Source: a virus
IMG/VR virus record: IMGVR_UViG_3300042904_000405
Span: 1 to 64,000 of that record
DNA length: 64,000 nucleotides
Strand: one strand, 5' to 3'
The notes under the pieces were generated by a model. The model saw only the letters and a program-made list of their open reading frames with translations, was not told the DNA's origin and did not search any database. Below, piece after piece: positions 1 to 64,000 of this stretch. The number at the start of each line of letters is the position of its first letter. Positions within the stretch are counted from its first letter, which is position 1. Made by a program: the position numbers and the translations under genes.

Positions 1-646
1 GACCATGGCGACCGACCTGCAGAAGGTCTTCGACGACGCCGCCGTGGCGCTGTGGGACTCGGTCTCCAACCCGACGACGGCCCAGCAGCGGATGATCCGC
101 AATCAGTTCACGGGGTATGGCCTCGGCTTCCAGAGCTTGAACACTGGCGCGATCCTCGGCTCGCAGAACGCGGCTGGGTTCCTCGACATCGCCGAGCGCA
201 TCTCGGACTTCATCCGCACGCAGCTCGCCGCCGGCGACGACGTGCGCGCCGTCACCAGCCAGGCTCGCGGGTACGTCGATCAGCTCCGGGCAGTGTCCGC
301 CCAGTACGGCGCCAGCAGCGCCGAGGTGGAGCACCTCCTCGCCTCCCTCGGCCTCACCGACTCCGCCATGGCCCAGCTCGTCGCCGAGGTGGATGCGCTG
401 CGCGCCGAGGCGAGCCGCACCGTGCCGGCGAGCGACCCGGAGGCAGCCAAGGCCGCCGAGGAAGAGGCCAAGCGACGCGACGAGGAGGCGAAGAAGCGCG
501 AGGAGCAGACGCAGGCGCTCATGCTCGAGCTGCTCCGCATCGCCGTCGCGAAGCCCACCAGCGTTGAGGTGTCCATCCCGTACGGCGACCCGGAGGCCGT
601 CGCTCTCGCCACCATGAACCGAATCGCCGACAGCCTCAGCGTCTGA
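1..646 (+). CDS. Tape measure protein, C-terminal part (probably 5'-truncated by window edge)
   Basis: Ala-rich helical/coiled-coil sequence, frame open to the window edge, directly upstream of the distal tail gene. Confidence 0.7.
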   Translation, partial: TMATDLQKVFDDAAVALWDSVSNPTTAQQRMIRNQFTGYGLGFQSLNTGAILGSQNAAGFLDIAERISDFIRTQLAAGDDVRAVTSQARGYVDQLRAVSAQYGASSAEVEHLLASLGLTDSAMAQLVAEVDALRAEASRTVPASDPEAAKAAEEEAKRRDEEAKKREEQTQALMLELLRIAVAKPTSVEVSIPYGDPEAVALATMNRIADSLSV

Positions 647-664
647 CCATAGGATCGTGGCCCA

Positions 665-3397
665 GTGACCTATCACCATCAGTGGCTCTACCTGCGCGAC
701 GAGACCGACGCGCACGAGGTGTTCAACGGGGCCCGGACGGCGGCATACCTGAAGAACCCAGCGCTCAACAACCTCGGCTGCGCCAAGATCTCCAACGTCC
801 TCGACTTCGGCGGGTGCGAGGCCTACGCCTACGACCCGCCGTGCGACGACGACTCCTACGAGGTGCTGGGGTACAGCGACGGGTATGTCGACTTCCCCGG
901 CATTGCGGGCAACTACCTGTCCACCCCGGACGCAGCCCTCTGGGACATCCTGGGCGACGTCACCTTCATCGCTCGGATCGCACCGGACAACTGGGCGACG
1001 GGAGGGCTCCAGACGATCGTCGCGAAGAGATCCGGCGCGACGCAGCACTCGTACCGGTTCTTCGTGAACTTCGATGGCACCCTCCTGCTCAACACGACCC
1101 CGACCGGCCTCGATGCGGCGACCATAACGGCGACCTCAACTGCGCCCGTGGCGGCCGCGCCCGGCGAGTGGATGTGGGTCGCAGTGAGTCTCGACGTGGC
1201 AGATGGGGCCAACCGGACGACGAAGTTCTGGGTGTCTGCCGACGCCCCCGAACCGTCGTGGACGCAGCTGGGGGCGACCATCTCGATTGCTGGCAACACG
1301 ACGATCTTCAACTCAACGTCCCCGGTTGAGGTGGGCTCCAACAATGCCGGCCTGAACAACCTGTTCGCCGGCAAGATCAGCCACGTTTACGTCCGAGCGG
1401 GGATCACGGCGTCGCACGTCAAGCCCGCCCCCCTGACAGACATCATCTCGTATGGGGGATTCGTTCCCGCTGACCTTCCACTCAACTCGGTGAGCACCTT
1501 TTTCGCGTCGTCCTTTGTGGTCTTCACCATCAACCGCGCTGGAGCGGATCAAACGAGGTCGGCGCCACCCCTCGGCGGAGGTCTCTCCCCCGCCCGCGCG
1601 AACCACGTCAACTTCCCGCGGTTTCAGACGAACACGAACGTCTTGACGGTCGCCGACGCGGCGAGCTTCTCCGCCCCGTCTCAACTGGACATTCGCGTGG
1701 CCCTCACGATCTCCCCTCTGAGTCCCGTGAACCGCATCCTGCTGGGCCACTTCGACTTGGCGGGCGTGAGCCTCTCCTGGCGACTCCAGACCAGCTCGTT
1801 CAATCGCTTGGTCCTGCTCACCAGCACGAACGGCTCCACGTCCGTCAACGCCCTCTCGAGTGTCCCCGTTACGACGGACGAGGATCTCTTCCTGCTGAGA
1901 GTGACCTGGCGGTCCAGCGACGGGAGGGTGCAGTACTTCCGCAAGGACACCACCCCCGACACCATCGACGCCGACAAGGCATCGAACACCGGATGGACGC
2001 AGCTCGGAGTCAATGCCACCGCCGCAGTGGGGACGCTCTTCAACTCCACCTCTCCCCTCACGATCGGCAACCTCTCCCTCACCGGTGCGTCCAGTCCATG
2101 GAATGGCGACATCTACGCCTTGTCGGTGGCGACCACCATCGACGGGGCGCCCGTCGTGGACATCAAGACCGATAACTGGCCCCGGGTGAACGACATGGCG
2201 TCGTTCCCGATTGCCGCCGGAGGTCCGGTGGCCGTGACCCGGGCCACGTCCGGGGCGGCTCTCGACTTCGTCTTCGCGGAGCTGGATGATTGGGATGTCG
2301 GCGAGTACTCCGACCCCATGTTCGACCCGGCCCCGTGGTACAGCGAGAACATCCCCGAGTCCGGCGACGTCATGGGCTTCTTCATTGAGGAGTGGACCGG
2401 CCTCGACAACCGCCACACGAAGCGCACCGCCACCAGGACAGGCCGACCGGGGGGAGGCGGCCAGCTCGGCAAGCTGGACTCGTCGGAGCGGGTGATGAAG
2501 CTCAACGTGCTCGTACTCGGCCTCAGCGAGCGCGCGCTCGACCATGCGTTCAACTGGCTCGCCGGCCGACTCGGCAACGCATGCGCCACGTGCGCCACCA
2601 GCTCTCTCCTGCTCCGTCGGTTCTGCCCGGACTCCGAAGAGGAGAACCTCTGGAGCGGCGTGGCCGAGCTGCGCGAGGTCGGCCTCATCGAAGACCTCTC
2701 ATGGGAGGACGAGCCGGTGAAGAACGGTGGGTGCTTCATCCGGCGGCTCTCGTTCACCATCGCCGCCGGCGACCCGTGCATGTACTCGGCGTCCTCGGCC
2801 GCCCCCGGCCTCGTCGACACTGGGGTCATGGCCACCTGCCTGACTTCCCTGCCGATCGGCCCCGACAAGGTGGACTGCCGACCGATGTGTAGCGACATGC
2901 CGGACACATGCCGCAACGTCTTCACGTTCGAGGTCGGCGAGGCAACAGGTGTTGTCGCCCCGATCGTCACGCTCACCAACGACAACTCCGCCCCCGTCGT
3001 CCCGCTCCGCCTCATCTGCTACGCCGACCCCAACGAGGACGGAGTCGTTCCGAATCCTTGCGGTCTGCCGATCCTTGGCGAGATCTACACGCAGGTGATC
3101 CCGCCGTGGACCGAGCTGGTCTGGGACGTCGCGGCACGCAAGGTGCTCTACAGCGACAACAGCACCGTGGGTCTCGAGGGCGGCTTCCGCCTGATGGACG
3201 CCGTCGACCCGCCGTTCCAGCGCTTCTTTGCGTTGCCCTGCGGGACGTCGCACATCGTCATTGAGCCAGCCACGACGTGCTTGACCCGGGACGCGCCGAA
3301 CCTGCGCTACACCTACGGCGGCTACATCTTCGACGACTCAACGCTCCACTTCCCGACGATGTCGTTGCGGTTGCAAGAGCGCTCTGGCTGCGCCTGA
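665..3397 (+). CDS. Distal tail (Dit-like) minor tail protein with two inserted LamG/ConA-like carbohydrate-binding domains
   Basis: Follows tape measure; two related beta-rich segments each with W..LG...T.FNSTSP..IG/VG; C-terminal part Cys-rich and resembling actinophage minor tail proteins (DPAPWY, TIAAGDPCMY). Confidence 0.7.
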   Translation: MTYHHQWLYLRDETDAHEVFNGARTAAYLKNPALNNLGCAKISNVLDFGGCEAYAYDPPCDDDSYEVLGYSDGYVDFPGIAGNYLSTPDAALWDILGDVTFIARIAPDNWATGGLQTIVAKRSGATQHSYRFFVNFDGTLLLNTTPTGLDAATITATSTAPVAAAPGEWMWVAVSLDVADGANRTTKFWVSADAPEPSWTQLGATISIAGNTTIFNSTSPVEVGSNNAGLNNLFAGKISHVYVRAGITASHVKPAPLTDIISYGGFVPADLPLNSVSTFFASSFVVFTINRAGADQTRSAPPLGGGLSPARANHVNFPRFQTNTNVLTVADAASFSAPSQLDIRVALTISPLSPVNRILLGHFDLAGVSLSWRLQTSSFNRLVLLTSTNGSTSVNALSSVPVTTDEDLFLLRVTWRSSDGRVQYFRKDTTPDTIDADKASNTGWTQLGVNATAAVGTLFNSTSPLTIGNLSLTGASSPWNGDIYALSVATTIDGAPVVDIKTDNWPRVNDMASFPIAAGGPVAVTRATSGAALDFVFAELDDWDVGEYSDPMFDPAPWYSENIPESGDVMGFFIEEWTGLDNRHTKRTATRTGRPGGGGQLGKLDSSERVMKLNVLVLGLSERALDHAFNWLAGRLGNACATCATSSLLLRRFCPDSEEENLWSGVAELREVGLIEDLSWEDEPVKNGGCFIRRLSFTIAAGDPCMYSASSAAPGLVDTGVMATCLTSLPIGPDKVDCRPMCSDMPDTCRNVFTFEVGEATGVVAPIVTLTNDNSAPVVPLRLICYADPNEDGVVPNPCGLPILGEIYTQVIPPWTELVWDVAARKVLYSDNSTVGLEGGFRLMDAVDPPFQRFFALPCGTSHIVIEPATTCLTRDAPNLRYTYGGYIFDDSTLHFPTMSLRLQERSGCA

Positions 3398-5340
3398 TGG
3401 CACGCCCCCGCATCACCGCCGTCTCGGAGATGGTCTTCTCCGACGCGTCATCCAGCTCCGCCCTCGACGTCCCCCTGCCCTTCCACCAGAAGGACGACGT
3501 CATCGTCCTGGCTGCGCAGATCTTCCCGTCCCCCCTGGGGCCCGTGTACCCAGCGGCGCCCGCTGGGTGGCAGGCCACCACTGCAAGTTTGTACAGCGGC
3601 AGGGACTACTTCATGAACTCCGCCGCGGTCGTCATCTGGTGGTGGCGGCGCGCCACGGACAGCGCGACGCCGACCCCCCGGATCGTCCCGGGCACCCCTG
3701 CTGGGTTCGCCGACCTCGAGCACAACATGGGCGCCTTCGCCTTCGTGGTTCGCGACTGCGTCACGTTCGGTGACCCCTTTGAGAGCAGGACGCGCTCAGG
3801 CGGCACCCAGACCGACAACACTCCGACGTCGCCTACGGCATCCACCAATCCCGACTCGCTCATGATCGTGCTGGCCACCGCAACGAGCAGTGGACTCACA
3901 ACCATCGGATCGCCGGGGCAGGGGTTCTCCTTCGTCGCTCGCAAGGTCAGCTTCTACAACGCTGGCTCCACGGGGATCATCTTCACCCGACCGGTGGAGG
4001 CGGAGACGGTCGGGGCATCGTTCCTCGGGTTCGACTACAACGACAGCAACCCGTCCACCTTCTACAACGTCTTCACGTTCGTCGCCATCCCCACGGCGAG
4101 CGTTGGCGTCGGCATCATCCCAGCCACGGCGGTGCCGATCCGCGGCATGGCGCGCGGCTCCAAGAACCGGCCGGTCCTGGGGTGCGCCAGCGAGTACGAG
4201 GCGATCATCACCGGCAATGACTACGAGACTCGGATCGATGCGGTCCGGTGGTCCAACATCACATGGGAGCGTGTGCTCGACGAGATCTCCACCGCCAGCG
4301 TCGTCGTTCCCGACGAGTGGGGTGGCGTGGCGTGCTGCGCCAAGTACGGCGGCCTCAAGCCGTGGCGCTACGGCATGACGATCGAGCGCGACGGGATGCC
4401 TGTGTGGAAGGGGCCGGTCACATCGGTGGCGCGCAGCGACGGGCGGATCACGATCAGTTGCAGCGACACGTTCTCCCGGTTCCGCAAGCGCCTCGCCACC
4501 AGGACGGAGTCGCTGCGCTTCGTCTCCAACGATGTGGGGCAGATGTTCGCCTACATCCTCAACGTCTCAGCGCGAGTGCCCACGGACGCCTTCGTCTTCA
4601 ACGTGCCGCAGCCCGCCGTCGGCGTGGCGATCACCCGCAACGTGGTGGCCCGAGAGTTCAACTACGCCTGGGACGTCGTAGAGGATCTCCTCGACTCATC
4701 GATCGATGCCTACGTGCTCGCCGGCGTGCCGGTCGTCTTCCAGCCGAACGTCGGTTGGCTCTTCATCGGCCCTCTCAACGAGCAGTACTACCTCAACACC
4801 GAGCAGGCCGCGGCCGTCACGTCGGGCGGCGACACCGTCTACGGGATGTTCACCCAGGAAGCCTTCACCGAGATCCCGCAGTGGACGATCAACGGCATGG
4901 CGCAGGCCAACACCGGATGGGCGCCCGGCGCCGACTCCGGCCAGGGGGGCTTCCGTAAGTTCTGGACCGCGCAGATCGACGATGACCTTCCCTATGACAG
5001 CGTGCTCGACATCGTGGAGACCGCCGAGCTGTACCGGGCCGGCGAAGGCGAAGTGGAGCCGGACGACTCGGCGTTCCAGCGGCGGGTCGACTCTCTTGTT
5101 GCCCTGCGCGCCATCGCTCCAGCGGTGATTGACTCGGTGAGCCTGTCCGCCGAGGCGCCGGTCAACGTGGAGAACCTGCGACCCGGATCGATCTGGACGA
5201 TGGACGTGTTCGACGCATGCTGGGGGCAGTTGCTTGCTGCGGGACGCGTGAAGCGGGTGCGTGGCAGTGTGCAGGCGGGCGAGGACGAGAAGATCGCTGT
5301 GACACTCCAGCCGCTGGGCTACACGGAAGGCGCTCTCTGA
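3397..5340 (+). CDS. Minor tail protein (baseplate hub/Tal-like) with extra N-terminal beta-sandwich domain
   Basis: ATG coupled to upstream TGA (TGATG, 3395-3399); motif WERVLDEISTASV..KPWRYGMTIERDG.PVWKGPV typical of siphovirus hub proteins. Confidence 0.75.
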   Translation: MARPRITAVSEMVFSDASSSSALDVPLPFHQKDDVIVLAAQIFPSPLGPVYPAAPAGWQATTASLYSGRDYFMNSAAVVIWWWRRATDSATPTPRIVPGTPAGFADLEHNMGAFAFVVRDCVTFGDPFESRTRSGGTQTDNTPTSPTASTNPDSLMIVLATATSSGLTTIGSPGQGFSFVARKVSFYNAGSTGIIFTRPVEAETVGASFLGFDYNDSNPSTFYNVFTFVAIPTASVGVGIIPATAVPIRGMARGSKNRPVLGCASEYEAIITGNDYETRIDAVRWSNITWERVLDEISTASVVVPDEWGGVACCAKYGGLKPWRYGMTIERDGMPVWKGPVTSVARSDGRITISCSDTFSRFRKRLATRTESLRFVSNDVGQMFAYILNVSARVPTDAFVFNVPQPAVGVAITRNVVAREFNYAWDVVEDLLDSSIDAYVLAGVPVVFQPNVGWLFIGPLNEQYYLNTEQAAAVTSGGDTVYGMFTQEAFTEIPQWTINGMAQANTGWAPGADSGQGGFRKFWTAQIDDDLPYDSVLDIVETAELYRAGEGEVEPDDSAFQRRVDSLVALRAIAPAVIDSVSLSAEAPVNVENLRPGSIWTMDVFDACWGQLLAAGRVKRVRGSVQAGEDEKIAVTLQPLGYTEGAL

Positions 5341-5864
5341 TGGGTGACCGGAACCTGACCGAGCCGACGATGGCCATGCAGCAGATGCTGACCGGGCTGC
5401 GCGACGGGCAGGCCCGCACGCGCAACCGGCAACGGTGGCAGGGAGCGATCCAGCCGTCGGCCCCCGGCTCTGGCTCGAGCATTACGGACGGCAACGACGT
5501 GGCGCTGGCGAGCCTCGTGCTCGACCCGGGCTCGTGGTTCCTCATGGTGAGGATCGGCGTCGAGATCTCGTCGGGCCCCGGCACCGCGACGTTCATCGGG
5601 TCTGAGCGCATGACGGCCCTGCTGCGAACGTACCTGCCGGACTCCAGCTCCCTGCTTGAAGTGGTCGACCAGGAGACACTGTCACCGTCCGTCGTGGCGG
5701 ACACGTCCTCGGGCGGCTTCTACGCGGGATCCCTCACGCTGTTCGGCCCGATCTCCTACGACGACCAGGTGGAGGTGCGGGCCGGGGGCCGGATCATCGG
5801 ACCCGACGACGCTGGCCGCTTCGTCTCGTGGCACTCAACCAAGATCATGGCCTTGCCGTTCTGA
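5340..5864 (+). CDS. Minor tail protein
   Basis: TGATG-coupled start; synteny within tail-tip module. Confidence 0.6.
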   Translation: MGDRNLTEPTMAMQQMLTGLRDGQARTRNRQRWQGAIQPSAPGSGSSITDGNDVALASLVLDPGSWFLMVRIGVEISSGPGTATFIGSERMTALLRTYLPDSSSLLEVVDQETLSPSVVADTSSGGFYAGSLTLFGPISYDDQVEVRAGGRIIGPDDAGRFVSWHSTKIMALPF

Positions 5865-5876
5865 CAGGATGTACCC

Positions 5877-6500
5877 GTGAGTCTCTGCCCCCCGTCGCGA
5901 TGCGGCTGCACGATCACGTCGTCATCGTTGAGTGTCCAGGCCAAGGCTGGCGGCGTCGGCTACAACCTCGAGACCTACGACGGCATCGCCACCGAGATCC
6001 CGGACACGCGCCCCGAGTCCGGCGAGCGGTTCGACGGGATGCGCGTGTTCACCACCGACACGCGCAGCGTGTGGATGTGGAACGCGCCGTCGGGCAAGTG
6101 GCGCCTGAGGTCCAAGCCAGTCACCAGCTTCACCCCCACGACGACCTTCACGCTGGGTGCTGCGACGATCGCCACCAAGTACTGGGTCTCGGATGAGACG
6201 GTCCACTACCAGGGCCGGCTGCTCTGGGGAGCCGGAATGATCTGGGGGATGAACGGCAACGAGATCGACCTCCCCATTCCCGCTTACCCCAACATCCCCC
6301 GCATGGCAGGTGTCGCTAGCTTCTACAACCCGCCGGCAGGCGACGTGTACCCGGCGATCACCGACATCGCCCCCGGTTGGGACACCTTCACCACGTACGC
6401 CCCCGCGCCGGCCGACTTCGCCATCTCCAACACGAACCCCTTCACCTGGGTGGCTGGCGCCGAGATGTGGTGGACCTTCGCCTACCCGCAGGCCCCCTAG
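5877..6500 (+). CDS. Minor tail/receptor-binding protein, paralog 1
   Basis: Starts MSLCPPSRCGC; fibre-head-like C-terminus NPFTW..GAEMWWTFAYP. Confidence 0.6.
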   Translation: MSLCPPSRCGCTITSSSLSVQAKAGGVGYNLETYDGIATEIPDTRPESGERFDGMRVFTTDTRSVWMWNAPSGKWRLRSKPVTSFTPTTTFTLGAATIATKYWVSDETVHYQGRLLWGAGMIWGMNGNEIDLPIPAYPNIPRMAGVASFYNPPAGDVYPAITDIAPGWDTFTTYAPAPADFAISNTNPFTWVAGAEMWWTFAYPQAP

Positions 6501-6511
6501 GAAGGAACGCG

Positions 6512-7165
6512 ATGTCTCTCTGTCCCTCCTCTCGCTGCGGGTGCTCGTTCGATTCGGACACGCTGGAGATCAGCCGCGCCGCCAGCGGGCTCGTCACCAT
6601 CGAGATGCCGGACGCCTACGCCGACGCCTATCCCGTCTTCGTGTTCCTCAACGAGGCCGAGCGCGACGCCGAGTTGCCCAGCCCCGAGGAGGGGATGGAG
6701 GCGCGCATGCGGGCGACCGACGTCAAGTACCGCTACACGGGGAGCGCTTGGCGGATCATCTATCAGCCGATCACGGCGTACACGCCAACGTTCTCCGGCG
6801 TGGTCTCGGCGCTGGGCGCGGTCACGGTGGCGGCGCGCTACTGGCGCGAGGGCGACACCGTCCACTACACGGGCAGGTTTGCCCTCGGGGCGGGGACCAC
6901 GTTCACGGCTGGGCTGAACCTCTTCCGACTGACGTTGCCCGTCATGCAGGAGGGCGGGAACACCTACCCCGTGTGCGGGTCCGGGCGCATGTACGACGCG
7001 AGCACGAACACCAACGCCAGCGCTTCCTGCTCGTTGTTCGTCGCCGGAGAGGCGGTGATCTTCCGCGACGGCGACTTCCAGTTCGGCGACATCAGCGCCA
7101 CGTCGCCCTGGACCTGGGGAACGGGCGACGAGCTTCAGTGGACCCTCTCCTACCCGGCCCTATAG
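6512..7165 (+). CDS. Minor tail/receptor-binding protein, paralog 2
   Basis: SD GAAGGA then MSLCPSSRCGC; C-terminus SPWTWGTGDELQWTLSYP aligns with paralog 1. Confidence 0.6.
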   Translation: MSLCPSSRCGCSFDSDTLEISRAASGLVTIEMPDAYADAYPVFVFLNEAERDAELPSPEEGMEARMRATDVKYRYTGSAWRIIYQPITAYTPTFSGVVSALGAVTVAARYWREGDTVHYTGRFALGAGTTFTAGLNLFRLTLPVMQEGGNTYPVCGSGRMYDASTNTNASASCSLFVAGEAVIFRDGDFQFGDISATSPWTWGTGDELQWTLSYPAL

Positions 7166-7264
7166 CAGGCGGGACGCTGTAGGACCCTCCTGGGACGCTC
7201 CTGATACATGCTTGCGTCATGGGAGAAGACCGACAGAGCGCGGCCGAAGGGTACTGTGACATCT

Positions 7265-7726
7265 ATGCCATCCTTGCGTCCCGCTACGACTTCGACGGGA
7301 CCGTCGACGACGCGCCGCGAGCGGTTGCTGACGTCGTTGAGCCGCCGCGGCGGGGCGATGGGCTGGATCGCATCGACGCACGGCGTGATCATCCTGATGA
7401 CCCTGATCATGCTCGGCATGACGATCGTCATCCTCCTCGACTACCACAGCAACGAGCTGCCTGGGAAGTGGTGGCACGTCGCTGCTTCGTCAACCGCAGT
7501 CGGGTGTGGAGTCTGGGCCATGAGGGCCGGATCAACCCCGACGATCCGATACTGGTGCGGGATCTTCTGGGTCGCCTTCGGGGTGTTGCGGTCCCTCTCC
7601 TGGTTGCTGGCTGGGTCGCTGTCGGGTGCGCTCTCCTGGCTACCATGCGTACTACTGGGTCTGGTGGTATTCGCGAGGCGTGGCTCAGCTCCTTACGTCA
7701 GGGCGGAACATGAACCTCCGACATAA
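7265..7726 (+). CDS. Multi-pass membrane protein (lysis cassette)
   Basis: About four hydrophobic segments; TACTGT 7 nt before the ATG. Confidence 0.6.
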   Translation: MPSLRPATTSTGPSTTRRERLLTSLSRRGGAMGWIASTHGVIILMTLIMLGMTIVILLDYHSNELPGKWWHVAASSTAVGCGVWAMRAGSTPTIRYWCGIFWVAFGVLRSLSWLLAGSLSGALSWLPCVLLGLVVFARRGSAPYVRAEHEPPT

Positions 7727-8081
7727 GAAGGACCCGTGGAAGAACATCACCACAGCGGTGTGCCTGATGATCATGGTCGCGTTCGCGATCGCAAAGATCA
7801 CAGCGGACATCGATCCTGGGCCATACTGGACGGCGTTGCTGGGCGGCGCCCTTGGGATCGGCGTCGTGGCGGGCAACACCAGACAGGATGGCCGTCGTGA
7901 CTCAGAACGAGATCGACCAGATCGAGATCGAGCGCAGGACGTGGTGGACGAAGGGCAGAGTGCCCGCCGCCCCGGTGATGCTGGCGATAGCGATCGTCGC
8001 CGCAGCTTTCGGCTACGCCTTCTGGCAGCAATCAGTGGACCGACACGAAGCGCGCGTTGCCAACTGCGAAGTGCAGGCTGA
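7710..8081 (+). CDS. Small two-TM membrane protein (holin-like)
   Basis: MNLRHKKDPWKNITTAVCLMIMVAFAIA...YWTALLGGALGIGVVAG then charged tail overlapping the next gene. Confidence 0.5.
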   Translation: MNLRHKKDPWKNITTAVCLMIMVAFAIAKITADIDPGPYWTALLGGALGIGVVAGNTRQDGRRDSERDRPDRDRAQDVVDEGQSARRPGDAGDSDRRRSFRLRLLAAISGPTRSARCQLRSAG

Positions 8082-8286
8082 GTTCAGGACGTTCTTCACT
8101 GACTACCTCGCGGATCAGATCGGCACGCCGGTTGAGCAGATCGGCGGCTTCGATCAGCTGTCGCCGCCAGCCAGAGACTTCGCCCTCCAGCTCGCCCCGA
8201 TCGTCGAGGCCGACCGCCTCGAGGACAAGGCAGCGCTCGCCGAGTACATCGCCAAGTTCCCCATCCCGACCTGCCGCGGCCTGTAG
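7888..8286 (+). CDS. Single-TM membrane protein with two Cys in the extracytoplasmic domain (lysis accessory)
   Basis: TM segment VMLAIAIVAAAFGYAFW, helical domain ..ANC..PIPTC; immediately upstream of endolysin. Confidence 0.6.
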   Translation: MAVVTQNEIDQIEIERRTWWTKGRVPAAPVMLAIAIVAAAFGYAFWQQSVDRHEARVANCEVQAEFRTFFTDYLADQIGTPVEQIGGFDQLSPPARDFALQLAPIVEADRLEDKAALAEYIAKFPIPTCRGL

Positions 8287-8303
8287 CGCATAGCATCAGA
8301 CCC

Positions 8304-9140
8304 GTGACCACGACTCGATACCTGACGGCCGCCCAGTGGGGGATGACGTGGTCTCGCCCACCCCAGCCCGAGACCCAGTGGGATCCCGAGACCTACGTGC
8401 ACCATGTCGGCGGCGGAGCGTGGATGGACGGCAGCGCCGAGATGGTGTTCCGCAACCTGAACACGTACGCCCAGAAGACGAAGGGCTACTCGGCCCTCGA
8501 CTACGACGTGCTCGTCCACTACAACCGTCAGACCGACGTCCTCACGATCGCCGAGGGCCGCGGCAAGTACATGAGCGCCGCCACGAAAGACCGCAACGAA
8601 CAGGGCGAAGCCGTCTGCATCTGCGGCAACTACGACCTGCGCGAGCCGCTGGCGATCGAGGTTGAAGGCGTGGCGCTCGGTGTCGTCTACGGCATCAAGA
8701 ACGGCTGGATCCTGCCGACCGCCAAGATCCTCGGCCATCGCGACAACCCGGCCCACCCGAACGCCACCAGCTGCCCCGGCGCCAACATGTACTCCAAGCT
8801 CCCGGTCGTCCGCGCTCGGGTCATCACCCTACTCAACCCGCCCGCCGCACCGATCGGCCCCCTGCCCGTAGGAGACGACGTGAAGTTCTGTGTACACCAG
8901 CCCGTTGAGGGCGACCCGAACGCGCTGTTCATCTACGACCACACCAGCGCCGTCCAGATCGCCTGGCCGGGTCACGAGCTGAAGCTGATCGCCCAGCTGT
9001 GGGACCTCGAGGACCAGGGCGTCGCCTTCAACTCTCCCCGCGGCAAGCCAGGCCAGGCGGACCGGATGGTGCCGGTGCCGTTCACCCTCAACGAGTGGCA
9101 GCAGGGCACGTTCGAGAACGCCCGCAAGGCGAGCAGCTAG
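8304..9140 (+). CDS. Endolysin, N-acetylmuramoyl-L-alanine amidase (Amidase_2/PGRP-like)
   Basis: YVHHVGG, YDVLVH, EGRG, GHRD and ATSCPG zinc-amidase motifs. Confidence 0.9.
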   Translation: MTTTRYLTAAQWGMTWSRPPQPETQWDPETYVHHVGGGAWMDGSAEMVFRNLNTYAQKTKGYSALDYDVLVHYNRQTDVLTIAEGRGKYMSAATKDRNEQGEAVCICGNYDLREPLAIEVEGVALGVVYGIKNGWILPTAKILGHRDNPAHPNATSCPGANMYSKLPVVRARVITLLNPPAAPIGPLPVGDDVKFCVHQPVEGDPNALFIYDHTSAVQIAWPGHELKLIAQLWDLEDQGVAFNSPRGKPGQADRMVPVPFTLNEWQQGTFENARKASS

Positions 9141-9175
9141 ACGAATCCGCCTCAGCGGTAGTACGACTGGTGGCC

Positions 9176-9571
9176 GTGGAGAACTTCCTTCCGACTGCCG
9201 CGTTGGCCGCCACCGTGCTCGCCATCGTCAACCTGTTGCGCTACGCCCGGGGCCGGGACTGGAACGGCGTCCTCACGCAGCTGACCGTCTGGGGCTCAGG
9301 CGTCGCCGGCGTTTCCATCTTCGCGCAGTCAGCGTGGGGCGAAGCGATCAGCCTCGGCGGCGCCCTCCCCCTGTCGAAGCTCGGCTGGGCGTCGCTGGTC
9401 ATCGTTGGTCTCCAGGTCGGCTCGGCCGCCACGGTGGTCAACGAGTTCCGTGGCGCCATCGACCGCTCGACGACCACGGCGAAGCCCCGTCTGCTGACCG
9501 GCAACACGGTGCGCCTGGTCGACTCCAACGAGCGGGTCGTCGTCGATCCGCCGCCGCCCGTCGACCAGTGA
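9176..9571 (+). CDS. Holin
   Basis: Three hydrophobic segments, follows endolysin; start GTG 9170 or 9176. Confidence 0.7.
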   Translation: MENFLPTAALAATVLAIVNLLRYARGRDWNGVLTQLTVWGSGVAGVSIFAQSAWGEAISLGGALPLSKLGWASLVIVGLQVGSAATVVNEFRGAIDRSTTTAKPRLLTGNTVRLVDSNERVVVDPPPPVDQ

Positions 9572-9600
9572 TCCTCTGACCCCTCTGAAAGGACTGACCG

Positions 9601-9975
9601 ATGGGCAAGGCAACGCCTGATGCCGTTCTGGACACCATGTTGACGGACATCGCCACGTCGACCGTCCTTCACGTCACCTCCGCCGAGCCGGCGAACTTCG
9701 CTGGCATCGCCGCCGTCTCCCTCGCCGACGTCACCATGACGGCCGGCTCGGGCAACGGCGACTACACGATCGCCAACGGCGACGTCTCCGGCCGCAAGCT
9801 CTCCGTGCTTGCCCAGAACGCCGTGCCCGTCGACGCTTCCGGCACAGCGACGCACATCGTGCTCGCCACCGGCTCGGTGCTCAAGTACGTCACCACCTGC
9901 ACGTCGCAGGCCTTGACGTCCGGCAACACGGTCAACGTCCCTGCATGGGACATCGAGATCGCCGACCCGACGTAA
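9601..9975 (+). CDS. Small virion structural protein (fibre-associated)
   Basis: SD AAAGGA; beta-rich; ends LTSGNTVNVPAWDIEIADP, a type commonly found before phage fibre genes. Confidence 0.6.
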   Translation: MGKATPDAVLDTMLTDIATSTVLHVTSAEPANFAGIAAVSLADVTMTAGSGNGDYTIANGDVSGRKLSVLAQNAVPVDASGTATHIVLATGSVLKYVTTCTSQALTSGNTVNVPAWDIEIADPT

Positions 9976-9985
9976 GGTGTCGGGC

Positions 9986-10120
9986 ATGAGCCCCACCGAA
10001 GAGCCTTGCGACGAACCGGTCGAGGAGACCGAGGATCACAGCGAGGTCGAAGCTCCCGTGACCCTCGAGGTGCACTCCACCCGCCACACAGGCGTGAGCG
10101 CGTTCGGCGGCCGCAAGTGA
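9986..10120 (+). CDS. Small acidic hypothetical protein (44 aa, not in ORF track)
   Basis: TAAGGT-7nt-ATG; MSPTEEPCDEPVEETED...; stop overlaps next GTG (GTGA). Confidence 0.5.
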   Translation: MSPTEEPCDEPVEETEDHSEVEAPVTLEVHSTRHTGVSAFGGRK

Positions 10121-10428
10121 AGCGCCGCCTCCTCTTCCTCGCGCCGCTGGCTGCGGTGCTGCTCGCCTGCAGCCCGGTTGAGATTGTGACCTACCAGTGG
10201 AAGCAGGGCAACACCACGTTCGTGCAGACTCGGGCCAAGTCAGGCCCGAGTGACAATGCGGGCTCCTCGTTCCGCAGTGCAGTGGTCTGCGACGGTGAGC
10301 CGTTCTGGCGCCGAGGGAACGATGTCAGTGTCGACACCGCTACGCCTGACGCGGGCGGCTTCTTCTACTCCACCACCGCCTGCTATGACAACCGGGTCCC
10401 TGTCGGCATCACCGTAGAGAGGTGGTGA
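10117..10428 (+). CDS. Lipoprotein
   Basis: MKRRLLFLAPLAAVLLAC lipobox. Confidence 0.7.
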   Translation: MKRRLLFLAPLAAVLLACSPVEIVTYQWKQGNTTFVQTRAKSGPSDNAGSSFRSAVVCDGEPFWRRGNDVSVDTATPDAGGFFYSTTACYDNRVPVGITVERW

Positions 10429-10430
10429 GC

Positions 10431-11693
10431 GTGAAGCGCTCCCTCGTCGCGATCGGCGCGGCCTTCGTCGCCGGCGCCGTCGCATTGTCCGGTGTGTTCA
10501 TCGCCCAGGCGGGCGAGGAGGAACCCAGCCACTACCGCGTCGAACCGTCGGACACCTGGCAGTCGATCGCCGCATCACACGGCCTCACCGCCGACGACCT
10601 GCAGCTGGCCAACAACATCGCCGCGTCCACGTCGAACACGGGTCATCCCCGCACCGGCTGGGTGCTCCACATCCCGGAGGTGGCGCCATCGACGACCACG
10701 ACGACCACGACGTTGCCGCCGACCACCACGACGACACCGTCCACTACGACGACTGTCCCTGTCACAACCGCCCCGCCCCCGACGACTACGACGACTGCAC
10801 CTGCGACCACATCGTCGACGAGCACCTCGCTCCCGCCGGAGCCGAGCGGCGACTTCCTCGCGGACTTCGCCTCGGCGGCTGACTTCTACGGCCGCTTCCA
10901 GCTCGACGTCCACTTCCGCGACGACGCCAACGTCGACTACGGCCGGGTCTTCGGTGGCGACCACGACATGGCCTGCGGCGCACCGACGACACAGCGCGAC
11001 GTCCACATCCACTCATCGATCGACGGGGCCAACGTCAACCTGGCGAACTCCGAGCTGTTCTGGTGGTGTGCCCCCGGCGGCGACGCCGCCAAGGGCCACG
11101 TGATGACCGGCATGGCCGACGTCGATGGCTACACCATCCTGTCGTTCTCTCCGAACCAGACGTTCAGCAACGTGGGTCGCGTCTGCTGGGACGTCAACGC
11201 CACCGACCTCGGCGGTCGCAAGTGGGTCCAGGCCCTCGTGATCCCCGAGGCTGCCTATCAGGCGAACAGCTGGCGCCTCGACTACATCTCGCCGACGACG
11301 TCCGCCGTCGATCAGACCGCCCTCCCGCTGCCCGCGGGCTCATTCATGTTCCAGCTCTGGGACCACAAGATCCGCACGGCCGTCGACAACACCGAGCGTG
11401 AGACCGATTGGTTCCAGTGGTCGACAACCGACAAGGCTGCCCGCTACCGGCACTGCATGGTCGACAACGACAACGGCACGGTGACGGTGTCCCGCCAGGT
11501 CGGCGTCGTCAACCAGGACGCCCCCGCCGATCCGACAGATCCGACGCGCGGCGTCCGCTCGGTCACGGTCCCAGGCTCCTTCCCGGCTAACGCCCGCGTG
11601 ATCTTCCAGGACGACAACTACACGCCCGAGAAGGACGGCCCGATCGCCGGCTTCACCTGGCACTGGGACAACATCCTCGTCGACGTGGACTGA
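10431..11693 (+). CDS. Secreted LysM-domain protein with Thr/Pro linker and unknown C-terminal beta domain
   Basis: Signal peptide; YRVEPSDTWQSIAASHGLTADDLQLANN..GWVLHIP matches LysM; poly-Thr linker. Confidence 0.8.
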   Translation: MKRSLVAIGAAFVAGAVALSGVFIAQAGEEEPSHYRVEPSDTWQSIAASHGLTADDLQLANNIAASTSNTGHPRTGWVLHIPEVAPSTTTTTTTLPPTTTTTPSTTTTVPVTTAPPPTTTTTAPATTSSTSTSLPPEPSGDFLADFASAADFYGRFQLDVHFRDDANVDYGRVFGGDHDMACGAPTTQRDVHIHSSIDGANVNLANSELFWWCAPGGDAAKGHVMTGMADVDGYTILSFSPNQTFSNVGRVCWDVNATDLGGRKWVQALVIPEAAYQANSWRLDYISPTTSAVDQTALPLPAGSFMFQLWDHKIRTAVDNTERETDWFQWSTTDKAARYRHCMVDNDNGTVTVSRQVGVVNQDAPADPTDPTRGVRSVTVPGSFPANARVIFQDDNYTPEKDGPIAGFTWHWDNILVDVD

Positions 11694-11705
11694 CCCGAGG
11701 CCCGC

Positions 11706-12524
11706 ATGGCAGCCCCCGTCTACCGGTCAGCGGTAGTCACGTCGACGTTCAACGGGTCGGTCAGCTTCGTCGTCGACATGCCAGCGGGTGCCGCGGTCGG
11801 GGACTTCATCGCGGCGCTCGTCTACTGCCCTGATGGGTTCTACGGCTCCGCTGCCGATCTGACCCCGCCGGGCGGCGGATGGGTGACCGTCGCCGAGGTG
11901 CTGATCGGGAACGCGCCGATCGCAGGGATCTATTACCTGATCCCCAGCGGCGCGCCGTCCGCGACGTACACGTGGACCAAGAACGACGGCTCCAACGCCA
12001 CCGCTGTCGTCGTGGCAGTGGAAGCTGGGACGTTCGACGCGACGAATCCGCTCGGCTCCTCACCTGCGTCTGGCACTGACTATTCGATCGCGCATGACGG
12101 CACGGCAGGCACAACGGTCGATGTCCCGACGATCACCCCAGCCGTTGACGAATGCCTAGGGATCGCCCTCGCGTCAGCGGTCGAATCCAGCTACACGTGG
12201 ACGCCGCCGTCGGGATTCACGGAACGCGCCGACTCGCATGACGGCACGTCGTACGTCAGCAGCTCGGCCGCTACGGCTGCGCTGACGACGTCAGCAACGG
12301 GCGCCCTGTCCTTCACCGCGAACGCTTCCGTCGGTGCGAACAAGGGCGTGGGGGCGATTGTCGCTCTGCGCCCGGAGCCCCCACCCCCGTCGGAGACCCT
12401 GCGCCCCGACGCAGATGTCGCCCGCGTCGGCTGGGTCAACGAGTCAGCGGGCACAACTAACCTCTGGCAGTCGATCGACGAGACGACGACGAACGACTCC
12501 GATTACGTGACGGTGACGATCTGA
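11706..12524 (+). CDS. Putative virion fibre/adhesin protein
   Basis: Ser/Thr/Ala beta-rich; N-terminal domain resembles those of 3397 and 12526. Confidence 0.55.
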   Translation: MAAPVYRSAVVTSTFNGSVSFVVDMPAGAAVGDFIAALVYCPDGFYGSAADLTPPGGGWVTVAEVLIGNAPIAGIYYLIPSGAPSATYTWTKNDGSNATAVVVAVEAGTFDATNPLGSSPASGTDYSIAHDGTAGTTVDVPTITPAVDECLGIALASAVESSYTWTPPSGFTERADSHDGTSYVSSSAATAALTTSATGALSFTANASVGANKGVGAIVALRPEPPPPSETLRPDADVARVGWVNESAGTTNLWQSIDETTTNDSDYVTVTI

Positions 12525-12525
12525 C

Positions 12526-14658
12526 ATGGCCTTCCCAGTAGTCCAGGCCGTCACCGAGTCCGTCGTCGCCACTGCTGCGACCAGTCACCCCGTGACGCTG
12601 CCAGCCAGCATCGCGAGTAGCGACCTCGTTCTCATCCTCATGGACATCGGGTCGACGGCGGCGACCCTGAACGCACTCACCGACTGGTCCGAGGTGCTCG
12701 ACGAGAACGTCGCGAACGGCCTCAAGATCCTCCTCTACACCGGCGCCGGCGTCCCGTCGAACCCGACGTTCACATCCTCTGCGGCCACCCGCTCGGTGTC
12801 GCTCGCCTACCGGATCTCTGGTGCGGACAAGTCGATCACTCCACAGATCGGCACGACCGCCACAGGGACTTCCCTCACGCCGGATCCGCCGTCGGTGACG
12901 CCGACCGGTGGCATCACGAAGGACTACCTGTTCATCGCGTTCTTCGGGCAGGCGCTCGAAGAGGCGGACGATGACACGTGGGCGAACACACCGCCCACGA
13001 ACTACACGCCGTCACCGCCACGCCAGAAGACGGCGGGCACTGCGGGCACGAACCTCGGCGGGCTGATCGCGTCCGCCGAGCGGCAGCTGGCGACTGGCTC
13101 CGCTGAGAACCCTGGCACATTCGCCGTCGATGTGTCAGCGGCGTGGCGCGCCCAGACGATCATCGTCCACCCACAGGCGACCACGTCTGGCGCCTACGAG
13201 TTCGCCTTGGCGAACCCGGTCACCACGCCACCCAACGATGACGACCACACGGTCAGGGTGCGGGCATGGGCGTCCGCTGGCTCCGGTCTCCTCAAGGTTC
13301 GGCTCCTGCAGGGCGCGACCGAGATCGATGCTTGGACCGAGACGCTGACCGGGTCCGCGGCCAACTACAACCACGCGGTCGCTCCAGCGGCAGCGGCCAA
13401 CATCTCGAACTACAACGACCTTCGGCTCGAGCTGGTTGCCACAACGTTCACCAGCGCCACCGTTCGGGTGTCGCAGGTCTCCTTCTCAGTACCCGAGGGA
13501 GCGGCTGGCGGCGACCTCGTCGTCCAGGACGCGCTGCACGGCCACGCCGCTGACAATGCCGCGCTCACCCAGGTCCACACCCTCGCCGTCCAGGACGCGA
13601 CGCACGGGCATACGGCCGACAACGTTGTCCTCGTCCAGAACTCTTCGCTGGTCGTCGCCGACGCTCTGCATGGGCACACGGCCGACAACGTGGTCCTCAC
13701 TCAAGGTCATGTGCTCACCGTCGCCGAAGCGAGGAACACGCACACCGCCGACAACGTCGCCCTGACGCAGGTCCACTCACTGGTCGTTGCGGACGCCACG
13801 CACGGGCACACCGCCGACAACGTCGCTCTGACGCAGACCCACGTCCTGGCCGTCCAGGATGCGCTTCACGGTCACGCCGCCGACAACGTCGTGCTCGCCG
13901 CCGGCGGGGCCCTCGTCGTTCAGGAAGCGACGCACGGCCACACAGCGGACAACGTTGCGCTGACCCAGGTCCACGTCCTGTCGGTCCAGGATGCGGCTCA
14001 CGGCCACACCGCTGACAACGCGGCCATCACCAAGAACTCCTCACTCGTCGTCCAGGACGCGCTGCACGGCCACGCGGCCGACAACGTCGTACTCACCCAA
14101 GGCCACGTCCTCACCGTCTCCGAGACGCTTCACAGCCACACCGCCGACAGCGTCACTCTCACCCAGGTCCACGTTCTCTCCGTCGCCGACGCGCTCCACG
14201 GGCACGCCGCGGACAACGTCACCGTCACCACGGTCAATGCGCTCGTCGTGCAGGAGACGCTCCACGCCCACTCGGCTGACACCGTCACCGTCACGCAGCT
14301 GCACGTCCTCGTCGTCGACGACGCTCTCCACGGCCACACCGCCGACACGGTGCCGCGCGGCGACCTTGAGGCGATCATCACCTGCGCCATCGATGGCCCA
14401 GCGACGAAGGCGATCCTGCTCTCCGGCCCCGCCATCATGGTGGTCGCGCTGAAGGGCCCAGCCGTCGCACGTCGGATCACCGGGCCGGCGATTGAGGTAC
14501 TCTCCCTGAATGGCCCAGCAATCGAAGCTGTGTCCGTGCGGGGCCCAGCGGTGAGCCGGGTCGTGGACGGTCCCGACATCGAGGCTGCGCCCTCCGTCGA
14601 TGCGGGACCCGACACGTCCCGCGAGCTGATCGGGCCCGCGATGTGCCCAGGAGGATGA
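12526..14658 (+). CDS. Fibre-like protein with 13 HxH-containing 22-aa repeats
   Basis: Repeat consensus LVVQDALHGHTADNVxLTQxHx; C-terminal GP repeats. Confidence 0.7.
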   Translation: MAFPVVQAVTESVVATAATSHPVTLPASIASSDLVLILMDIGSTAATLNALTDWSEVLDENVANGLKILLYTGAGVPSNPTFTSSAATRSVSLAYRISGADKSITPQIGTTATGTSLTPDPPSVTPTGGITKDYLFIAFFGQALEEADDDTWANTPPTNYTPSPPRQKTAGTAGTNLGGLIASAERQLATGSAENPGTFAVDVSAAWRAQTIIVHPQATTSGAYEFALANPVTTPPNDDDHTVRVRAWASAGSGLLKVRLLQGATEIDAWTETLTGSAANYNHAVAPAAAANISNYNDLRLELVATTFTSATVRVSQVSFSVPEGAAGGDLVVQDALHGHAADNAALTQVHTLAVQDATHGHTADNVVLVQNSSLVVADALHGHTADNVVLTQGHVLTVAEARNTHTADNVALTQVHSLVVADATHGHTADNVALTQTHVLAVQDALHGHAADNVVLAAGGALVVQEATHGHTADNVALTQVHVLSVQDAAHGHTADNAAITKNSSLVVQDALHGHAADNVVLTQGHVLTVSETLHSHTADSVTLTQVHVLSVADALHGHAADNVTVTTVNALVVQETLHAHSADTVTVTQLHVLVVDDALHGHTADTVPRGDLEAIITCAIDGPATKAILLSGPAIMVVALKGPAVARRITGPAIEVLSLNGPAIEAVSVRGPAVSRVVDGPDIEAAPSVDAGPDTSRELIGPAMCPGG
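13516..14352 (+). repeat. Degenerate 66-bp coding tandem repeat, 13 units
   Basis: Recurrent CACGGCCAC(A/G)C(C/G)GC(C/G/T)GACAAC every 66 bp. Confidence 0.9.
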
Positions 14659-14659
14659 C

Positions 14660-14995
14660 ATGCAGATCGACCGGGACAGCACCGAGTACCTGTTCATCGG
14701 AGTGACGGGCGATGTGCCATCCGTCGGCGCCGAGGTTGCGTTCGTCGCGCCGGCCGCCCGCCCGCTCGAGGCCGACTGGGATGACGCCATCCTCGTCACC
14801 AGTAGCGGCCATGCCCTCTGGGATGACGCCCTCGCGTCCGGCGTCTCCGGGGACTACTACCTCGCCCGCCTCGTCGGCCCCTTCAGCTCCAACGACGTCG
14901 TCCTCACAGCGGGTGACTACCAGTGCTGGGTCCGCCTGACCGACACGGTGGAACGCCCCATCCGCGTGGCGCCCGCCGCCGTTGAGGTCGAATGA
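14660..14995 (+). CDS. Small virion/fibre-assembly protein (Ig-like)
   Basis: SD GGAGGA; GDYQCWVRLTD..E.P motif typical of small actinophage structural proteins. Confidence 0.55.
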   Translation: MQIDRDSTEYLFIGVTGDVPSVGAEVAFVAPAARPLEADWDDAILVTSSGHALWDDALASGVSGDYYLARLVGPFSSNDVVLTAGDYQCWVRLTDTVERPIRVAPAAVEVE

Positions 14996-15216
14996 TGCGC
15001 AAGGTCATCGTGCCCTGGGACCACGACGCCGAGGATCTCAGCGCCTTCCACATGGCCATCAGCCGCCGGCAGCCCGCCGACGACGAGTGGGTCCCCGCCC
15101 TGCGCGACACCATCGGTGGCCGCCGGGTGCTCTGGGCTCGCTTCGACTCGGCGCCCGCAACTGCCGACGTGTGGGTCCGTCATCGCGGCCAGGTGACGCA
15201 GGTCAGGGCCGTCTAG
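14992..15216 (+). CDS. Hypothetical protein, resembles upstream gene
   Basis: ATGA coupling; P..D.W..A and VWVR motifs shared with 14660. Confidence 0.55.
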   Translation: MMRKVIVPWDHDAEDLSAFHMAISRRQPADDEWVPALRDTIGGRRVLWARFDSAPATADVWVRHRGQVTQVRAV

Positions 15217-15218
15217 CT

Positions 15219-15581
15219 GTGCTCCTCTCGGAGTGGCTGCGCGACCGGCTCCAGGGCGAATGGATCCCGACGTCGACTACCTTGGACGACGTGCCCCTGC
15301 TGTCCCAGGCCTACGCCCTCGGCGATCTGCACATCGGCGACCGCATCTATCGCCGAGTCACGGCCCTCGACTTCGACGGCTTCCCCGTGGCGGCGACGGT
15401 GACAGGCAAGCTCACGCTGCCGAACGGGACGATCTCCAACATGACGGTCACGGCCGAAGCGACTGGCATCTACCGTGTCGCCTTCCCGATCTTCACGCTG
15501 CGCGGATATCACACCTGGCGAATCACCGCCACAGGGGCCGTCGCTGCCGTGGAGGAGGGCAGAGTCCGAGTGAACCCCTAG
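15219..15581 (+). CDS. Ig-like hypothetical virion protein
   Basis: ATGIYRV.F....G.HTWRITATGAV.AVEEG beta-sandwich pattern. Confidence 0.55.
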   Translation: MLLSEWLRDRLQGEWIPTSTTLDDVPLLSQAYALGDLHIGDRIYRRVTALDFDGFPVAATVTGKLTLPNGTISNMTVTAEATGIYRVAFPIFTLRGYHTWRITATGAVAAVEEGRVRVNP

Positions 15582-15623
15582 CTCGCCGCACGCGGCCGTC
15601 TCACGGTCGTATACGAGACTCTG

Positions 15624-15654
15624 TTGACGGGGGCGGCATCCGTGTGCGTACCAT
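15624..15654 (+). promoter_or_regulatory. SigA-like promoter (TTGACG-N19-TACCAT), leaderless start at 15662
   Basis: Hexamers read from sequence; spacer slightly long. Confidence 0.45.
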
Positions 15655-15661
15655 GGATGCT

Positions 15662-15820
15662 ATGGACCGCCTCGTGATCGTCCCGGCAGCCTCGGTGGCT
15701 GACCTGTGTGACATCGTCGACCGCGTCCTGCCTCAGCTCGACGAGCGCGAGGCCGACCAGCTCCGAGGCGTCACCGCTTCGATGCTGTCGGTCGCCGTCT
15801 TCGAGCCGGCGCCTGCGTGA
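15662..15820 (+). CDS. Small hypothetical protein
   Basis: MDRLVIVPAASVADLCDIVDRVLPQL..; good codon bias; promoter upstream. Confidence 0.55.
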   Translation: MDRLVIVPAASVADLCDIVDRVLPQLDEREADQLRGVTASMLSVAVFEPAPA

Positions 15821-15908
15821 AATGACACGCCCGGCGCTCGGGAATAGTGAGCCCGACACACGGCCGAGATCGTCGCCCTGATTGGAGCGGGACGGCGGCA
15901 GGCGCTGG

Positions 15909-16673
15909 CTAGAGCTTCCAGTACCGCTGGTGCAGCCGCGCCGTCAGGTGCGGGGTCTGCGGGAAGCTCGCCGTCGGCAGGCCCGAGCGGATCGCCCTGA
16001 ACCACCGGATCATCGTGTCGCCGGGCGAGTAGGCATCGATGGCTACCCGGGTGAAGGCGCCGTTGGCCCGATCCCCGAACCACGCGTCGTAGCTGTACTC
16101 GCGGTCCGAGCACCCGGAGATGAGCGTCGCCGGCACCCTCGACGCCTTCGGCTGCACCCAGCCGCGCGACATCGTGACGAGCGGGTCGCTGCCGATCAGC
16201 TCAATCGGCGACATGAACCGGGCGCGGATCGGTGGCAGGGATCCACCGAACCCCAGCCCAGCGACCCGAGACACCGAGCCCGAGTGGCAGCTGTCCGACA
16301 GGAACGTGCGCCGCACGCCAGTGGCGGCCGAGTCGAACGCTGTCGCCAGCTCGTCGTCGGTGATGTACCGACGGGTGTAGTCGGACGGGCACAGCACCTC
16401 GTCGAACCCGTCGATCTCGTCGCCGTTCCGATCCGGGACGAACGACCCGTGCCCCGAGTAGGTGAACACGAACCGGTCACCCCAGCGCATCCCGTCCAGG
16501 CCGTCGCGCAGGGCGGTGAGGATCGCATCCCCGCTCGGCTCGATTGAGATCGTCGGCTCGTAGCCCAGCTCGGCGAACATGGCCGCCCAGTCGTAGGCGT
16601 CATTGACGCAGCCGGCCAGCTCGGCCGACGTCCCCGGATAGTTCAGCCCGACGTGCAGTGAGCGCTTCAGCAT
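15909..16673 (-). CDS. Caspase-family (peptidase C14, metacaspase-like) protease
   Basis: VGLNYPG...LAGCVNDA, FTYSGHGS (catalytic His), LSDSCHSGS (catalytic Cys), GAFT. Confidence 0.92.
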   Translation of the reverse strand: MLKRSLHVGLNYPGTSAELAGCVNDAYDWAAMFAELGYEPTISIEPSGDAILTALRDGLDGMRWGDRFVFTYSGHGSFVPDRNGDEIDGFDEVLCPSDYTRRYITDDELATAFDSAATGVRRTFLSDSCHSGSVSRVAGLGFGGSLPPIRARFMSPIELIGSDPLVTMSRGWVQPKASRVPATLISGCSDREYSYDAWFGDRANGAFTRVAIDAYSPGDTMIRWFRAIRSGLPTASFPQTPHLTARLHQRYWKL

Positions 16674-16674
16674 C

Positions 16675-16905
16675 TCATTCCTCCTCGGCCTCCTCGGCCT
16701 GTTCCTCGATCATCTCTCGCTTCGCCCCCTGTGCCTCGTTCTTCGCCCCCTTCACGTTGGCCCACGCCGACATGAAGAAGATGACCGGGACACTGTTCGA
16801 CAGCGGGTCATGGACTACCCCGATGACCCCGATCAGCACCCAGAAGCGCGACTCCCAGGTCTGGGTGACCACCGTTGAGGCGGCACTGCGCCACCAGCGC
16901 CGCAA
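16675..16905 (-). CDS. Small membrane protein (start uncertain)
   Basis: Hydrophobic FWVLIGVIGVV and SVPVIFFMSAWANV segments. Confidence 0.55.
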   Translation of the reverse strand: MRRWWRSAASTVVTQTWESRFWVLIGVIGVVHDPLSNSVPVIFFMSAWANVKGAKNEAQGAKREMIEEQAEEAEEE

Positions 16906-16955
16906 CCTCGAGATGCGTTCAGGCTCCGCGACGATGCGCCATAGTATGGCCCACC

Positions 16956-17285
16956 ATGGGATGCAACTGCGGCCAGCGCCAGGACTCCGCCCTCGCGGGC
17001 ACCACTCTGCGCCAGAGCTTCGCCACGTCGAACTCCGCCGGCCTCTACGACCTCGCCAGGTCGCCGGGCTGCAAGGAGCCGTACCACGGTTCCTTCCCGA
17101 CGGCCGTGATCTACGTCGTCGCCCTCGGCACCGAGGACGAGCAGCTGTTCACCCGCGGGCAGCGCAATGACGCCACCCGTCGGGCCCGCACCGGCCGCGC
17201 GTCCGACGGCAGTCGGCTCACCCTCGACTCCATCGCCGCGAGCAACCTCTGCCACGACGCCGTCGTGGAGTTACTCGGCAGCTGA
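16956..17285 (+). CDS. Hypothetical protein beginning MGCNCG
   Basis: TAGTAT-8nt-ATG; good codon usage. Confidence 0.65.
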   Translation: MGCNCGQRQDSALAGTTLRQSFATSNSAGLYDLARSPGCKEPYHGSFPTAVIYVVALGTEDEQLFTRGQRNDATRRARTGRASDGSRLTLDSIAASNLCHDAVVELLGS

Positions 17286-17304
17286 GGTGGGGTAGGGGTT
17301 CACC

Positions 17305-17448
17305 ATGCACCTACTGCTGTGGATTCTCGCCGTGGTCCTCGTCGTGGTCGGGATCGTGAACCTGGTGAGGGGGGCGATCCTCGTGGGGATCATCTGCATC
17401 ATCCTCGGCCTGCTCGTCGGGCCGGGAGGCGTCAGCCTCTTCACCTAG
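17305..17448 (+). CDS. GPGG-motif small membrane protein (47 aa, not in ORF track)
   Basis: MHLLLWILAVVLVVVGIVNLVRGAILVGIICIILGLLVGPGGVSLFT matches the actinobacterial GPGG small-protein pattern. Confidence 0.85.
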   Translation: MHLLLWILAVVLVVVGIVNLVRGAILVGIICIILGLLVGPGGVSLFT

Positions 17449-17467
17449 GGGCGGTTGTCGGGTTATA

Positions 17468-17495
17468 TGCGTCCTAAGTCGCTCATAGGGACGCA
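17468..17495. terminator. Imperfect hairpin between convergent genes
   Basis: TGCGTCCTA...TAGGGACGCA. Confidence 0.4.
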
Positions 17496-17523
17496 GCCCT
17501 GAGAATCCTCGCGGTGACTGTCG

Positions 17524-17736
17524 TCATACGCGCTGGTGAAGCAGCTCGTTCAACAGGTGATGCCCGTTGAACCCGTCGAGTAGACGGAGCACCTGCTCGT
17601 CCGTCAGGTTCTTCCAGCTGGAGACGTCGCGCCGCAGGAAGAACTCAGCGAAGTCCATCCGCTCCTCCCGCGTCATCTTCAGCCCCTGGGCTTGAGCCAT
17701 CAGCGCGATGAACTGCGGGGAACGAGTGTTCGCCAT
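17524..17736 (-). CDS. Hypothetical protein
   Basis: SD GAGGAG; REERMDFA..FLRRDVSSWKNLT.EQ pattern seen in actinophage small proteins. Confidence 0.7.
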   Translation of the reverse strand: MANTRSPQFIALMAQAQGLKMTREERMDFAEFFLRRDVSSWKNLTDEQVLRLLDGFNGHHLLNELLHQRV

Positions 17737-17782
17737 ATCACACACTCCTCTCGAGATCAAGACCTACACTCGGCTCCCAGCC

Positions 17783-18193
17783 ATGGGTCGCCATCAGTCC
17801 TTCGCCAGCGGATCCGAGATCCCCAAGTCGATGCGCGCCGCCCGGGGGGCTGACGTCTCGTGGAAGGAGGAGGCCCGCTGCCGGTCCAACCACCGGCCCG
17901 AGGGGCTTCCGCACTTCGCCTGGACCGTCGACCCCAAGGACAAGGGCGCCCTTCTGCTCGGCCGCGAAGCCAAGGCGTGGATCGAGATGGCGCTGCTCAT
18001 CTGCCAGGCGTGTCCCGCCCAGTACGGCTGCGCCCGATTCGCCCTCAAGGTCGGCGAGGAGTGGGGCACCTGGGCGATGCACACCAACGATCTCAAGCAG
18101 CTCCATCGCCACCCCCGCAAGGATCTGATCATCGACGCTGCCGAAGACGCTGGCATCCCGGTGCAGGTCGCCGTCCGCCGGGCGCTGGGTTGA
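17783..18193 (+). CDS. whiB: WhiB-family Fe-S transcription factor
   Basis: W...ARC...ICQACPAQYGC...GEEWGTWA: four Cys plus a G(V/T)W turn (divergent from GVWGG). Confidence 0.8.
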   Translation: MGRHQSFASGSEIPKSMRAARGADVSWKEEARCRSNHRPEGLPHFAWTVDPKDKGALLLGREAKAWIEMALLICQACPAQYGCARFALKVGEEWGTWAMHTNDLKQLHRHPRKDLIIDAAEDAGIPVQVAVRRALG

Positions 18194-18219
18194 CATGCTA
18201 TGGATGATACTCTGTCGAC

Positions 18220-18549
18220 GTGAGCCGCTACATCAGGACCATGTGCAAGATCGAGTGGCAAGGGGGCAGCCACCTCGGTGAAGACATCGTAGAGCCGGGG
18301 CACGCCTCCTCCAACGGCGACACCTGGGTGCTCTCCCGCTACCAGATGCGCGACCTCGGCGACGGGCGCTTCGAACCGACCGGCCGCACCGAGCGCATCG
18401 ACCAGCTGACCGAGTGCCAGGTGACCGGCGACGAAGGCACCGAGACCCTCGTGGTCACCGGCCAGTCCACCTTCCTGGAGGGCGCCGGCGTCCCGGAGGA
18501 CGACCGCAGCGTCACCGTGAAGATCACACAGAACCCGAGGCACCGATGA
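18220..18549 (+). CDS. Hypothetical protein
   Basis: TACTCT-6nt-GTG; coupled to next gene. Confidence 0.65.
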   Translation: MSRYIRTMCKIEWQGGSHLGEDIVEPGHASSNGDTWVLSRYQMRDLGDGRFEPTGRTERIDQLTECQVTGDEGTETLVVTGQSTFLEGAGVPEDDRSVTVKITQNPRHR

Positions 18550-18896
18550 GCTGGCTGACCTTCGTCATCCTGATCGGCGTCGTCTGGCGCGTCACCCGCT
18601 TCATCGTGGCCGACGACCTGATCGCCGGCACCCGCAAGAAGGTGACAGACTGGTTGGAGTTGCGCCCTGCGCCGAGCCACGCGGAGTACACCAAGGGGTT
18701 CAGCAGGGACCTCATCGCCTACAAGGGCTGGACCCTGATCACCTGCCCCTGGTGCGTATCGATCTACGTGTCGGCTGGGACGCTGGTCCTCACCCGCATC
18801 TTTGTGCTGGACTCCATCCCGATGCCGGTGTGGACGTGGCTGGCTCTCGCCGCCTTCTCCCTGGTGCCGTACAACTACCTGGACGGCGAAGACTAG
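18546..18896 (+). CDS. DUF1360-like membrane protein
   Basis: WRVTRFIVADDL...LITCPWCVSIY. Confidence 0.8.
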   Translation: MSWLTFVILIGVVWRVTRFIVADDLIAGTRKKVTDWLELRPAPSHAEYTKGFSRDLIAYKGWTLITCPWCVSIYVSAGTLVLTRIFVLDSIPMPVWTWLALAAFSLVPYNYLDGED

Positions 18897-18909
18897 GTAG
18901 CATCCGCTC

Positions 18910-19341
18910 ATGCCGAGTGCGGTCGCCGACATCGAAGAGGTGGAGACCTTCTTCGACCTGGTGCGCAGCGGCGCCGCCGAGATGGTCGCCGCCTACTCGG
19001 TGGGCTGGACCCCGCTGAAGCTGCGCAAGCTGAAGAAGGACACCGACTTCCTCGACCTGCTCGCCGACGCGCAGGAGCACTTCCTCGACCAGGTGGAGAC
19101 CACCGTCGGACAGCGAGCCCTGGCTGGCAACCGCTGGGCCGTGGAGATGGTGCTCTACAACCGCCGCCCCGACCGCTGGCGCCCGCCGGCACACAAGATC
19201 GCCATCGAGCAGCACACCACCGTCAAGCACGAGGTGGTGCAGGCCACCGTCGAAGCAGCCAAGGAGCTGCTCCTGACCAGCGGCACCGTGGCGGCGCTGC
19301 AGCAGCGGCAGGCGATCGAAGCGCATGTCCGCGACGACTGA
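18910..19341 (+). CDS. terS: Terminase small subunit
   Basis: N-terminal HTH-like segment, helical core, LYNRRPDRWR; overlaps terL. Confidence 0.7.
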   Translation: MPSAVADIEEVETFFDLVRSGAAEMVAAYSVGWTPLKLRKLKKDTDFLDLLADAQEHFLDQVETTVGQRALAGNRWAVEMVLYNRRPDRWRPPAHKIAIEQHTTVKHEVVQATVEAAKELLLTSGTVAALQQRQAIEAHVRDD

Positions 19342-20848
19342 GTCGCTCGAGCACCTCGAGCGCATCGCCCTTCCCTCCAGCATCGGCCGGTCGCTAGCCC
19401 CTCGGCTGTGGGGAGCGGGCACCGAGTACCGCGTCGACCCGTGGCTTGCCATGGCCGAGCAGGCTGTCGTGCCAGCGTTCCTGGACAAGACCCAGGAGTC
19501 GTTCATCATGCTGAACGTCCCGCCCCAGGTCGGCAAGTCGACCTTCGGCGGCGAGCTGCTCCCGTTCTGGGTGCTCGGCATGTTCCCCGAGACGCGCATC
19601 ATCGTCATCACCTACTCGGACGACTTCAGCAAGGGCCGCGGCGCCACTGTCCGCAACATGATGGAAGCCTTCGGGCCTGAGCTGTTCGGCGTCGACGTCG
19701 ACCCCGACTTTCGCTCCGCCGGCGACTGGCGCATCAAGGGGCACCGCGGCGGGATGCTCTCGGTCGGCATCGGCTCGCAGATCACTGGCCGTTCCGGCGA
19801 CCTGATCATCATCGACGACGTCATCAAGAACGCCGAGGAGGCGGCGAGCCCGACCGCCAAGCGCAAGCACCTCGCAGAGTACGACGGCACGATCCGCACC
19901 CGCCTCCAGCCGGGCGGCATGATCCTCATCACCGCCACGCGCTGGGCCGAGGACGACCTGTCCGGCGAACTGCAGACCCGTCAGAAGGACCCCACGTACT
20001 TCGGTGATCGCTGGGAGGTGTACTCCTTCCCGGCCATCGCCGAGCCCGAGGACGAGGACGACGAGGAGTGGGTCGACCCCCTCGGCCGCGCCGAAGACGC
20101 CGAGCTGCAGTGCCGCTTCCCCGAGGGCCACTTCCACCGCGTCCGCCGCTCGATCGACGCCTTCACCTTCAGCTGCCTCTTTCAGCAGCGCCCATCCGTC
20201 CGCAAGGGGGGCATGTTCCCCAAGGCGAACTGGCGCTACTACGACCCCGACGACCGCCCGTACATGGATCAGTTCATGCGGGTGTGGGACCTCGCCGCCA
20301 CCGAGAACGGCGGCGACTACACCGTCGGGTCGAAGGTGGGCAAGACGCGCGACGGCGAGTGGTACGTGCTGGACGTCGTCCGCAAACGGCTCAACGCCAA
20401 CGACGTGCGCGAGCTGGTCTGGGCGACCGCGGTCGGCGACGGCTTCCTCACCAAGATCCGCTTGGAGGAATCACGGGACGGCGCCGGCAAGAGCGTCGTT
20501 GAGTTCTACAAGGCGGATCCGCGCTTCGCTGGGTACGACATCAAGGGCACACGCGCCGAAGGCCAGAAGGAGAGCCGGGCCACGCCCTACTCCGCACTCC
20601 AGAACGGCGGCCACTTCCACCTGCCCGACGGCGCTCCGTGGGTGAAGGACTTCGTCGACGAGCATCGACAGATGATGGGCGACGGGCGCAAGCCGCGGCA
20701 CGACGACCAGATCGACACGGTCGCCTACGCCGTGCTCGAGATGGCCGACTCCGGCCCTGTCACCATCCTCGACCCGCACGACTACACCGACCAGTTCACC
20801 GAGAAGGCCATGAACGACATCTGGCGCCGCATGGGCGTCATGCGGTGA
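19325..20848 (+). CDS. terL: Terminase large subunit
   Basis: Walker A PPQVGKST, ITGRSGDLIIIDD Walker B, TRWAEDDL, nuclease WDLA..GDYT and HDDQID. Confidence 0.95.
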   Translation: MSATTESLEHLERIALPSSIGRSLAPRLWGAGTEYRVDPWLAMAEQAVVPAFLDKTQESFIMLNVPPQVGKSTFGGELLPFWVLGMFPETRIIVITYSDDFSKGRGATVRNMMEAFGPELFGVDVDPDFRSAGDWRIKGHRGGMLSVGIGSQITGRSGDLIIIDDVIKNAEEAASPTAKRKHLAEYDGTIRTRLQPGGMILITATRWAEDDLSGELQTRQKDPTYFGDRWEVYSFPAIAEPEDEDDEEWVDPLGRAEDAELQCRFPEGHFHRVRRSIDAFTFSCLFQQRPSVRKGGMFPKANWRYYDPDDRPYMDQFMRVWDLAATENGGDYTVGSKVGKTRDGEWYVLDVVRKRLNANDVRELVWATAVGDGFLTKIRLEESRDGAGKSVVEFYKADPRFAGYDIKGTRAEGQKESRATPYSALQNGGHFHLPDGAPWVKDFVDEHRQMMGDGRKPRHDDQIDTVAYAVLEMADSGPVTILDPHDYTDQFTEKAMNDIWRRMGVMR

Positions 20849-21341
20849 CGAAGGCCTCGTGCTCGGCTGGCTGGAGGAGCCGGTCAGGATGATCGAACGT
20901 CACCACGCCAGACCAGACAGTGACCCGCACGCCCCCGACGGTCCGCCAGTGTGGCACCATCAGGTATGGCGCCCACTGCGTCGGGTAGGGAGAGATGGCC
21001 CCGTCAGGATCGGTGGGCCACGCCAGGAAGACGGCGTCGTCCTCGCCGGGTAGGGCAGAGTTTGCCCTGAAGGCAGGGTGAGCCTCGAGCCGGGCGAGCG
21101 CCCTGCTGATGCGGATGACCGCTCGATGCAGCGAGCCCGAGGCCCGGCCCTTCCGCTGTCCGTAGGCGTTGAAGGCCTGCGCGCTCAGGTCATCCAGCAG
21201 CAGACGCCAACCGATCGGCGGCATCGGCACGTCGATCATCACCCGGCCAACAGGCTCTCCCCTGTCCAGCCACGCCTTCGCCGCCGAGGTGGCGTGCGCA
21301 TAGCATGCCTTGAGCTGGGAGTCAGTGAGGCGAACGATCAT
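20838..21341 (-). CDS. Hypothetical protein (last gene of leftward arm)
   Basis: ATGA-coupled start MIVRLTDSQ. Confidence 0.6.
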   Translation of the reverse strand: MIVRLTDSQLKACYAHATSAAKAWLDRGEPVGRVMIDVPMPPIGWRLLLDDLSAQAFNAYGQRKGRASGSLHRAVIRISRALARLEAHPAFRANSALPGEDDAVFLAWPTDPDGAISPYPTQWAPYLMVPHWRTVGGVRVTVWSGVVTFDHPDRLLQPAEHEAFVTA

Positions 21342-21493
21342 GGGGAATCGGACGGCGGTTCGGTAGCGCAGCTCGGGTTGGGACACTGGCGCTGTTCGCC
21401 GTACGGCCAGTCCATCGTCTGATCGACCACGACCCAGCCGACACCTCCACACTCGGGGCAGTTGAACGGCGGTTCGGTAGGGCTACTCGTCAT
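21338..21493 (-). CDS. Small CxxC protein bounded by two EPP repeats
   Basis: MTSSPTEPPFNCPECGG...CPNPSCATEPPSDSP. Confidence 0.7.
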   Translation of the reverse strand: MTSSPTEPPFNCPECGGVGWVVVDQTMDWPYGEQRQCPNPSCATEPPSDSP

Positions 21494-21690
21494 CGCTGGC
21501 ACCTGCCTGTTTCGTTGCATCGGCGCTCGCCGCAACGTTCGTCGAGGAAGTCCGCCAGGGGGCAGCCGTGTTCGTGGCGGTCGCCGGGTCGCACATCGGC
21601 GGTGCATGTGGCGCATCGGTAGTGGCCGGTGAGTTTCCGCCACCAGCCCCACGCGCTATCGGACGGCGGTTCGATGCCCGGCTCAGGCAT
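21490..21690 (-). CDS. Small Cys/His protein with N-terminal EPP repeat
   Basis: MPEPGIEPPSDS...CATC...HEHGC. Confidence 0.7.
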   Translation of the reverse strand: MPEPGIEPPSDSAWGWWRKLTGHYRCATCTADVRPGDRHEHGCPLADFLDERCGERRCNETGRCQR

Positions 21691-21973
21691 CGCTCACCAT
21701 CCATTGCAGGTTCCAGACACGGTCTGTCGATGGGTCGTGATGGTCGCGAGAGCCGTCGTGGAAGTGGCGAGCGGGTAGATCGCAGGTGTAGTGCACCGCA
21801 CCTGACGTGATCCGCGCCGGGCAGACCGGCCACGTATTGCACGGACATCCCGGAGCGGGATCGAGCAGCGGGCCACCGCCGCATTCCGGGCAGGTGGACT
21901 CGGACTGGACGTGATGCGCCGCCATGTCCGGACATTGCCCGACCGGCACCCCGTGCGAGCAATCGATAGTCAT
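21683..21973 (-). CDS. Cys/His-rich small protein
   Basis: MTIDCSHG..CPECGG..CPC..C..C..H..H; SD GGAAGAGG. Confidence 0.6.
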   Translation of the reverse strand: MTIDCSHGVPVGQCPDMAAHHVQSESTCPECGGGPLLDPAPGCPCNTWPVCPARITSGAVHYTCDLPARHFHDGSRDHHDPSTDRVWNLQWMVSDA

Positions 21974-22212
21974 TCCCCGCCCTCTTCCTCGTCGGTCCCC
22001 GATCCGTTGCAGGCGGCGCAGACGCTGACAGTGAGACCCATGCGATCCCAGCAGCGGCCGAGCCCGAGGCAGTCCTGACACGGCACGGTGGCGGAGTTGA
22101 ACGGCGGTTCGGTAGCCCGTTCCCGCATCGCCTTGCGCTTGCACTCACACCCGCCCTGGAACAGGCAGTCAGGGTGGCGCTCGCACCTATTGAACGGCGG
22201 TTCGGTAGCCAT
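21970..22212 (-). CDS. Two-module Cys-rich protein with two EPP repeats
   Basis: MATEPPFNRC...ATEPPFNSATVPCQDCLGLG...CAACNGSG (DnaJ-type CxxCxGxG). Confidence 0.7.
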   Translation of the reverse strand: MATEPPFNRCERHPDCLFQGGCECKRKAMRERATEPPFNSATVPCQDCLGLGRCWDRMGLTVSVCAACNGSGTDEEEGGE

Positions 22213-22346
22213 CACAGGAGCGCCAGTCCGACCATTGTCCACCACAGTGCGAGCATGATGAAGCCCGCCAGGCAGACGGCTACGAGTAATCCGAGCGCGG
22301 CTTCGTCGTCGCTATCGGACGGCGGTTCGGCAGAGGGGTCAGGCAT
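22212..22346 (-). CDS. Small membrane protein with N-terminal EPP repeat (44 aa, not in ORF track)
   Basis: MPDPSAEPPSDSDDEAALGLLVAVCLAGFIMLALWWTMVGLALL; TGATG coupling both sides. Confidence 0.65.
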   Translation of the reverse strand: MPDPSAEPPSDSDDEAALGLLVAVCLAGFIMLALWWTMVGLALL

Positions 22347-22633
22347 CACAGACCATCCAGCCTCATGCGAGGGTCGAGCCGGCGCGGGGGCTGATTCCGC
22401 TTGAGGTAGCCGTGGAGTCGCTCGTCGAATGCCTCGTCCTCCTCAACCATGTTGAAGATGGCATCGCAGAGCTGCCATGCCTCCTCTCGGTTCTGCTCGG
22501 CGAGCTGCTCAAGGCTGAGCCCGCGCTCGCCCAGAGCCTGGAGAACGAGGGCGATCTCTGGGTCGCTGGCCCGTTCGTTGACCCAAGCGATCATCTCGCC
22601 GAGCGCGTTGCGCTCCTCGTCGATCTCGCTCAC
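22346..22633 (-). CDS. Hypothetical protein
   Basis: Coupled ORF with strong codon bias. Confidence 0.65.
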   Translation of the reverse strand: MSEIDEERNALGEMIAWVNERASDPEIALVLQALGERGLSLEQLAEQNREEAWQLCDAIFNMVEEDEAFDERLHGYLKRNQPPRRLDPRMRLDGL

Positions 22634-22878
22634 ATCGTCTCCGTCCGCGGCGTGATCACAGCCTCTCCGACACGGATCGTCCTCGACTTCTCCCGGGCGC
22701 CGGTCAGCAGACCCAGGCGGATCATCTGCTGGAGCATCGCTTGGATCGAGCCGGGGCTCTTCATGCCGATGCCCTCGGCGATCTCGCGCACCGACGGCGA
22801 GTAGCCGTGCGCGTCGATGAACGACTGCACGAACCGTTGGATCTCCGCGGCCTGCCGCGGGACGTAGTTGTCCTTCAT
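22630..22878 (-). CDS. Stand-alone LexA N-terminal winged-helix DNA-binding domain (no Ala-Gly site or S24 protease domain)
   Basis: RQAAEIQRFVQSFIDAHGYSPSVREIAEGIGMKSPGSIQAML...GLL....KSRTIRV matches the LexA DBD pattern. Confidence 0.85.
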   Translation of the reverse strand: MKDNYVPRQAAEIQRFVQSFIDAHGYSPSVREIAEGIGMKSPGSIQAMLQQMIRLGLLTGAREKSRTIRVGEAVITPRTETM

Positions 22879-25800
22879 TGGTTCAGCTCTCCTTGGATGT
22901 TGGGATTGAGTTGATCACGGCGCTTCCGGTAGAAGCGTCCTTCCACCGTCACGCGGCCGGCCGAGCCGACGCCCATGGTCGGACTGTCGGTCACCCCGGC
23001 CCATTCCCAGCGCACCGTGCCCGCTTCCACCTGGAAGGCGTGCTGCGAGCCGTCAGGCATGGCGACGAGCACGATGACCTCGGTGGCGTCCGTGAACTCC
23101 TGGCCGATGCTCATGTCTCGCGCTGCTCCATGCGCTCCAGCGCCTTGTGCGTCGACCAGCCGATGTGGCCACAGGAGCACCGATACTCGCGCGAGAGATC
23201 GGATACGCGGCCCGAGCTGCGCCGGCGCGACGGGTTCACCTTCGTCCTCCCGGTCAGCGTGACGCTGTGTTGGTTGCGCTCTCGCCTTGTCCGCTCGACG
23301 TCGGTGTACCAGATCTTCCTGGCCTGCGAACAGTGGAACCAGATCGGGTTGCCAGTCCCCGCTGAGCGGCTCACAGCACCGACTCGTATCGTGCGTGCCG
23401 CGTCTCGACGACGTGGCGGTCCTCGGCGGCGATCGTGGTGAAGATCTCGCCGCACGTGCAGCAGCGGGTGTCCGAGCACTCAGCCGCCGGGGCGTGCCTC
23501 CCCGTCGTCTTCTTGCGCTTCGTCGCCTTCACGTCGATGCCCAGCTTGCGCGCCTGGTCGGGGGTGAGGTGGACACTCATGCCGGCTCCTGCATCCCCAG
23601 GTTCTGGGCTTCGGCAGCCCACCAGAACACGTCCTCGGTGGGCTCGATCTCGGCGAGGAGATCAAATGCCGCCTTGCACCCACCCCAGTGGATGACGCCG
23701 CTCAGGTACCGCACGCGGGCGATCATCCGCTGTCCAGCCGCATCGGCGACGCCGGCGAACCTGCCCTCCGGGTCGCGGAGGCGCTGGGCGAACAGCAACA
23801 CGGCCTGCTGCAACGTGAGGTCGAACGCGCGGTCCGTGCAGTGGTATCCGCCGAACGGGTCGACGATCCCACTTATGAAGTTGAACGGCCCCTCGGGCTT
23901 GATCTCCCAGTCGTTCACGCGTCGTCCTCCGGTGCGCTCAGGTCGGTCACCACGATCTCGGTGCCCGTACGTTCCCACTTGGCGATCATCTTGTAGTCGA
24001 CGTAGCCCAGCTCCTTCAGCAACTCCGCCTTCGGCTTCGTCGCTGGCGCCACGAAGGCCTCGTGCATCAGCCGGATCGCCTCGGCGACGGCCTCCTCGGT
24101 CGATCGCTGCTCTCCGGTGGCCTTGTCGAGCCCGATCGCCCGCACCCTGATGGCACTCTCCAATTCGTCATGACGGAATCGCCACTTGCCGGTGGGCTTC
24201 ACGGCGTACAGGTTGGTGCCGAGCTGACGGGCCGAGCCCTCGAGCTGAGCCTTGGCCGTCGTCGTCAGCATCGACTCGGCGCGCCGGGTCTCCGACTGCA
24301 GCGTCGTCAACGCCTCCCTCATGGCGAGCGCCTCGTCTACATCCATCTCGTCGCACTGGTTCAACAGCTCGGACACGACGTCGATCGCCGCCAGGATGTC
24401 GCCCATTGAGACGGTCATGGCCGCTCGTTCCAGTAGCGGTAGCGCTGGAGCACTTCGAGCGGTGGATGGGCGTCGGCGTAGACAGTGCCGTCGAAGATCT
24501 CCTCGGCCTCCTGCGGCGAGCGGCATCCCTCAACCGCATTGATGATCTCGTCGGTCTTCTTGCTGCGCATGTAGTACGTGGCCATCACCACACCTTCGAC
24601 TTCATGCCCTGGACCTCAGCCCTCGACGGCGAGTACGGGCGCTCCACCCGACGGCCCTCCTTCTTCGCCTCGGTCGCCTTGTCCCGGCGCTTCTGCTGGA
24701 TCTCGCGGGCGAGCCAGCCGGCGTCGCGGAGGCCCGCTGCGTCGTACGTCCACTTGAACCTCTTGATCTTCATCAGTCCAACTCTCCTACTGAAACGTTG
24801 ATGCGGGGTGGGGCCGGCTCGTAGCACCACAGGAACGGCCCGCCGGCGGCCGAGTAGCCGGAGTTGTCGTAGCCCGACAGGCAGCGGAACGTGCGCTCCG
24901 TCTCGGGATCGGTGATCGTGATCCAGCCCCCGCCGACGGTCGCCCTGACCCCGACCTGTGGTCCGGGGGGTTCGTCGACCGGTGGCGATTCGTCGACGTA
25001 GTAGGCGCCACCATCGTCGCCGCCGCATGCGGCGAGCAGCGCCACCGGTAGCAGCAGGGGCCGCTTCACTGCTGCGCCTCCAGCATCCGCCGCCTGCGCT
25101 CGGCGAGGTACCTCTCCACCTCGATCACAGACCGATGGATCGGCCCGGTCGACGGCGCTGTGAACTCCGGGATGCGGATGTAGCGCTCGCCGTCCCACTC
25201 CAGCCGCTCGCCGACCGGCTCTGGCCGCTGCGTCTCGGTCTTCGCCCAGTGCGCACGCAGCCGGGCCGCGTCCTCCTCCCGTGCCCGCATCAGCTCGGTC
25301 TGGCTGAAGCCGCCGTCCTCTTGGATGTTGCGTTGCTCAATGCCCATCAGTCGAACCAGTCGTCCTTTGCGTGTCGTGCGATGTACATGGCCTTCTCCCA
25401 ATCGTCGTCGTGGATGTCGTCCATCCCCGCCCATCCGTGCTTCGTCAGCAGCGTCTTCGCCTTCAGCTCGTCCTCGGGGGAGAGCTGCTCCAGCAAGCCT
25501 CGCAGCACGACCGGCTTGTTCGGATTCGGCGCCGGCGCCTCAGCACGGGTCGGGGTCCGTGCTGGGCGCTCGGCGCCTGACCCGCGTGAGCGCTGGGGGG
25601 GCGCCTCTGCGCGGGCGGTCTTGGATGGCAGTCGTTCGAAGCCCGCCATGATCCTGACCTTCATCTTGGCCGACACGTCGTCGACCGCCTTGAAGATGAG
25701 CATGCGATCACCTGGCTGCATCCCGATGAGCCGGGTCGCCATCGCTGCGCCCGCTGGCTCGTCGGTGCGGTGGGTGCGCACGGTCTCGACCTCGCCACCG

Positions 25801-27132
25801 CCGCCATGATCCGCGATGAAGCTGACGATGTAGCGCTGCGACCTCTCTTCAAAGTCCTTGCCTTGGTAGGTGGCGAAGATCGGCGCGCCCTCGAGCACCT
25901 CCTTCGCCACCCTCATCGCCTCGCCCTCTGGACGGAGGAATCCAGCCACCACCGGCAGCGCCATGTGGACTCGGGTCTCCCATTCGTCGTCGAACCGGCC
26001 GGCGGCCTGGATGGCGAGCATCACTGCCCGCTCAGCGCTCACGGACCACCAACGTCAGCGAGTAGCCGCCGTCGTTGAACGACAAGCCGTACTGCAGGCC
26101 GGTGATGTCGAAGCTCCGGCCCTCGCCGTCCTCAACGCGTAGGGACACGTCCTGGTCGGCAGCGTCCTCTCGCAGCGCCTGCACTAGATCTCGCACCTTC
26201 ACAACAGTCCTCCTTGCTTGATGTCCTCTGTCGCCTTCGCCCGCGAGATCTCGCACGCGGCCTTGAACTTGCCGTCGTTGCCCCAGTCGCACTCCCACTC
26301 GTAGTACAGCGGGCCGGCTTCGAAGGAGTCGGGCTCCCATGCGGACTGTGCCTCGTGGAGGCCGTCGAGTTCCTGGATCAGCTCGGTCAGGGCGGCGACC
26401 TCGGCAGGCGTGCAGAGGGCCCTGCGCTGCGGCGCTGCGAACGTGCGGAAGAACTTCTGCGCCGCCCGCTTGCACTCGGTGTCGGTGTCCTTGACGATCA
26501 CCTTGTTCCACGCGGGCGTCGTCTGCCCGAGATTCCCCCAGGCGCCGCCCGTCCTGATGTAGTACTTGTACTTGCCGACCTTCTTCGGCCGGCCGATCTT
26601 CTTATCGCCCACTCGCTTCCTCCATCAGTCCGACCTCCGGTGCTGCCAGCAGCGGTCGGAGCCCATCTCGGCGCGCCGCTTGCATTGGCGGCGCCACCAG
26701 ACTTTGCCTCGGCCGGGGCCCTCCTTGAGTCGGGGCCCTTCGAGAATCCAGGTGCACTGGTTCAGCGGCATCACTGTTCCTCACGGGAGGCGCCGATGGC
26801 GTCGGCGACGTCCGACATCAGCTCTTGGGTGTCGAGCCCGTCGCCCTCGGAGCCCCACTCTTCCCACCAGCGCACGCACTCAGCGTCGCTCAGGCCGCGG
26901 AAGACGATGAACCCGTTGCGGTTGATCACGTTCGGCATCAGTCCACCATCCTCGTGAGGGCCCGATTGAGGGCGTTGCGCAAGTCCTTGACCTTGCGCTT
27001 CGAGAGCTTCCCAGCGCCCTCGTCGGGCAGAGAAGACAGGAACAGCACGTCGAGATGGTCAGGGTCGAGGCCGACCCAGACCTGCCCTTCGGTGATCTCG
27101 TCATCCCAGATGGTCTCGTTGACTACCCACAT
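22875..27132 (-). other. Run of ~14 coupled small early genes (22875-23114, 23111-23374, 23371-23580 C2H2-like, 23577-23918, 23915-24418, 24415-24585, 24585-24773, 24773-25069, 25066-25347, 25347-26042, 26032-26202, 26199-26612, 26625-26771, 26771-26938, 26938-27132)
   Basis: Head-to-tail ORFs joined mostly by ATGA/GTGA/TGATG overlaps; no recognisable domains. Confidence 0.65.
24773..25069 (-). CDS. Lipoprotein
   Basis: MKRPLLLPVALLAACGG lipobox. Confidence 0.7.
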   Translation of the reverse strand: MKRPLLLPVALLAACGGDDGGAYYVDESPPVDEPPGPQVGVRATVGGGWITITDPETERTFRCLSGYDNSGYSAAGGPFLWCYEPAPPRINVSVGELD

Positions 27133-27608
27133 CACCAGCTCCACCTCTCCACATGTCGGGCCGCCTCGATGGCGGCGTCGGTTGGCTTCCACACCGTGGC
27201 CTGCTGGCCGTAGCGCGTCGCCCGGGTCTTGCCCGAGTCTTCGATCCAGCCCTGGTCCCGCAGGTCGGTGACCCGCGGCGACACTGACTGGTGCGATCGG
27301 CTGAGCCGCTGCTCGATGGCGTCCGTCGTGAGCCCGATCGATCCCTGCTGGTAGGCGAGGAGGATCTGAGCGAACACCCGACCCACCACCCGGTGGGCGC
27401 TCTTGCTCATGTACTGCGCCGCCGCCTCCGAGGTGGCGAGCGGCAGTGAGATCGTGCGGGTTGCGGTGGCTGGCTCCAGGTCGAGCGCCTTCAGCCTCGT
27501 CACGGCAGCTTCGAGCTTGGCGACTCGACTCCAGAAGCCGAACACCGTCGGCTCTAGGAGTACGGCTGCTTCGATGACGGCGCGTTCCGCTGTCCGTCTC
27601 TTCGTCAT
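27132..27608 (-). CDS. Winged helix-turn-helix DNA-binding protein
   Basis: GLTTDAIEQRLSRSHQSVSPRVTDLRDQGWIEDSG..R.TRYG..ATVW; SD GGAAGGA. Confidence 0.8.
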   Translation of the reverse strand: MTKRRTAERAVIEAAVLLEPTVFGFWSRVAKLEAAVTRLKALDLEPATATRTISLPLATSEAAAQYMSKSAHRVVGRVFAQILLAYQQGSIGLTTDAIEQRLSRSHQSVSPRVTDLRDQGWIEDSGKTRATRYGQQATVWKPTDAAIEAARHVERWSW

Positions 27609-27656
27609 TGGCGTCCTTCCATGCTATGCGAGCGTACCGCTCGGATGTTCGGTTGT

Positions 27657-28250
27657 CTAGGGCACTTCGATCACGAGGAGCACCGAGTGGTAGCCCCAGA
27701 TGTTGAGCTGCTTCTTGCCCGAAGGCTGCGACCGCATGGCGTGGATGTACAGCTTTCCAGCCACCCGGCCACCGGCCTTGCGCACCGCCTCCGTCACGAA
27801 GCCCGACTGATCGCGGAACTTCGACGCCACGTTTGAGTCCTGGCACTTCACCAGGACCAGCCGGCGCGAGATCTCCATCGCCTCGAGCGCTCCGCCGATC
27901 AACGTCTCGTCGACCGAGTCAGCGCTGCTGTAGTCGCCCAAGCCGTACTGCGCGTCCGACTCCAGCCGGCTCGTCCCTCGGTAGGCATAGGGCGGGTCCC
28001 AGCACACGACGCTGTACGCACCCGGCGCGAACGCCCGATCGAACACGTTGTGGTGGTAGTCCGCCGCCACTGCCTCGTCGTCGTCGTTCGTGACGAGCAC
28101 GTCAGGGCGCCAGCGCGTCCAGAACCCTGCGTTCGGCCCGACCGTCAAGTCAAGGATGGAGTCCTCCTTGCGGAGGATCCCCAGCTCGGCGAGGTCGGCG
28201 ATGGCGGCACCGTTCGTCACGCGGTGCGTGTCGTTGGCCAGGATGGTCAT
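27657..28250 (-). CDS. Putative DNA amino-(N6A/N4C) methyltransferase
   Basis: ILDLTVG...GFW SAM-binding segment and WDPPY catalytic motif; LVKCQD. Confidence 0.75.
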   Translation of the reverse strand: MTILANDTHRVTNGAAIADLAELGILRKEDSILDLTVGPNAGFWTRWRPDVLVTNDDDEAVAADYHHNVFDRAFAPGAYSVVCWDPPYAYRGTSRLESDAQYGLGDYSSADSVDETLIGGALEAMEISRRLVLVKCQDSNVASKFRDQSGFVTEAVRKAGGRVAGKLYIHAMRSQPSGKKQLNIWGYHSVLLVIEVP

Positions 28251-28537
28251 GTCGTTCCTCTCGTCGCCCAGATGGACGTCGTCTCGCCCAGTGTCACGCC
28301 GTCGTGAGCTGCCAGCTCCTGATCGACGTACGCCCGCAGGTCGACGGCGATGTCGCCGTCGCCCCACGAGACGCGGGCGATCAGCGCGGCGCTGTCACCC
28401 GGCGCCCGCACCACGATGTCGATGCCCGAGTACTCGCTCACGCTGACGTCGTCGTCCGCATCCAGCTCGCACACGATGCGGCTGCGCGCCTCCTGCTCGC
28501 CTTCGATCTCCTCAATGGCGTCGTCGAGTGCACTCAT
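28247..28537 (-). CDS. Hypothetical acidic protein
   Basis: SD GAAGGAG, ATGA coupling. Confidence 0.65.
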   Translation of the reverse strand: MSALDDAIEEIEGEQEARSRIVCELDADDDVSVSEYSGIDIVVRAPGDSAALIARVSWGDGDIAVDLRAYVDQELAAHDGVTLGETTSIWATRGTT

Positions 28538-29250
28538 GCGGCTCCTTCCAGGTACGCCAACAGCTGGCGTCCGATGTGTTCGGTGTAGCGCGGTGGGATC
28601 GACTCGCACAGCTCGTCGTTGGTCATCCAGTCGATGCCCATCGCCTGCTGACGGATCGGCCCCTCGCCGGCGTACTGCAGGTGCCCATGCACCCCGACGA
28701 CCGAGGCGAGCCGCCCCTCCTTGCGGTTCTTGCTCGCCAGCGACTGGAACCGCGGCGTCTGCCAGCCGTGGTCGCACGGCGGCGCTGTCAGCGGCCAGTT
28801 CGTCTCGAAGTACCGGTGGCGGCGGATGTCCATGCCGAAGCTGGATCCGCACAACCGCACCGGGTCGACCATGTGTCGGCGAGCGCCCTCAACGTTCTCG
28901 ATGACGTAGGGCAGCCCGCTCGCCTGCAGGGCCTCACGCGTCGCAGCCAGCAGCCACGCCGTCCCCTTCGCGCCCCGCGCCTTGCGGTCGGTGCCGGTCG
29001 ACGTTGAGAAGTCATGACACGGCGGGGACGCATGGATGGCGCTGTAGAACGCCCGCCCCCACATTCCGACGGCGTCGGCCTGGATGTAGCTGTCGAGGTA
29101 CTCCAGAGCGTCGGCCTGGACGAACCCGCAGCCGGGCGGGTAGTTCGGCTGCGGCGCTACATCCACGCCGACGACCGAGAAGCCCGCCTTGTGGTAGCCC
29201 GCCGACGCCCCGCCTGCTCCGCAGAACAGATCGAGGATGACCGGCCTCAC
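28534..29250 (-). CDS. DNA cytosine-C5 methyltransferase
   Basis: LDLFCGAGG, IHASPPC, YVIENV, RRHRYFE motifs. Confidence 0.9.
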   Translation of the reverse strand: MRPVILDLFCGAGGASAGYHKAGFSVVGVDVAPQPNYPPGCGFVQADALEYLDSYIQADAVGMWGRAFYSAIHASPPCHDFSTSTGTDRKARGAKGTAWLLAATREALQASGLPYVIENVEGARRHMVDPVRLCGSSFGMDIRRHRYFETNWPLTAPPCDHGWQTPRFQSLASKNRKEGRLASVVGVHGHLQYAGEGPIRQQAMGIDWMTNDELCESIPPRYTEHIGRQLLAYLEGAA

Positions 29251-31684
29251 ACGGCCTCCACGCACTGTGGCTTCAGGTACATCGGGTTGCCGAAGCGTGG
29301 CTGCGGGATGTCCAGCTTGACGGCCACCCTGTCGCCCTTGGCCGAGTACACCGTCACGCCGGTGGCGCCGTCGAGCACCTTCGGCCGGATGTTCGTCAGC
29401 CGCACCCGCGTGCCCACCGGCAGCGACGCGTTCCTGGCGTTCAGCGCCCGGGTGACCAGATCCTTCAGCTCGCCGAGCTGCTTGGCGTCGGCCTCGCGGC
29501 TGATGAACTGGTCGACCTCTTCGTACGTCATGATTCCCCTTTCAGGTTGTGCTGGGTCGCCCAGCAGTTGGTGCGGGGCTTGTTGACCTCGCCCTCGCAG
29601 ATGCATTGGTCGATGGGGATCGTCTCCACCTTCGGCTCCTCATCAGGCAGCCCTTTGACGCAGGGGAAGACCTTGAACGTGTCGAGGTAGTTCTCCCACT
29701 TGCCGTAGTGAGGGTCGCCCTCGTTGTCGGCGATGATGTCGGACCACGTCGTCTCAACGAGCTGCCGCAGGCTGGCGTACTCCTCGTCGAGCGACTCGGG
29801 GTTGCCCCGGTACGGCCGCCGGCGCAGATCGGCACAGCCGGCGCGATGGACGTGCCACTCGCCGCCCATTCCGATGTTCGGCCCGGTGACGTTGAGGATC
29901 ATGCGTCGTGTCCTTCCTCTCTCAGGCAGTTGCCCTGTTGGTCGATCTCGTAGCCGCACTCCCCGCAGCCGTAGGCCTCGCCGCATCGACCGCACGTCGG
30001 CGACACCGTGTCGCCCTGCATGATCAGCTCCAGGTCGCTCTCGGTCCACGGCTCGTGCTTGGTCCAGAACTGGCATCCGTTGCACCAGAACGTGCGCAGC
30101 ACCTGCGTGCCGTCCTGGAACACCTGGAGGTCGAACATCGCCTCCAGCCGTCGTGCTCGCTCGGGCATCAGCACTCCCTCATCAGCTCTCGGAGGCGCGC
30201 GTCGCCGGCCGAGGAGAGCTGCTTGCCGTAGCCCTCCTCGTACTTCTCCACGCCGAACTGTTCGATCGCGGGGGTCAGGCCGCCGAGCTTGGCGATCTCG
30301 TCGCAGACCTGACCGCGGAACTGCGGCCAGACCATGTCGAGGGCGAGGACGTCTTCGTCCGCGGCTGCGACCGTGGTCGGCGGCAGCGTCCGGTAGACGA
30401 TCTGCGGCTCACTCTTCTGGCAGGCGACCAGGCCCAGCAGCGCGATCGGGATGATGAGCAGTCGCTTCATGATCTGTCAGCCTCCAGCTTGTGTTCGACC
30501 CACTCGGTGTAGCCGAGCACGGTGTCACCGTTGGCGACCTCGTACTGCCAGTCGGCGAGCGTGTAGTCGTCGTGTTCCGTCATCTGTTCCTCCACAGGTG
30601 GTCGATGTCTCGCATGTGCTCCTCGTACTCCTGCTCCTCGGTGTAGGGCTCGATGTCGGGGATCGTGTACTCGGCGCGGCCTCGGACGTGCAGCTCCTCG
30701 GTGCCAGCGCAGAACGCCGAGTGCGTCCCGATCGACACCCAGTCGTACTCGTTGGTCAGGTCGTTCCACCGCACGTCGAGGTGGTGCTTGCACGTCAGGC
30801 AGATGATCGGGTGGTGCGCCACGGTTCCTCCTCAGCAGCTGGCGTAGCCCATGAACGCCCACTGGCCGTCGCCGGCCGGGACGCACACGGCGCTGCCCCA
30901 CTTGTCGTCGAACACCTCGGCCATCTGGCGGAAGTTCGGGATCTGACGCAGCTGCGTGATCGCCTTCTTCGCATCGATCTCCCACTGGAGGGGCGGCGTG
31001 ATCTTCGGCTTCTTCCACTTCAGCGCCCTCGTGATGACGGCGTTGTTCGTGTCGTACTGCGGGCGCCGCGGTTCGAACGGCTCCGCTGGCGGCGTGTCGT
31101 CGACCGGCACCCGGCAGGTCACCGTCTCGGTCACCTTCATCGTGACCGTGCGGGTGTAGGTCGCCGTCTTGTGCAGCGGCTCCGGTGGGCGATCATCCAG
31201 CACCTCGTAGCTCGATGCGCTGAGGGCGTTGAACAGCTCCTCGGCTGTCATGCCTTTCGGCAGCTGGTAGCACACGAAGCCCGCCTTCTCGGCGATCGTC
31301 CCCGTGTAGCCACCGTGGCCGAACTCGTGCGCCGCCTCCCGGTAGGCGTTGTCGAACGCCTCCGAGGCGGTCTTGCCCTTGCCGATGCTGAAGAACGTTG
31401 TTGCTCCCATGTCATCCTCCTGTTGTGACAGCTGACAGCTCGATCACCCAGTAGCCCCAGGGGAAGCGCTGCTCCTCCGCCCACCCGTCGGCCACCTCGG
31501 GATCGTCGAACGGACCGATGTGGTTGAAGCCATCGACCGGCGTGCCGGTGATGACGATGTGCTGGGCAGCGCCCGGGGCGCGCGTCAGTTGGATCACCTC
31601 GTCGTTCAGACGGATGACGGCCTGTCGCCAGGTCTCGTCGTCGCCCGTGTTGGGGATCGGCGTGTCGCCGCAGTCGTGGTCCAT
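29247..31684 (-). other. Run of small early genes (29247-29531, 29528-29902, 29899-30168, 30168-30470, 30467-30583, 30580-30822, 30832-31410, 31412-31684)
   Basis: Coupled ORFs with GGAGG SD sequences. Confidence 0.65.
30168..30470 (-). CDS. Lipoprotein
   Basis: MKRLLIIPIALLGLVAC lipobox. Confidence 0.75.
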   Translation of the reverse strand: MKRLLIIPIALLGLVACQKSEPQIVYRTLPPTTVAAADEDVLALDMVWPQFRGQVCDEIAKLGGLTPAIEQFGVEKYEEGYGKQLSSAGDARLRELMREC

Positions 31685-32571
31685 CACGTTCCTCCTGTTG
31701 TCACTACGAACCCGCTCTTGCCGATGAGCTGGCGGGCCCGACCCTTTGCGCTCAGGTCTCCGATGACGCCCTCCTGGAACATCCACTCGTCGGTGAGGTC
31801 GGCGTCGACGACGTTGGCCCAGTAGACGTTGCCGCCGAGCCAGATCGGCTCCGGCTTCTGTCCCTTGCGACGAGACGTGACGACAGCGACTGAACCGCCG
31901 CGCTCCACGAAGTCGAAGACGGCGTGCTGATCGCTGTTCTCGTTCCAGCTGTACGCCAGGCGGTAGGTCGCGCCGACCCAGCCGTCGGTGTCGAGGACGA
32001 ACGGGTCCTTCGTGTACCCGTAGCTGAGCACCCGCGTCCCGAGCGTGTCGCCGTTGGTGAGCGACGGCAGGATCAGATCCCACCGGACGTCGCTATTGAC
32101 GTTGGGCCGGAACAGGATGTTCGTCTTCCAGTGCCGGGTCCAGGCGGCTTCCAGCTCCCAGCCCAGCAGGAAGGCGAACGCCCGCGGCTGCTCGCAGAGG
32201 AAGTCCACCTTCGCCCGGCGCGCCTCCTTGACCGCTTCGAAGGAGCCGTTCCCGTTGTCGAGGACGCACACCTTCTGACAGTCGCCGGCATGCGGGCAGG
32301 CGTTGACGATCAGGCCACGCTTGACCCGTGTCGTCGTGTGCTGAAGCGTGAGCCCGTAGCTCGGCACCTTGCCCTTCAGCAGCTTGTCGTTGTCGGCCGG
32401 CCAGGTGAGCAGTCGCAGGGCGGGACCGGTGAAGCCTCGCTTCTCCCGGTACGCCTGGTACAGCTTCATCGCCAGGCCTCGTTCGTGCCTGCTGGCATGC
32501 GAGGCTCCCCGGACGAAGTACTCGTCCATGGCCGCCGCGTGCGGCAGCAGGTGGTCAGTCAGCGTCTTCAT
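31684..32571 (-). CDS. GP88-like phage protein (Cys-cluster, radical-SAM-like)
   Basis: NACPHAGDCQKVC...ARRAK...FRPNVNSD...YGYTK pattern. Confidence 0.7.
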   Translation of the reverse strand: MKTLTDHLLPHAAAMDEYFVRGASHASRHERGLAMKLYQAYREKRGFTGPALRLLTWPADNDKLLKGKVPSYGLTLQHTTTRVKRGLIVNACPHAGDCQKVCVLDNGNGSFEAVKEARRAKVDFLCEQPRAFAFLLGWELEAAWTRHWKTNILFRPNVNSDVRWDLILPSLTNGDTLGTRVLSYGYTKDPFVLDTDGWVGATYRLAYSWNENSDQHAVFDFVERGGSVAVVTSRRKGQKPEPIWLGGNVYWANVVDADLTDEWMFQEGVIGDLSAKGRARQLIGKSGFVVTTGGT

Positions 32572-35500
32572 CTTCCTCCTTCGGCGGGTCGGCGGGTAGA
32601 TGTGAGATGTCGCAGGCGCCCAGGTCGAACGGCCGCAGCAGCGCCGACACCTCGTCGATCAGCTGCCAGGCGCTGGCGGGGTGCTTGTCGGCGAGCGCCT
32701 TGAACTCCTGCCACCCGATCACGGGCCCGCCGTTGGTGGCGGCACGCTCAACGACCTCGCCGTTCTCGGAGCCGTCGTAGAACAGCTCGTAGCCGTCATT
32801 CTCGTATTTGGCGTCGGTCTGGGCGTGGAACGGGATGCGGTGCTCCACGAGCCAGTCGAGGAAGTTGTCCGCATCGCTGTCGCCGGTCCAGCCGTAGTTC
32901 AGCTCGCCGGCCCAGTCGAGCGTGAGGAACTCGTCGCCCTCCCACTGGGCGACGTTCATCGCCTCGAACCACTCGAACTCAGGCAGGCGCACCGTGCGCT
33001 CGAGGTACTCCTCGCCGCCGTAGATCGGCATGGAGTAGCCGCCGCGCCCTTCGGTCCAGTCCGAGATGTGACGCCGGATGATCGGCTCGCCCTCCCAGTC
33101 GACGGGCACCTTGATGGTGATCGACGACCCTGTCATCTCGCTCATGTGTCTCCTCCTCAGAGATCGGGATGCCAACGCCAGCCGCATGCCGTGGCGGCGT
33201 CACTGGCGTAGCGGGCGGCGTCGGACCATGCGGTCTCGCCGTAGAACGTCTTCGATCGCAGCTTGCCGGGCACGTTCTGGAGGATCACCTTGTAGGCGCC
33301 GTCCTTCCAGACGTGCTCCGACCGCTTCTCCAGCAGGTCGGCGACCTTGATCTCGATGAGAGCCGGCTGCACGTCGTCACCCCGGTCGACCAGACCGTGG
33401 CGATGGGCCGCGTAGCGCCACTCGCCGTGGACGATGTAGCGGTCCTTGTTGAGTCGTGTCGTGGTCATCACCAGCTCGATTGGTAGAGGAACTCCACGCC
33501 GCCACGCATGGCGACAGTGGCTCGGACGATGCGGTCGATCTCGTCGATCGTGGTGGACAGGTCTTGCGCCCACCACTCGTCGATCTCGTAGCCACCGAAG
33601 AAGAAGCCCTGCCGGGGCTCCATGATCTCGGCTGCCTTCGTGAGGTCGCCGGCGTGGTAGGCGGCGAGCGCGTCCTTGCACTGGGCGCTCAGCTGCGCCA
33701 GCTGCTCAGGGTGCACCTCGGCCTCCTGGCACTCGTCCACGCCCTCCTGGCAGTGGTCGACGAACCAGGCGTGGATGGCGTTGGCCTTGCGCCAGTACGC
33801 CGCGCACAGCTTGACCGTGCTGCGGTCCTTGCTGATCTCGGCGTGGTTGGACTCGTCGCCGACGAGCGGTCGCAGCCCGGCGAGGTCGATGACCGCCTCG
33901 CACATGGCCTTCTCCTCGTCCGGGCTGTGCGACCAGCGGGACAGGTAGGCCTCGTCGTCATCGTCGTAGAACTCCACGTCGGCGGTCGCCTCGGTGAGCT
34001 TCTGCCGCACCGCCTCGTCAGCGATCCGACGACGTGCGTACAGGTACATGTCCAATCCCATGGGGATCTCCTCTCTCGTGGGCGTCTCAGCCCTGTATAC
34101 GGACGATCAGAACCGTCCCTGGTTGGTGTAGGCCCCGAGCCCTTCCAACGACGTGACGGCGAGCGTCCCGTCGGAGAGCTTGCAGAGGACGGTGTCGGCG
34201 TAGTTGAGCGTGAAGCCGGGCAGGTCGTGCTCCAGGTGCTCCAGGTCGCCCAGGCTGTTGATGTAGCCGACCGTGCCGAGCAGCTGCACCGAGCTGACCG
34301 CGAACGGCCAGGGGTGGAACTCCACCGCCTCCACCACGACTGGCTTCGGCGCTGGCTGGGTGACGTCGAGAATGCGCATCACCGGTACGTCCATTTCCCG
34401 ACGGTGTTGCCGTTGCTGTCGAGGCACTTGCCGCCGGCCTCGCCGCAGGCAGCGCGGTCGGCGACCCGGTCCATGATCCGCTTCAGTTCGTCGCGCTCTT
34501 CGATCACGTCGACGAACGCGGCGTTGTCTGTGTCGATCTCGACCTTGAGTCGCATCACGTCACCTTGAACCCGAGCGTGGTGCGCTGGAGCGTCCCGTAG
34601 AACTTCCGCGACGTGTACGGGTCCGGGCCGACGAAGTTGACCTTCGTGCCCGGCTTCAGGTCGAGGGCGTACGCCAGGGCCTCGTGGCCGAAGCGGGTCG
34701 TCTCAACCTCGACGCTCTCGGGCGTCGTGTTGAGCGCTTCCTTGACCGCCTTCTTGCTGGCGGGGCGCTTGCCGTTGATGTAGATGCCGTCCATGTCATT
34801 CCTCCTGTTGGTTGGTGCAGAACGGGTAGCCGGGCTCGCACGAGCACTCGGTGGCGCACTCGTCGGTCTCGGTGCCGTCGTCGCGCATGGCGACGTCCAT
34901 CAGCCGCAGCCCGCAGGCGCCGAACAGGCGCCCAACGTGGCGGTACCAGCCCGACCCCGTGCGCTCCACGGCCTCGCCGCAGTCCGGGCAGGTCAGCTTG
35001 TAGGCGGTCCTCATGCTCCCATCCTCCGTTCCATGGCTTCCATGGCGTCGCACTCCCACATCTCCTTGAGCCAGGCTCGGATGGCGGGCCGCGCTTCGGC
35101 TTCGTCGGTCAGTTCGTCCACGACGTTGGCGCCGCCACACATGTCGCATGTGCGGTCGTAGTGGCCGGCGAGGTAGTCGTCCTGGAAGTCTTCGCCCTGC
35201 TCGGCCCACTCGCTCTGCGTGTAGGCGCCGAGGTAGGCGGAGGACTTGCCGCGTCCCCTGCACTGCGGGCAGACGATGCGGCGGAGATCGGTGTTCGGGT
35301 TGAGCAGCACCTCGTGGTTGAGGCGCTCGCACTCCTCGTTCCAGCAGTCGTCACAAGTGACGCACCACTCGGCCATGGCGATGATGTCAGCGGGGCTCAT
35401 GCCTCCTGCCTTTCGATCCACTGACGGGCGGCCTCTTTGGCGATGCAGCCGAGGTCGGACGGTGACATCCAGGTCCCCAGCTCTTTGGAGATCCAGTTGC

Positions 35501-37349
35501 ACGGGAAGCTGCTGTGCGGGCTGAACCACTCAATCTCGGAGCCGCGCCGGCGGAACCCGCACAGAGCGTCCCACTGCTGTAGCGGGATGTCGTTGAGATG
35601 CGGGTCCGTCGATGCGAGCAGGCGGGCGGCGCCGACGGAGCGCACCACATGGCTGATCGTCTGGTCGTTGACGAACTGGGCGTAGTACTCCCGGTGGACG
35701 GCCATCGTGTCGCCGCCAGCGCGGAAGACCTCGCCGCTGCGTTCCATGTACTGGGCTCGGGTGATCATTGCGGCTCCCCTCGGGCGATGGAGCCATCGTT
35801 GAGTTCGACGATGGTCAGGTCGTCGACGGCCTCGTCCCAGCGGCCGGTGACGTTCCACTGGACCCAGACCCAGCCGTCAAGCGGGTGGGGCTCGTCCAGG
35901 ACGTAGCCGTGCTGTGGGCTCTCGCCCTGGCTGCGGACGAGGATGTCAGCGGCGATCGGTTGCCTGCACCGGGCGAACCAGTTCCCCATGAACGGGATGG
36001 CCACGTGGTGCGGCGCGTCGCCGTGGCACTCGGCGCAGTACTCGTGCTCGAACTGCTCCTGGAGCCAGGTGGCTCCGGGGATGTTGAGGTTGCTCATCCC
36101 TCACCCCAGTTCTGCGAGACGTCCCGCGGGCCGACACGCTGAGTGCCGCCGCACCGGGGACCGAAGTCGACGTGGAGCCACTTGCGGCCCACCTTGACGA
36201 TGCGGCCGTAGTCGATCACCCCGAACTTGCCGGGGTTGAACGCCTGGACGTTGTCGCCGACCTTGAAGTCGGCGATGGTGAAGCTGTCGATCATGATCCC
36301 TCCGGGGTGAACTGGCGCCACCACCGCGGGATGGTGGCGTAGCCGTCGGTGTCGGACTCGGCGTCGCGGTGCTCGTTCTCGTCCAGGTGGACCCGGCGGT
36401 CGAGCATGTCCCGCAGGAGCACGGCGCCGGCGATGGCCTCGCCGTATCGGTCGCTGTCGAAGATGTTGCCGTACAGCTCGGCCAGCTCCTGGTAGTGGAC
36501 CGGCCAATCCGGTCGGAAGAAGAGCGGCGGCATGGCGAGTACGCGGTGCAAGGCCTCTACGACGGCGACTGGGAGTGCGTCACCACTGGCCCAGTCGCCG
36601 ATCAGGTCCGGCAGTTCGAGGAGCGTCGCGCCCCGATCGCTGATCCGGTACATGGGGTTGGTATCGGCTCGTTCGGCGTCGACGGCGACTTTCATGACCG
36701 CCTTGTCGTGCCCGAGGCGGTCGGACAGGTCGTTCACGACCGCCCAGCCGGCGATGCAGCACGCCGTGCCGCAGACGTCCAGGTGGAGCGACTCGGAGTC
36801 GTAGCCCGGATCGACGAACGAGGCCATCTCGAATCGTTCGGGCTGGCGGAGGATCTGGGTGATGATCCGCTCGGTGTTGGCGACGTGCATGTCAGTGGAC
36901 CTCCCTGTCCCTGTACCAGTCGGACGGCTCGTTGAGCGTCGGCGCGCGACGGATCTCAACGGCCATCCAGACGATGAAGACGAGGACCGCCACGCCGCAC
37001 AGGATCGCCACCGTGGCGGCGATCCAGTGCCAGGACGTGTAGGCGATCACGCGTCGACGTCGACGGGCTTCGGCGCCTTCTCGGGGGTCGCCTCAAGCGG
37101 ATCGCCGGTGACGGCCTCGTGGAGGTCGGACAGGCGCTGCTGCTCGACGCGGGCGTCGAGGATGCTGCGGACGCGGTAGGCGTCGTAGGTGTTGCCGGTC
37201 TCGGCGACGCGGGCCTCATCCTCGGCCGCGGCCTCGGCGAGGTTCTTCTCCGCCTGCCACTGCTTGTCGAGGTGGGCGTCGGAGATCACCTTCGCGACGT
37301 CGTTGATCTGCTTCAGGGTCAGGTCGACCGGGAACTTGCGGGTTGCCAT
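32555..37349 (-). other. Run of small early genes (32555-33145, 33157-33468, 33468-34061, 34107-34379, 34379-34555, 34555-34794, 34796-35014, 35011-35400, 35397-35768, 35765-36097, 36094-36294, 36291-36890, 37047-37349)
   Basis: Coupled ORFs with SD sequences; 33468-34061 has the widespread phage MGLDMYL..YWRKANAIH.WF..GFFFG..YQSSW pattern. Confidence 0.7.
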
Positions 37350-37386
37350 GACTGTGCCTCCTAGGCGTCAGGTTTCCGTCGGGTAA

Positions 37387-37437
37387 CGGAACAGGCCCAC
37401 CCGCCCGGAGGGAGGCGTGGCGGGTAGGCCTGTTCCG
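37387..37437. promoter_or_regulatory. Long intergenic RNA hairpin (terminator or RNase III-type processing site)
   Basis: CGGAACAGGCC-C-ACCCGCC...GGCGGGT-A-GGCCTGTTCCG. Confidence 0.6.
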
Positions 37438-37474
37438 CCACCCCACTGGGGGATGGCGAGGGGGGTGGGGGGGG

Positions 37475-37978
37475 TCAGGGCATGGTGAGGGCCTCCTCGA
37501 GGAGCGCGCGGTCGCCGGGGCCGAACCAGCCCGGACGATCGGTCCAGAAGCCGCATTCCGACAGGACGCCGGGCTGCGAGCAGTCGGAGTGGACGGACCC
37601 GTTCCAGGTCGGCCACTCCATGACGATGTGGGCGATCTCGTGCTGCCACACGAACACCTCACGGGAGTGGGGGTCGGTGGGGTCGTAGAAGATGATCTTC
37701 GACCCCACGATCCCGGACGCCGCCACATGGTCGGTGCAGTCCCAGGAGGAGCACACCGGGGTCAGGGCGACGAAGGTGATGTCGGGGGCCGGCCCATTGC
37801 GAAGCAGCTCGTATCCGGCCATCTCGTTCCACGGCGCGAACACCGCGGCGTCGTCGACCCCCGGGATGTCCCCCACCACGTAGGTCGTACGCGGTGGGGG
37901 GCCCGGGGGGGATGGGGGGATCTGCTGGAGGGCGCACCCGGCCAGCGGCAGGGCGGCGAGAGCGGCGAGGCGCTTCAC
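37475..37978 (-). CDS. Lipoprotein with HExxH zincin motif
   Basis: MKRLAALAALPLAGC; VWQHEIAHIV; D..LL Met-turn-like end. Confidence 0.7.
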   Translation of the reverse strand: MKRLAALAALPLAGCALQQIPPSPPGPPPRTTYVVGDIPGVDDAAVFAPWNEMAGYELLRNGPAPDITFVALTPVCSSWDCTDHVAASGIVGSKIIFYDPTDPHSREVFVWQHEIAHIVMEWPTWNGSVHSDCSQPGVLSECGFWTDRPGWFGPGDRALLEEALTMP

Positions 37979-38109
37979 GCGGGCCGCTCCAGGAGGAGGG
38001 GGCCCGCGGCGAGCCAGTAGACGTCGGGGTCGTCCCACCACAGCTCCGGGTCGTCGGTGACGTGGTAGGTCCCGGCGAACCGGGGGAGCAGGTCATCCCG
38101 CTCTTGCAT
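37975..38109 (-). CDS. First small gene of leftward arm (44 aa)
   Basis: SD GGAGG; MQERDDLLPRFAGTYHVTDDPELWW; GTGA coupling. Confidence 0.5.
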   Translation of the reverse strand: MQERDDLLPRFAGTYHVTDDPELWWDDPDVYWLAAGPLLLERPA

Positions 38110-38176
38110 CAGGAGCCTCCGTTCCTGTCCCGAGACAGCCCCCGGAGAGCACGCCCTAGAGCGTCCCTCCGTTCAC

Positions 38177-38220
38177 TGCCTCTCACAATGTCATCGACCG
38201 TAGACCGGTCGATTCGTCAC
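38177..38220. repeat. Imperfect direct repeat copy 1 (TGCCTCTCACwATGT-N10-AGACCGGTCkATyyGTCAC), possibly a leftward promoter
   Basis: Second copy at 38612-38655 with identical spacing. Confidence 0.7.
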
Positions 38221-38360
38221 ACCCCCCTGGGGTGGGGGGAGGGGGCCGGGCCGGCGGGTAGGGCTGTTTCTAGCCCCCGGCGGGCCGGGCGTATGTCGAT
38301 TTCCTGCCCCCCCTAGGGGGGAGGGGGGTGGGGGGTGGCCCCCCCTGGGAGCCCCCCGCA
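38221..38360. other. Poly-G/poly-C tract region with CCCCCCTAGGGGGG palindrome; G-quadruplex-forming potential
   Basis: Multiple G4-G6 runs separated by 1-5 nt. Confidence 0.7.
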
Positions 38361-38370
38361 CACTCGCCGG

Positions 38371-38534
38371 CGAACCCCTGTTCGGGAACGTCTGTTCGAC
38401 GAACCCCTGTTCGGGTACACGCGTTCGGGTACGGGTGTTCGACGATCGAGTGTTCGGTCGCCGGGCAAACCCATGTTCGTACGATCGAGTGTTCGATCGC
38501 CGGGGGATCAAGCGTTCGTACGATCGTTCGTTCG
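38371..38534. promoter_or_regulatory. Tandem array of ten LexA (Gram-positive SOS/Cheo) box-like sites
   Basis: 14-mers at 38371, 38385, 38400, 38414, 38428, 38443, 38466, 38482, 38505, 38521; two perfect CGAAC-N4-GTTCG, all with invariant GTTCG. Confidence 0.8.
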
Positions 38535-38538
38535 ATTA

Positions 38539-38614
38539 GCAAGCGATGCCCCATCGCTCCATCGCTCCGTGCGATCGCTCGCACGCTCCGATGCTCCGAT
38601 GCCCCATCGCTTGC
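38539..38614. repeat. CATCGC/GCTCC-rich block bounded by 10-bp inverted repeat
   Basis: GCAAGCGATG (38539) ... CATCGCTTGC (38605); CGATGCCCCATCGCT occurs twice. Confidence 0.65.
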
Positions 38615-38655
38615 CTCTCACTATGTGGACGCGGGCAGACCGGTCTATCTGTCAC
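38612..38655. repeat. Imperfect direct repeat copy 2
   Basis: Matches 38177-38220. Confidence 0.7.
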
Positions 38656-38727
38656 GGGGACCGTACGGTTGTGCTAGCTTCCCCGTTGGGCGCACCACGC
38701 GTCCCACTCACAACGGAGGGTACGAAC

Positions 38728-39900
38728 ATGACGAACGAACATTGGCAAGCCATCGATGACGACACATGGCAGGAAGCGCACGGGGAAGCTGTCGACCAGC
38801 TCGCACCCCTGGCCATGTGGGCGCACTTGGCAGGGATGGTCCACGGGGATGTGTCCGCGGAGCGTGCCTATCACGCGGGGATGAAGACAGGGCAGGAAGC
38901 GCCACGCGGCATGGCACCCGCGCCAGACCCCTACGAAGGGGTCCGGCACGACGTCCATAGCAAGCGTTCCAACAGTGGGCGCACCGCTAAGCGCGTCACC
39001 CGCGCGGGACGGACCTACGTCATCGGCGCGGACCCTTTCCGCGAGCACGGGGACCCCGTCCGTATCGACGGAATCACACTCACGGCGATCGCCGACGCAT
39101 GGCACGCGATCCACGGGGGAGAGCATGAGTGCACGTGCGATGACCTCACGGAAGATCGACCGATCTACCGGAAGGGACGCATGGTCATCCGCAACGGGGA
39201 ACCCGTGACGCGCACGGTCGCTCTGCGCGCTTGCCACTGCGACCCCTTCCCCCGTCTCGCGGGGACCGACTTGCGAGCGTTCGCGGAGGTCACCCCGGAG
39301 ATTCGTGATACGTCCTACGTGACACCTAGTGCGACGCATCGCACATCGCTCGCGGGTGGTCTCGTGAACGATCGGGAGACGGTCGCACGGACCATCCGCG
39401 GACGTCGCGGCGATGGCACTCCCTACGTCATGACGGAACACGGGGAGTACGGGGATGCAATCACCGATCGGAGCGTGCCGACGATCGACACTGCCTCTCA
39501 CGTGACACGGACTCGCCTCTCCATGCGCCCGCGGAAGAGTGACCCTACGGAGTCCACGGTCGACGGAGTAACAGCACTGCTCGCACCCGCGGCAGACCGC
39601 GAGCACGTATGGCACGGGCACCGTTTGGTCCCCCGTGCGGGCGCGGTCAAGTCGGGCAGTGACACCCGCAAGCGTCGCAACGCTGCCACCCGCGCCGCGG
39701 CCCCATGGTCCCCGTTCGTCCCTGCCATCGCCGCGGCCATCGGAGGGACCGACCCCGTAGTGGTGAACGGAGTAACAGTGCGACTCACGATCCCCGGAGA
39801 CACGGGCAGATTCCGCGCCCACTTGACCTACTGCGACGGATCAACCGCGACCATCCAAGCCCGCACGGCCGACCGCGTCGCACGGGCAGTCGACGCATGA
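38728..39900 (+). CDS. Orphan 390-aa protein downstream of the SOS-box array
   Basis: SD ACGGAGGG then MTNEHWQ; long open frame; HECTC...CHC; followed by hairpin. Confidence 0.7.
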   Translation: MTNEHWQAIDDDTWQEAHGEAVDQLAPLAMWAHLAGMVHGDVSAERAYHAGMKTGQEAPRGMAPAPDPYEGVRHDVHSKRSNSGRTAKRVTRAGRTYVIGADPFREHGDPVRIDGITLTAIADAWHAIHGGEHECTCDDLTEDRPIYRKGRMVIRNGEPVTRTVALRACHCDPFPRLAGTDLRAFAEVTPEIRDTSYVTPSATHRTSLAGGLVNDRETVARTIRGRRGDGTPYVMTEHGEYGDAITDRSVPTIDTASHVTRTRLSMRPRKSDPTESTVDGVTALLAPAADREHVWHGHRLVPRAGAVKSGSDTRKRRNAATRAAAPWSPFVPAIAAAIGGTDPVVVNGVTVRLTIPGDTGRFRAHLTYCDGSTATIQARTADRVARAVDA

Positions 39901-39920
39901 CGTAGACCACGCGCCGCTGT

Positions 39921-39959
39921 ACCCCGCGCCCGATCGACTTTCTGTCACGGGCGCGGGGT
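39921..39959 (+). terminator. GC-rich hairpin
   Basis: ACCCCGCGCCCG...CGGGCGCGGGGT after stop codon. Confidence 0.6.
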
Positions 39960-40174
39960 CGCGTCACGGTCCTGCTCGATGCCAACTCGGACCGAATCGA
40001 GATCGAGCCGGCCACCAGGGGGCGCGCGTCATCCCATCTGCCCTGCGTACTGCCACATAGCATGTGTCCTACCTGGTCCTTCGTGTACCTGCAGGGTCCT
40101 GGCTACCGTGTCGCCCCAGGGCCGTGCGGAGCGAAGAAAGCCCAGGGTCTCTGCTCCCCTCGAGAGCTTCTTCT

Positions 40175-40250
40175 TGGGGGCGGGGTGGGCCGGGAAGGGC
40201 CGTGGGGAGGGGAGGGGTGCAATGCGAGGGAGGGGGTTGGTTAGGGAGAA
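40175..40250 (+). other. G-rich tract (G-quadruplex potential)
   Basis: More than ten G3-G5 runs in 75 nt, intergenic. Confidence 0.65.
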
Positions 40251-40290
40251 AAGAAGGATGGTTTGGTGAGAATGTGGTACTTTGGTCTAC

Positions 40291-40482
40291 ATGAATGAAC
40301 CACAGGAGAAGAAGGCTTGGGGGAGGCCGGTGAAGGATCCTTCGGGGCCGGCGAGGAACATGGGGATCTCCCTGGCGCCGAGGCATCAGGAGATCCTCAT
40401 CCGGGAGGCGGAAGCTCGGGGGATCAGTCGGTCGGAGCTGGTGGCGAGGCTCCTCGATCGGCTCGTGGGGGTGAAGAAGTGA
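40291..40482 (+). CDS. Ribbon-helix-helix (CopG-like) DNA-binding protein
   Basis: GRP..MGISLAP....L..EAEARGISRSELVARLL; TACTTT-7nt-ATG. Confidence 0.8.
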   Translation: MNEPQEKKAWGRPVKDPSGPARNMGISLAPRHQEILIREAEARGISRSELVARLLDRLVGVKK

Positions 40483-41939
40483 GCGGCGTGGCGTACATGG
40501 CACGGAACCGGGAGACGGCGGACAAGGTGACGGAGATCCTCGAGCTGCCAGAGGGCAGGTGGGTCGACGTCAGGGTCGAGCTGGAGACCGACGAGCCGGC
40601 GGTGGCCGTCGTCAGGCTGCTGCTCTCCTCCGCTCAGCTCCACGCCCTCGTCGACGCCTGCACGGAGGTGGTGTGATGGATGACTACATCGTCGTGACGA
40701 CCCCCGTGCCGAACCCGGACTACGACCCGAACGCCACCTGGCCGTCAGTGAACCTGCAGGAGGAGGTGTTGGCCTTCCAGATCTGTGTGCTCACAGGCGC
40801 AGGGTGGTACACGCCTCTCGCCATGGAACCTCTCCCGTACAGCCAGCTCGGCCTCGCCCTCCACATCGTCAAGGCGCTCAACGCCTACGCCGAACCGACC
40901 ACCGAGGAGGAGGGGTCATGAGGGTCATCCTGGCGGTGACCTCCCTCGTGATCATCTTCGTGACCTCGAGGGACGACTGGTTCTGGCAGGGACTCGCGGC
41001 GATCGCCGCCGCGGTGCTGGCCTTCACGGCTGACTCCCCTGTCGACGCAGGGATCTGGGGGATCGTGGCGGGGCTCGGGGCCTGCGACGCCCTGCTCGCG
41101 CTGGAAGGGCACCGGCTCAGGCGGGTGCGACGGATGCGGCACCTGCGGACCGGGCTGGAGCGCCGGGGGCGGTAGGCATTGCGCAGCTGACTCTCGTGGC
41201 GTACGATGAGGGTCGGACATAGCATACGAAAGGCCACTCCATGGACGAAGAGATCTACAACGAGGCGACGGCGGAGTTCTACTGCGCAATCGCCCTCCAG
41301 ACGGGCAGGTGCGCCGAGCTGCTCAACGGGCTCGCCAACGGCGGGGCGGTGACGCTCGACGTGAGCACCACCCCGCCGGGCTTCGCCTTCATCTCGGCCG
41401 AGCAGGTCGCACAGCTGGCGGAGGGTCTGTGATGGCCCTCGAAGAACTGCAGAGGCTGTTCCCGATCGGGACGCGGTGGATGATGACGGCGAACGACCGG
41501 ACACGTGAAGCCACGGTCGTCGGCTACGAGGCGGATCCGGTCGACGGCTGGGTGTGGGTCGTGGTCCGCAGCGCCGAAAACCTCGGGGCCTTCCACTATG
41601 AGTCGAACGTCTGGGACAGGATCGCCGAACCGACACCGTGCCCAATCGTCGAGGCCGAGAGGTTCCGCATCGTGGAGGATCCCGAGGCGAGTCCGTACCG
41701 GACGCTGTCGCGGGGCCTCAACGGGACCCCGATCACCCTCCACCCGGCCGACGCCAACCTCGCCTCGCTCGGCTCGTGGGCGCCGTACACGTGGGAGAAC
41801 CGGTGATCTGGTACCTCATCCGCTGGCTGGTCTCCCTGGCGTTCCGCCGGATCGGGTTCATCGACGACGTCGACGTGGAGGTGACGCGGTGATCTGGAGG
41901 GTCATCAGGTGGCTCAAGCGAAACCTGGCGACGTGGTGA
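40479..41939 (+). other. Run of small genes (40479-40676, 40676-40921, 40918-41175 membrane, 41241-41432, 41432-41806 and two tiny MIW.. ORFs to 41939)
   Basis: Coupled start/stop overlaps. Confidence 0.6.
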
Positions 41940-42457
41940 CGCGCCCCTACCGGGTGCTGTTCTGCGGCAGCCGCAACTGGTCGGCCCCTGAGCCGATCCG
42001 CATCAAGCTGGAGGGGATCCTGGAGAAGCATCCCAACGTTGAGCTGGTCCACGGCGCTGGCCGCGGCGCCGACATGATCGCCGGCGCGGTCGCTGAGTCC
42101 CTCGGCGTGCCGGTCCACGCCTTCCCAGCCGACTGGGACGGAGAAGGGCTCGGCGCGGGGCCGTTGCGCAACCAGCGCATGCTCGACTTCGGCGTCGACG
42201 CCATCTACGCCTTCAAGGAGGGCTTCATCCGCACGATGGACAGAGGCGGGACCGAGGACATGGTCAGACGGGGCTTGGAGGCCGGGGTGCCGGCTCAGAT
42301 CATCGACACGGTCACCGTCACGACGGGGACGATCATCCACCAGGCCATCGGGCGCAACAGCGAGGGCATGACGACGAGCTGTGGCCTCGAGCGCCAGCAC
42401 TACTCGACGTGCTCGGGCTTCGCCTCCATGGTGACGTGCGAGGAGTGCCTGACATGA
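41936..42457 (+). CDS. SLOG/YspA-like (DUF2493) protein
   Basis: RVLFCGSRNW, VHGAGRGAD, FPADW, AGPLRNQRML, GGTEDM. Confidence 0.85.
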   Translation: MTRPYRVLFCGSRNWSAPEPIRIKLEGILEKHPNVELVHGAGRGADMIAGAVAESLGVPVHAFPADWDGEGLGAGPLRNQRMLDFGVDAIYAFKEGFIRTMDRGGTEDMVRRGLEAGVPAQIIDTVTVTTGTIIHQAIGRNSEGMTTSCGLERQHYSTCSGFASMVTCEECLT

Positions 42458-42678
42458 GCGCCGAGGAACGAGCCGCCGATGTGATCCGCAGCGCCGACGG
42501 CAACCCCGACGTCTACAGGCACGCCGCTCGGGCTCTCGCTGACGCCGAGCTGCTCGTCACCGACGAGATCCAAGCGGTGCTCGATGCGTTCGTCGCTCTT
42601 CGCAGTGATGGGTCGACTCTCGCCTACCACCGGGCTGGCAGGGCTCTGGACGCCTACCTCGCATCGAGGCCGTCGTGA
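42454..42678 (+). CDS. Hypothetical protein
   Basis: Coupled ORF, SD GGAG. Confidence 0.55.
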   Translation: MSAEERAADVIRSADGNPDVYRHAARALADAELLVTDEIQAVLDAFVALRSDGSTLAYHRAGRALDAYLASRPS

Positions 42679-43007
42679 CCGAACGTCGCCAGAAGTACAC
42701 CATCGGGCCCGGCCCGTGGTGCGGGACCTCCGGCGGGTACGGCAACCACCACTGCCGGTGCGATGCCTGCCGGGCCGCCAACGCCGCCATGGCCAAGGAC
42801 TGGCGGGATCGCAACGCCGAGCGCTCCCGGGCGGTGAAGGCGCGGTGGAGGCGCAAGATGGGCATGGCCGAGCGTCCGCCGGTCGTCCGCAACCCGGACT
42901 GCCCGCTCGGCTACGGCAGCCGCACCGGCTACACACGCCACGGCTGTCGCTGCGATCTGTGCCGCGAGGGCAACAACCGCTACCACCGAGAGCGTCGCCG
43001 GAAGTGA
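42675..43007 (+). CDS. Basic protein with two GY..H.CRCD.CR zinc-binding repeats
   Basis: GGYGNHHCRCDACR and TGYTRHGCRCDLCR. Confidence 0.7.
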   Translation: MTERRQKYTIGPGPWCGTSGGYGNHHCRCDACRAANAAMAKDWRDRNAERSRAVKARWRRKMGMAERPPVVRNPDCPLGYGSRTGYTRHGCRCDLCREGNNRYHRERRRK

Positions 43008-43070
43008 CCGCGGGACGCGCGATGCACGCGAGGGGATGCCGCCGGTACGACCACCGTCTACCGTTTGGGC

Positions 43071-43685
43071 ATGAAACGACTCCCAATCCTGGCGGTGGCG
43101 CTCCTCGCGCTCGGCACGCTCACGGCGTGCGTCCCGATCCCTGGTCTGTCGAACAACGGCTTCACGAAGGCCCGCTGGCCGAACCGCACGTCGGTCAATA
43201 TGGCGAACCCGTCGAACGTCAACGGCTACAACATGGTCGAGTCGGTCAACGAGTGGAACTTCACCGCTGGGTGGCGCATGATCGACGTGTACCCGCAGAA
43301 TGACGCCTACGGCAACGCCAACGCTGACATCAGGTTCTCGCCGATGTCGCCCATCATCGACGGGCGAGGCGGCCGCCACGCCATGTGGGTGCAGGAGTTC
43401 CTGAACGCTGACCGCAGCGTCCACCACTGCGTCATCCACTACGACCCCGAGTTCCTGGCCCAGGTCCCGGAGATGCGCCATCCCGACGTGATCTCTCACG
43501 AGGTCGGCCACTGTCTCGGCTGGTACACGACCGGCGACATCAACGGGCTCTGCGATCCTGGCTACCAGGGCGTCATGTCGTACTGCCGCTTCAACAGCTA
43601 CCAACCGTGGTGGGAGAACCACCCAGCCCCGTGGTGGGGCGCTGACGACCAGACGATGCTGGCCAACGCTGGATACCGGTGGTGA
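43071..43685 (+). CDS. Lipoprotein zinc metallopeptidase (matrixin-like)
   Basis: MKRLPILAVALLALGTLTAC; VISHEVGHCLG; GVMSY Met-turn. Confidence 0.8.
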   Translation: MKRLPILAVALLALGTLTACVPIPGLSNNGFTKARWPNRTSVNMANPSNVNGYNMVESVNEWNFTAGWRMIDVYPQNDAYGNANADIRFSPMSPIIDGRGGRHAMWVQEFLNADRSVHHCVIHYDPEFLAQVPEMRHPDVISHEVGHCLGWYTTGDINGLCDPGYQGVMSYCRFNSYQPWWENHPAPWWGADDQTMLANAGYRW

Positions 43686-44014
43686 GCGAAGGCTCCCAGA
43701 TCGTTGTTCGCCTCCCGGACGTGGAGACGGGCCAGCTCGAGGAGCTGTGCGAGCACTTCGGGCTGACCCGCTCCCAGATGGTGCGCCGGATGATCCACCT
43801 GGCGCACTCAAAGCTCCCGTCGCGGTCTGACCCCGCCGAGCTGAAGGGTCCGTCGAAGCTCGCCAAGCAGCTGGAGGAGCGAGCCGCTGTGAGGATCCGC
43901 AACCGGCGCTCGGGCCTGCAGAAGGTGGAGCCGGCGGCCTGTGAGCGCCACCAGTGGACGGCGCTCGGCGACGGTCTCGACCAGTGTCAGGTCTGTTTGG
44001 CCATGAAGGGCTGA
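43682..44014 (+). CDS. RHH-like DNA-binding protein with C-terminal Zn site
   Basis: IVVRLP....LEELCEHFGLTRSQMVRRMI; CERHQW...CQVC. Confidence 0.65.
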   Translation: MSEGSQIVVRLPDVETGQLEELCEHFGLTRSQMVRRMIHLAHSKLPSRSDPAELKGPSKLAKQLEERAAVRIRNRRSGLQKVEPAACERHQWTALGDGLDQCQVCLAMKG

Positions 44015-44028
44015 GGTACCATCCGGCC

Positions 44029-44211
44029 ATGGCAACCCCGACCAACATCGTCATCGTCATGGAGCCCGGCGAGCTGCACTTCGCCGTGGTGAACCGCGAC
44101 AACTACGAGACGCTCCTCCACTCGGAGGACTACGACTCGATCTCCAACCGCAACCGGGCGGCCCGCGACCTCAAGAAGCTCACCGGCTGGCCCACCGTCG
44201 ACCACACCTGA
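44029..44211 (+). CDS. Small protein (DUF1508/YegP-like fold possible)
   Basis: TACCAT-6nt-ATG; HFAVVNRDNYETLLHSEDY.S.SN..RA. Confidence 0.6.
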   Translation: MATPTNIVIVMEPGELHFAVVNRDNYETLLHSEDYDSISNRNRAARDLKKLTGWPTVDHT

Positions 44212-44586
44212 CCCCCACTCGCCCCCCCGGAGTGCCGACAGGACTCGCGAGGGGGAGGCCAGCTACACCGGGACAGAGGTTACGAGGCCCGGCGTGGGGG
44301 CGTGTCTGGCCTTACGTCAGTTGAGCGCTGCAGAGAGGAAGGCCGGGCGCTGGCTGGACGGGTGCACCTGCATCGACAGATTGCGCGCCTCGTCCTCGCC
44401 GAGCACGACGATCGTGGGCATCTGATCGAGCAGTGCTTCCCAGTCGATCTCATCCATTGCGCCCTCCTTGGCAGAAGTGAAGGAAGCCGAGCCAGCGCTT
44501 CAAGCGGATCAGCTTGTCGCACCGCGGGCACCGGAACCAGTCACCGGAGACGGCTTCGATTCGGCCCTCGGGTTCGTCTGCGGCGT

Positions 44587-44760
44587 TCAAGACAACAGAT
44601 CCTTCAGCTTCGTGATCTCGTCGTAGGCCTTCTTGACCTTGCCGCCGTGACGTTCGACGAGCTGGTTCCAGTCGACGAAGACGGACAGCGGCGAGGCCGA
44701 GATCTCGCCGATCTCGGTCAGCCCTTCGAACTGGGTGTTGATGTCGTCTTCGTTGCTCAC
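44587..44760 (-). CDS. Small hypothetical protein
   Basis: GTGA coupling; MSNEDDINTQFEG... Confidence 0.55.
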   Translation of the reverse strand: MSNEDDINTQFEGLTEIGEISASPLSVFVDWNQLVERHGGKVKKAYDEITKLKDLLS

Positions 44761-45371
44761 TTCGTCTCCGGGAGTCCGCCGCTAGGAGCGGCTGTCGTTG
44801 GGGTCGTGTCCGCGGGCCACGCCACCGTTGAACGGGGAGGCTCCACGGAGCAGTTGACGCAGCCTCGGGGCACGAGGGGGGCGGTCGTCGAAGAGACGTC
44901 GGTACCACGAGGGACGGTTGTCCCAGGCGAAGTCGATGAAGTCGAGGAGGGCGTCGGCTGCGTCGTCGAGGTCTCGGGCACGGTCACCTGGGTCACCGGC
45001 GTGCAGTCCTGACACACGGTCGTCGATGTCGTGGAGTCTGGCACGGTCGTCGTGGTCCCGTCAGGCGGGTCGCACTCGCCGAGCGTGTCCTGCTCGTGGC
45101 CGGCCTGGGTGGTGCCGTTCTCGTTGAAGTGACCCCCGTTGCCGTAGACGGCCTGCGGCGGCAGGTGCAGCGTGACGTAGTTCGCCGGGTCGTCGGCCCG
45201 GCCAGCGACGTGACAGATCGTGATCTTGTCGTTGTTCCCAGCGGCAGGCACGGCCCCACCCGTCGGAGCGAAGAGCCAGATGGCCGCGGCACCCCCGACG
45301 GCGAGGACGCCTGCGATGAGTGGGGCGGCGTGGGCCCGCTTGAGGGGCCTCTGGTTCTCTTGGATGTCCAC
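44757..45371 (-). CDS. Secreted/anchored protein with KITICH domain and Thr/Pro-rich tail
   Basis: TACGAT-6nt-GTG; TM; DKITICH...GH...GH..D.LGEC; ends GGLPETK (LPxTG-like but lacking TM anchor). Confidence 0.7.
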   Translation of the reverse strand: MDIQENQRPLKRAHAAPLIAGVLAVGGAAAIWLFAPTGGAVPAAGNNDKITICHVAGRADDPANYVTLHLPPQAVYGNGGHFNENGTTQAGHEQDTLGECDPPDGTTTTVPDSTTSTTVCQDCTPVTQVTVPETSTTQPTPSSTSSTSPGTTVPRGTDVSSTTAPLVPRGCVNCSVEPPRSTVAWPADTTPTTAAPSGGLPETK

Positions 45372-45465
45372 TCGGCGATCGTATACGACGCCGCCTAGCA
45401 TGTCCAGCGAACGAGCGTTCGCCGGCGGTGGACAAAGCTGCTATGCCACCTCTACGGTGGCTGCT

Positions 45466-45627
45466 ATGAGCGAGGCCAGCGAGAACTCCCGCCCGGGCAA
45501 GGAGGGCAAGATCCAGTCCTTCTACGTGCGCCACGAGATCCTGGCCAAGCTCGGCGCCCTAGCCAAGGAGCGCGGCGTCAGCCGCAACCGCATGCTGACT
45601 GTGCTCGTCGAGGAAGCCGATCAGTAG
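45466..45627 (+). CDS. Ribbon-helix-helix DNA-binding protein
   Basis: SFYVRHEILAKLGALAKERGVSRNRML; TACGGT-7nt-ATG. Confidence 0.75.
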   Translation: MSEASENSRPGKEGKIQSFYVRHEILAKLGALAKERGVSRNRMLTVLVEEADQ

Positions 45628-45959
45628 CACTGCCACCCTTGGTCGACCTTGGCGAGCGAGCCGTCGACGTAGTCCTCGGACACGGCGATCTGCTCGGCCT
45701 TGGTCGCCTGCCACGGCTGGTCGGCGTAACGCTCACCGCCGAGGCGGTCCCAGTAGTAGTGGTTCCACATCAGGCCGCCGGAGAACGTGCCGTGGCTGTT
45801 CGTGACGGGCCGGTGGGACCAGTTGCCACCTGACTCACATTCGGCGATCGCATTCCAGTCGACGGTCCATGTCTGTGACCGCTGTGGCTGGCACTGGCCG
45901 GCGCAATCGGTGAGCAGAGCCACCGGCAAGGCTGCGATCGCGAAGAGACGAGTGTTCAT
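45621..45959 (-). CDS. Resuscitation-promoting-factor (Rpf)-like transglycosylase, secreted/lipoprotein
   Basis: VDWNAIAECESGGNW...FSGGL.W...W...GG..YA..P.QAT.AEQIAV.E...QGW.C. Confidence 0.88.
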   Translation of the reverse strand: MNTRLFAIAALPVALLTDCAGQCQPQRSQTWTVDWNAIAECESGGNWSHRPVTNSHGTFSGGLMWNHYYWDRLGGERYADQPWQATKAEQIAVSEDYVDGSLAKVDQGWQCY

Positions 45960-46004
45960 TGGTTGGTTCCTCCATGGTTGCCGCCCGGCTTCGGATGCGA
46001 CTGT

Positions 46005-46555
46005 CTAGCAGCCAGCGCCCTTCTTCCAGAACGCGGCCTTCACCGTCGGGTAGGTGCCGTTGAGGCTCATCTCGTAGGACTGCTCCATGTAGCACGTCCG
46101 CCTGACGGCATCCCGGGGGTGGCAGTACGGCACGCCGCCGATCGACGCCTCTTGCTCGGGCATCACCCGGCCGCAGCGCCCACAGATGCGCTCAACCACC
46201 GTTCACCCGCTCACGGATCATCTCGACGACGCGGGGCTCGCTGAACAGCCAGACGAACACCTCGGCCCACTGCTGCTTCGGGAACGTGGCCCGCAGCTGC
46301 TCGAGCTTCAGGTGAAGGTCCGGGTCGGCGCGGAAGGTGACGACGGGGCGCTCAGCCATCTTCGTCCCAGTCGTATGGCTTCCAGTTGTCCGCTGACTCC
46401 GGCCGCCACTCGATCTCTTCGCGCCGCCACTCCTTGTACAGCATGTCGCCGGACCGCATGCGGGTGACCGCCTCACGGCCATCGCTGGTCTCACACCACA
46501 GCGAGCCGTCGGGGGCGAGCACCCGGAACCAGCGTCCGCGTTTCCAGTCAGGCAC
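46005..46555 (-). other. Three small genes (46005-46199, 46192-46359 RHH-like, 46352-46555)
   Basis: Coupled ORFs. Confidence 0.55.
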
Positions 46556-47568
46556 CGGTCACCACCTTCCATGTTCCGTCCGGGCTGACCCGCACGATGG
46601 TGTAGCTCTGAGCGAACAGCGATGTGCGCGCCGTCTCGGGGTCGTTCGCTCCCCACCACAAGCGGCCGTCGCGATCAACCACGTAGAACATGTCGGCGAC
46701 CTGTTTCGGCGGTTCGGTAGCGGGGTCAGGCATTGGCGATCGCCGCCCTCAGAGCGTGGACGAGTGACGAACCCTCGCCCGTGCTCACTACGCCGCGCTT
46801 GTCCCCAATCACCACCGCGGTTCCGTGAGTCGTGATGGCGTGCGGTATCCGCACCGTCGCTCCGCTGCCGAGCACGACGTCGAGTAGATCGTCAGTTGTG
46901 AGCAGGTCGGCACAGTCTGGACAGAGCGCGAACCTCAGAGGGATGAGGTCCGAGCAGCGGCAGGGGCTATCGGACGGCGGTTCGTTAGCTGGTGCTGGCA
47001 TAGCCGTCCATCCATCGCTCGGCGATTCGGTAGCAAGGGTCCAGACAGAAGTGCCAGACCTGTACGTCATCGGCGCACCATCCCATGTCGGCCAATGGTC
47101 GGCGCGTGCCGCAGATGGCGCAGATGAACGGCGGTTCGATGGCAGGCGCAGGCGGCGGACTGCTCGGCCACGGCGGGCACTTGCTCACGTCGGTCCGCGG
47201 GTTGCTAGCCATCGGCCGATTCTTCGCACGGGCGACAGATGCCGTCAATCAGTTGCTCCCGCGACTCGCAACGCTCACAGACACCGCTGCGGCCCTCGCG
47301 GAAGTAGCGACGAGTGTTTGGTGGGAGGTGGGCGAGGGGGTCGCTATTGAACGGCGGTTCGTTAGTCACGGTCGGCCTCCAGCCATCGCCCGATGGCTGG
47401 GAGTCCGACTCGGACGACGGGCTCATCGGTGTCGAGCACGGCTCGCGCCTCGTCGCTGATGGACGGCGGTTCAGACGCCTGATCGCACGGCCACGGTTCG
47501 CCGCACGTCGCACATCGGACGATGGTCGCCGGGCGATGGCGATTGAACGGCGGTTCATCAGCGGGCAC
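46548..47568 (-). other. Five small EPP-motif genes (46548-46733, 46726-47001, 46985-47211, 47205-47369, 47362-47568), four with CxxC
   Basis: MPDPATEPPK, MPAPANEPPSDS, ..AIEPPFIC, MTNEPPFNS, MPADEPPFN..ASEPPSIS. Confidence 0.7.
46703..47557. repeat. EPP-repeat cluster 2: six sites at 46703 (degenerate), 46971, 47125, 47348, 47460, 47544
   Basis: Same CGGCGGTTC core, orientation and reading frame as cluster 1. Confidence 0.92.
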
Positions 47569-47803
47569 GTTGGGCCTCCAGCGTCATCTCAAAGAGCGCC
47601 CGGCGGCTCTGATCAAGGGCGTCGTGCTTGGTCCAGAAGCGACGGTGGAGGATCTCGGGTTCGGGGTTCCCGTGGGTCCACACACAGACGCACGAGGTCC
47701 AGGGCTTCCACTTCCACCAGCTGTGGTGGAGCAGGAAGTCGACCCAGCCGTCGGCGATCTCGTATCGGCCTATCAGCTCGTCGCGCTCTTCGAATCCCCG
47801 CAT
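47558..47803 (-). CDS. Trp-rich hypothetical protein heading the EPP cluster 2 operon
   Basis: TAGCAT-6nt-ATG on minus strand. Confidence 0.6.
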   Translation of the reverse strand: MRGFEERDELIGRYEIADGWVDFLLHHSWWKWKPWTSCVCVWTHGNPEPEILHRRFWTKHDALDQSRRALFEMTLEAQRAR

Positions 47804-47852
47804 GCCGACATGCTATGCACAGATCAGCTGCGTATACAAGCCCGGAACGCCA

Positions 47853-47884
47853 ACGGCCGGCCCCGTCGTCGGAGGGCCGGCCGT
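47853..47884. terminator. Hairpin in divergent intergenic region
   Basis: ACGGCCGGCCC-N10-GGGCCGGCCGT. Confidence 0.5.
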
Positions 47885-48059
47885 CAGGCGGGTGGACATC
47901 GCTCCCGTTTGGCTACTGGCACAGTAACGGCCAGAGCCCCCGCCGCACAAGACCAGCGGGCGAGCATGTCTTGCGCAGCGAGGGCTCAGATGGCACGATG
48001 ACGGACGCCAATCACGTCGGGGCTCAGCGTACCCGACGCCAGAAGCGAAGGGAAGAGCC

Positions 48060-48452
48060 ATGTACCCGTTCAAGATCTACGAGTGCGCCTACTGCGGCGA
48101 TGAGGCCACCGAGAACGATCACGTCACGCCCCGCTCGCGCGGCGGCAGACTGACCGTCCCATCTTGCGCCCCTTGCAACCGGTCCAAGTCCCGCAAGGAC
48201 GCCGACGAATGGCTGGCGCATCAGCTGATCCGCGACGCCCGCTGCGATATCGGTGACGATGCGAGCCGCCGTCTGGTGGAGATGTTGCTCCGCCTCCCGG
48301 CCCTCGTCGACGCTGGGATCATCGACATGGGCTGCGTCGGCGTCGAGCTGGCGTCGGCGCGAGAGGAGGCGCTCCAGCTGGCGCTCAACCTCGAGCTGGC
48401 GCTGACGACCCTCAACGCTGCCGTTGAGAATGCTCGGGCGCTGGCCTCATGA
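48060..48452 (+). CDS. HNH endonuclease
   Basis: CAYCG..ENDHVTPRSRGG...VPSCAPCNRSK. Confidence 0.9.
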   Translation: MYPFKIYECAYCGDEATENDHVTPRSRGGRLTVPSCAPCNRSKSRKDADEWLAHQLIRDARCDIGDDASRRLVEMLLRLPALVDAGIIDMGCVGVELASAREEALQLALNLELALTTLNAAVENARALAS

Positions 48453-49150
48453 GGATCCGCACCGCCCAGATCGCGATCACCCCGATCTGGGTGATCAAGC
48501 ACCCCGACGTCTACGGCAACGCCACACGCATGGCGGTGTACGCCGGCCTGCAGGTTGTCGCCTTCGAAGCGGGCGACACCGAGTGGCGCTCCGACCGCGA
48601 GTTGGCTGTCAGCGTGTCCGAGGTCGTCGGCATCGGAGACGAGGCGTGCCGGAAGCATCTCGCCGCGCTGAAGGCCATCGGGGCGATCGCCAAGACCGTC
48701 GATGGCGACATCTACCTCGCCCAGGATGACCCCGAACTGGGTATCGGCGTGGGTATCCAGGAACCCAAAGTTGGGTCTGGTGGTACCCAAACCGACGAAC
48801 GCACTACCACTACAGAGATAGAGAAGAGAGAGAGACGCGCGTCTGGGTACGACGGGACCCCTGGATTCAACGAGTTCTGGTCGCTCTACCCGAGAGGCGA
48901 GGGCAAGCCGGCCGCCCACGACGCCTTCAAGGCAGCGGCCAAGAAGGACGAGGTGGGAGTGATCCTGGCGGGCCTTGAAGTCTGGGTCGACTACTGGCAC
49001 CGTCGCGGCGAGCCTCAGTTCATCCCGTACGCCCAGAAGTGGCTGAAGGGAGAGAACTGGAACGCCTGCCCGCCCCCGGTGCGCTCTCAGGCTCCGAAGC
49101 TGTCATCGGGTGGCTCAGCGATCGCTCGACGCATGGAGAGGACGTCATGA
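48449..49150 (+). CDS. Phage replication initiator protein
   Basis: N-terminal wHTH, low-complexity linker, C-terminal FNEFWSLYPR..GK..A..AF...FIPYAQKWL..E.W. Confidence 0.8.
   Translation: MRIRTAQIAITPIWVIKHPDVYGNATRMAVYAGLQVVAFEAGDTEWRSDRELAVSVSEVVGIGDEACRKHLAALKAIGAIAKTVDGDIYLAQDDPELGIGVGIQEPKVGSGGTQTDERTTTTEIEKRERRASGYDGTPGFNEFWSLYPRGEGKPAAHDAFKAAAKKDEVGVILAGLEVWVDYWHRRGEPQFIPYAQKWLKGENWNACPPPVRSQAPKLSSGGSAIARRMERTS
48728..48840. other. Putative replication origin inside initiator gene
   Basis: Repeated ACCC/GGGT(A) elements incl. ACCCAAAGTTGGGT followed by purine-only AGAG run; lower GC; lambdoid-like position. Confidence 0.45.
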
Positions 49151-49770
49151 CCGAGGAAGAGGCCCTGAAGGTGCTCACGCCGCTGGCGGTGGCGTTCCCA
49201 TTCGGGGATGACCAGGTCGAGCTGTGGGTGGAGAAGCTCCGATCGCTGTCGAATGCGTTCATCGCGATGAAGACGACGAACTCACTCATCGACGAGCACG
49301 AGGGATTGCGCGCCCCGGCGTGGGCAGTGTTCAAGAAGCAGTACGACCGGTTCCATGCGCGGTGGGAGGAGGAGGAATCCGAGCGCCGCCTGGCCCTGGA
49401 GGCGCCGCAGGGGCGTCTCGCCGGGATGATCTCACCCAAGGAGGGCCGTCAGATCGCCGCCGCGGCCTACGCCAAGCAGTACAAGCGCAAGCCGCCGGCG
49501 AACATCTTCGACCTGCCGGACCCCGAGTTCGTCCCGAGGGCCACATCGGAGGAAGTCGAGACCGCCCTGCAGGTGATCCGCGGGGGCTATGACCACGACG
49601 GGATGACGTTCAGCAAGTACACCGACGTGCTCAAGGCCTTCGACGGCCACCAGCTCACGGCGCGCGCCGCCGTCAAGACACTGGAGGACTCCCGGCAGCT
49701 CGTCCATCGGCCCGATGGCACGCTGATCCTGCTGCGGGTGCGTACGATCGCGGGGGATGAGCGCAGTTGA
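49147..49770 (+). CDS. Helicase loader/inhibitor-like protein
   Basis: MTEEEALKVL..LAVAFP....VELW...L follows the initiator (G39P/P-like position and pattern). Confidence 0.55.
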   Translation: MTEEEALKVLTPLAVAFPFGDDQVELWVEKLRSLSNAFIAMKTTNSLIDEHEGLRAPAWAVFKKQYDRFHARWEEEESERRLALEAPQGRLAGMISPKEGRQIAAAAYAKQYKRKPPANIFDLPDPEFVPRATSEEVETALQVIRGGYDHDGMTFSKYTDVLKAFDGHQLTARAAVKTLEDSRQLVHRPDGTLILLRVRTIAGDERS

Positions 49771-50260
49771 GGTCGTCGGCTACCGGATCTGCGCCTCTGG
49801 GGTGTGTGATCGGCTCGTTCTGGAACATGTTGCGGTCCGATCGGGCGGATACTGCCCCGATTGCTGCTCCCGAGGGGTCGCAGAGGCCGCCAAGACCGTC
49901 CTCGTCGCCCTCGAGGGGGGTCGATACCCCGTCAAGTCCGCCAAGCCCGCCCAGACAGCCCGGAATCGGCGTCAGTACCTCCGTCGGAAGGCGGATCCGC
50001 GTCGAATCGAGGCGCGCAAAGCGCAGGAGAAGGCGAAACGGGCTGCGATGAGGCGGTTGCGGGCGTTCTGCCCCGAGTTGTACGACCTACTGCTCGCCGA
50101 TGAGCGAATGAAGCGGGGATTGGACCCGTTCCCCCTCGAAACGGCCGTTCTGCCGGGATCAGGGGTCGACGGCTGGGAGACGATGGACGCCACGGCGTTC
50201 TACCATGCGCTGGCGCGTCAGGAGCAGCAAACCGATGGCCCTTCCGAACCCACGCCGTAG
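49757..50260 (+). CDS. Basic Zn-finger hypothetical protein
   Basis: CASGVC..CPDC; Arg-rich helix. Confidence 0.55.
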   Translation: MSAVEVVGYRICASGVCDRLVLEHVAVRSGGYCPDCCSRGVAEAAKTVLVALEGGRYPVKSAKPAQTARNRRQYLRRKADPRRIEARKAQEKAKRAAMRRLRAFCPELYDLLLADERMKRGLDPFPLETAVLPGSGVDGWETMDATAFYHALARQEQQTDGPSEPTP

Positions 50261-51791
50261 CACGGCGACTCTCACACGCCCAACCGGGCAAGAGTCGACG
50301 TACGCGGCGCGTGAGATCAGGATCTCCGACCCGAACGAGGCCAGGTACCTCCACACGCTCGTTTCGGCCACGAAGAACCACTTCGGCTCGTCGCACAACC
50401 CGTGGGACTGGTTCGAGAAGCTCGGCGAGGTCCACTACGCCGTTGCTCGCGCTGCTCGCATCGCCGGCTACACCGAGCTGTTCGCCGAGTACGAGCAGAA
50501 GCCCGGGGTCTGGGTCCGTCGGGACACCGGACGCGAGGCGGCCATCGTCGACGGGATCTACTCGCCGTTCGGCGGCGTGCGAGGCCTGATCTCGCGCTAC
50601 TTCACGCTGATGAAGGTTCCCGCCGACTCTCACCTGATCCGGGTCAAGAACGGCGGCGTCTACGACGGCTACCACTTCATGTCGGTCGATGAGATCGATC
50701 AGGCGAGCCTGGACGAGGGAGCACGCAGGACGGGGGGCGCGACCGAGTTCAGGTGGCGCACCCTGCCGATCTCCGACGAGGGCAACACCAGCCTGCGCAC
50801 CGTCGCCGCCGAGGACTACCTCGGCCGGGTGTGGGCCCCGTCTGACCGCTGGGTCGACCTCCCGGACTCCCCGCTGTTCGCCCTCGACACCGAATGCGAA
50901 GTCCTGCACCTGTCGACGCTCTCGCTCCGGGCGAAGCTGGCCTCCCGCTTCGCTTCGGCGGGGATCCTGTTCATCCCGCAGTCGATGCGCTCGGCGGCGT
51001 GGGCGCACCCCGACAACGGGGTCAACGAAGGCGTCTCCGACGCGGCCAGGATCGACGACGTCCTCGACTCGCTGATCAAGAGCATGACTCGCAACCAGCT
51101 CGACTACGAGTCGGCGAAGTTCTGGCTGCCGCTGTTGGTCTCCGGCCCCGACGACGTCGGCGAGAAGATCAAGCACATCCTCATCGACAGCGAGGTGTTC
51201 GAGACCGATCTCTCGCTGCGCCGGGAGATGATCGATCGCATCTTCACCGGCCTCGACATCCAGGCCAACGCGACGAAGGGCGTCGGCGAGGAATCGTCCC
51301 GCTTCAACGCCTGGTCGGTATCCGACGACGAGCTGCGCCTCGTGGCCAAGCCCGACGTCGAAGCTGCGTGCTGGGCGTTCACCCGCCTCATCCTGCACAA
51401 GCAGCTCAAGGAGGCTGGCGTCGACGACGCGCAGATCGTGAAGTGGCGCGTCGGGTTCGACATGAACCGCGCCGCATCGAAGACGAACCAGCAGGACGAC
51501 GCCCGCCAGATCGAGGACCGCGGCGGCCTGAAGCTGGCGACGCTGCGCTCGGTCAGTGGCTTCGACGAAGACGATGCGCCCGAGGAGCAGGAGCAGATCC
51601 GCTGGATGGGCCGCCAGACGCGCAACCCGTACCTCGGCCTGTTCACCGGCAAGAAGATCAGCGAGATCGACTGGGACATGGTCCTGAAGTTCTCAGGCAA
51701 GAGCGGCCCGACCGGCAAGGCGGGCGACGACCCCACGAAGGGTCCGGGAGTCGGTAACCCGGGCAGCCCAGACACCCCACCGGAGGACTGA
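50235..51791 (+). CDS. Portal protein
   Basis: 518 aa; W.WFEKLGEVHYA, ASRFASAGILFIP, LRREMIDRI..GLD, N.WSV motifs; upstream of protease and capsid. Confidence 0.85.
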   Translation: MALPNPRRSTATLTRPTGQESTYAAREIRISDPNEARYLHTLVSATKNHFGSSHNPWDWFEKLGEVHYAVARAARIAGYTELFAEYEQKPGVWVRRDTGREAAIVDGIYSPFGGVRGLISRYFTLMKVPADSHLIRVKNGGVYDGYHFMSVDEIDQASLDEGARRTGGATEFRWRTLPISDEGNTSLRTVAAEDYLGRVWAPSDRWVDLPDSPLFALDTECEVLHLSTLSLRAKLASRFASAGILFIPQSMRSAAWAHPDNGVNEGVSDAARIDDVLDSLIKSMTRNQLDYESAKFWLPLLVSGPDDVGEKIKHILIDSEVFETDLSLRREMIDRIFTGLDIQANATKGVGEESSRFNAWSVSDDELRLVAKPDVEAACWAFTRLILHKQLKEAGVDDAQIVKWRVGFDMNRAASKTNQQDDARQIEDRGGLKLATLRSVSGFDEDDAPEEQEQIRWMGRQTRNPYLGLFTGKKISEIDWDMVLKFSGKSGPTGKAGDDPTKGPGVGNPGSPDTPPED

Positions 51792-53242
51792 TGATCACCA
51801 CCTACGGCGCACGCGTCATGGACAAGCCCAAGGGCATGCTGCGCGCCTTCAAGATCAACGACCTGGTGCGGCTCGACGAAGAGACCGGCGACGGTCGTCT
51901 ACTGCGCTCGAGCGGCGCCGGCGTGCGCCACCTGCCGCGGACGGTGTTCGGCGGCTTCTTCGAAGGCGAGGCACACGGTCGGAACGTCATCATCGGCCGG
52001 CTCGACGCCGTGGAGTTCGACCCGGACAACAACACGGCCACGGGGTGGGGCTGGCTCATCGACGACGAGAACGGCCGCCAGGCGGCGCGCTACATCGACG
52101 CCAAGGCGATGACCGGCAACTCGATCCACATGGCTGAGATCGAAGTGACGATCGAGTGGAAGTCCGACGACCCCAACGACCCCGACTTCATGGAGTACAC
52201 GGTCGTCTTCGAGAAGTGGTCCGTCGCCTCCACCACGATGCTCGGCATCCCTGCGTTCAAGGACTCCCAGTTTGAGCTGGAGCCCGAGGTGCTCGCCTCG
52301 CTCTATGAGTCCGACAACCCCCTGGAGATCGACGGCGGCTTCACGGTCACGTATGACCTGAAGTTCGACGTCCCCCAGCGCGAAGAGATCACGGCATCCG
52401 GCGAGCCCCGCCCGCCGTGGGAGTACTTCCACCGCGCCGAGGACAGCAAGCCGACCCCGATCACCGTCGGCGAGATGGACGGCGACGGCTGGGTCCCGGT
52501 CTACGGCAACCTGGCCCGTTGGAACGTCTGCCACGACGGCATCGATGCCCGATGTGTCATCGCCCCGTACGACCCGACCGAGTACTCCAGCTTCAACTGC
52601 TCCAGCGTGCTGACGAGTCGCGGCAACGTCCCGACCGGTCCGATCTTCTTCCAGGGCGGCCACCCCGACAAGCCGCTCGGCCACGGTGACGTGGCGAAGG
52701 CCTACGGCGGGATCGAGAACGCCTGGGCCGACGTGCGCGTCACGCACGGCGTCCACGGCCCGTGGATCTCCGGCGTCGTGCGCCCCGGCGTCACCAGCGC
52801 CAGTGTCTACGCGGCCCGCGCCTCGCGGATCTCCGGCCACTGGATGGGCGACGGTCGGCTGAAGGCGATCGTCTCCTGCAACGTGCCGGGCTACGACGTG
52901 CCCGGATCCAAGGTCTACACCGACGGCAACGGCGCTGTGCTCGAGGTCGTCGCCTCGTTCGTGCCGGACTGCCAGACGGAAGCGCCCGACGCGCCGGCCT
53001 TGAACACCAACTCGTACAACATGAACATCGATCCGCTGCTGACGTTCGACTTCATGACCCCCGAGGCCCGCTCTGACTTCGCCCGCCGCCTCGTGATGAT
53101 GAACAACGGGACGTTCGCTCAGACGCCGGTCGACAACACGCCCGTCGTCCAGGACGTGCTGGGCAAGCTGGAGGCCGTCGACGACCTCCTTCTGGATCTG
53201 GAGCTGGAAGCCGAAGAGGACGCCGACCGCGGTCTCGTTTGA
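51791..53242 (+). CDS. Capsid maturation protease/prohead core protein
   Basis: ETGDGR, H...IIGRLD, T..GIPAF; C-terminal G.VYGNLA.W.VCH..ADVRV..G.WISG..SGHW..NVPGY; between portal and capsid. Confidence 0.75.
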   Translation: MITTYGARVMDKPKGMLRAFKINDLVRLDEETGDGRLLRSSGAGVRHLPRTVFGGFFEGEAHGRNVIIGRLDAVEFDPDNNTATGWGWLIDDENGRQAARYIDAKAMTGNSIHMAEIEVTIEWKSDDPNDPDFMEYTVVFEKWSVASTTMLGIPAFKDSQFELEPEVLASLYESDNPLEIDGGFTVTYDLKFDVPQREEITASGEPRPPWEYFHRAEDSKPTPITVGEMDGDGWVPVYGNLARWNVCHDGIDARCVIAPYDPTEYSSFNCSSVLTSRGNVPTGPIFFQGGHPDKPLGHGDVAKAYGGIENAWADVRVTHGVHGPWISGVVRPGVTSASVYAARASRISGHWMGDGRLKAIVSCNVPGYDVPGSKVYTDGNGAVLEVVASFVPDCQTEAPDAPALNTNSYNMNIDPLLTFDFMTPEARSDFARRLVMMNNGTFAQTPVDNTPVVQDVLGKLEAVDDLLLDLELEAEEDADRGLV

Positions 53243-53308
53243 CCAAAGCGGGATGCTGCCAGCAGCATGGCCTGCAGCATTCATCCAGAGCGTCCAGGAG
53301 GGCCTCGT

Positions 53309-54952
53309 ATGTTCCAGCTCCCCGAGGATCTGACGAGCCTCGATCGTGCGGCGCTCAGCGCGCTGCTCGCCACCCTGCGCTCGGACTTCCGCACCGAACT
53401 CTCCCGCAAGCGCGGCGAGGACGAGGGTGCGCTCGACCGCAGCGCGTTGCAGGCCGAGTACACCGAGGCCCGCGAGACCGTGCTCTCAATGATCGCCACC
53501 TTCGACGAGGTCGATCCGGCCGATGCGCCCGAGCCGCCCGCGGTCCCCGCGGACGACGAGGTCGTCGATCCCCCAGCCGCCCCCGAGGAAGAGGAAGTCG
53601 ATCCCCCGGTTGAGCCGGAGCCCGACGACGAGGCAGCCGTCTCCACGAAGCCGGTCGTCACCACGACGGGCCTCGCCACCACGCCCACCAACGTCGCCGA
53701 GCGCCGCTCGGAGGCTGAGGTCTTCAAGGCGCTGGCGACGGTCGCCGGCAAGAAGCAGGGCGAGCGGTTCTCCAGCTGGGCCGAGGCAGGCGCCGCCCTC
53801 ATGGCGATGGCCGCCGACACCCGTGGTTCGGGCATGAAGCACTACGTCGGCTCGGCCGCCGCGCAGATCCCGGACATCATGAAGCTCGACGAGGGCAAGG
53901 GCGGGATGGCCCGCATCGGCGACAACCTCAAGCTCATGGAGCAGGACGAGGTCACCGCCGCCCTCTGTGCCCCGCTGCCGACGGTCTACGGCCTCGCCTG
54001 CGACAACGTGACCCGGCGTCCGGTCAAGGGCTCGCTGCGCACCTACCAGGCGCCCCGTGGCGGCGTGCAGATCATGTCCTCGCCGACGCTCGAGGACATC
54101 AAGACCGGCTTCGGCATCTGGGACCGCGACGACGACGCGAACCCGGCCGCCACCAAGGAAGCCTGCCAGACCATCAAGTGCAACACGCCGTCGAGCTACT
54201 ACATGTACGCGGTCTACCGCTGCATGACGGTGAAGAACATGCTCGCCGCGACGTACCCGGAGCTGGTCGAAGCGTGGCTGAACCGCCTGCAGGCCCGCTG
54301 GGCCCGCATGGCAGAGGTGCAGCTGCTGGAGGCGATGGCCGTCGACACGACCGTCGTTGAGGCTCACACGCTCGGCTACAACGCCAGCACGAGCATCATC
54401 ACGAACCTCCTCAACTACCTGGCCCTGTACCAGGAGCTGCAGCGCTGGGACGTGCCGTCGTTCGAGGCGTGGATCCCGCGCTGGGCGCTGTACGCCATCA
54501 AGGCCGACATGATGCGGCGCCGCCGCACCGACGGCTCCTTCGCTGGGGTCCCGTCCGACGCTCAGGTCAACGCCCTGTTCACCTCGGTCGGCGTCACGCC
54601 GCACTGGTTCATCGACACGCCGTCGTGGGCGACGCCGATCCCGAAGTTCCAGGTGACGGGCCGCCTCGGCCAGTTCACCCGCAACCTCGAGATCCTCATC
54701 GCCCCGACCAACAAGTTCGCCGTCATCGACCGCGGCGAGCTGAACTTCGGCGTCAACAACGTGATGCGCGACAACACGTCGCTCTCGAAGAACGAGTACA
54801 CGCTCTTCTACGAGAACTACGAGGGCATCGTGAACACGACGTCGTGCCCGGCGCACGTCCTCGAGTTCAACAACCTCTGCTTCAACGGCCAGCAGATCGC
54901 CGACGTCGTCCTCAACTGCGAGGGCTACGACGAGGTCGGCGCCGCCTCCTGA
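53309..54952 (+). CDS. Major capsid protein with N-terminal acidic scaffold-like extension
   Basis: SD AGGAGG; strongest codon bias; LCAP..VY, RGG, YPELV..W; followed by hairpin. Confidence 0.85.
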   Translation: MFQLPEDLTSLDRAALSALLATLRSDFRTELSRKRGEDEGALDRSALQAEYTEARETVLSMIATFDEVDPADAPEPPAVPADDEVVDPPAAPEEEEVDPPVEPEPDDEAAVSTKPVVTTTGLATTPTNVAERRSEAEVFKALATVAGKKQGERFSSWAEAGAALMAMAADTRGSGMKHYVGSAAAQIPDIMKLDEGKGGMARIGDNLKLMEQDEVTAALCAPLPTVYGLACDNVTRRPVKGSLRTYQAPRGGVQIMSSPTLEDIKTGFGIWDRDDDANPAATKEACQTIKCNTPSSYYMYAVYRCMTVKNMLAATYPELVEAWLNRLQARWARMAEVQLLEAMAVDTTVVEAHTLGYNASTSIITNLLNYLALYQELQRWDVPSFEAWIPRWALYAIKADMMRRRRTDGSFAGVPSDAQVNALFTSVGVTPHWFIDTPSWATPIPKFQVTGRLGQFTRNLEILIAPTNKFAVIDRGELNFGVNNVMRDNTSLSKNEYTLFYENYEGIVNTTSCPAHVLEFNNLCFNGQQIADVVLNCEGYDEVGAAS

Positions 54953-54980
54953 CCAGGAGCAACCCGAACACCCCGTGAGA

Positions 54981-55010
54981 GAGGGCCCGGTCCGAGAGGG
55001 CCGGGCCCTC
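54981..55010 (+). terminator. Hairpin with GAGA tetraloop after capsid gene
   Basis: GAGGGCCCGGTCC-GAGA-GGGCCGGGCCCTC; no U-tract (common in actinobacteria). Confidence 0.7.
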
Positions 55011-55029
55011 GCTGTGAGAGGATGACCGC

Positions 55030-55890
55030 ATGCCTGTGCTCGCCCCCCAGATCCAGTCCCTCCCGATCCCGGAGCCCCTCCCGATCGGACAGGCGGTCGA
55101 CCTGTACTCCATGCTGCCGCTGGAATGGGTGCAGGGGCCGGATTCGAACTCGGACCGCTGGCTCGCCGGCGTCACGTTCGTGCCGCGCGGTATCTCCACC
55201 TCGGTCAACCTGACGCCGCTCGAGGACCCGTGCATCACTCTGGAGAACAGCTTCGGCACGGTGCAGGGCTTCGAAGCCCCCGCCACGTTCCTGCCGTTCC
55301 GGGTCGAGAACGCCATCACGTGCTCGGCGCTGGGTGGCTTCACGCAGAACGAGCTGGAGCAGTGGATCCTGGACGAGACCCGCTCGGTGGAGTCCTTCGA
55401 TCTCGCCAAGCAGGTGTGGGGCCTCGGCGGCCCGAACCTCGACCTGCGTGACCAGGCGGACGTGATCACCACGGGTGACGTCACGCCGCTGGGTGCGCTG
55501 TCCGCTGTCGTCGGCGGCCTCGATCGTCGCCTCAAGGGGCGCCGCGGCCTGATCCACATGTCGACGGCGATGCTGGTGCGTGTGGTGGCAGCCGGGGCGG
55601 TCACCTTCCGCAACGGCCAGTACGAGACCGCTGGCGGCCACCGGATCGTCGCCGACGCCGGCTACGACGGGTCGGCCCCCGCTGGGCAGATCCTGGGGCA
55701 GTCCTGGATCTACGGCTCCGGGCCGGTCTACTACCGCATGTCGCCGCCCGAGGCGCCGGGCCTGTGGTGGGAGTCGTTCAAGCGCTCGCACAACGACTTC
55801 GTCGCCCAGGTCGTGCGCTACGGGCTCTTTGCCTTCGATCCAGCCTTCGTCGTCGGCGCCAGGTCTGACGTCGCCACCAGCATCGCCTGA
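55030..55890 (+). CDS. Minor capsid/head-associated protein
   Basis: RWLAGVTF, PF.V....TCS, GLIHM, GH.IVADAGY.G, WIYGSGPV; follows capsid. Confidence 0.65.
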   Translation: MPVLAPQIQSLPIPEPLPIGQAVDLYSMLPLEWVQGPDSNSDRWLAGVTFVPRGISTSVNLTPLEDPCITLENSFGTVQGFEAPATFLPFRVENAITCSALGGFTQNELEQWILDETRSVESFDLAKQVWGLGGPNLDLRDQADVITTGDVTPLGALSAVVGGLDRRLKGRRGLIHMSTAMLVRVVAAGAVTFRNGQYETAGGHRIVADAGYDGSAPAGQILGQSWIYGSGPVYYRMSPPEAPGLWWESFKRSHNDFVAQVVRYGLFAFDPAFVVGARSDVATSIA

Positions 55891-55932
55891 TCGCTCCTTG
55901 CCGCCGGCGAGCTGAAGACATAGCATGCCCCC

Positions 55933-56925
55933 GTGGCATCCATCGCGTACATCGGCAACTTCGGCCCGCCCCACTCCACGGAGAACGACGTCCTCCGCAC
56001 TCTGACGGACATGGGCCACGACGTGACGCGGTACCAGGAGAACGAGATCGGCGAGTGGGAGAGGCTTGTTGAGGCCCTGCGCGAAGAGGGCCCACTCCCC
56101 GACCTGATCCTCTGGACGTCGACGCACGACTACGCCGAGAAGGTCGGCCACGAGATCCAGCGGCACATGCAGTGGCTCGCCCGGATCCAGGGTGTGCCGA
56201 CGATGGGCTTCCACCTCGACCGCTGGTGGGGGCTGCAGCGCTGGAAGCGGGTGCTGTCCCAGCCGTTCTTCCGCTGCGACTACGTCCTCACCGCTGACGG
56301 CGGCCACCAGGCCGAGTTCGGGGCGGCGGACGTCAACCACCACTGGTCCCCGCCAGCCATCGCCCCGCACAACTGCGTCCGCGGCGAGTACCGGCCCGAG
56401 TTCGACTTCGACATCGTGTTCGTCGGCTCCTGGCAGGGCGGATACCACGAGGAGTGGCAGCACCGCCCCCAGCTGATTAAGCACCTGCAGCGCAAGTGGG
56501 GCGACCGCGTTGCGTTCTTCCCAGGGGCGCGCCAAGGCGCCATCCGCGGCCAGGGCCTCGCCGATCTCTACGCCTCGGCCAAGGTGGTGGTCGGTGACAG
56601 CTGCCTCGTCCCGAAGTCGGACGGCTCCCCGATGACGCACTACTGCAGCGACCGCGTCTTTGAGACGATCGGGCGCGGCGGCCTGCTACTCCATCCGTTC
56701 GTTCCTGGGGTCCTCGGCACGATGGACACCGACCTCGTTCAGGGCGGTGTCCATGCTCTCGGGTGGGATCTCGGCCACTGGGATCAGCTGGACTCTCTGA
56801 TCACGTACTACCTCGATGAGCCCACCGCAGCGGAGGACATCCGCCGCACCGGCTACCTCCACGTCTGGGCCAACCACACCTATGCCAACCGCTTGGACTG
56901 GGCTCTCGGACTGGTGGGGCTGTAA
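55933..56925 (+). CDS. Glycosyltransferase (GT-B, CgeB/YkvP-like)
   Basis: DIVFVGS...YH..RPQL, LADLYASAKVVVGD, SDRVFE..GRGG, HTY.NR. Confidence 0.85.
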   Translation: MASIAYIGNFGPPHSTENDVLRTLTDMGHDVTRYQENEIGEWERLVEALREEGPLPDLILWTSTHDYAEKVGHEIQRHMQWLARIQGVPTMGFHLDRWWGLQRWKRVLSQPFFRCDYVLTADGGHQAEFGAADVNHHWSPPAIAPHNCVRGEYRPEFDFDIVFVGSWQGGYHEEWQHRPQLIKHLQRKWGDRVAFFPGARQGAIRGQGLADLYASAKVVVGDSCLVPKSDGSPMTHYCSDRVFETIGRGGLLLHPFVPGVLGTMDTDLVQGGVHALGWDLGHWDQLDSLITYYLDEPTAAEDIRRTGYLHVWANHTYANRLDWALGLVGL

Positions 56926-57125
56926 TGGGCGCCACCTATGAGTTCGCCAGCTACGACGACCCCGAGACCGACCTTCACGTGTCGCGCGGCAAGCTCGACC
57001 CAGCAGGCACCACCCATCCACCGCAGTGGGGGAAGCCCTACCACCAGGACATGGGGTTCTGGGTGAAGGATTGCCTCCACCCGAACTGCGAACTGTTCAT
57101 CAAGGCAGAGAGGCCCCAGCCATGA
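56925..57125 (+). CDS. Small hypothetical protein
   Basis: TAATG and ATGA coupling. Confidence 0.55.
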   Translation: MGATYEFASYDDPETDLHVSRGKLDPAGTTHPPQWGKPYHQDMGFWVKDCLHPNCELFIKAERPQP

Positions 57126-57838
57126 GACGCGAGAACATCCTCGGCTTCGACATCGTCGTGCCGGACTCGGTAGCCGACTGGGATGCCGTGCGCGGCCCTG
57201 ACTCACCGTGGGAGCGCGAGCGCATCAAGTCGATGCTCAGCATCCTGCGCCGCGGCGACGTCCTCTACGACATCGGCGCCGAGCACGGGTGGATGTCGGT
57301 CATCTTCGGCTTGCACGTCGGCGGCGAGAACATGGTGCTCGTCGAGCCGTCGCAGGACTTCTGGCCGAACATCAAGATGGGCTGGGACGAGAACGGGCTC
57401 CACATGCCGCTCGCCACCGCCCAGGCCTTCGCAGGTGATGCCTCCGAAGGCGACATCTACGTCCGCTCGTGGACCCCGTTCATCGATGGCCCCGAGTGCC
57501 CGGCCATGGCGTACCGTCATCCGAACAACCACGCCGACTCGATCAAGACGGTGTCGATCGATCAGCTGTCCCTCGCCACGGGGAAGCCGCCGAAGGGCAT
57601 CACGATCGACGTCGAAGGCGCCGAGCTGGGCGTCCTGAAGGGCGCCGAGCGCACTCTCGTCGGCGATCGGCCCAACGTGTGGGTCTCAGTCCACGAGGAT
57701 CTGATGATCCGCGACTTCGGCACCACCCCCCAGGAGCTGGTCTCCTACATGGAGGGTCTCAACTTCAGGCTGTACAACCTCGGCTACGACCACGAGCAGC
57801 ACATGTACTTCCAGCCCGCGGAGTGGCGGCCGCGGTGA
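57122..57838 (+). CDS. FkbM-family SAM methyltransferase
   Basis: LYDIGAEHGW, VEP, ITIDVEGAELGVLKGA, VSVH. Confidence 0.9.
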   Translation: MRRENILGFDIVVPDSVADWDAVRGPDSPWERERIKSMLSILRRGDVLYDIGAEHGWMSVIFGLHVGGENMVLVEPSQDFWPNIKMGWDENGLHMPLATAQAFAGDASEGDIYVRSWTPFIDGPECPAMAYRHPNNHADSIKTVSIDQLSLATGKPPKGITIDVEGAELGVLKGAERTLVGDRPNVWVSVHEDLMIRDFGTTPQELVSYMEGLNFRLYNLGYDHEQHMYFQPAEWRPR

Positions 57839-58584
57839 GCCGGCGCAAGGTGAACCTGGCCGAGGCGCATTACTTCCCCGACCTGACGCCGATCCCGACG
57901 CGGCTGCATAAGATCTTCGACCTCGAGTTCCACGACGACATCGCGGTCGACGAGAACTGGACCGTGGGCGACTGCATCCAGAAGCTCGGCGTGTGGGAGC
58001 CGGTCGAGACGGCTGTCCTTTCCTCGGCGTTCGCGGGCAACCCGGAGTCCACCTTCGTCGACATCGGCTGCCACATCGGCTGGTACACGGTGATCGCCCG
58101 GCAGTGGGGCCTCGCCGTGGTTGCGATCGATGCCAACGAGCAGAACCTGAAGCTGCTGGAGAAGCGCCACGACCGGCACATCTACAGGTTCCACGAGTGG
58201 ATCGACAAGGGTTGGGACCCGGACATCATGTGGCCCGAGCCGTGCATCGTGAAGATGGACATCGAAGGCACCGAGCAGCACGCCGTCAACGCCATGTGGG
58301 ACCTGTTCAGCGTCGGCACCGTCACCCACGCCCTGATCGAGTGCAGCCCGGTCTTCAACGACAGCTATCCGAAGCTGCTCGAGCGGCTTATCGGCGTCGG
58401 CTACGAATGCTGGATCCTTCCGCCGAAGCGCGAGGATCCAGCACCGATGGACGACACCAGGCTGTGGCTGGAGACTGAGTGCCTGCCCCTCCAGGCGCTG
58501 GGGCCGGTCACGCGCTCGGACTGGGTCAAGGACCAGCACCAGTTCAACGCCGTCATCTGCAAGGAGGACTCCAAGTGGGGGTGA
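57835..58584 (+). CDS. FkbM-family SAM methyltransferase
   Basis: GVWEPVET, FVDIGCHIGWY, VKMDIEGTE, IECSP. Confidence 0.88.
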   Translation: MSRRKVNLAEAHYFPDLTPIPTRLHKIFDLEFHDDIAVDENWTVGDCIQKLGVWEPVETAVLSSAFAGNPESTFVDIGCHIGWYTVIARQWGLAVVAIDANEQNLKLLEKRHDRHIYRFHEWIDKGWDPDIMWPEPCIVKMDIEGTEQHAVNAMWDLFSVGTVTHALIECSPVFNDSYPKLLERLIGVGYECWILPPKREDPAPMDDTRLWLETECLPLQALGPVTRSDWVKDQHQFNAVICKEDSKWG

Positions 58585-60260
58585 CGGTGCCCGTCATCTG
58601 GCTCGCCAAGGAGGGCGTGTGCTCGCGCTGCCGTTGGGACGAATGGATCGTGGAGGATCTCCTCAACGGCGCGCAGAAGCGACCGGCGACGCTCATGTCG
58701 GCTGCGCACGGAACAACGTCGAGCATCGGCCGCGCGGGCAGCCTCCACCCCTGGGTGGTGGTCCTCCCCGGCGGCAACCATGTCGACGACGTCGACTGGG
58801 TGAACAAGCAGCTGAGTGGTATCGCAGAGCTGATCCTCTTCATCACCTCCGACGAGGGTGCTGCCTTCCCGGTGGAGAAGCTCAACCACCCCAACATGAG
58901 GCTGTGGATCCAGACGCCGCGACCCGAGGCGAGCTACCCGGTCGGTACTCAGTTCTTCGGGGTGGGCTCCGCTCGCGCATGGGAGTACGCCATTCCGCAG
59001 CCCAAGGAACACCGCGCGATGCTCGCCGGCCAGCGCACGCACCAGCGGCGCGACGACGCCTTCGCCAACACCGTGCGAGTGCCGAACTCCTTCGTCCGGG
59101 AGTCGAGGGGTTTCCTCACTGGCCTTGATCGTCCCGAGTACCTCGATGCCCTCGCTCGGTCGTGGTGGGCCCCCGCTCCGTCGGGGGCCATCACGCAGGA
59201 CTCGTTCAGGTTCTACGAAGCCCTCGAGCTGGGTACGATCCCGATCCCTGATGGCCTGCGCGCCGACGGGGCTGGGCAGGGGTACTGGGACATGGTGGCC
59301 CCGGGCTTCCCGATCGCGCCGATCACCGACTGGCGAAGGTTGCCTTCTCTCTTGGACTCCGCAGAGCAGCTCCTCACTGCAGCCGAGATTGAGCTGATGA
59401 CTCACGGCTGGTGGCACACCCGCCGCAGGGAGATGGCTCGCACGCTCGCCTCGCAGGTGGGGAACGACGCCCCGCACCCGCTGACGGTGATCGTTCCCAC
59501 GTCGCCGATCAAGTCGCATCCGAGCACGAAGATCATCGAAGAGACGGTGCGTTCGATCCGGGAGCGAACCGACGCGGAGATCCTCATCACCTGCGACATG
59601 CCTCGCAGCGAGCTGTCCCACTACAAGGAGCGCTACACCGACTACCTGCGCGACCTGATGTTGCTCGCCGAGCACGAGTGGTGGAACGTCACGCCGATCG
59701 TGATGAACAAGTTCTGCCACCAAGTTGAGATGCTGCGCCGCACGCTGCCGCACATCGACTCCAAGTACCTCATGTACGTTGAGCACGACACGCCGCTCGT
59801 CGGCGACATCGACTTCGACCAGGTGATCGCGGCGATGAAGGCGAGCGACCTGAACGTCATCCGCTTCTACCACGAGGCGGCCGTGCACCCCGAGCACGAG
59901 CACCTGATGACCGGCGCCGTCCACTCCAACGGCTGGCGCCCGACGATGCAGTGGTCCCAGCGCCCTCACGTGGCGAAGGTGTCGTTCTACGAGAAGTTCA
60001 TCCTGCGGCACTTTGAGACCACGGCGCGTTGCATGATCGAGGACGCCATGTTCGGCATCGTCGAAGGCGCCTGGCTCTCCCAGGGCGCTGACGCATGGGA
60101 GAGCTGGCGCATGGGCCTGTGGCATCCCGCAGGGGACAGCATCCAGCGCTCCACTCACCTCGACGGCCGCGGGCCGGATTCGAAGTACGAGGAACAGTTC
60201 AAGTACCGCTACAGGGGTGACCGCCCACCGGGCGCGCCGGCAGGAGCAAACCAGACATGA
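58581..60260 (+). CDS. Fused glycosyltransferase: exostosin/GT47-like N-domain plus GT-A (GT2-like) C-domain
   Basis: APAPSG...DSFRFYEALELGTIPI; LTVIVPTS, ITCD, YVEHDTP (DxD-like). Confidence 0.75.
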   Translation: MTVPVIWLAKEGVCSRCRWDEWIVEDLLNGAQKRPATLMSAAHGTTSSIGRAGSLHPWVVVLPGGNHVDDVDWVNKQLSGIAELILFITSDEGAAFPVEKLNHPNMRLWIQTPRPEASYPVGTQFFGVGSARAWEYAIPQPKEHRAMLAGQRTHQRRDDAFANTVRVPNSFVRESRGFLTGLDRPEYLDALARSWWAPAPSGAITQDSFRFYEALELGTIPIPDGLRADGAGQGYWDMVAPGFPIAPITDWRRLPSLLDSAEQLLTAAEIELMTHGWWHTRRREMARTLASQVGNDAPHPLTVIVPTSPIKSHPSTKIIEETVRSIRERTDAEILITCDMPRSELSHYKERYTDYLRDLMLLAEHEWWNVTPIVMNKFCHQVEMLRRTLPHIDSKYLMYVEHDTPLVGDIDFDQVIAAMKASDLNVIRFYHEAAVHPEHEHLMTGAVHSNGWRPTMQWSQRPHVAKVSFYEKFILRHFETTARCMIEDAMFGIVEGAWLSQGADAWESWRMGLWHPAGDSIQRSTHLDGRGPDSKYEEQFKYRYRGDRPPGAPAGANQT

Positions 60261-61291
60261 GGGCCGGGATCATCATCCGCTCAACGGCGCGCGGCTTGGC
60301 CACGCAGACCCAGGAGGCGTGGCGGGGCTTCCCGTTTGAGGCCGCCCTGCACATCGTCGACGGCGACCCCGTGTGGCCGGAAGACCTGTGGGAGCCACAC
60401 CGACCGGATGACATCTACCGGGCACACCTCAAGGACGGCGAGCTGCTCCGCTACGAGTACGAGGAGTTCCTCTCCCGGATCGACGTGCTGTTCTCAGTGG
60501 AGACGCTGTACAGCTGGCATTTCGCCCGCGCCGTGGAGAACGCCAACGTCCGGGCCGTCGTCCAGGGCAACTGCGAGCTGTGGGGCCCGTTCCAGCCCGC
60601 CCTCCCGATGACCCAGTGGGTGTGGCCGACTCCCTGGCGTCTCGACGGCGTGCCGGAAGGGCCGACCATCCCGGTGCCGGTGGCGGACGCCTGTCGCGCC
60701 AAGGCGGCCGACATCGATGCCCCCCTCGTCATCGTCCACCCGGCCGGCCACGCTGCCATCGGTGACCGCAACGGGACCGAGCTGCTCCTGCGGGCGGCGT
60801 CGATCCTCAAGACGGAAGTGACCCTGCGCATCATCGGACAGGACGGCAGGGGGTCGATCAACAAGGGCTTCCATCTGCGTGTCCCACCCAACGTGAAGGT
60901 TGAGGTCATCGAGACCGGCGTGAAGGATCGCTGGTCGCTCTACGACGGCGCTCACGCCGTCATCCTCCCGCGTCGCTACGGCGGCCTGAGCTTGCCCGCC
61001 CAGGAGGCGTTGCAGGCCGGCGTCATTCCGATCATGACGGACTGCGAGCCGAACCGCTTCTGGCCGATCATCCCGATCCCCGCCGCCAAGGGCAGGGGCC
61101 AGCGGGTGCGCTACGGCCACATTGAGACATGGGTTGCCGATCCCCGGATGATCGCCCGCCGGATCGATGAACTGAACTACGACCGGCAGACATTGGTGAC
61201 ACAGAGGGAAGCTGCCCGCACGTGGGTCCAGGAGCACACATGGGAGAAGATGGCCCCGATGTACGACGAACTCTTCCTCTCGCAGCTCTGA
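60257..61291 (+). CDS. Glycosyltransferase (GT4-like)
   Basis: DRNGT..LL.A, LY..AHAVILPRRYGGLSLPAQEALQAG.I.IMTD, TWE. Confidence 0.85.
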   Translation: MRAGIIIRSTARGLATQTQEAWRGFPFEAALHIVDGDPVWPEDLWEPHRPDDIYRAHLKDGELLRYEYEEFLSRIDVLFSVETLYSWHFARAVENANVRAVVQGNCELWGPFQPALPMTQWVWPTPWRLDGVPEGPTIPVPVADACRAKAADIDAPLVIVHPAGHAAIGDRNGTELLLRAASILKTEVTLRIIGQDGRGSINKGFHLRVPPNVKVEVIETGVKDRWSLYDGAHAVILPRRYGGLSLPAQEALQAGVIPIMTDCEPNRFWPIIPIPAAKGRGQRVRYGHIETWVADPRMIARRIDELNYDRQTLVTQREAARTWVQEHTWEKMAPMYDELFLSQL

Positions 61292-61301
61292 GCCGTCTCA
61301 C

Positions 61302-62255
61302 ATGCGTATACACGCCCTTGCGACCACCCCCCAGTACCGCCGCCACGTCGAAGCGGTCTGGAAGCATCTCGACCCCTCGCTGAAGGGTGACCTGCTCGTC
61401 GGCCGCACCGCCTCAACGAAGCGCTACCCCACCCAGGACGTCGTCATGGTCGGCGGCTACTACGACGTCGCCAACGCTCCGCACCAGCGGATCATCTACG
61501 TGGAGCACGGAGCCGGCCAGGCGTACGGCGGTGACGAGACCTCCCGTGGGCACCTCTGCTACCACGGGTCCAACCACCCAAAGCGCGTCGTCGGCTACAT
61601 CTCGCCGTCCGAGCAGGTCGCCCGCCTCTGGAACCGCCCGGCGTTCGCCGCTGGTGTGCCCGCCCTCGACGACATCCCACGCCGGCCGATCCGCTTCGCC
61701 AGGCACAAGGTCGCGGCGATCACCTTCCACTTTGACGCTCGAGGAGCGTTCGTCGCCCCGGAGGCTCGCTCCGCCAGGGAGCACTACATCGAGATGCTGC
61801 ACAGCATGGTCGGCGCCCTGCGCGCCGACGGATGGGAGGTGATCGGTACCTGGCACCCGAAGGACCCCGTCGGGCACAAGATCTGGCGCAACCTGCAGAT
61901 CGAGTCGACTGCGGACCCGGCCGAGATCCTGAGCCGCGCTCACCTCGTCATCGCCGACAACACGTCCCTGCTCTACGAGGCGGCCTATCTCGGCATCCCG
62001 TCGATCGTCCTGAACGCCCCGTGGTATCGCAAGGACGTGGAGCATGGACTGCGCTTCTGGGATCACGTCCCCGGCCACCAGGTCGACAGCCCGGAGGAGT
62101 TCATCGCCTTCGACTTCACCTACTGGCTCAACGGGATGAAGAGCAACATCTTGGCCTCGTCCGCCGCCCTCTACGCCTACGGCCCCGACCGCCACGGCCA
62201 CGCCGGCGCGCAGGCTGCCCGCTGGGTGGAGAAGTTCGTGATGGGCGAGGTCTAG
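61302..62255 (+). CDS. GT-B enzyme (TagF/capsule-polymerase-like)
   Basis: YVEHGAG, AGVPALD, WHPK, AHLVIADNTSLLYEAAYLGIPSIVL. Confidence 0.75.
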   Translation: MRIHALATTPQYRRHVEAVWKHLDPSLKGDLLVGRTASTKRYPTQDVVMVGGYYDVANAPHQRIIYVEHGAGQAYGGDETSRGHLCYHGSNHPKRVVGYISPSEQVARLWNRPAFAAGVPALDDIPRRPIRFARHKVAAITFHFDARGAFVAPEARSAREHYIEMLHSMVGALRADGWEVIGTWHPKDPVGHKIWRNLQIESTADPAEILSRAHLVIADNTSLLYEAAYLGIPSIVLNAPWYRKDVEHGLRFWDHVPGHQVDSPEEFIAFDFTYWLNGMKSNILASSAALYAYGPDRHGHAGAQAARWVEKFVMGEV

Positions 62256-62264
62256 GGTCTCAAC

Positions 62265-62981
62265 ATGGCCCGCCAGTACGCATGCGAGCAGCTCACGACT
62301 GAAGCACGGGTCGACAGCTACTGCAGCTGCTCGCTCGACGGTCTCGCTGGGACCAACTTCACGATCTCCGACATCATCGACGCCGCCTCGGACTTCGTCT
62401 TCCTGGCGACCGGCGGGCGAGTGCGCGGGCGATGCGAGTCCACGGTGCGTCCGTGCGCCGACCGGTCGTGCATGTGCGGCCACCCGTCCGACGCCTGCGG
62501 CTGCTGTCGCCTCGATGCCATTGCGCTCCCCGGCGACATGGTCGACGTGATCAGCGTCCAGATCGATGGCACGACGCTCGACCCCTCCGAGTACGGCTTC
62601 ATCGATGGAGCGGGCCTCGTGCGCGTCGGCGAGCACTCAACGACATGGCCGGGCTGCCAGTACCTCAGCCGCCCCGACGGTCAGGAGGGCACGTTCTCCA
62701 TCACCTACGAGCACGGCCTGCTTCCGTTCGTGGGCGTCATGGCCGCCACCGAGATCGCCTGCGAGCTGCTGACAGCCCTCACTGGCAAGACCTCCCGCCT
62801 CGACCCCCGAGTGATCACCGCCGTCATGGATGGCGTCACCGTCGAACTCGACCCCACCGTCCTTGGCATGTTCGACTGGACCAGCCGCCTCGCCGCTCAG
62901 TACCCAGCCCTCGGCCCCCGACCAATCGTGTGGTCCCCGGAAGTCGACGACGGCTGGGCTCTGCACACCACGTCGTTCTGA
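62265..62981 (+). CDS. Head-to-tail adaptor
   Basis: IDAASD..FLATG....G.C..TVRPC, V.IDG..L, WP.CQ, FSITY.HG, A..E.ACE; actinophage adaptor pattern. Confidence 0.8.
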   Translation: MARQYACEQLTTEARVDSYCSCSLDGLAGTNFTISDIIDAASDFVFLATGGRVRGRCESTVRPCADRSCMCGHPSDACGCCRLDAIALPGDMVDVISVQIDGTTLDPSEYGFIDGAGLVRVGEHSTTWPGCQYLSRPDGQEGTFSITYEHGLLPFVGVMAATEIACELLTALTGKTSRLDPRVITAVMDGVTVELDPTVLGMFDWTSRLAAQYPALGPRPIVWSPEVDDGWALHTTSF

Positions 62982-62985
62982 GCCG

Positions 62986-63387
62986 TTGAAACGATCCGGC
63001 CCGCCGCAGCGCAAGACCCCACTGGCGCGCACGTCGAAGATCAAGCAGGGGAAGTCACTCTCACGTGAGTGGCCCGAGGCGACACGCCCGGGGTGGCAGC
63101 CGCATGTAGGCAAGCGCACCCCGTCGGCACGCAAGGGTTCCAAGTCCAAGGTCCCCGAATCGGTCAAGATGGCAGTTGCCGCGCGCTCAGGGGGCAAGTG
63201 CGAGGCGGCTGCCGCGGCGTCCTGCCGGCGCCGCGGCAGCCAGCTCCACCACCGGCTGATGCGGTCCCAGGGTGGCAAGCACACGGTGGAGAATCTCCTC
63301 GACGTCTGCGCCACCTGCCACGCCCACATCCACGCCCACCCCGAGCAGGCCTACGAGAGGGGATGGCTGCTTCGGCGTCCCGTTTGA
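62986..63387 (+). CDS. HNH endonuclease
   Basis: V.ARSGGKCE...C....QLHHRLMRSQGG....NLLDVCATCH..IH; TTG start inferred. Confidence 0.85.
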   Translation: MKRSGPPQRKTPLARTSKIKQGKSLSREWPEATRPGWQPHVGKRTPSARKGSKSKVPESVKMAVAARSGGKCEAAAAASCRRRGSQLHHRLMRSQGGKHTVENLLDVCATCHAHIHAHPEQAYERGWLLRRPV

Positions 63388-63450
63388 CGAAACCGCTGGT
63401 CCCGCGGAACGCTGTCGGGGTACTCGTGTTCCTCGAAAGGACTCAGCGCT

Positions 63451-64000
63451 ATGGCATCGAACCTCGCTGGTAACGGCGTCTGCATCGGTGCGCACGATGC
63501 ATGCCTCATCCGTGCGGCCAAGCTCGACCCGGACTGCTCGCCGAAGGGCGGCGCCGACAGCGGCATCATCACGGCTGGCATCGTCACGATGACCGCCTCG
63601 CCGGACATCGAAGAGGGCCAGCTCTACGAGCCCAAGACGGGCTGCGGCACCGTGGGCTTCACGGTGGAGAAGCCCTCCCGCACGAAGCGCGTGAACCTCA
63701 CCGGCGAGCTGCTCTTCCACGACGAGGAGCTGATGGAGGTGCTGTTCGGCGGGAAGCTCATCCTCGGTGGTGCGCTCTCCGACTTCAACACCGACGTCAT
63801 CGGCTGGGCCGAGCAGAACATCACCGAGGCCGACCCCTCCCCGATCTACCTCGAGATCATCACCCGCATGTCCGCCCAGGGCGCGGGCGAGTGCTCCGTC
63901 GGTGGCGTCATGCAGCCGTACGCGCAGGGTCACATCTTCGGCAAGGCCCGCCTCACGCTCGGTGACGAGACCTTCGAGAACGACGTGCGCAACCTGACGT
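63451..64000 (+). CDS. Major tail protein, 5' part (runs off window; absent from ORF track)
   Basis: SD AAAGGA; MASNLAGNGVCIGAHDACLIRAAKLDPDC...SPDIEEG....KTGCG...KRVNL; no stop to window end. Confidence 0.75.
   Translation, partial: MASNLAGNGVCIGAHDACLIRAAKLDPDCSPKGGADSGIITAGIVTMTASPDIEEGQLYEPKTGCGTVGFTVEKPSRTKRVNLTGELLFHDEELMEVLFGGKLILGGALSDFNTDVIGWAEQNITEADPSPIYLEIITRMSAQGAGECSVGGVMQPYAQGHIFGKARLTLGDETFENDVRNLT

Follow-up and report, generated by a model that had tools for sequence, protein, structure and literature searches.

A short translated repeat that may act as an in-frame joint between micro-gene cassettes in a soil phage

The sequence analysed here, a window of 64,000 nt, is part of a 72.4-kb virus record with 67% GC that represents a soil phage. 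On the minus strand, which is the coding strand here, a row of tiny genes is punctuated by six copies of one short repeat, CGAACCGCCGTYCR, situated between 21349 and 22329 (array 1, Table 1). The repeat is translated as Glu-Pro-Pro, which raises the question of what is being kept in it: a peptide, a protein-binding site, or a DNA joint at which small genes and protein modules are exchanged. Cultured phages offered little to compare with. Neither blastn of 20800-23200 nor tblastn of g5 against INPHARED gave anything useful, and no cultured phage has a terminase more than 35% identical to the one encoded here. A host among the Actinobacteria is suggested by the GC content and by the kind of SOS box (see below).

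Copies, leaders and spelling of the repeat

A search of the plus strand for YGRACGGCGGTTCG with at most one mismatch returned 11 matches in the window against 0.33 expected, a number reached by none of 100 shuffles. The array 1 matches are spaced by 114, 197, 438, 93 and 125 nt; the original prediction had reported six copies 93-438 bp apart, and this is reproduced here. With the 9-nt core GAACCGCCG, we obtained 13 matches versus 1.55 expected, 12 of them on the minus strand and a single unrelated one on the plus strand at 31892. The 12 minus-strand copies all have the same orientation, being direct repeats, and share 9-21 nt of exact identity with one another. Half of them form a second set at 46707-47557 (array 2), whereas the earlier inventory covered array 1 only. 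It had also placed the copies at gene starts, at a gene end and at a joint between two modules, and this is indeed where they are found: 6-15 nt past the start codons of g1, g2, g4 and g5, at the end of g5, and inside g2. The genes of array 1 are all encoded on the minus strand, each overlapping its neighbour by 1-8 nt.

Table 1. Coordinates of the repeat copies, the micro-genes and their neighbours in the window
Feature	Position	Strand	Description
Motif copy 1	22316..22329	-	15 nt after g1 ATG (MPDPSAEPPSDS); right breakpoint of the 967-nt natural deletion
Motif copy 2	22191..22204	-	6 nt after g2 ATG (MATEPPFN)
Motif copy 3	22098..22111	-	inside g2; in-frame joint of Cys module 1 and Cys module 2; in-frame ATG 15 nt upstream
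Motif copy 4	21660..21673	-	15 nt after g4 ATG (MPEPGIEPPSDS); g3 stop codon within the leader (ATGCCTGA)
Motif copy 5	21463..21476	-	15 nt after g5 ATG (MTSSPTEPPFNC)
Motif copy 6	21349..21362	-	C-terminus of g5 (ATEPPSDSP, stop), 16 nt before g6 ATG; left breakpoint of the natural deletion
g1	22212..22346	-	micro-protein of 44 aa that has a single hydrophobic helix; unmatched in Pfam and PHROG
g2	21970..22212	-	80 aa, two Cys-rich modules fused; in relatives each module is separate or has other partners
g3	21683..21973	-	96-aa Cys/His-rich protein without the motif
g4	21490..21690	-	66-aa Cys-rich micro-protein
g5	21338..21493	-	51-aa CxxC...CxxxxC micro-protein; DnaJ CXXCXGXG and Anti-TRAP matches weak, sub-threshold only
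g6	20838..21341	-	conserved 167-aa protein downstream of array 1; 16 metagenome homologs, no known family; flank kept in the array-less variant
Acidic 95-aa protein	22346..22633	-	upstream of array 1; other flank kept in the array-less variant
82-aa protein, LexA DNA-binding domain only	22630..22878	-	same operon, 284 nt upstream of g1
Array 2	46548..47568	-	five coupled micro-genes, six motif cores
Array 2 micro-genes	47362-47568, 47205-47369, 46985-47212, 46726-47001, 46548-46733	-	
Array 2 motif core starts	47556, 47472, 47360, 47137, 46983, 46715	-	

The repeat belongs to a larger unit, composed of an SD-like GGATGG, an ATG or GTG, one to five codons that usually contain an out-of-frame TGA or TAA for the upstream gene, and C-GAA-CCG-CCG-TYC-RAT. 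A stop in the +2 frame was present inside the leader in 32 of 39 cases, compared with 10 of 116 other genes, and it is because of this stop that the upstream gene ends just before the joint. Every copy lies downstream of both the start of the next gene and the stop of the previous one, always in the same frame. The possibility that each micro-gene has its own promoter was rejected: no promoter-like site was found in 20700-23500, where the only terminator-like site is on the other strand at 23255, and no TANNNT at leaderless spacing could be seen by eye.

All 12 copies in the window read GAA CCG CCG in the same frame. For comparison, the shares in 101 other genes are 15.4% for GAA (Glu), 54% for CCG (Pro), 14.6% for GAT (Asp) and 5.5% for AAT (Asn), each among the codons for the same amino acid. 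A general N-terminal codon bias was considered as the source of GAA, GAT and AAT and discarded, A and T being only slightly enriched at the third position of codons 2-11 (GC3 of 0.87 versus 0.89 in gene bodies; GAA at 22% there). The same codon-locked motif occurs in eight other IMG/VR records (G001-G008), 3-18 nt past the starts of tiny coupled genes. With a stricter pattern, 43 copies were counted in ten arrays, and 39 of them have an in-frame ATG or GTG at most 18 nt upstream. One-mismatch scans of ten arrays from nine records revealed no GAG and a single synonymous Pro variant (CCA), while non-synonymous variants (GGA, GAT, CTG) do occur. The claim that selection acts on the DNA spelling is thus supported.

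Searches for further loci were less productive. No related locus was confirmed among viral contigs (with the terminase, g6, a g6 alignment and P0024 as queries) or among metagenome contigs (g6 and its alignment). In a scan for prophage examples, a two-copy pattern whose window covered part of the observed spacings retrieved 47 loci from genome contigs, none of this kind; they were rejected as unrelated tandem repeats, namely Pro-rich proteins, tRNA-like or CRISPR-like arrays and masked duplicates.

Rearrangements between copies of the repeat

The most direct evidence for exchange at the repeat comes from a contig of the groundwater run X5 (contig record 20; 619 nt, depth 5.3), which is about 98% identical to the window, with 6 differences over 459 nt and 7 over 160 nt. 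In this contig, position 21364 is joined straight to 22332 with no letters between, so that 967 nt are skipped, which is exactly the distance between the outermost copies, 6 and 1 (22316 minus 21349). These two copies share 17 exact nt, less than the 31-letter words of the Logan run index; the Logan contigs, too, are built with k=31. The crossover interval falls at the edge of the shared 17-mer and not in the core: the T of copy 6 at 21364 is followed by two letters that fit either side. This natural deletion is a single junction in one assembled contig, as opposed to raw reads, and fits a loss as well as a gain. The interior of the array is almost without contig cover in X5, although a hole in cover proves nothing. 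A second joint, 21240 to 22191 in run X3, has a side of 28 nt and further sequence in between, and is too weak to build on.

Related proteins, in which module swaps were read at the protein level, point in the same direction. Past the E-P-P joint, module 1 of g2 (CERHPDCLFQGGCECKR) continues into unrelated sequence in each of P0023, P0024, P0028 and the window, which makes four different modules; in P0025, two other modules delimited by EPP come before it. Module 2 of g2 is a separate gene in P0026 and P0027. Similarly, the protein body encoded at 46548-46733 in array 2 is found both with and without an EPP leader.

At the level of whole phages, G002 and G007, two related phages of about 16 kb, are some 70% identical over most of their length and carry different cassettes between conserved flanking genes. 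Among otherwise unrelated records, two of the three hits between G001 and G002 and the sole hit between G001 and G003 are stretches of 31-37 nt centred on the start and the motif. Leaders without a body were also seen: the mini-ORFs MPEPGMEPPFNSRGGA and MTNEPPSISEAR, each closed by a stop, precede genes in G002, and another, MPDPSTEPPSDSP, likewise ending in a stop, is predicted in the X5 variant. The products expected from crossover between copies, that is, a precise deletion, partner swaps, a module both fused and free, and leader-only mini-ORFs, are all seen in relatives. Module content that varies with breakpoints at the repeat had been postulated in the original prediction, and the 967-nt joint, the g2 swaps and the cassettes of G002 and G007 bear this out; neither of the outcomes named there as contrary, an invariant gene order in which synonymous sites drift or breakpoints lying off the repeat, was observed.

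Joint, operator or peptide

Given a single frame and a position past both start and stop, crossing over between any pair of copies takes out, brings in, replaces or fuses gene bodies without loss of frame or coupling. In our judgement, it is somewhat more likely than not that the repeat is a portable, frame-locked joint between micro-gene cassettes. Crossover would then proceed by template switching or short-homology recombination, using the 9-21 nt over which copies are identical, with no dedicated integrase, and the spelling would be fixed since exchange needs identity. The spelling would probably be kept as well by a predicted LexA-type protein binding the dyad CGAAC-CGCC-GNNCRA. Such a binder could be host LexA or the 82-aa LexA-domain protein that the phage encodes just upstream of array 1, and its binding would put the arrays in touch with the SOS response. 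Use of host LexA by a phage is known from the tectivirus GIL01, which has a LexA-like gp6. Glu-Pro-Pro would mainly be the fixed translation of a DNA joint. One point against this reading is that short-homology exchange selects only weakly for nine or more invariant nt across unrelated phages.

The original prediction had described inverted arms around GGCG, which are present, but overlooked that, by its letters, the motif is a near-consensus actinobacterial LexA (SOS) box and hence a candidate operator. Its sequence fits both the M. tuberculosis SOS box, TCGAAC-N4-GTTCGA (PMC3381160), and the Streptomyces venezuelae motif from LexA ChIP, given as tCGAAC-N4-GNNCGa with a weaker right half (PMC9380542), which it resembles in having an invariant left half and a right half of the form G-N-Y-C-R-A. 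At one mismatch or less, CGAAC-N4-GTTCG has 22 sites in the window versus 3.5 expected, and nine of the 12 motif copies match at this level (the exceptions being 46715, 47472 and 47556). Exact GAAC-N4-GTTC is found in six window copies, and perfect SOS-box 14-mers in two copies of G003 and one of G007. Dyad-like conservation extends to an A at -3 and a T at +14. Furthermore, the phage carries about ten SOS-type boxes at 38371-38534, a perfect box in an intergenic gap at 45408, and the 82-aa protein itself, which matches PF01726 (E 3.4e-12; 46.4 bits against a cut-off of 23.7) and the solved LexA 8s7g (E 1.1e-6), and comprises just the DNA-binding domain of LexA, lacking the part for cleavage.

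Could the copies, then, be primarily binding sites for host LexA and/or the 82-aa protein, acting as stoperator-like roadblocks or as a LexA sink, with recombination merely incidental? LexA sites internal to coding sequences are on record for M. tuberculosis, yet the same source lists 13 intragenic motif matches there that LexA does not bind (PMC3381160). An operator requires no fixed frame, strand or spacer, whereas all three are fixed here: every copy is intragenic, with strand and frame shared by all, no promoter-like site lies nearby, and the 4-nt spacer is CGCC in 49 of 57 rows, although real SOS boxes vary there. Such a constant spacer does not fit a plain LexA operator. The right half is also less faithful than an operator would lead one to expect, since GNNCGA fits only about 18 of about 45 copies, and in about 25 of them, more than half, an A replaces the consensus G (GTTCAA, GTTCAT, GTCCAT). 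Finally, no LexA domain was found in nine other motif-bearing records, most of which have hardly any other SOS-like box. We consider it unlikely, though worth keeping in mind, that operator function came first.

The second alternative places selection on the peptide. An N-terminal x-E-P-P-[FS]-[NDI]-[SC] might be functional as an EF-P-dependent Pro-Pro pause that spaces ribosomes at coupled starts, as a tag or docking motif, or as a structural cap for the Cys modules. Without exception the motif is in frame, it is, as mentioned above, near a start in 39 of 43 copies, leader-only mini-ORFs stand before some genes, and position +5 is Ser or Cys drawn from different codon families (AGC, TCC, TGC), an observation that counts against the joint reading in that peptide selection could be at work. 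However, the peptide alone leaves unexplained the absence of GAG, the single CCA, the use of GAT always over GAC, and AAT at about 11 of 15 Asn codons versus 5.5% in the genome. Changes that alter the residue (E to G, E to D, P to L) turn up as often as silent ones, and the bodies that follow are unrelated, comprising a membrane helix, Cys modules and acidic tails. The known arrest-peptide motif is R-A-P-P (or R-G-P-P) at the arrest point; here, P-P is preceded by E, in rare cases by G, D or Q, and the position ahead of this residue is taken by T, N, D, I or A but in no case by R. It thus seems to us quite improbable that the peptide is what the repeat is kept for.

A third possibility is that an unrecognised recombinase cuts an asymmetric core and moves cassettes, as happens in integrons and shufflons. 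The inverted arms around an asymmetric 4-nt core and the precision of the copy-to-copy deletion would suit it, as would the HNH nuclease gene that lies beside the arrays in this phage (G000; 48060-48452) and the HNH-like motifs seen by eye in ORFs adjoining the arrays of G002, G005 and G007. But G000 has no match to PF00589 (tyrosine recombinase) or PF00239 (resolvase), G002 and G003 alone of five records tested match PF00589, and PHROG and Pfam scans of 23 further phage proteins, a selection of the ORFs, detected no recombinase. Moreover, the arms measure only 5 nt, with a degenerate right arm, and the X5 crossover interval, as described, avoids the core. Nor is there a stable hairpin: 38-nt RNA folds around the 12 copies are no more stable than shuffles, no common hairpin emerges, and the TCC variant is unpaired. 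An RNA element was likewise dismissed (Rfam at gathering thresholds gave 0 matches over the whole window), and so were tRNA relics, of which ARAGORN found none. The likening of the array to an integron, and of the motif to a site-specific recombination site, is not supported on these grounds (no integrase or resolvase, direct repeats, no stable fold), and we find a dedicated recombinase very hard to credit.

Simple paralogy, according to which the micro-genes are tandem duplicates of one ancestral gene with the motif as their best-kept piece, is already disfavoured and barely plausible: several cassettes are Cys-rich, and leaders of the types MxxEPP and MP[DE]PxxEPP turn up repeatedly, in the same array and in different ones, but the bodies show no detectable similarity, conservation at the nucleotide level includes silent sites across unrelated 15-kb and 72-kb phages, and breakpoints and partner swaps lie at the motif.

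Relatives of the repeat and its meaning

Among known systems, a close parallel is provided by the PeSLs (promoter-early stem-loops) of T4-type phages, short conserved repeats that flank small non-essential ORFs in hypervariable regions; as described in PMC2839356, recombination between PeSL copies explains insertions, deletions and replacements among close relatives. In both cases small ORFs are flanked by repeats and indels end in them (here, 21364 to 22332), and in both each repeat brings an expression signal with it. The PeSL differs in being an intergenic unit of a sigma-70-like early promoter and a terminator stem-loop, whereas the present repeat is coding, frame-locked and able to fuse protein modules, and shows neither a promoter-like site nor a stable stem-loop.

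Repeats of actinobacteriophages (Cluster K SAS, the Cluster O 17-bp, Cluster M CR3 and Cluster EG 18-bp repeats) are similar in belonging to high-GC phages and in being short and concentrated near starts in a small-gene arm, and the Cluster O repeat TGTTCGGNNNCCGAACA holds the same GTTCG and CGAAC pentamers. Gene insertions accompanied by CR3 copies are described for Cluster M phages in PMC7953290, and PMC4351075 mentions a 17-bp direct repeat on both sides of Corndog gene 14 that is single-copy in relatives. The start-associated sequence of Cluster K lies immediately upstream of the start and overlaps the ribosome-binding site (it is mentioned in PMC4351075). Those repeats are intergenic or upstream of starts and have no frame lock, while ours begins 3-18 nt downstream, is translated and is found at breakpoints.

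With integron arrays, the present arrays have in common a row of promoter-less small genes, bounded by repeats, whose content varies between relatives; they differ in having no integrase, no attC-like folded site, and a joint that is in frame and translated. An attC site is a long imperfect palindrome that folds as single-stranded DNA and measures 57-141 nt, as compared to 14-21 nt of identity here, with no RNA fold above shuffles. Shufflons use inverted repeats and an Rci-type recombinase to produce inversions, whereas our 12 copies have one orientation and no PF00589 accompanies them. Unlike in integrons, exchange is most likely driven by homology. Limited word searches of the literature on PeSLs, start-associated sequences and phage LexA/SOS boxes found no in-frame, translated SOS-box-like repeat at phage gene starts, which does not prove that none has been described.

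The joint and the operator might also coincide. The motif would then serve at once as a functional LexA operator and as the place where an in-frame cassette system crosses over, giving an SOS-gated gene-shuffling array without an integrase, a scenario that we regard as distinctly doubtful. If it were true, DNA damage would switch on the arrays, and activated RecA together with forks stalled at protein-bound repeats would raise shuffling between co-infecting phages; the leader, with a start in one frame and stops in the others, would be an evolved universal adaptor that keeps new neighbours coupled. More generally, if the overlap with an SOS operator is functional, exchange or its expression would be linked to DNA damage.

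Although phage genomes are mosaic, one can seldom see which sequences serve for the exchange of small accessory genes. In this case the joint can be read directly, as a short sequence that is translated. A single repeat preserves frame, start, upstream stop and coupling, whatever is joined, and acts between genes as well as between protein modules, which also points to a natural design by which cassettes might be exchanged in frame. The tiny ORFan micro-genes that it connects are probably host-takeover or anti-defence factors, and the repeat offers a testable rule for how such genes spread among unrelated soil phages.

A translated repeat in two micro-gene arrays

The window covers bases 1-64000 of an IMG/VR virus record, which is linear, 72,403 bp long and estimated at 95% completeness, with 65-69% GC along its whole length and no tRNA genes. 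It has no close cultured relative in INPHARED, where no phage terminase exceeds 35% identity to its own, and blastn with the array 1 region returned no match. Array 1, the micro-genes g1-g5, lies at the distal end of a long operon that runs leftward and converges on the terminase gene, and all motif-bearing genes lie on the minus strand.

Pattern scans bore out the six motif copies that the original prediction had placed in array 1, at the spacings it gave, and located six more in array 2 (46707-47557). The predicted pattern matched the window 11 times at ≤1 mismatch against 0.33 expected, while the 9-nt core GAACCGCCG occurred in 12 copies on the minus strand and one unrelated copy on the plus strand, against 1.55 expected. 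The coding-strand form is C-GAA-CCG-CCG-TYC-R, and the constant Glu-Pro-Pro reading claimed earlier holds for 12 of 12 copies. In array 1, copies lie 6 or 15 nt past the start codons of g1, g2, g4 and g5; one is internal to g2, another closes g5, 16 nt ahead of the g6 start, and neighbouring genes overlap by 1-8 nt. Pfam and PHROG searches with the micro-proteins found no explaining family.

Features of the window and of related virus records
Record	Position	Strand	Feature
Window	15909-16673		ORF on the strand opposite to its neighbours'; start MLKRSLHVGLNYPG...
Window	17719-17732		One-mismatch SOS-type box; divergent starts near 17730
Window	19325-20848	+	Terminase gene
Window	20838-21341		g6, 167 aa; family without a name, 16 metagenome homologs, invariant core MPPIGW...EAHPA; no Pfam or PHROG match
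Window	21338-22346	-	Array 1 (g1-g5)
Window	22346-22633		95-aa acidic gene upstream of array 1
Window	28534-29250 and 27657-28250		Leftward operon: C5-type DNA methyltransferase (phrog_363, E 3e-29) and second, weak methyltransferase match
Window	31684-32571		Protein of 295 aa; Pfam GP88 (PF17338, E 2.6e-18), phage family without known function
Window	38371-38534		Tandem row of about ten CGAAC-N4-GTTCG-like boxes, intergenic, spacers varied; (T)GTTCG kept in each on + strand; gap separating the divergent early operons; G-runs and palindrome CCCCCCTAGGGGGG border the row
Window	45408-45421		Perfect SOS-type box CGAACGAGCGTTCG; 95-nt gap separating the divergent genes 44757-45371 and 45466-45627
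Window	46548-47568	-	Array 2
Window	48060-49150 region		HNH endonuclease (PHROG, E 1.4e-10) and replication-initiation or primosomal protein (E 2.6e-21), both divergent from the operon that begins with array 2
G002 (L277)	645-690		Leader-only mini-ORF MTNEPPSISEAR*
G002 (L277)	1511-1561		Leader-only mini-ORF MPEPGMEPPFNSRGGA*
G002 (L277)	3098-3538		Tyrosine integrase
G002, G005, G007 (L277, L278, L279)	First 2 kb		Micro-gene array beside an ORF judged by eye to have HNH-like motifs; virus records of 15-16 kb, 70-72% GC, rated 99-100% complete

Spelling and leaders across phages

IMG/VR was scanned with exact patterns, and most returns were single chance hits; eight records (G001-G008), however, carry one-strand clusters of 2-7 copies, and the motif is not confined to the phage of the window. 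Four of the eight, about 15-25 kb long and rated 99-100% complete, hold the array inside their first 3 kb, adjoining ORFs with HNH-like motifs (called by eye). A stricter pattern gave 43 copies in ten arrays, with an in-frame ATG or GTG ≤18 nt upstream in 39 of them. Two types of leader, the codons between start and motif, recur in several phages: M-x-x-EPP and M-P-[DE]-P-x-x-EPP.

In scans at ≤1 mismatch, GAG never replaced GAA and CCA appeared once, while non-synonymous variants were present (GGA, GAT and CTG, and ATC, ACC or CCC replacing TTC or TCC). After the motif, Asp is always GAT and Asn mostly AAT. Ordinary codon usage does not account for this fixed spelling, since GAA, GAT and AAT are rare genome-wide (15% of Glu, 15% of Asp and 5.5% of Asn across 101 further phage genes, with CCG at 54% of Pro) and these shares are hardly shifted in the first ten codons of other genes. 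Between the otherwise unrelated G001 and G002, two of three nucleotide hits are stretches of 31-37 nt centred on start plus motif, and the sole hit between G001 and G003, also otherwise unrelated, is of the same kind. Because synonymous changes are nearly absent and start-plus-motif stretches are common to unrelated records, nucleotide-level selection or homogenisation acts on the spelling across phages, in agreement with the selection on DNA proposed earlier.

Most leaders have a further property, absent from the original prediction. A +2-frame stop lies between start and motif in 32 of 39 leaders, compared with 10 of 116 other genes, in the forms xxT GAC, xxT AAC or CCT GAS; +1 overlaps of ATGA or TGATG type are as frequent in leaders as elsewhere. 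Within the window, it is at these stops that the upstream genes g3, 47362-47568, 46985-47212 and 46726-47001 really end, and each motif copy therefore sits just downstream of both the stop of the preceding gene and the start of the following one. A crossover within the motif would thus always leave the upstream gene complete, the start kept and the body in frame. An upstream gene entering in the motif's own frame would instead produce a fusion, g2 being an example.

Breakpoints at the repeat

Fourteen public runs contained part of the array 1 stretch, and contigs of four were aligned to the window. A 619-nt contig from X5, a groundwater metagenome of a study other than the window's probable source, joins 22332-22491 (7 differences) directly to 20906-21364 (6 differences), with zero letters between. 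It omits 967 nt, exactly the distance between copies 1 and 6 (22316 and 21349), which have 17 nt of exact identity in common. Logan's run index uses 31-letter words, longer than this identity, and the Logan contigs that gave the junction were presumably built with k=31 as well; in that case, a misjoin caused by the repeat is unlikely, because 17 nt is shorter than k. The variant retains the upstream 95-aa gene and g6, and between these flanks only a 13-codon ORF is predicted, in which the g1 leader runs through the motif into the g5 tail. Interior pieces of the array are present in runs X4 and X6; therefore, array and array-less forms both exist in nature.

With g2 as query, protein searches recovered its first module, CERHPDCLFQGGC[ED]CKR..., from six further proteins. 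Three of these, P0023, P0024 and P0028, continue from it through an E-P-P-[FS] joint into three mutually unrelated tails, none like that of the window; P0025 carries two further Cys modules ahead of it, each delimited by EPPF or QPPF; and in P0029 and P0031 it has no adjacent joint. The second module is a free-standing 54-aa protein in P0026 (with its own start, M-N-T-E-P-V-F) and in P0027, and among the proteins found the two modules are joined in the window only. Likewise, the body of 46548-46733 has an EPP leader in the window but none in P0019-P0021. G002 and G007, which share about 70% identity along most of their sequence, differ in the sets of motif-led cassettes between two conserved flanking genes. 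Overall, the deletion (a single junction, from an assembled contig), the module swaps (at the protein level) and the cassette differences allow us to conclude that breakpoints fall at the repeat and that module content varies with them, as originally predicted.

Two leader-only mini-ORFs of 11-16 codons stand ahead of ordinary genes in G002, one of them preceding a methyltransferase-like gene, and another, MPDPSTEPPSDSP*, is predicted in the X5 variant. Such mini-ORFs resemble cassette sites left empty, or leaders for coupling.

LexA, recombination and known systems

The motif is a candidate binding site for a LexA-type protein. It is one base off CGAAC-N4-GTTCG, which has 22 sites in the window at ≤1 mismatch against 3.5 expected, the boxes at 38371-38534 and 45408-45421 among them, and an 82-aa protein encoded 284 nt upstream of g1 corresponds to a LexA DNA-binding domain alone (solved LexA 8s7g, E 1.1e-6). 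The consensus of M. tuberculosis is TCGAAC-N4-GTTCGA (PMC3381160), and that of S. venezuelae is the imperfect tCGAAC-N4-GNNCGa (PMC9380542); the latter form mirrors the motif, whose left half does not vary while its right half is loose. Perfect SOS-box 14-mers occur in G003 and G007. Against a plain operator, however, the spacer of the motif is constant, its strand and frame are fixed, A replaces the conserved right-half G in about 25 of about 45 copies, and there is no promoter-like site near the array 1 copies. Moreover, the LexA domain was found in none of nine other motif-bearing records, most of which have hardly any other SOS-like boxes. The boxes at 45408-45421 and 17719-17732 look like ordinary operators, while the coding copies do not. 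Binding of the motif by a LexA-type protein is thus a candidate second layer on the joint, plausible but unproven, rather than an explanation of frame-locking.

The suggestion of a dedicated site-specific recombination site is not supported: the phage has no match to PF00589 or PF00239 (PF00589 matched in only two of five records tested), a scan of 23 further proteins gave nothing recombinase-like, every copy is a direct repeat, the arms measure 5 nt with a degenerate right one, and the motif has no stable fold. We therefore infer homology-driven exchange or template switching, which would run across the 9-21 nt of identity between copies. Repeat-mediated exchange of the same sort has been proposed for the PeSLs of T4-type phages (PMC2839356).

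Actinobacteriophages commonly carry short repeats close to gene starts (Cluster K SAS, Cluster O, Cluster M CR3, Cluster EG), of which CR3 accompanies gene insertions (PMC7953290), and the shuffling of small ORFs by repeats is established for T4-type PeSLs (PMC2839356). The present motif also coincides with a host-type SOS box. Unlike PeSLs and actinobacteriophage start repeats, it is translated and frame-locked, its unit carries the stop for the neighbouring gene, and the joint works at two levels, that of genes and that of protein modules.

Follow-up and report, generated by a model that had tools for sequence, protein, structure and literature searches.

A translated Glu-Pro-Pro repeat resembling LexA-type boxes on the leaders of small genes in a soil phage

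The window analysed here comprises 64,000 nt (positions 1 to 64,000) of the IMG/VR record IMGVR_UViG_3300042904_000405, and its source is an uncultured soil phage. In this window, the word GAACCGCCG appeared in 12 copies, all of them on the minus strand and every one translated as Glu-Pro-Pro (EPP), which were confined to two clusters, each spanning about 1 kb (Table 1). All 12 copies lay within codons, on the coding strand of minus-strand ORFs and in a single reading frame. In nine of them, the Glu was found at codons 4-7 of a small ORF and the core started 9-18 nt 3′ of the start codon, while the other three were internal or C-terminal in their ORFs; moreover, three ORFs had two copies each, spaced 84-114 nt. 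The sequence CGGACGGCGGTTCG was present at 21349, 21660, 22316 and 46971, and TGAACGGCGGTTCG at 21463, 22098, 22191, 47125 and 47348. The start codons of the EPP ORFs mostly overlapped the preceding stop codon, and a Shine-Dalgarno-like GGAGG or GGATGG was located 6-10 nt ahead of five of the ten starts. The EPP-bearing small proteins were otherwise unrelated to one another, and no other protein with its words was found when a 49-aa EPP protein was used as query.

Other boxes of the LexA type were also found in the window. The non-coding tandem array was preceded by a G-rich tract, and two further boxes stood singly. The first of these is located in an ORF with a Shine-Dalgarno-like GAGAGGAG upstream, and its overlap with the first codons means that boxes inside 5′ coding sequence also occur elsewhere in the genome; the second sits in the gap ahead of a divergent plus-strand ORF. 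Furthermore, a gene just upstream of the first EPP cluster, in the same leftward gene string, encodes a mini-LexA with a match to PF01726 over residues 8-67 (E 3.4e-12, 46.4 bits, cut-off 23.7), residues 6-74 of which match LexA repressor chains (best E 1.1e-6). This protein has neither a cleavage nor a dimerisation domain, as is the case for truncated LexA homologues of the GIL01 gp6 kind, and it was the only LexA-type regulator seen.

Table 1. Positions of the EPP copies, the other LexA-type boxes and the mini-LexA gene in the window
Feature	Position	Strand	Context
EPP copy	21349..21362	-	A-T-E-P-P-S-D-S-P-stop, C-terminal in ORF 21338-21493; end 9 nt 5′ of next ORF's ATG; 2 mismatches/12 to TCGAAC-N4-GTTCGA
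EPP copy	21463..21476	-	M-T-S-S-P-T-E-P-P-F-N, E codon 7 of ORF 21338-21493; perfect GAAC-N4-GTTC core
EPP copy	21660..21673	-	M-P-E-P-G-I-E-P-P-S-D-S, E codon 7 of ORF 21490-21690; best copy, TCGAAC-CGCC-GTCCGA, 1 mismatch/12; 13.3 bits, rank 9 of 72,388 (relatives' PWM)
EPP copy	22098..22111	-	M-R-E-R-A-T-E-P-P-F-N, 6 codons past in-frame ATG within ORF 21970-22212; perfect core
EPP copy	22191..22204	-	M-A-T-E-P-P-F-N, E codon 4 of ORF 21970-22212; perfect core
EPP copy	22316..22329	-	M-P-D-P-S-A-E-P-P-S-D-S, E codon 7 of 44-aa ORF 22212-22346 (hydrophobic tail)
EPP copy	46703..46716	-	M-P-D-P-A-T-E-P-P-K, E codon 7 of ORF 46548-46733; CGAAC half only
EPP copy	46971..46984	-	M-P-A-P-A-N-E-P-P-S-D-S, E codon 7 of ORF 46726-47001
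EPP copy	47125..47138	-	A-I-E-P-P-F-I-C, codon 26 of ORF 46985-47212; perfect core, TCGAAC-CGCC-GTTCAT
EPP copy	47348..47361	-	V-T-N-E-P-P-F-N, E codon 4 of ORF 47205-47369; perfect core
EPP copy	47460..47473	-	A-S-E-P-P-S-I-S, internal in ORF 47362-47568; poor box, 5 mismatches/12
EPP copy	47544..47557	-	V-P-A-D-E-P-P-F-N, E codon 5 of ORF 47362-47568; perfect GAAC-N4-GTTC core, edges TGAAC and GTTCA
Tandem array	38371..38534		about 10 non-coding units, each with GTTCG end; two perfect CGAAC-N4-GTTCG
Single box GGAACGAGTGTTCG	17719..17732		overlaps codons 2-6 of minus-strand ORF 17524-17736
Single perfect box CGAACGAGCGTTCG	45408..45421		6 nt upstream of ATG of ORF 44757-45401 (-)
Mini-LexA gene	22630..22878	-	82 aa, LexA DNA-binding domain only

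An earlier note on this DNA had proposed that the EPP repeats are themselves near-consensus LexA boxes. The two 14-mers that it named are indeed one base off CGAAC-N4-GTTCG each, and they break the palindrome at different positions (position 3 in CGGACGGCGGTTCG and position 1 in TGAACGGCGGTTCG). Overall, nine of the 12 EPP copies differed by at most one mismatch from the ten specified bases of this consensus, with the four EPP-S-D copies matching CGAAC-N4-GNNCGA exactly, while the poorer copies were those at 47544 (GTTCA), 47460 (TGGAC..GTTCA) and 46703 (no left half). With respect to the 12 bases of TCGAAC-N4-GTTCGA, one copy had 1 mismatch, eight had 2, one had 3 and two had 5, and the GAAC-N4-GTTC core was perfect in six copies, with one mismatch in five and three mismatches in one. 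None of the 12 was a perfect box, though conservative codon changes would create one. A total of 22 sites with at most one mismatch was found in the window, a number that agrees with the one claimed before, but they constitute a different set (nine EPP copies, eight matches within the array and five elsewhere, at 2311, 4745, 17719, 28028 and 45408): the coding copies are 12, of which only nine are close, and the EPP copy at 46707 falls outside the third cluster as previously drawn. These 22 sites compare with 3.51 expected in 64,000 nt, and none of 100 shuffles reached that number. Moreover, exact GAAC-N4-GTTC cores occurred 11 times vs. 0.76 expected (six in EPP leaders, three in the array and one in each of the two single boxes), and GAACGGCGGTTCG with at most one mismatch 11 times vs. 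0.26 expected. For a family consensus to lie no more than one base away from CGAAC-N4-GTTCG, the expectation is about 5e-5 per position, and the chance of falling this close to the other repeat family of the genome is about 1e-3. A coincidental resemblance, for which the earlier note had left room, is thus statistically unlikely.

A position weight matrix (PWM) was derived from the boxes of three relatives (17 in total, and so independent of the phage's own genome), and scoring with it gave a divided answer. Nine of the 12 EPP sites scored 9.3-13.3 bits (ranks 9-28 of 72,388 windows), within the range of the phage's own array units (7.3-16.0 bits), and the single box at 17719, which is outside the training set, scored 16.8 bits. 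However, the boxes of the relatives scored 13.8-25.3 bits, all above the EPP maximum without overlap, and the array-free relative G012 (72 kb) had 9-19 chance windows at the EPP score level (19 at 8 bits or more), which amounts to about 10-20 per genome. The proposed shared polarity held only in part, as GTTCG was on the plus strand in 10 of the 12 EPP copies and in all ten non-coding units, but a PWM made from the phage's non-coding units gave nine of the 12 EPP sites a higher score when they were read the other way round, so that 'same polarity' depends only on which half is invariant. Furthermore, a scan limited to the sigma-70-type consensus found no promoter-like site in 20800-23300 (first cluster) and two in 44200-48200 (region of the third), and therefore most EPP sites are away from recognisable promoters; instead of the promoter or operator placement of a LexA box, all 12 lie inside ORFs.

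The codons of the repeat were then considered. All 12 copies were written GAA-CCG-CCG, although GAA accounts for 16% of the Glu codons and CCG for 52% of the Pro codons in the genome, a coincidence with a probability of about 4e-17 from the genome codon usage. This combination was absent from the four other E-P-P tripeptides in supported frames of the phage genome and from the five of the relative G006c5. In the four MPxP leaders, the neighbouring conserved Pro codons vary (CCT or CCA at codon 2; CCG, CCC or CCA at codon 4), which indicates that the core is held at the nucleotide level, and its invariance exceeds the protein requirement. In particular, the synonymous positions that preserve the GAAC/GTTC half-site cores are those of GAA and of the final G in the second CCG, neither of which changes in any copy. 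The third base of the first CCG, a spacer position, was also fixed in all copies (p about 4e-4), while a LexA-type site needs no fixed spacer, and conservation continued into GCTA.. and ..ATAGC, beyond the 16-bp box. When the native E-P-P codons of nine leaders were compared with the 32 synonymous versions, they ranked 5-19 for folding energy and 2-32 for start accessibility; being non-extreme, they leave local RNA folding as no explanation of the invariance.

These observations bear on a rather unlikely alternative, in which the repeat serves as a leader that is translated, or as a cassette for translation initiation, and looks like a LexA box by coincidence. A shared module of Shine-Dalgarno-like site, start codon and about ten codons with E-P-P would give small genes a working or throttled start, where the throttling could come from Pro-Pro pausing near the start codon; in another version, a different protein would read the N-terminal peptide itself as a tag. 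The single frame, the position of the Glu near the start in most copies, the Shine-Dalgarno-like motifs ahead of half of the starts and the unrelatedness of the proteins all agree with this. So do a small protein of the relative G006c5, which starts V-N-K-P-T-E-P-P-T-F with codons GAG-CCA-CCG and thus has the EPP start without the DNA word, and a metagenome contig (L125) in which the same 19-mer follows GAGGAGG and has its Glu at codon 7. Moreover, G+C-rich genomes are known to tend towards rare codons ending in A or T near gene starts. However, a protein need alone cannot fix GAA-CCG-CCG in every copy while adjacent Pro codons drift, the native codons fall at no extreme of folding or accessibility, three copies are internal or C-terminal, the closeness to the other repeat family would be an event of about 1e-3, and the search with the 49-aa protein returned no protein sharing its words.

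Seven relatives were examined (a contig of G006c5 and the records G007-G012), with terminases 48-55% identical to that of the phage. Relatives keep tandem arrays of (T)CGAAC-N4-GTTCG(A) that are homologous to the phage's array, with seven perfect boxes in G008, four in G011 and three in G006c5. Small ORFs with LexA_DNA_bind above the cut-off were found in four of the five records searched, and tblastn gave hits in G006c5 and G009. These sequence comparisons support a conserved, putative LexA-type system in the phage group, formed by box arrays and a protein with only the LexA DNA-binding domain. The EPP array, however, was found in none of the seven relatives, though the box array, the mini-LexA or both are retained in most of them, and hence the EPP sites are no inherited part of that system; GAACCGCCG itself occurred 0-2 times per relative (n=7), not above the reversed-word control in six records. 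The earlier note had held that EPP arrays in relatives without the SOS array and mini-LexA would count against it, and the reverse seen here neither refutes nor supports its proposal. Furthermore, the closest homologues of the EPP-K gene (ORF 46548-46733), 73-81% identical, are without the leader which, together with the absence of the array from the relatives, indicates that the leader is a recent, lineage-specific graft.

Such a young graft would also suit a neutral recent spread, in which recombination or gene conversion carried the core from one gene 5′ end to another, or the core acted as a short homology 'linker' in the shuffling of small genes, and core identity reflects recency and not selection for binding. 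The uniqueness of the array to this phage among the records examined and the three ORFs with paired copies point the same way, as do contigs from other soil runs with joints whose ends fall at EPP copies, although the shorter side matched over 20-36 letters only. Nevertheless, this account is improbable, given that identity extends over only 9-21 nt between unrelated flanks, a short tract for conversion, that the homologous MPxP leaders have diverged at synonymous sites adjoining the invariant core, and that it gives no reason for the likeness to a LexA-type box.

The wider conservation, from -6 to +17 around the core, could instead mark a site for another trans-acting mRNA or DNA factor, such as a translational repressor of the kind of RegA of T4, a small RNA or a different DNA-binding protein, whose target would be a near-palindrome of about 24 nt (GCTAnCGAAC-CGCC-GTTCnATAGC) at the message start. 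The arms of the consensus (GCTA and TAGC) complement each other, the copies have one orientation relative to transcription at a short distance past the start codon, and a GGAUGG-CCGUCC pairing was predicted in two of the three N-terminal EPP-S-D-S leaders. However, the outer arms pair in some copies only, folding energies overall were not below those of shuffles, neither a complementary RNA nor a candidate factor was found, and the identity in half-site and spacing with a LexA-type site would be a coincidence, which makes this the least probable of the readings considered.

Among known systems, the actinobacterial LexA (SOS) box is described as TCGAAC-N4-GTTCGA, with some real boxes at or just inside gene starts (PMC3381160, PMC9380542), and the Streptomyces venezuelae consensus tCGAAC-N4-GNNCGa has one strong and one loose half (PMC9380542). 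The EPP sites share the half-site, the 4-nt spacing and the strong and loose halves of the boxes described there, but differ in being translated, 12 times inside operons, with a fixed spacer, never perfect and missing in relatives. It should be noted that 13 LexA-motif matches within genes of Mycobacterium tuberculosis are reported to have shown no LexA binding by ChIP-seq (PMC3381160). The stoperators of cluster A mycobacteriophages are described as 13-bp asymmetric sites in short intergenic gaps genome-wide, bound by a two-domain repressor (HTH and stoperator domain) that may act as a monomer, and the bound sites are proposed to halt elongating polymerase (PMC9283540). Like these, the EPP sites are many short copies in one orientation relative to transcription (12 of 12); unlike them, they are placed within codons, are limited to two clusters and look like a palindromic LexA box.

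The SAS/ESAS of cluster K mycobacteriophages are, according to their description, located 3-7 bp upstream of the start with a Shine-Dalgarno core and cluster-wide conservation, their function being unknown and a host or phage factor proposed (PMC3203893). The EPP word resembles them as a repeat on the 13-nt scale, in one orientation at the starts of non-structural genes that belong to different families, but nine of its cores are downstream of the start (only one copy ends 9 nt upstream of an ATG), it is translated, and it is carried by unrelated small proteins in this phage only. Finally, in the Bacillus tectivirus GIL01, the truncated LexA homologue gp6 is described as activating one promoter through a palindrome of its own that differs from the host box, while host LexA and gp7 act on tandem boxes, so that two LexA-family proteins act on one phage (PMC6182141, PMC4551915). 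Both phages have a protein with only the LexA N-terminal domain together with tandem LexA boxes, whereas no coding repeats are described for GIL01 (PMC6182141, PMC4551915).

Overall, the EPP repeats are tentatively read as dual-coded LexA-type sites on translated leaders, with a rough probability of 0.45. The phage lineage would have equipped about nine small accessory genes with a 5′ leader cassette consisting of a Shine-Dalgarno-like site, a start codon, 4-7 codons and then GAA-CCG-CCG-T(T/C)C, with a product ..E-P-P-F/S... Its nucleotides would also be kept as a near-consensus LexA-type box, (C)GAAC-CGCC-G(T/C)(T/C)C, of the type kept in the non-coding array of the phage group and at two promoter-proximal places in the genome. 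We infer that a LexA-type protein would bind these intragenic sites, be it the 82-aa mini-LexA of the phage, the host LexA or both. The C-terminal domain of LexA provides dimerisation and, because it is missing from the mini-LexA, the invariant half-site common to the sites, which reads GTTCG on the plus strand, may be enough for this protein. The effect of binding might be a polar roadblock, silencing of the clusters or titration of LexA by decoys, and it would place the expression of both clusters of small genes under the regulator of the array. In this phage, the EPP repeats may therefore serve as protein code and putative regulatory sites together.

A total of 22 sites matching CGAAC-N4-GTTCG with at most one mismatch were observed against 3.51 expected, a number reached in none of 100 shuffles, and exact GAAC-N4-GTTC occurred 11 times against 0.76 expected: three times in the non-coding tandem array of LexA-like boxes, six in EPP-F leaders and twice as single boxes (17720 and 45409). 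The common word GAACCGCCG, which led both the 10-mers and the 12-mers of the genome in over-representation, appeared in 12 minus-strand copies, read as Glu-Pro-Pro (EPP), and in one plus-strand copy at 31892, antisense to a gene. Over the 10 specified bases of the box, nine of the 12 EPP copies had at most one mismatch, the remaining three being poorer. The earlier note had described 22 LexA-like sites in three clusters; their sequences and their non-randomness were borne out and the positions of its two named 14-mers were confirmed, while its count needed correcting.

All EPP copies read GAA-CCG-CCG in a single frame. The glutamate codon was found at position 7 in six copies, at position 4 in two and at position 5 in one, and the three other copies lay at codon 26, internally, and at a C-terminus ending 9 nt before the next ATG. 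Two sub-types were distinguished, T-E-P-P-F-N (TTC AAY) and M-P-x-P-x-x-E-P-P-S-D-S (TCC GAT AGC), in addition to a single E-P-P-K copy. Moreover, GGAGG or GGATGG stood 6-10 nt upstream of five of the ten EPP-gene starts, and most of the starts overlapped the end of the upstream gene. The proteins were otherwise unrelated, several being Cys-rich and one having a hydrophobic tail. Third-position G+C in the EPP frames was 0.72-0.83 versus 0.57-0.70 in the antisense frames, a bias weaker than in large genes, and the minus strand was therefore taken as the coding strand at the EPP clusters.

These clusters sit in two leftward gene strings of a 72,403-bp virus record (completeness estimate 95%), of which the window covers bases 1-64000 with a G+C content of 0.67. 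Most neighbouring ORFs had no match in Pfam. An actinobacterial host is suggested by the Rpf-like domain, the high G+C and the type of box. As for other genes, a YspA/SLOG-family domain (PF10686, E 3.5e−17) in one ORF and, in another, a C-5 cytosine methylase N-terminal match that was weak and stood at the cut-off were recorded for the stretches 41909-42457 and 28534-29265. Furthermore, GCCGACAACG recurs with a 66-bp period at 13615, 13681, 13747, 13813 and 13879 (region 13600-14100) within a 710-aa ORF (12526-14658) that had no match in PHROGs, and the protein thus carries 22-residue repeats.

Coordinates of the main features and their scores with the position weight matrix (PWM) trained on boxes of relatives
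Feature	Position	Strand	PWM score (bits)	Remarks
Portal, head and tail genes		plus
Large terminase	19325-20848
EPP cluster 1	21338-22346	leftward		Far end of a long string, directly after the mini-LexA ORF
EPP cluster 3	46548-47568	leftward		Head of the string starting beside the HNH gene
Mini-LexA, 82 aa	22630-22878			LexA DNA-binding domain only (PF01726, E 3.4e−12); also matches LexA chains
Rpf-like transglycosylase domain	45621-45959
Perfect box CGAACGAGCGTTCG	45408, gap region 45402-45470		17.2	6 nt before the ATG of ORF 44757-45401 (minus); divergent plus ORF starts near 45468
Box GGAACGAGTGTTCG	17719, region 17700-17760		13.4	Overlaps codons 2-6 (M-A-N-T-R-S) of the 70-aa minus-strand ORF 17524-17736
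Conserved non-coding layout, this phage	38200-38620
Same layout, L207 (contig 5 of G006)	about 1900-2300
Same layout, L290 (viral record G008)	10560-10960
Same layout, L304 (viral record G011)	15520-15900
Array units, this phage			7.3-16.0
EPP sites, nine of 12			9.3-13.3	Ranks 9-28 of 72,388
EPP sites, other three			4.9, −4.0, −6.9
Boxes of the relatives			13.8-25.3

The codons of the EPP core were compared with the usage in 40 long ORFs, where GAA makes up 16% of Glu codons and CCG 52% of Pro codons; under that usage, the probability of GAA-CCG-CCG in all 12 copies is about 4e−17. The four homologous MPxP leaders differ in their conserved Pro codons 2 (CCT/CCA) and 4 (CCG/CCC/CCA), while the Pro codons of the core are invariant, and E-P-P tripeptides elsewhere in supported frames used different codons in 4/4 cases in this genome and in 5/5 in a related contig (contig 5 of the metagenome-assembled genome G006). 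Moreover, conservation spans positions −6 to +17 around the core (GCTACC-GAACCGCCG-TTCAATAGC), the rare codons GCT, AAT and GAT included. Taken together, the invariant core codons, the drifting neighbouring Pro codons and the extended conservation indicate that something beyond the protein keeps these bases, and the synonymous bases fixed against codon usage are those making GAAC and GTTC.

Local RNA structure was considered as the cause of the fixed codons. The predicted fold pairs GGAUGG with CCGUCC in two of the three N-terminal EPP-S-D-S leaders, but the leader folds were overall no more stable than shuffles, and among 32 synonymous versions of the core in nine leaders the native one ranked 5-19 in folding energy and 2-32 in start-region accessibility. 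The native codons were thus not extreme, and local structure does not explain them. A better kind of explanation is still a trans-acting factor, for which the genome itself points only to a LexA-type candidate.

The likeness to LexA-type boxes was scored with a PWM trained on 17 boxes from three relatives and none from this genome. Nine of the 12 EPP sites scored within the range of the phage's own array, but scores of this level were also reached in the array-free relative G012, which gave 19 windows of at least 8 bits and nine of at least 10 bits; single EPP copies therefore lie in a twilight zone by score. The improbable part is the whole repeat family at box likeness, at roughly 1e−3 when registers and the two sub-types are allowed for. 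The Streptomyces venezuelae LexA consensus, tCGAAC-N4-GNNCGa (PMC9380542), has one strict and one loose half. Four E-P-P-S-D copies match CGAAC-N4-GNNCGA exactly, and in the phage's array one half is invariant (GTTCG, plus strand) and the other degenerate, while the arrays of the relatives are clean palindromes. As to the polarity claimed earlier, the invariant half does lie on the same strand, while an oriented matrix built from the phage's own array scored nine of the 12 EPP sites higher on the opposite strand; 'same polarity' therefore refers to the strand of the invariant half only.

Several observations, the better opposite-strand scores of the nine EPP sites included, count against recognition by LexA. 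A synonymous base of the spacer is also fixed in the EPP core, the conservation exceeds 16 bp, none of the EPP copies is a perfect box, and the sites are operon-internal, where few promoters could be recognised; moreover, 13 intragenic LexA-motif matches in M. tuberculosis were unbound (PMC3381160). The rivals, namely a leader that is linked to translation or acts as a peptide and resembles the box by coincidence, a neutral recent spread of the word, or another factor, together stand at about even odds.

Use of the box is not confined to the array, as two single boxes show. Near the perfect one, the end of the divergent plus ORF reads like a ribbon-helix-helix protein, with no Pfam match for 45220-45627, and an overlapping promoter-like site lies at 45406-45378. 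The ORF overlapped by the other box has a strong Shine-Dalgarno-like site, is placed among plus-strand late genes and had no Pfam match. In addition, a layout of a G-rich tract followed by tandem (T)CGAAC-N4-GTTCG(A) boxes was conserved in a non-coding region of four phages, which looks like an origin or regulatory hub. Behind the boxes of G011 come TGTGGATAA / CATCCACAGG words, which are DnaA-box-like, and tandem GTCGACC and GTCGTCGAC repeats.

A nucleotide search of cultured phages with 20500-24500 gave no match, and cultured-phage terminases were only about 30% identical. The mini-LexA search matched only three records, no viral relatives came up when the terminase was searched alone, a terminase profile search reached identities of up to 55%, and a 12-sequence terminase alignment gave at most 39% among the matches listed. 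The relatives used came from a search with a narrow four-sequence terminase alignment, and were the G006 contig (65,433 bp; terminase 55% identical) together with the viral records G007-G012 (six records; 39-53%). Among the nearest relatives of the terminase, many (P0002, P0003, P0006, P0009 and others) measured 840-1000 aa and matched in two parts separated by about 350 aa of inserted sequence, which may be an intein; the terminase of this phage has no such insert.

Among the seven relatives examined, GAACCGCCG was found only 0-2 times each, not exceeding the reversed-word control in G007-G012, and no comparable dispersed repeat was detected in any of them. Perfect (T)CGAAC-N4-GTTCG(A) tandem arrays comprised seven boxes in G008, four in G011 and three in the G006 contig, lying behind a G-rich tract as at 38300-38534 in this phage, and nearly all GAAC-N4-GTTC cores of the relatives fell within these arrays. 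Small LexA_DNA_bind ORFs exceeded the Pfam cut-off in four of the five records searched (G007, G008, G010 and G011), G012 being below it, and tblastn with the mini-LexA matched the G006 contig, G007 and G011, and weakly G009. None of the relatives thus retained EPP arrays while lacking the SOS array and mini-LexA, the case that the earlier note had set against its proposal; the reverse pattern, an SOS system without EPP, was found. The box array and mini-LexA therefore characterise the group, and the EPP array belongs to this phage alone.

The EPP-K gene (46548-46733) starts M-P-D-P-A-T-E-P-P-K-Q-V-A-D-M-F-Y, while its homologues, 73-81% identical, start M-P-E-R-R-V-A-D-M-F-Y or V-T-K-P-V-A-Q-M-W-Y and have no leader, so the word entered a pre-existing gene at its 5′ end not long ago. 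A small ORF of the G006 contig starts V-N-K-P-T-E-P-P-T-F-T-C with GAG-CCA-CCG, an EPP start at the protein level without the DNA word. Searches with EPP proteins returned only the query itself or nothing, and scanning viral sequences with the alignment of the EPP-K family gave no match. When the viral collection was scanned for exact words, a 19-mer hit four loci and a 17-mer one; these matches were single and mostly internal, none forming an array, and the 30 loci of a paired-motif scan were all unrelated tandem repeats, tRNA-like or other contexts, with start-linked EPP in none. A metagenome scan with the 19-mer yielded two loci, one of which shares the leader geometry: L125, a 1,795-bp contig with a G+C of 0.665, whose 19-mer (region 1640-1760) is identical to three EPP-F-N copies, places E at codon 7 after GAGGAGG-N4-ATG and overlaps the stop codon of a convergent ORF. 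Its downstream frame looks Arg-rich and may be non-coding.

Coverage of 46400-47800 by contigs of four soil or groundwater runs was thin (depth 0-6.7), with no usable variation at EPP sites. Four joints ended at EPP copies, with only 20-36 matching letters on the shorter side, and may therefore be repeat artefacts. Joints of this kind within 46700-47480 (46721>47119, 47140>47349 and 47474>47329) came from contigs of two soil or groundwater runs, with 20-32 letters matching, and may alternatively reflect rearrangement between the copies of related genomes.

The best reading, with a probability of roughly 0.45, is that of a dual-coded translated leader kept as a putative weak LexA-type box or at least as an invariant half-site, and grafted recently onto about nine small genes of one lineage. 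Any binding may act as a roadblock, by cluster silencing or by LexA titration. It seems rather unlikely that the LexA-box system was turned into a half-site code for a proposed monomeric, non-cleavable mini-LexA, written into first codons as a dual-use 'operator-leader'. Under such a code, a dozen small genes would carry it in their first codons, the same 14 bases would serve as N-terminal peptide and as in-ORF polar roadblock silencing two accessory-gene clusters, and the EPP sites and the non-coding array on replicating genomes would be a sink for host LexA.

The EPP repeats were not assigned to any of the closest known systems, because each has a defining trait that they lack: actinobacterial SOS boxes their promoter location and conservation, cluster A stoperators (PMC9283540) their intergenic location, and the start-associated sequences (SAS) of cluster K (PMC3203893) their upstream position. 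The GIL01 pair of host LexA and the truncated LexA homologue gp6 (PMC6182141) is also among the closest known systems. No description of such coding repeats came up in literature searches aimed at these systems.

If not bound, the repeats would be a clean case of a word tied to gene starts and constrained at the nucleotide level, much like the SAS of cluster K phages, themselves unexplained. If bound by a LexA-type protein, they would show the sites of a regulator entering coding sequence in the form of a portable leader that has spread across unrelated genes of one lineage. This would provide a concrete case of dual coding and a route for tightly packed phage operons to gain new control without intergenic space. 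The stoperator idea would then also cover intragenic sites and a different family of repressors, and a non-cleavable LexA domain encoded by a phage would be tied to the SOS circuit of a high-G+C host.

What the first reader, a model, noticed from the sequence alone, without database searches (positions are those of the whole stretch)
38371..38534. Tandem array of ten LexA/SOS boxes in a phage control region: possible LexA decoy or SOS-gated switch
Seen: ten 14-mers, mostly separated by 0-2 nt (two gaps of 9 nt). Left halves are CGAAC, GGAAC, CGAAC, GGTAC, GGTAC, CGATC, CAAAC, CGATC, GGATC, CGATC; then a variable N4; then invariant GTTCG. Established: CGAAC-N4-GTTCG is the LexA operator of Actinobacteria and Firmicutes, and SOS promoters normally carry only one to a few boxes. 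The variable spacer with conserved arms argues for selection on protein binding, not slippage. Inference: the array either titrates host LexA to de-repress RecA/repair functions for a phage with no polymerase or recombinase of its own, or lets host LexA silence the divergent early arms. I do not know of this being described as a system.
Basis: partly seen in the sequence, partly recalled or inferred. Interest (0 to 1): 0.92.

Follow-up and report, generated by a model that had tools for sequence, protein, structure and literature searches.

The report
LexA-box array in soil phage
A soil phage of high-GC bacteria carries ten back-to-back copies of the DNA site that the host's DNA-damage repressor LexA recognises, in the control region between its two early gene arms, so it probably reads or soaks up that host protein, though no binding has been tested.

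Summary
Ten 14-mers (SGWWC-N4-GTTCG, all + strand) fill 38371-38534, far above chance. They lie in a 618-bp non-coding gap between diverging gene arms of a 72.4-kb actinophage-like genome.

Four distant relatives hold an array. In three it is at the same syntenic spot; the fourth is a fragment. Three of the four show only perfect CGAAC-N4-GTTCG palindromes, 14 of 14. That is the published LexA operator of Mycobacterium and Bacillus. The window's one-sided decay fits the Streptomyces ChIP motif tCGAAC-N4-GNNCGa.

The 82-aa protein is a LexA DNA-binding domain with no cleavage domain. It is missing from one complete relative and from 11 of 11 unrelated array-bearing phage records. Host LexA is therefore the likelier common binder.

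The array lies 140-170 bp from the best promoter candidates. No integrase, partition or replication genes were found. Brake, sponge and origin-linked roles stay open; nothing was tested at the bench.

This scan noted similar arrays before on other phage DNA. Four literature searches found no description of them.

Verdict: new variant of a known kind, namely phage co-option of host LexA.

The parts
38371..38534 (+). Array of ten 14-bp LexA-box-like units (SGWWC-N4-GTTCG). Two are perfect CGAAC-N4-GTTCG palindromes (38371, 38400). Five have one mismatch and three have two, all in the left half.
   Evidence: duplicated blocks
38222..38349 (.). Block of G/C runs with short palindromes (e.g. CCCCCCTAGGGGGG) to the left of the array. 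G001, G002 and G003 have a G/C-run block on the same side.
   Evidence: D6, D12, I4, I13
38177..38220 (+). Left copy of a 44-nt direct repeat (CTCTCACAATGT-N10-AGACCGGTC...GTCAC) that brackets the whole module. It holds a TACGGT -10-like hexamer on the - strand at 38202.
   Evidence: D2, 75% identity, spacing 435
38612..38655 (+). Right copy of the 44-nt direct repeat. G001 has an analogous pair of direct repeats (CCCTCACCNTGTC..ACCCCGTGG) flanking its array.
38539..38614 (.). Imperfect 76-bp palindrome (36-nt arms, 75% complementary, 4-nt centre) built of CCATCGCT / GCTCCGAT repeats, immediately right of the array.
   Evidence: I1, D7, D9
37975..38109 (-). First gene of the leftward arm (44 aa; GGAGG 8 nt before the ATG). 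The leftward arm runs down to 22346.
38728..39900 (+). First gene of the rightward arm (P0001, 390 aa, GGAGG 7 nt before the ATG). It has no Pfam or PHROG match and no homologue in the relatives. In a variant contig, 16 of 21 differences fall on third codon positions, so it is a real gene.
22630..22878 (-). 82-aa protein made of a LexA DNA-binding domain only (PF01726, E 3.4e-12). It is 34% identical to the N-terminal domain of an actinobacterial LexA. The genome has no S24 cleavage domain anywhere.
45408..45421 (.). Single perfect box CGAACGAGCGTTCG in a 94-bp divergent gap, 6 nt after a -10-like TAGCAT (45396-45401). This is the classical operator position.
45466..45627 (+). 53-aa gene downstream of that single box. 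It looks ribbon-helix-helix-like by my reading of the sequence and was not run through a family search.

Best explanation
The array is a cluster of operators for the host's SOS repressor LexA, placed in the central non-coding module from which the phage's two early arms diverge.

In an undamaged cell, several LexA dimers occupy the boxes and form a repressive or occluding nucleoprotein block on this control (and possibly origin) region. When LexA is cleaved during an SOS response, or is outnumbered as phage genomes accumulate, the block lifts.

The phage's own 82-aa LexA domain cannot be cleaved. It is a second family member acting in the same circuit, as gp6 does in Bacillus phage GIL01, and is not the main occupant of the array.

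Shown: the sequence, its excess over chance, its non-coding setting, its conservation in relatives (same spot in three), the match to published LexA motifs, and the domain content of the 82-aa protein.

Inferred: that host LexA binds, that binding is repressive, and the role of the 82-aa protein.
For: (1) Motif. Units match CGAAC-N4-GTTCG with 0-2 mismatches. This is the B. subtilis consensus (passage of PMC4551915) and the core of the M. tuberculosis consensus TCGAAC(N4)GTTCGA (passage of PMC3381160).

Read on the - strand, the units are CGAAC-N4-GWWCS. The positions that vary are the ones left open in the S. venezuelae ChIP-seq motif tCGAAC-N4-GNNCGa (passage of PMC9380542). That paper's table also lists SPR-validated boxes with a degenerate second half.

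(2) Comparative. G001, G002 and G003 are syntenic relatives. For G001, 26 of 114 G000 proteins hit it. Portal and terminase identities across the relatives are 38-51%. All three have an array in the same divergent gap, and fragment G013 has one too.
- G002, G003 and G013: 4, 4 and 6 boxes, 14 of 14 perfect palindromes with differing spacers.
- G001: six units, two of them perfect.
The flanking genes are not conserved, but the array is.

(3) No shared phage binder.
- PF01726 was found in 2 of 15 other array-bearing records. By group: in-family G002 and G003 yes, G001 (100% complete) and fragment G013 no; unrelated records 0 of 11.
- The only non-structural protein shared by G000-G003 is a MarR-like winged helix (27132-27503). 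It is absent from 10 of 10 other array records.
- The three phage LexA domains are only 29-35% identical, depending on method, and differ through the recognition helix. Their arrays nevertheless share the same half-site.

(4) The phage uses such boxes conventionally too. A lone perfect box sits just after a -10-like hexamer at 45408.

(5) Hosts do stack such boxes. An uncultured Actinomycetota chromosome (L096) has three boxes 1 nt apart in front of its lexA gene. The gene identity comes from matches to LexA structures, E 5e-52.

(6) Precedent. GIL01 uses host LexA boxes plus a truncated LexA homologue (passages of PMC4551915 and PMC6182141). Phi29 uses multiple Spo0A sites (passage of PMC9437464).
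Against: - No binding data exist.
- The array does not overlap the best promoter candidates. The only TANNNT hexamers outside it are at 38675 (TG-extended) and 38664 on the + strand, and at 38202 and 38665 on the - strand. Those facing the flanking genes lie 140-170 bp from the array.
- The sigma-70 consensus scan found no promoter at all in 37900-38900.
- In L024 a similar array lies about 45 nt upstream of a consensus TTGACG-N17-TACTGT promoter, which is not a repressor position.
- The GIL01 authors expect a footprint of 18-20 bp for a 14-bp box. Neighbours 14-16 bp apart may therefore not all be occupied at once.
- Only 2 of the 10 window units are perfect, and 3 carry two mismatches inside the GAAC core of one half.
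- No integrase, resolvase, ParA, ParB or S24 repressor was found in G000-G003, 0 of 4 for each. A LexA-held latent state has no visible maintenance genes.
- Two perfect boxes 1 nt apart occurred in only 1 of 201 sampled Actinomycetota genomes, and that one was the genome I started from. The tight stacking is not a common host arrangement.
- The host is unknown. 'Actinobacterial' rests on 23-26% portal matches to Mycobacterium, Gordonia and Microbacterium phages, on a GP88 domain, and on 67% GC.
Confidence: 0.4

Rival explanations
1. LexA sponge. The boxes bind host LexA, but their purpose is to drain it and not to regulate the neighbouring genes. As the genome replicates, tens of copies times 4-10 strong sites pull LexA off the host's few operators. 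This switches on the host SOS regulon (RecA, repair and synthesis functions, division arrest) for a phage that has no recognisable replication or recombination genes.
For: - The array sits away from promoter candidates.
- The number of sites exceeds any regulatory need.
- Perfect 14-bp boxes number 0-29 per genome (median 7) in 61 sampled Actinomycetota genomes, against a reversed-pattern control of mostly 0-6, up to 16. The 4-6 perfect boxes of G002, G003 and G013 approach the content of a whole host genome within 60-200 bp. The counts include unpublished genomes G017, G034 and G064; without them the median is still 7 and the range is still 0-29.
- In G002 a cluster of DnaA-box-like sites abuts the array. 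The same is seen in unrelated L008, L015 and L064. This could be a second host-factor sink.
- No polymerase, primase, helicase or recombinase was found among the 50 ORFs scanned.
- Decoy arrays work in synthetic systems (abstracts of PMC3322331 and PMC7826281 in the listing).
Against: - One infecting genome cannot titrate anything before it replicates.
- A sponge under selection should keep perfect sites, yet the window has 2 of 10 perfect and G001 2 of 6.
- The array keeps one fixed position in the early control gap in four related genomes. A pure sink does not require that.
- No natural precedent was found in four literature searches.
Confidence: 0.2
2. The boxes are operators for the phage's own truncated LexA protein (22630-22878), not for host LexA. 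The phage borrowed the DNA-binding domain and its site as a private, RecA-insensitive regulator of the early region.
For: - A PF01726-only protein is encoded at the syntenic place in three of the four related genomes, G000, G002 and G003.
- No S24 domain is present.
- The protein aligns to LexA N-terminal domains over residues 6-70 and is 34% identical to an actinobacterial LexA domain.
- A conserved C-terminal tail (..AG/V-M/I..TE..) follows the winged helix in all phage copies and could mediate pairing.
- The invariant GTTCG half with a loose second half would suit a monomer.
Against: - It is absent from G001, which is 100% complete and has an array.
- It is absent from 11 of 11 unrelated array-bearing records.
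- The recognition helices of the three phage proteins differ (KSPGSIQAM / LSPNTGHAL / SSKSSTQPI) although the arrays share one half-site.
- GIL01's truncated LexA homologue binds its own distinct site, not the dinBoxes (passages of PMC6182141).
Confidence: 0.2
3. Replication origin. The tandem palindromes are iteron-like sites for an unidentified initiator, and the likeness to the LexA box is incidental.
For: - The array is part of a structured 480-bp non-coding module: 44-nt flanking direct repeats, G/C runs and a 76-bp imperfect palindrome.
- The module lies between diverging early arms.
- In G002 it is followed by about six DnaA-box-like sites (TTGTCCACA and variants) and a tandem repeat tract. 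DnaA-box runs also adjoin arrays in L008, L015 and L064.
- The cumulative GC skew of the window has its minimum at about 34-36 kb.
- Tandem palindromic iterons are known from the lambda origin (recalled, not from a call).
Against: - No initiator, helicase or primase gene was recognised.
- The genes flanking the array are not conserved among relatives.
- The same 10-base half-site pair recurs in unrelated phages that share no candidate binder. Phage-specific iterons would be expected to differ.
- The window has no DnaA-box cluster: 5 single-mismatch matches against 8.3 expected, none near the array.
- There is no AT-rich stretch beside the array; GC stays at 0.57 or above.
- The period of 14-16 bp is not helical.
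Confidence: 0.12
4. A selectively neutral tandem repeat that arose by slippage, or a terminase recognition site.
For: Parts of the array are recent local duplications. Of the 75 IMG/VR pattern hits, 46 were trivial short-period repeats.
Against: - Arms are kept while spacers differ: 8 distinct N4 among 10 units.
- An array is conserved across genomes whose proteins are only 22-56% identical, at the same spot in three.
- The large terminase gene (19325-20848) is 17.5 kb away.
Confidence: 0.03

Closest known systems
Bacillus thuringiensis tectivirus GIL01: host LexA with gp7 at the dinBoxes, plus gp6, a truncated LexA homologue (PMC4551915, PMC6182141; passages read)
   Same: - The phage control regions carry CGAAC-N4-GTTCG boxes for host LexA.
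- The phage also encodes a protein that is essentially the LexA DNA-binding domain alone.
- No integrase or CI-type cleavable repressor was found in the window's genome. I did not read a passage stating that GIL01 lacks them.
   Different: - GIL01 has one or two boxes per promoter, placed at or just downstream of the start site (dinBox1/1b) or two helical turns apart (dinBox2/3). The window has ten abutting boxes (4-6 in relatives) that lie 140-330 bp from gene starts.
- gp6 binds its own site and activates a late promoter. The role of the 82-aa protein here is unknown.
- No gp7-like LexA partner was looked for, because I held no gp7 sequence.
- The virus type, genome size and host phylum all differ.
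Chromosomal SOS operators of Actinobacteria: M. tuberculosis TCGAAC(N4)GTTCGA, with four boxes in the lexA/Rv2719c gap (PMC3381160); S. venezuelae tCGAAC-N4-GNNCGa (PMC9380542); passages read
   Same: - Same core sequence.
- Same tolerance for a weak second half.
- Multi-box divergent control regions exist. L096 shows three boxes 1 nt apart before a lexA gene.
   Different: - Hosts use one to four boxes per region, and those overlap promoters.
- Two perfect boxes 1 nt apart occurred in 1 of 201 sampled Actinomycetota genomes.
- Three in a row occurred at 11 loci among 185,579 species genomes, and by my reading at least four of those are perfect tandem repeats.
Multiple host master-regulator sites in phages without lysogeny genes: Spo0A sites in phi29, CtrA sites in Alphaproteobacteria phages ('lytic deferment'; PMC9437464, passages read)
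   Same: A phage with no lysogeny genes places several binding sites for a host global regulator in its early control regions, so that its programme follows the state of the host.
   Different: - The regulator is different.
- Those sites are promoter-associated and dispersed, not a tight tandem array.
- LexA is present in healthy cells, so the logic would be the reverse of the Spo0A case.
LexA-controlled antirepressor or lytic genes of temperate phages (186 tum, CTX, SPC32H; cited in PMC9437464; those papers not read)
   Same: Host LexA is used as the DNA-damage sensor of a phage. The single box at 45408, before a small regulator gene, looks like this kind.
   Different: - Those cases have one box per target promoter.
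- Those phages have their own repressor and integration genes. None was found here.
Transcription-factor decoy arrays (synthetic in E. coli and yeast: PMC7826281, PMC3322331; abstracts in the listing only)
   Same: Tandem repeated binding sites that need not regulate a neighbouring gene.
   Different: Those are engineered or eukaryotic. No natural phage LexA decoy appeared in searches.

Membership tests
LexA (SOS) operator of Actinobacteria/Firmicutes | 14-bp core CGAAC-N4-GTTCG (a palindrome; one half may be weak) | tested here: met
   Window units have 0,1,0,2,2,1,1,1,2,1 mismatches, all in one half. Relatives G002, G003 and G013 are perfect in 14 of 14. The consensus sequences come from passages.
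LexA (SOS) operator of Actinobacteria/Firmicutes | Bound by the host LexA dimer | not testable with these tools
   No DNA-protein prediction or assay was available, and the host is unknown.
LexA (SOS) operator of Actinobacteria/Firmicutes | Overlaps or directly follows the promoter it represses | tested here: inconclusive
   The -10 candidates facing the flanking genes lie 140-170 bp away. Two TACGAT hexamers lie inside the array. The consensus scan found no promoter. No transcript data exist. The lone box at 45408 does meet this feature.
LexA (SOS) operator of Actinobacteria/Firmicutes | Flanking genes induced by DNA damage | not testable with these tools
   No RNA run holding the stretch is listed.
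GIL01-type LexA-dependent phage switch | Phage-encoded truncated LexA homologue (DNA-binding domain only) | tested here: met
   PF01726 E 3.4e-12 over residues 8-67 of 82. No PF00717 in the genome. Alignment to LexA structures ends at the linker.
GIL01-type LexA-dependent phage switch | Small LexA-binding co-repressor (gp7-like) | not tested
Many small ORFs remain unassigned.
GIL01-type LexA-dependent phage switch | Lysogeny without integrase or CI-type repressor, as an extrachromosomal prophage | tested here: inconclusive
   Integrase, resolvase, S24, ParB and ParA-type families: 0 of 4 genomes each. Absence fits, but a lysogenic state itself cannot be shown.
Iteron-type replication origin | Adjacent or overlapping initiator gene that co-varies with the repeats | tested here: not met
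   Flanking genes have no family match and are not conserved among relatives. The same half-site recurs in unrelated phages.
Iteron-type replication origin | DnaA boxes and an AT-rich unwinding stretch beside the repeats | tested here: not met
   Window: no DnaA-box cluster and GC at or above 0.57. In relative G002 DnaA-box-like sites do adjoin the array, so the feature is met there.
Terminase recognition site (pac/cos) | Lies next to the terminase genes or the genome end | tested here: not met
   The large terminase is at 19325-20848, 17.5 kb away. In G002 it is 13 kb away.

The most novel reading that the evidence does not exclude
The array is a protein-free host-takeover device: a DNA sponge. 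As the phage genome multiplies, the array strips LexA from the host's handful of operators and forces the SOS regulon on. In relatives such as G002, an adjoining DnaA-box cluster would do the same to the replication initiator. Stacked host-operator arrays would then be a general strategy of gene-poor actinophages for reprogramming the cell without encoding a regulator.
Probability: 0.2. Interest if true: 0.85.

Novelty: new variant of a known kind. Interest (0 to 1): 0.6.

Why it matters
Phage use of host LexA is known only as one or two boxes at a promoter of a temperate phage. Here a phage with no visible lysogeny, replication or recombination genes keeps a block of 4-10 such sites in its central control module, and so do distant relatives.

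By my criteria, similar blocks occur in 21 of the 75 IMG/VR pattern hits, across GC 0.45-0.69. Among the bacterial genomes scanned, only 11 loci with three adjacent perfect boxes turned up in 185,579 species.

If LexA binds, this is either a new way of coupling a lytic programme to host DNA-damage state or a natural transcription-factor sponge. Both are directly testable with a gel shift and a reporter, and both bear on how phages that encode almost no regulators take over a cell.

Tried and rejected
- DNA similarity to the INPHARED phage collection gave no match: 2 kb around the array, the first 20 kb, and the array itself at E up to 1.
- P0001 has no relative in IMG/VR, no Pfam or PHROG match, and no usable Atlas hit. 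The Atlas model has pLDDT 0.40.
- The sigma-70 and terminator consensus scan of 37900-38900 found nothing.
- Rfam on 37000-41000 found nothing near a gathering score.
- RNA-hairpin reading rejected. Changes in the left half are never compensated in the invariant right half.
- The idea that hosts commonly stack perfect boxes 1 nt apart is rejected: 1 of 201 genomes, and that one was the centre genome itself.
- The genome-contig scan for three adjacent perfect boxes gave 11 loci. By my reading, at least L092, L095, L098 and L099 are perfect tandem repeats. Five Spirochaetota loci carry three boxes of unknown meaning. L091 looks like a phage contig.
- Of the 75 IMG/VR hits, 46 were short-period repeats. 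Eight more failed my criterion of at least 3 boxes with at most 1 mismatch and at least 2 different spacers.
- Homodimer prediction for the 82-aa protein: no verdict.
- No RNA holder is listed for the stretch.
- Laid contigs only show that X1 (a possible source) and X2 hold the stretch unchanged. X4 shows one difference at 38427, at depth 3, which may be an error.
- The search for homologous proteins gave only 4 proteins for the 82-aa query. It is word-limited and searched near lengths only.
- Supplementary files of the LexA papers were not opened. Their full site lists and motif logos could refine the comparison.
Full report
**What the window is.** The window is bases 1-64000 of a single 72,403-bp virus record. 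Its first 18 bases recur at its end, so the assembly is circularly closed. GC is 65-69% throughout.

My own GC3-based gene calls give 113 ORFs, plus one added by hand (P0001).
- A rightward structural arm runs from about 50.2 kb through the record end to 20.8 kb. It includes a portal, a tape-measure-sized ORF, and a large terminase at 19325-20848.
- A leftward arm runs from 38109 down to 22346.
- A rightward arm starts at 38728.

The portal matches Mycobacterium, Gordonia and Microbacterium phages at 23-26% identity, and a GP88 domain is present. There is no DNA-level match to the phage collection. Contigs holding the stretch occur in soil metagenomes of several studies.

**The observation.** It is exactly as described.
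- Ten 14-mers start at 38371, 38385, 38400, 38414, 38428, 38443, 38466, 38482, 38505 and 38521, all in one orientation.
- The right half is GTTCG in 10 of 10.
- The left halves carry 0,1,0,2,2,1,1,1,2,1 mismatches to CGAAC.
- The gaps are 0,1,0,0,1,9,2,9,2 nt.
- The degenerate pattern has 20 matches in the window against 2.2 expected (largest 6 in 100 shuffles), and 13 of them lie in these 164 bases.
- Spacers differ (8 distinct of 10), but the base before GTTCG is always a pyrimidine.
- Part of the array is a local duplication: 39-nt blocks at 38442/38481 and 35-nt blocks at 38380/38423. This explains why all units point the same way.

**The surroundings.** The array sits in a 618-bp gap (38110-38727) between the ATG of the first leftward gene and the ATG of P0001. 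Both genes have a GGAGG at the right distance.

The gap is a structured module:
- a 44-nt direct repeat at 38177 and 38612 (75% identity) brackets it;
- G/C runs with short palindromes fill 38222-38349;
- the array follows;
- a 76-bp imperfect palindrome of 8-mer repeats occupies 38539-38614.

P0001 has no family and no relatives. In a variant contig of run X3, however, 16 of 21 differences fall on its third codon positions (my count), so it is a real gene.

**Relatives.** I scanned IMG/VR for three consecutive units and got 75 loci.
- 46 are trivial short-period repeats.
- 21 are genuine arrays: at least three boxes with at most one mismatch and at least two different spacers (sequences seen).
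- 8 failed that criterion.

Four of the genuine arrays belong to relatives of this phage.
- G001 (70,248 bp, 100% complete) shares 26 of 114 proteins at 22-56% identity, in conserved order.
- G002, G003 and fragment G013 share terminase, portal and a few other genes.

In G001, G002 and G003 the array lies in the same divergent gap, again preceded by G/C runs. The genes on either side are not homologous to those of the window.

G002, G003 and G013 have 4, 4 and 6 boxes. All 14 are perfect CGAAC-N4-GTTCG with differing spacers, mostly at 15-bp steps. G001 has six units, two of them perfect (after dropping one overlap artefact at 68574). The palindromic left arm is therefore conserved in homologous arrays, and the window's version is a decayed copy.

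**Comparison with LexA sites.** Passages of three papers give the following.
- CGAAC(n)4GTTCG for B. subtilis (PMC4551915).
- TCGAAC(N4)GTTCGA for M. tuberculosis. [quoted passage not shown]
- The ChIP-seq motif tCGAAC-N4-GNNCGa, called an imperfect palindrome, for S. venezuelae (PMC9380542).

Read on the - strand, the window's units are CGAAC-N4-G-W-W-C-S. The two positions that vary most are the two left open in the Streptomyces motif.

One chromosomal example of tight stacking turned up. An uncultured Actinomycetota contig (L096) has three boxes 1 nt apart, plus a partial fourth. They lie between a LysM-like gene (with a neighbouring nrdR-like gene, both by my reading) and a gene whose product matches LexA structures at E 5e-52.

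Such stacking is rare in hosts. Two perfect boxes 1 nt apart occurred in 1 of 201 sampled Actinomycetota genomes, and that was the genome itself. Three in a row occurred at 11 loci among 185,579 species genomes, at least four of them simple repeats by my reading.

**Who binds.** The 82-aa product of 22630-22878 is a LexA DNA-binding domain.
- PF01726, E 3.4e-12.
- It aligns to LexA N-terminal domains over residues 6-70.
- It is 34% identical to the L096 LexA domain.
- No S24 cleavage domain occurs anywhere in G000-G003.

Homologues sit at the syntenic place in G002 and G003. There are three arguments against it being the main occupant.
- G001 has an array but no such protein, even with a profile of the phage copies.
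- Eleven of 11 unrelated array-bearing records lack PF01726.
- The three phage proteins are only 29-35% identical, depending on method, and differ along the recognition helix, while their arrays share one half-site.

The only other DNA-binding protein common to G000-G003 is a MarR-like winged helix at 27132-27503. It is absent from 10 of 10 other array records. A host protein that is conserved across hosts, LexA, is the economical common binder. This is inference, not a test.

**Position and lifestyle.** Outside the array the only TANNNT hexamers are at 38675 (TG-extended) and 38664 on the + strand, and at 38202 and 38665 on the - strand. The ones facing the flanking genes lie 140-170 bp from the array. 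Two TACGAT hexamers lie inside it. The consensus scan found no promoter.

In L024 a similar array lies upstream of a consensus promoter. A lone perfect box at 45408, by contrast, sits right after a -10-like hexamer, before a small regulator-like gene.

The following were found in 0 of 4 genomes: integrase, resolvase, S24 peptidase, ParB and a ParA-type ATPase. None of the 50 ORFs scanned is a polymerase, primase, helicase or recombinase, and the unscanned ORFs of the non-structural arms are all under 100 aa.

Perfect boxes number 0-29 per genome (median 7) in 61 Actinomycetota genomes. That count includes three unpublished genomes, and removing them leaves the median and range unchanged.

**Mechanism.** I commit to host LexA occupying the array as a block on the central control (and perhaps origin) module. 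The block would be relieved by SOS cleavage or by rising phage copy number, with the truncated phage LexA acting as a second player, as in GIL01. Confidence is 0.4.

The rivals are:
- a LexA sponge (0.2);
- private operators of the phage's own LexA domain (0.2);
- iterons of an origin (0.12);
- neutral repeat or terminase site (0.03).

The origin reading draws on DnaA-box-like clusters next to the array in G002 and in unrelated L008, L015 and L064. The window itself has none and has no AT-rich stretch.

**Known or new.** Co-option of host LexA by phages is established, including a truncated LexA homologue in GIL01. What differs here:
- the tight array of 4-10 boxes;
- its placement away from recognisable promoters;
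- its recurrence in several phage lineages;
- the lack of lysogeny genes.

Four literature searches found no description of such arrays or of a natural LexA decoy. Earlier notes of this scan report similar arrays in at least six other phage genomes. They are unchecked AI notes, which I used as leads only.

**Limits.** There are no binding, transcript or host data. Gene calls are my own. Promoter positions are guesses. Relatives are metagenomic records, two of them fragments.

Noticed in passing
window 21349-22329 and 46703-47361: There is a second repeat family, TAT-YGRAC-GGCG-GTTCG-GTAG. It has ten copies, all on the + strand, in two clusters inside small leftward genes. Read on the - strand they are CGAAC-CGCC-GTYCR, one mismatch from the LexA box. 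The spacer and flanks are invariant, unlike in the array. The family was not seen in G001-G003. Cluster 1 ends 17 bp from the 95-aa ORF (22346-22633) that precedes the truncated-LexA gene.
   Followed up: partly
L082 (G002) about 15660-15860: Directly after the four perfect boxes come about six DnaA-box-like sites (TTGTCCACA, TCATCCACA, TTGTGGATAA and others), then a GTCGTCGAC-type tandem repeat tract. DnaA-box runs also adjoin the arrays of unrelated L008, L015 and L064.
   Followed up: partly
L096 2260-2356: In an uncultured Actinomycetota chromosome, three perfect boxes 1 nt apart plus a partial fourth lie between a LysM-like gene and lexA. Among 201 sampled genomes of the phylum this stacking was unique to that genome.
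   Followed up: yes
L014, L042, L048, L068 (IMG/VR, GC 0.46-0.53): Arrays occur whose units are CGTAC-N4-GTTCG. They have the same one-sided change, A to T in the weak half, as some units of the window and of G001. That suggests a recurrent variant and not random decay.
   Followed up: no
window 38472-38482 and 38720-38730: A perfect 11-nt inverted repeat (CATGTTCGTAC / GTACGAACATG) links array unit 7 to the start codon of P0001. The first codons of P0001 hold two further CGAAC half-sites.
   Followed up: no
window 19325-20848 and 48060-48452: The large terminase gene lies at the far end of the structural arm, next to the convergence with the leftward arm. An HNH endonuclease gene lies about 2 kb upstream of the portal. 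The packaging end is therefore probably near 21 kb or 48-49 kb, not at the array.
   Followed up: partly
window 15909-16673 and 41933-42457: There is a stand-alone caspase-family (C14) peptidase gene on the opposite strand inside the structural arm, and a YspA/SLOG-family protein in the rightward early arm.
   Followed up: no
run X3, contig record 12: A 1.3-kb soil contig matches only 38423-38464 and then continues with different GTTCG units (loose end ...CATGTTCGACGCGCCTATGTTCG). This is another, unsampled relative with its own array.
   Followed up: no
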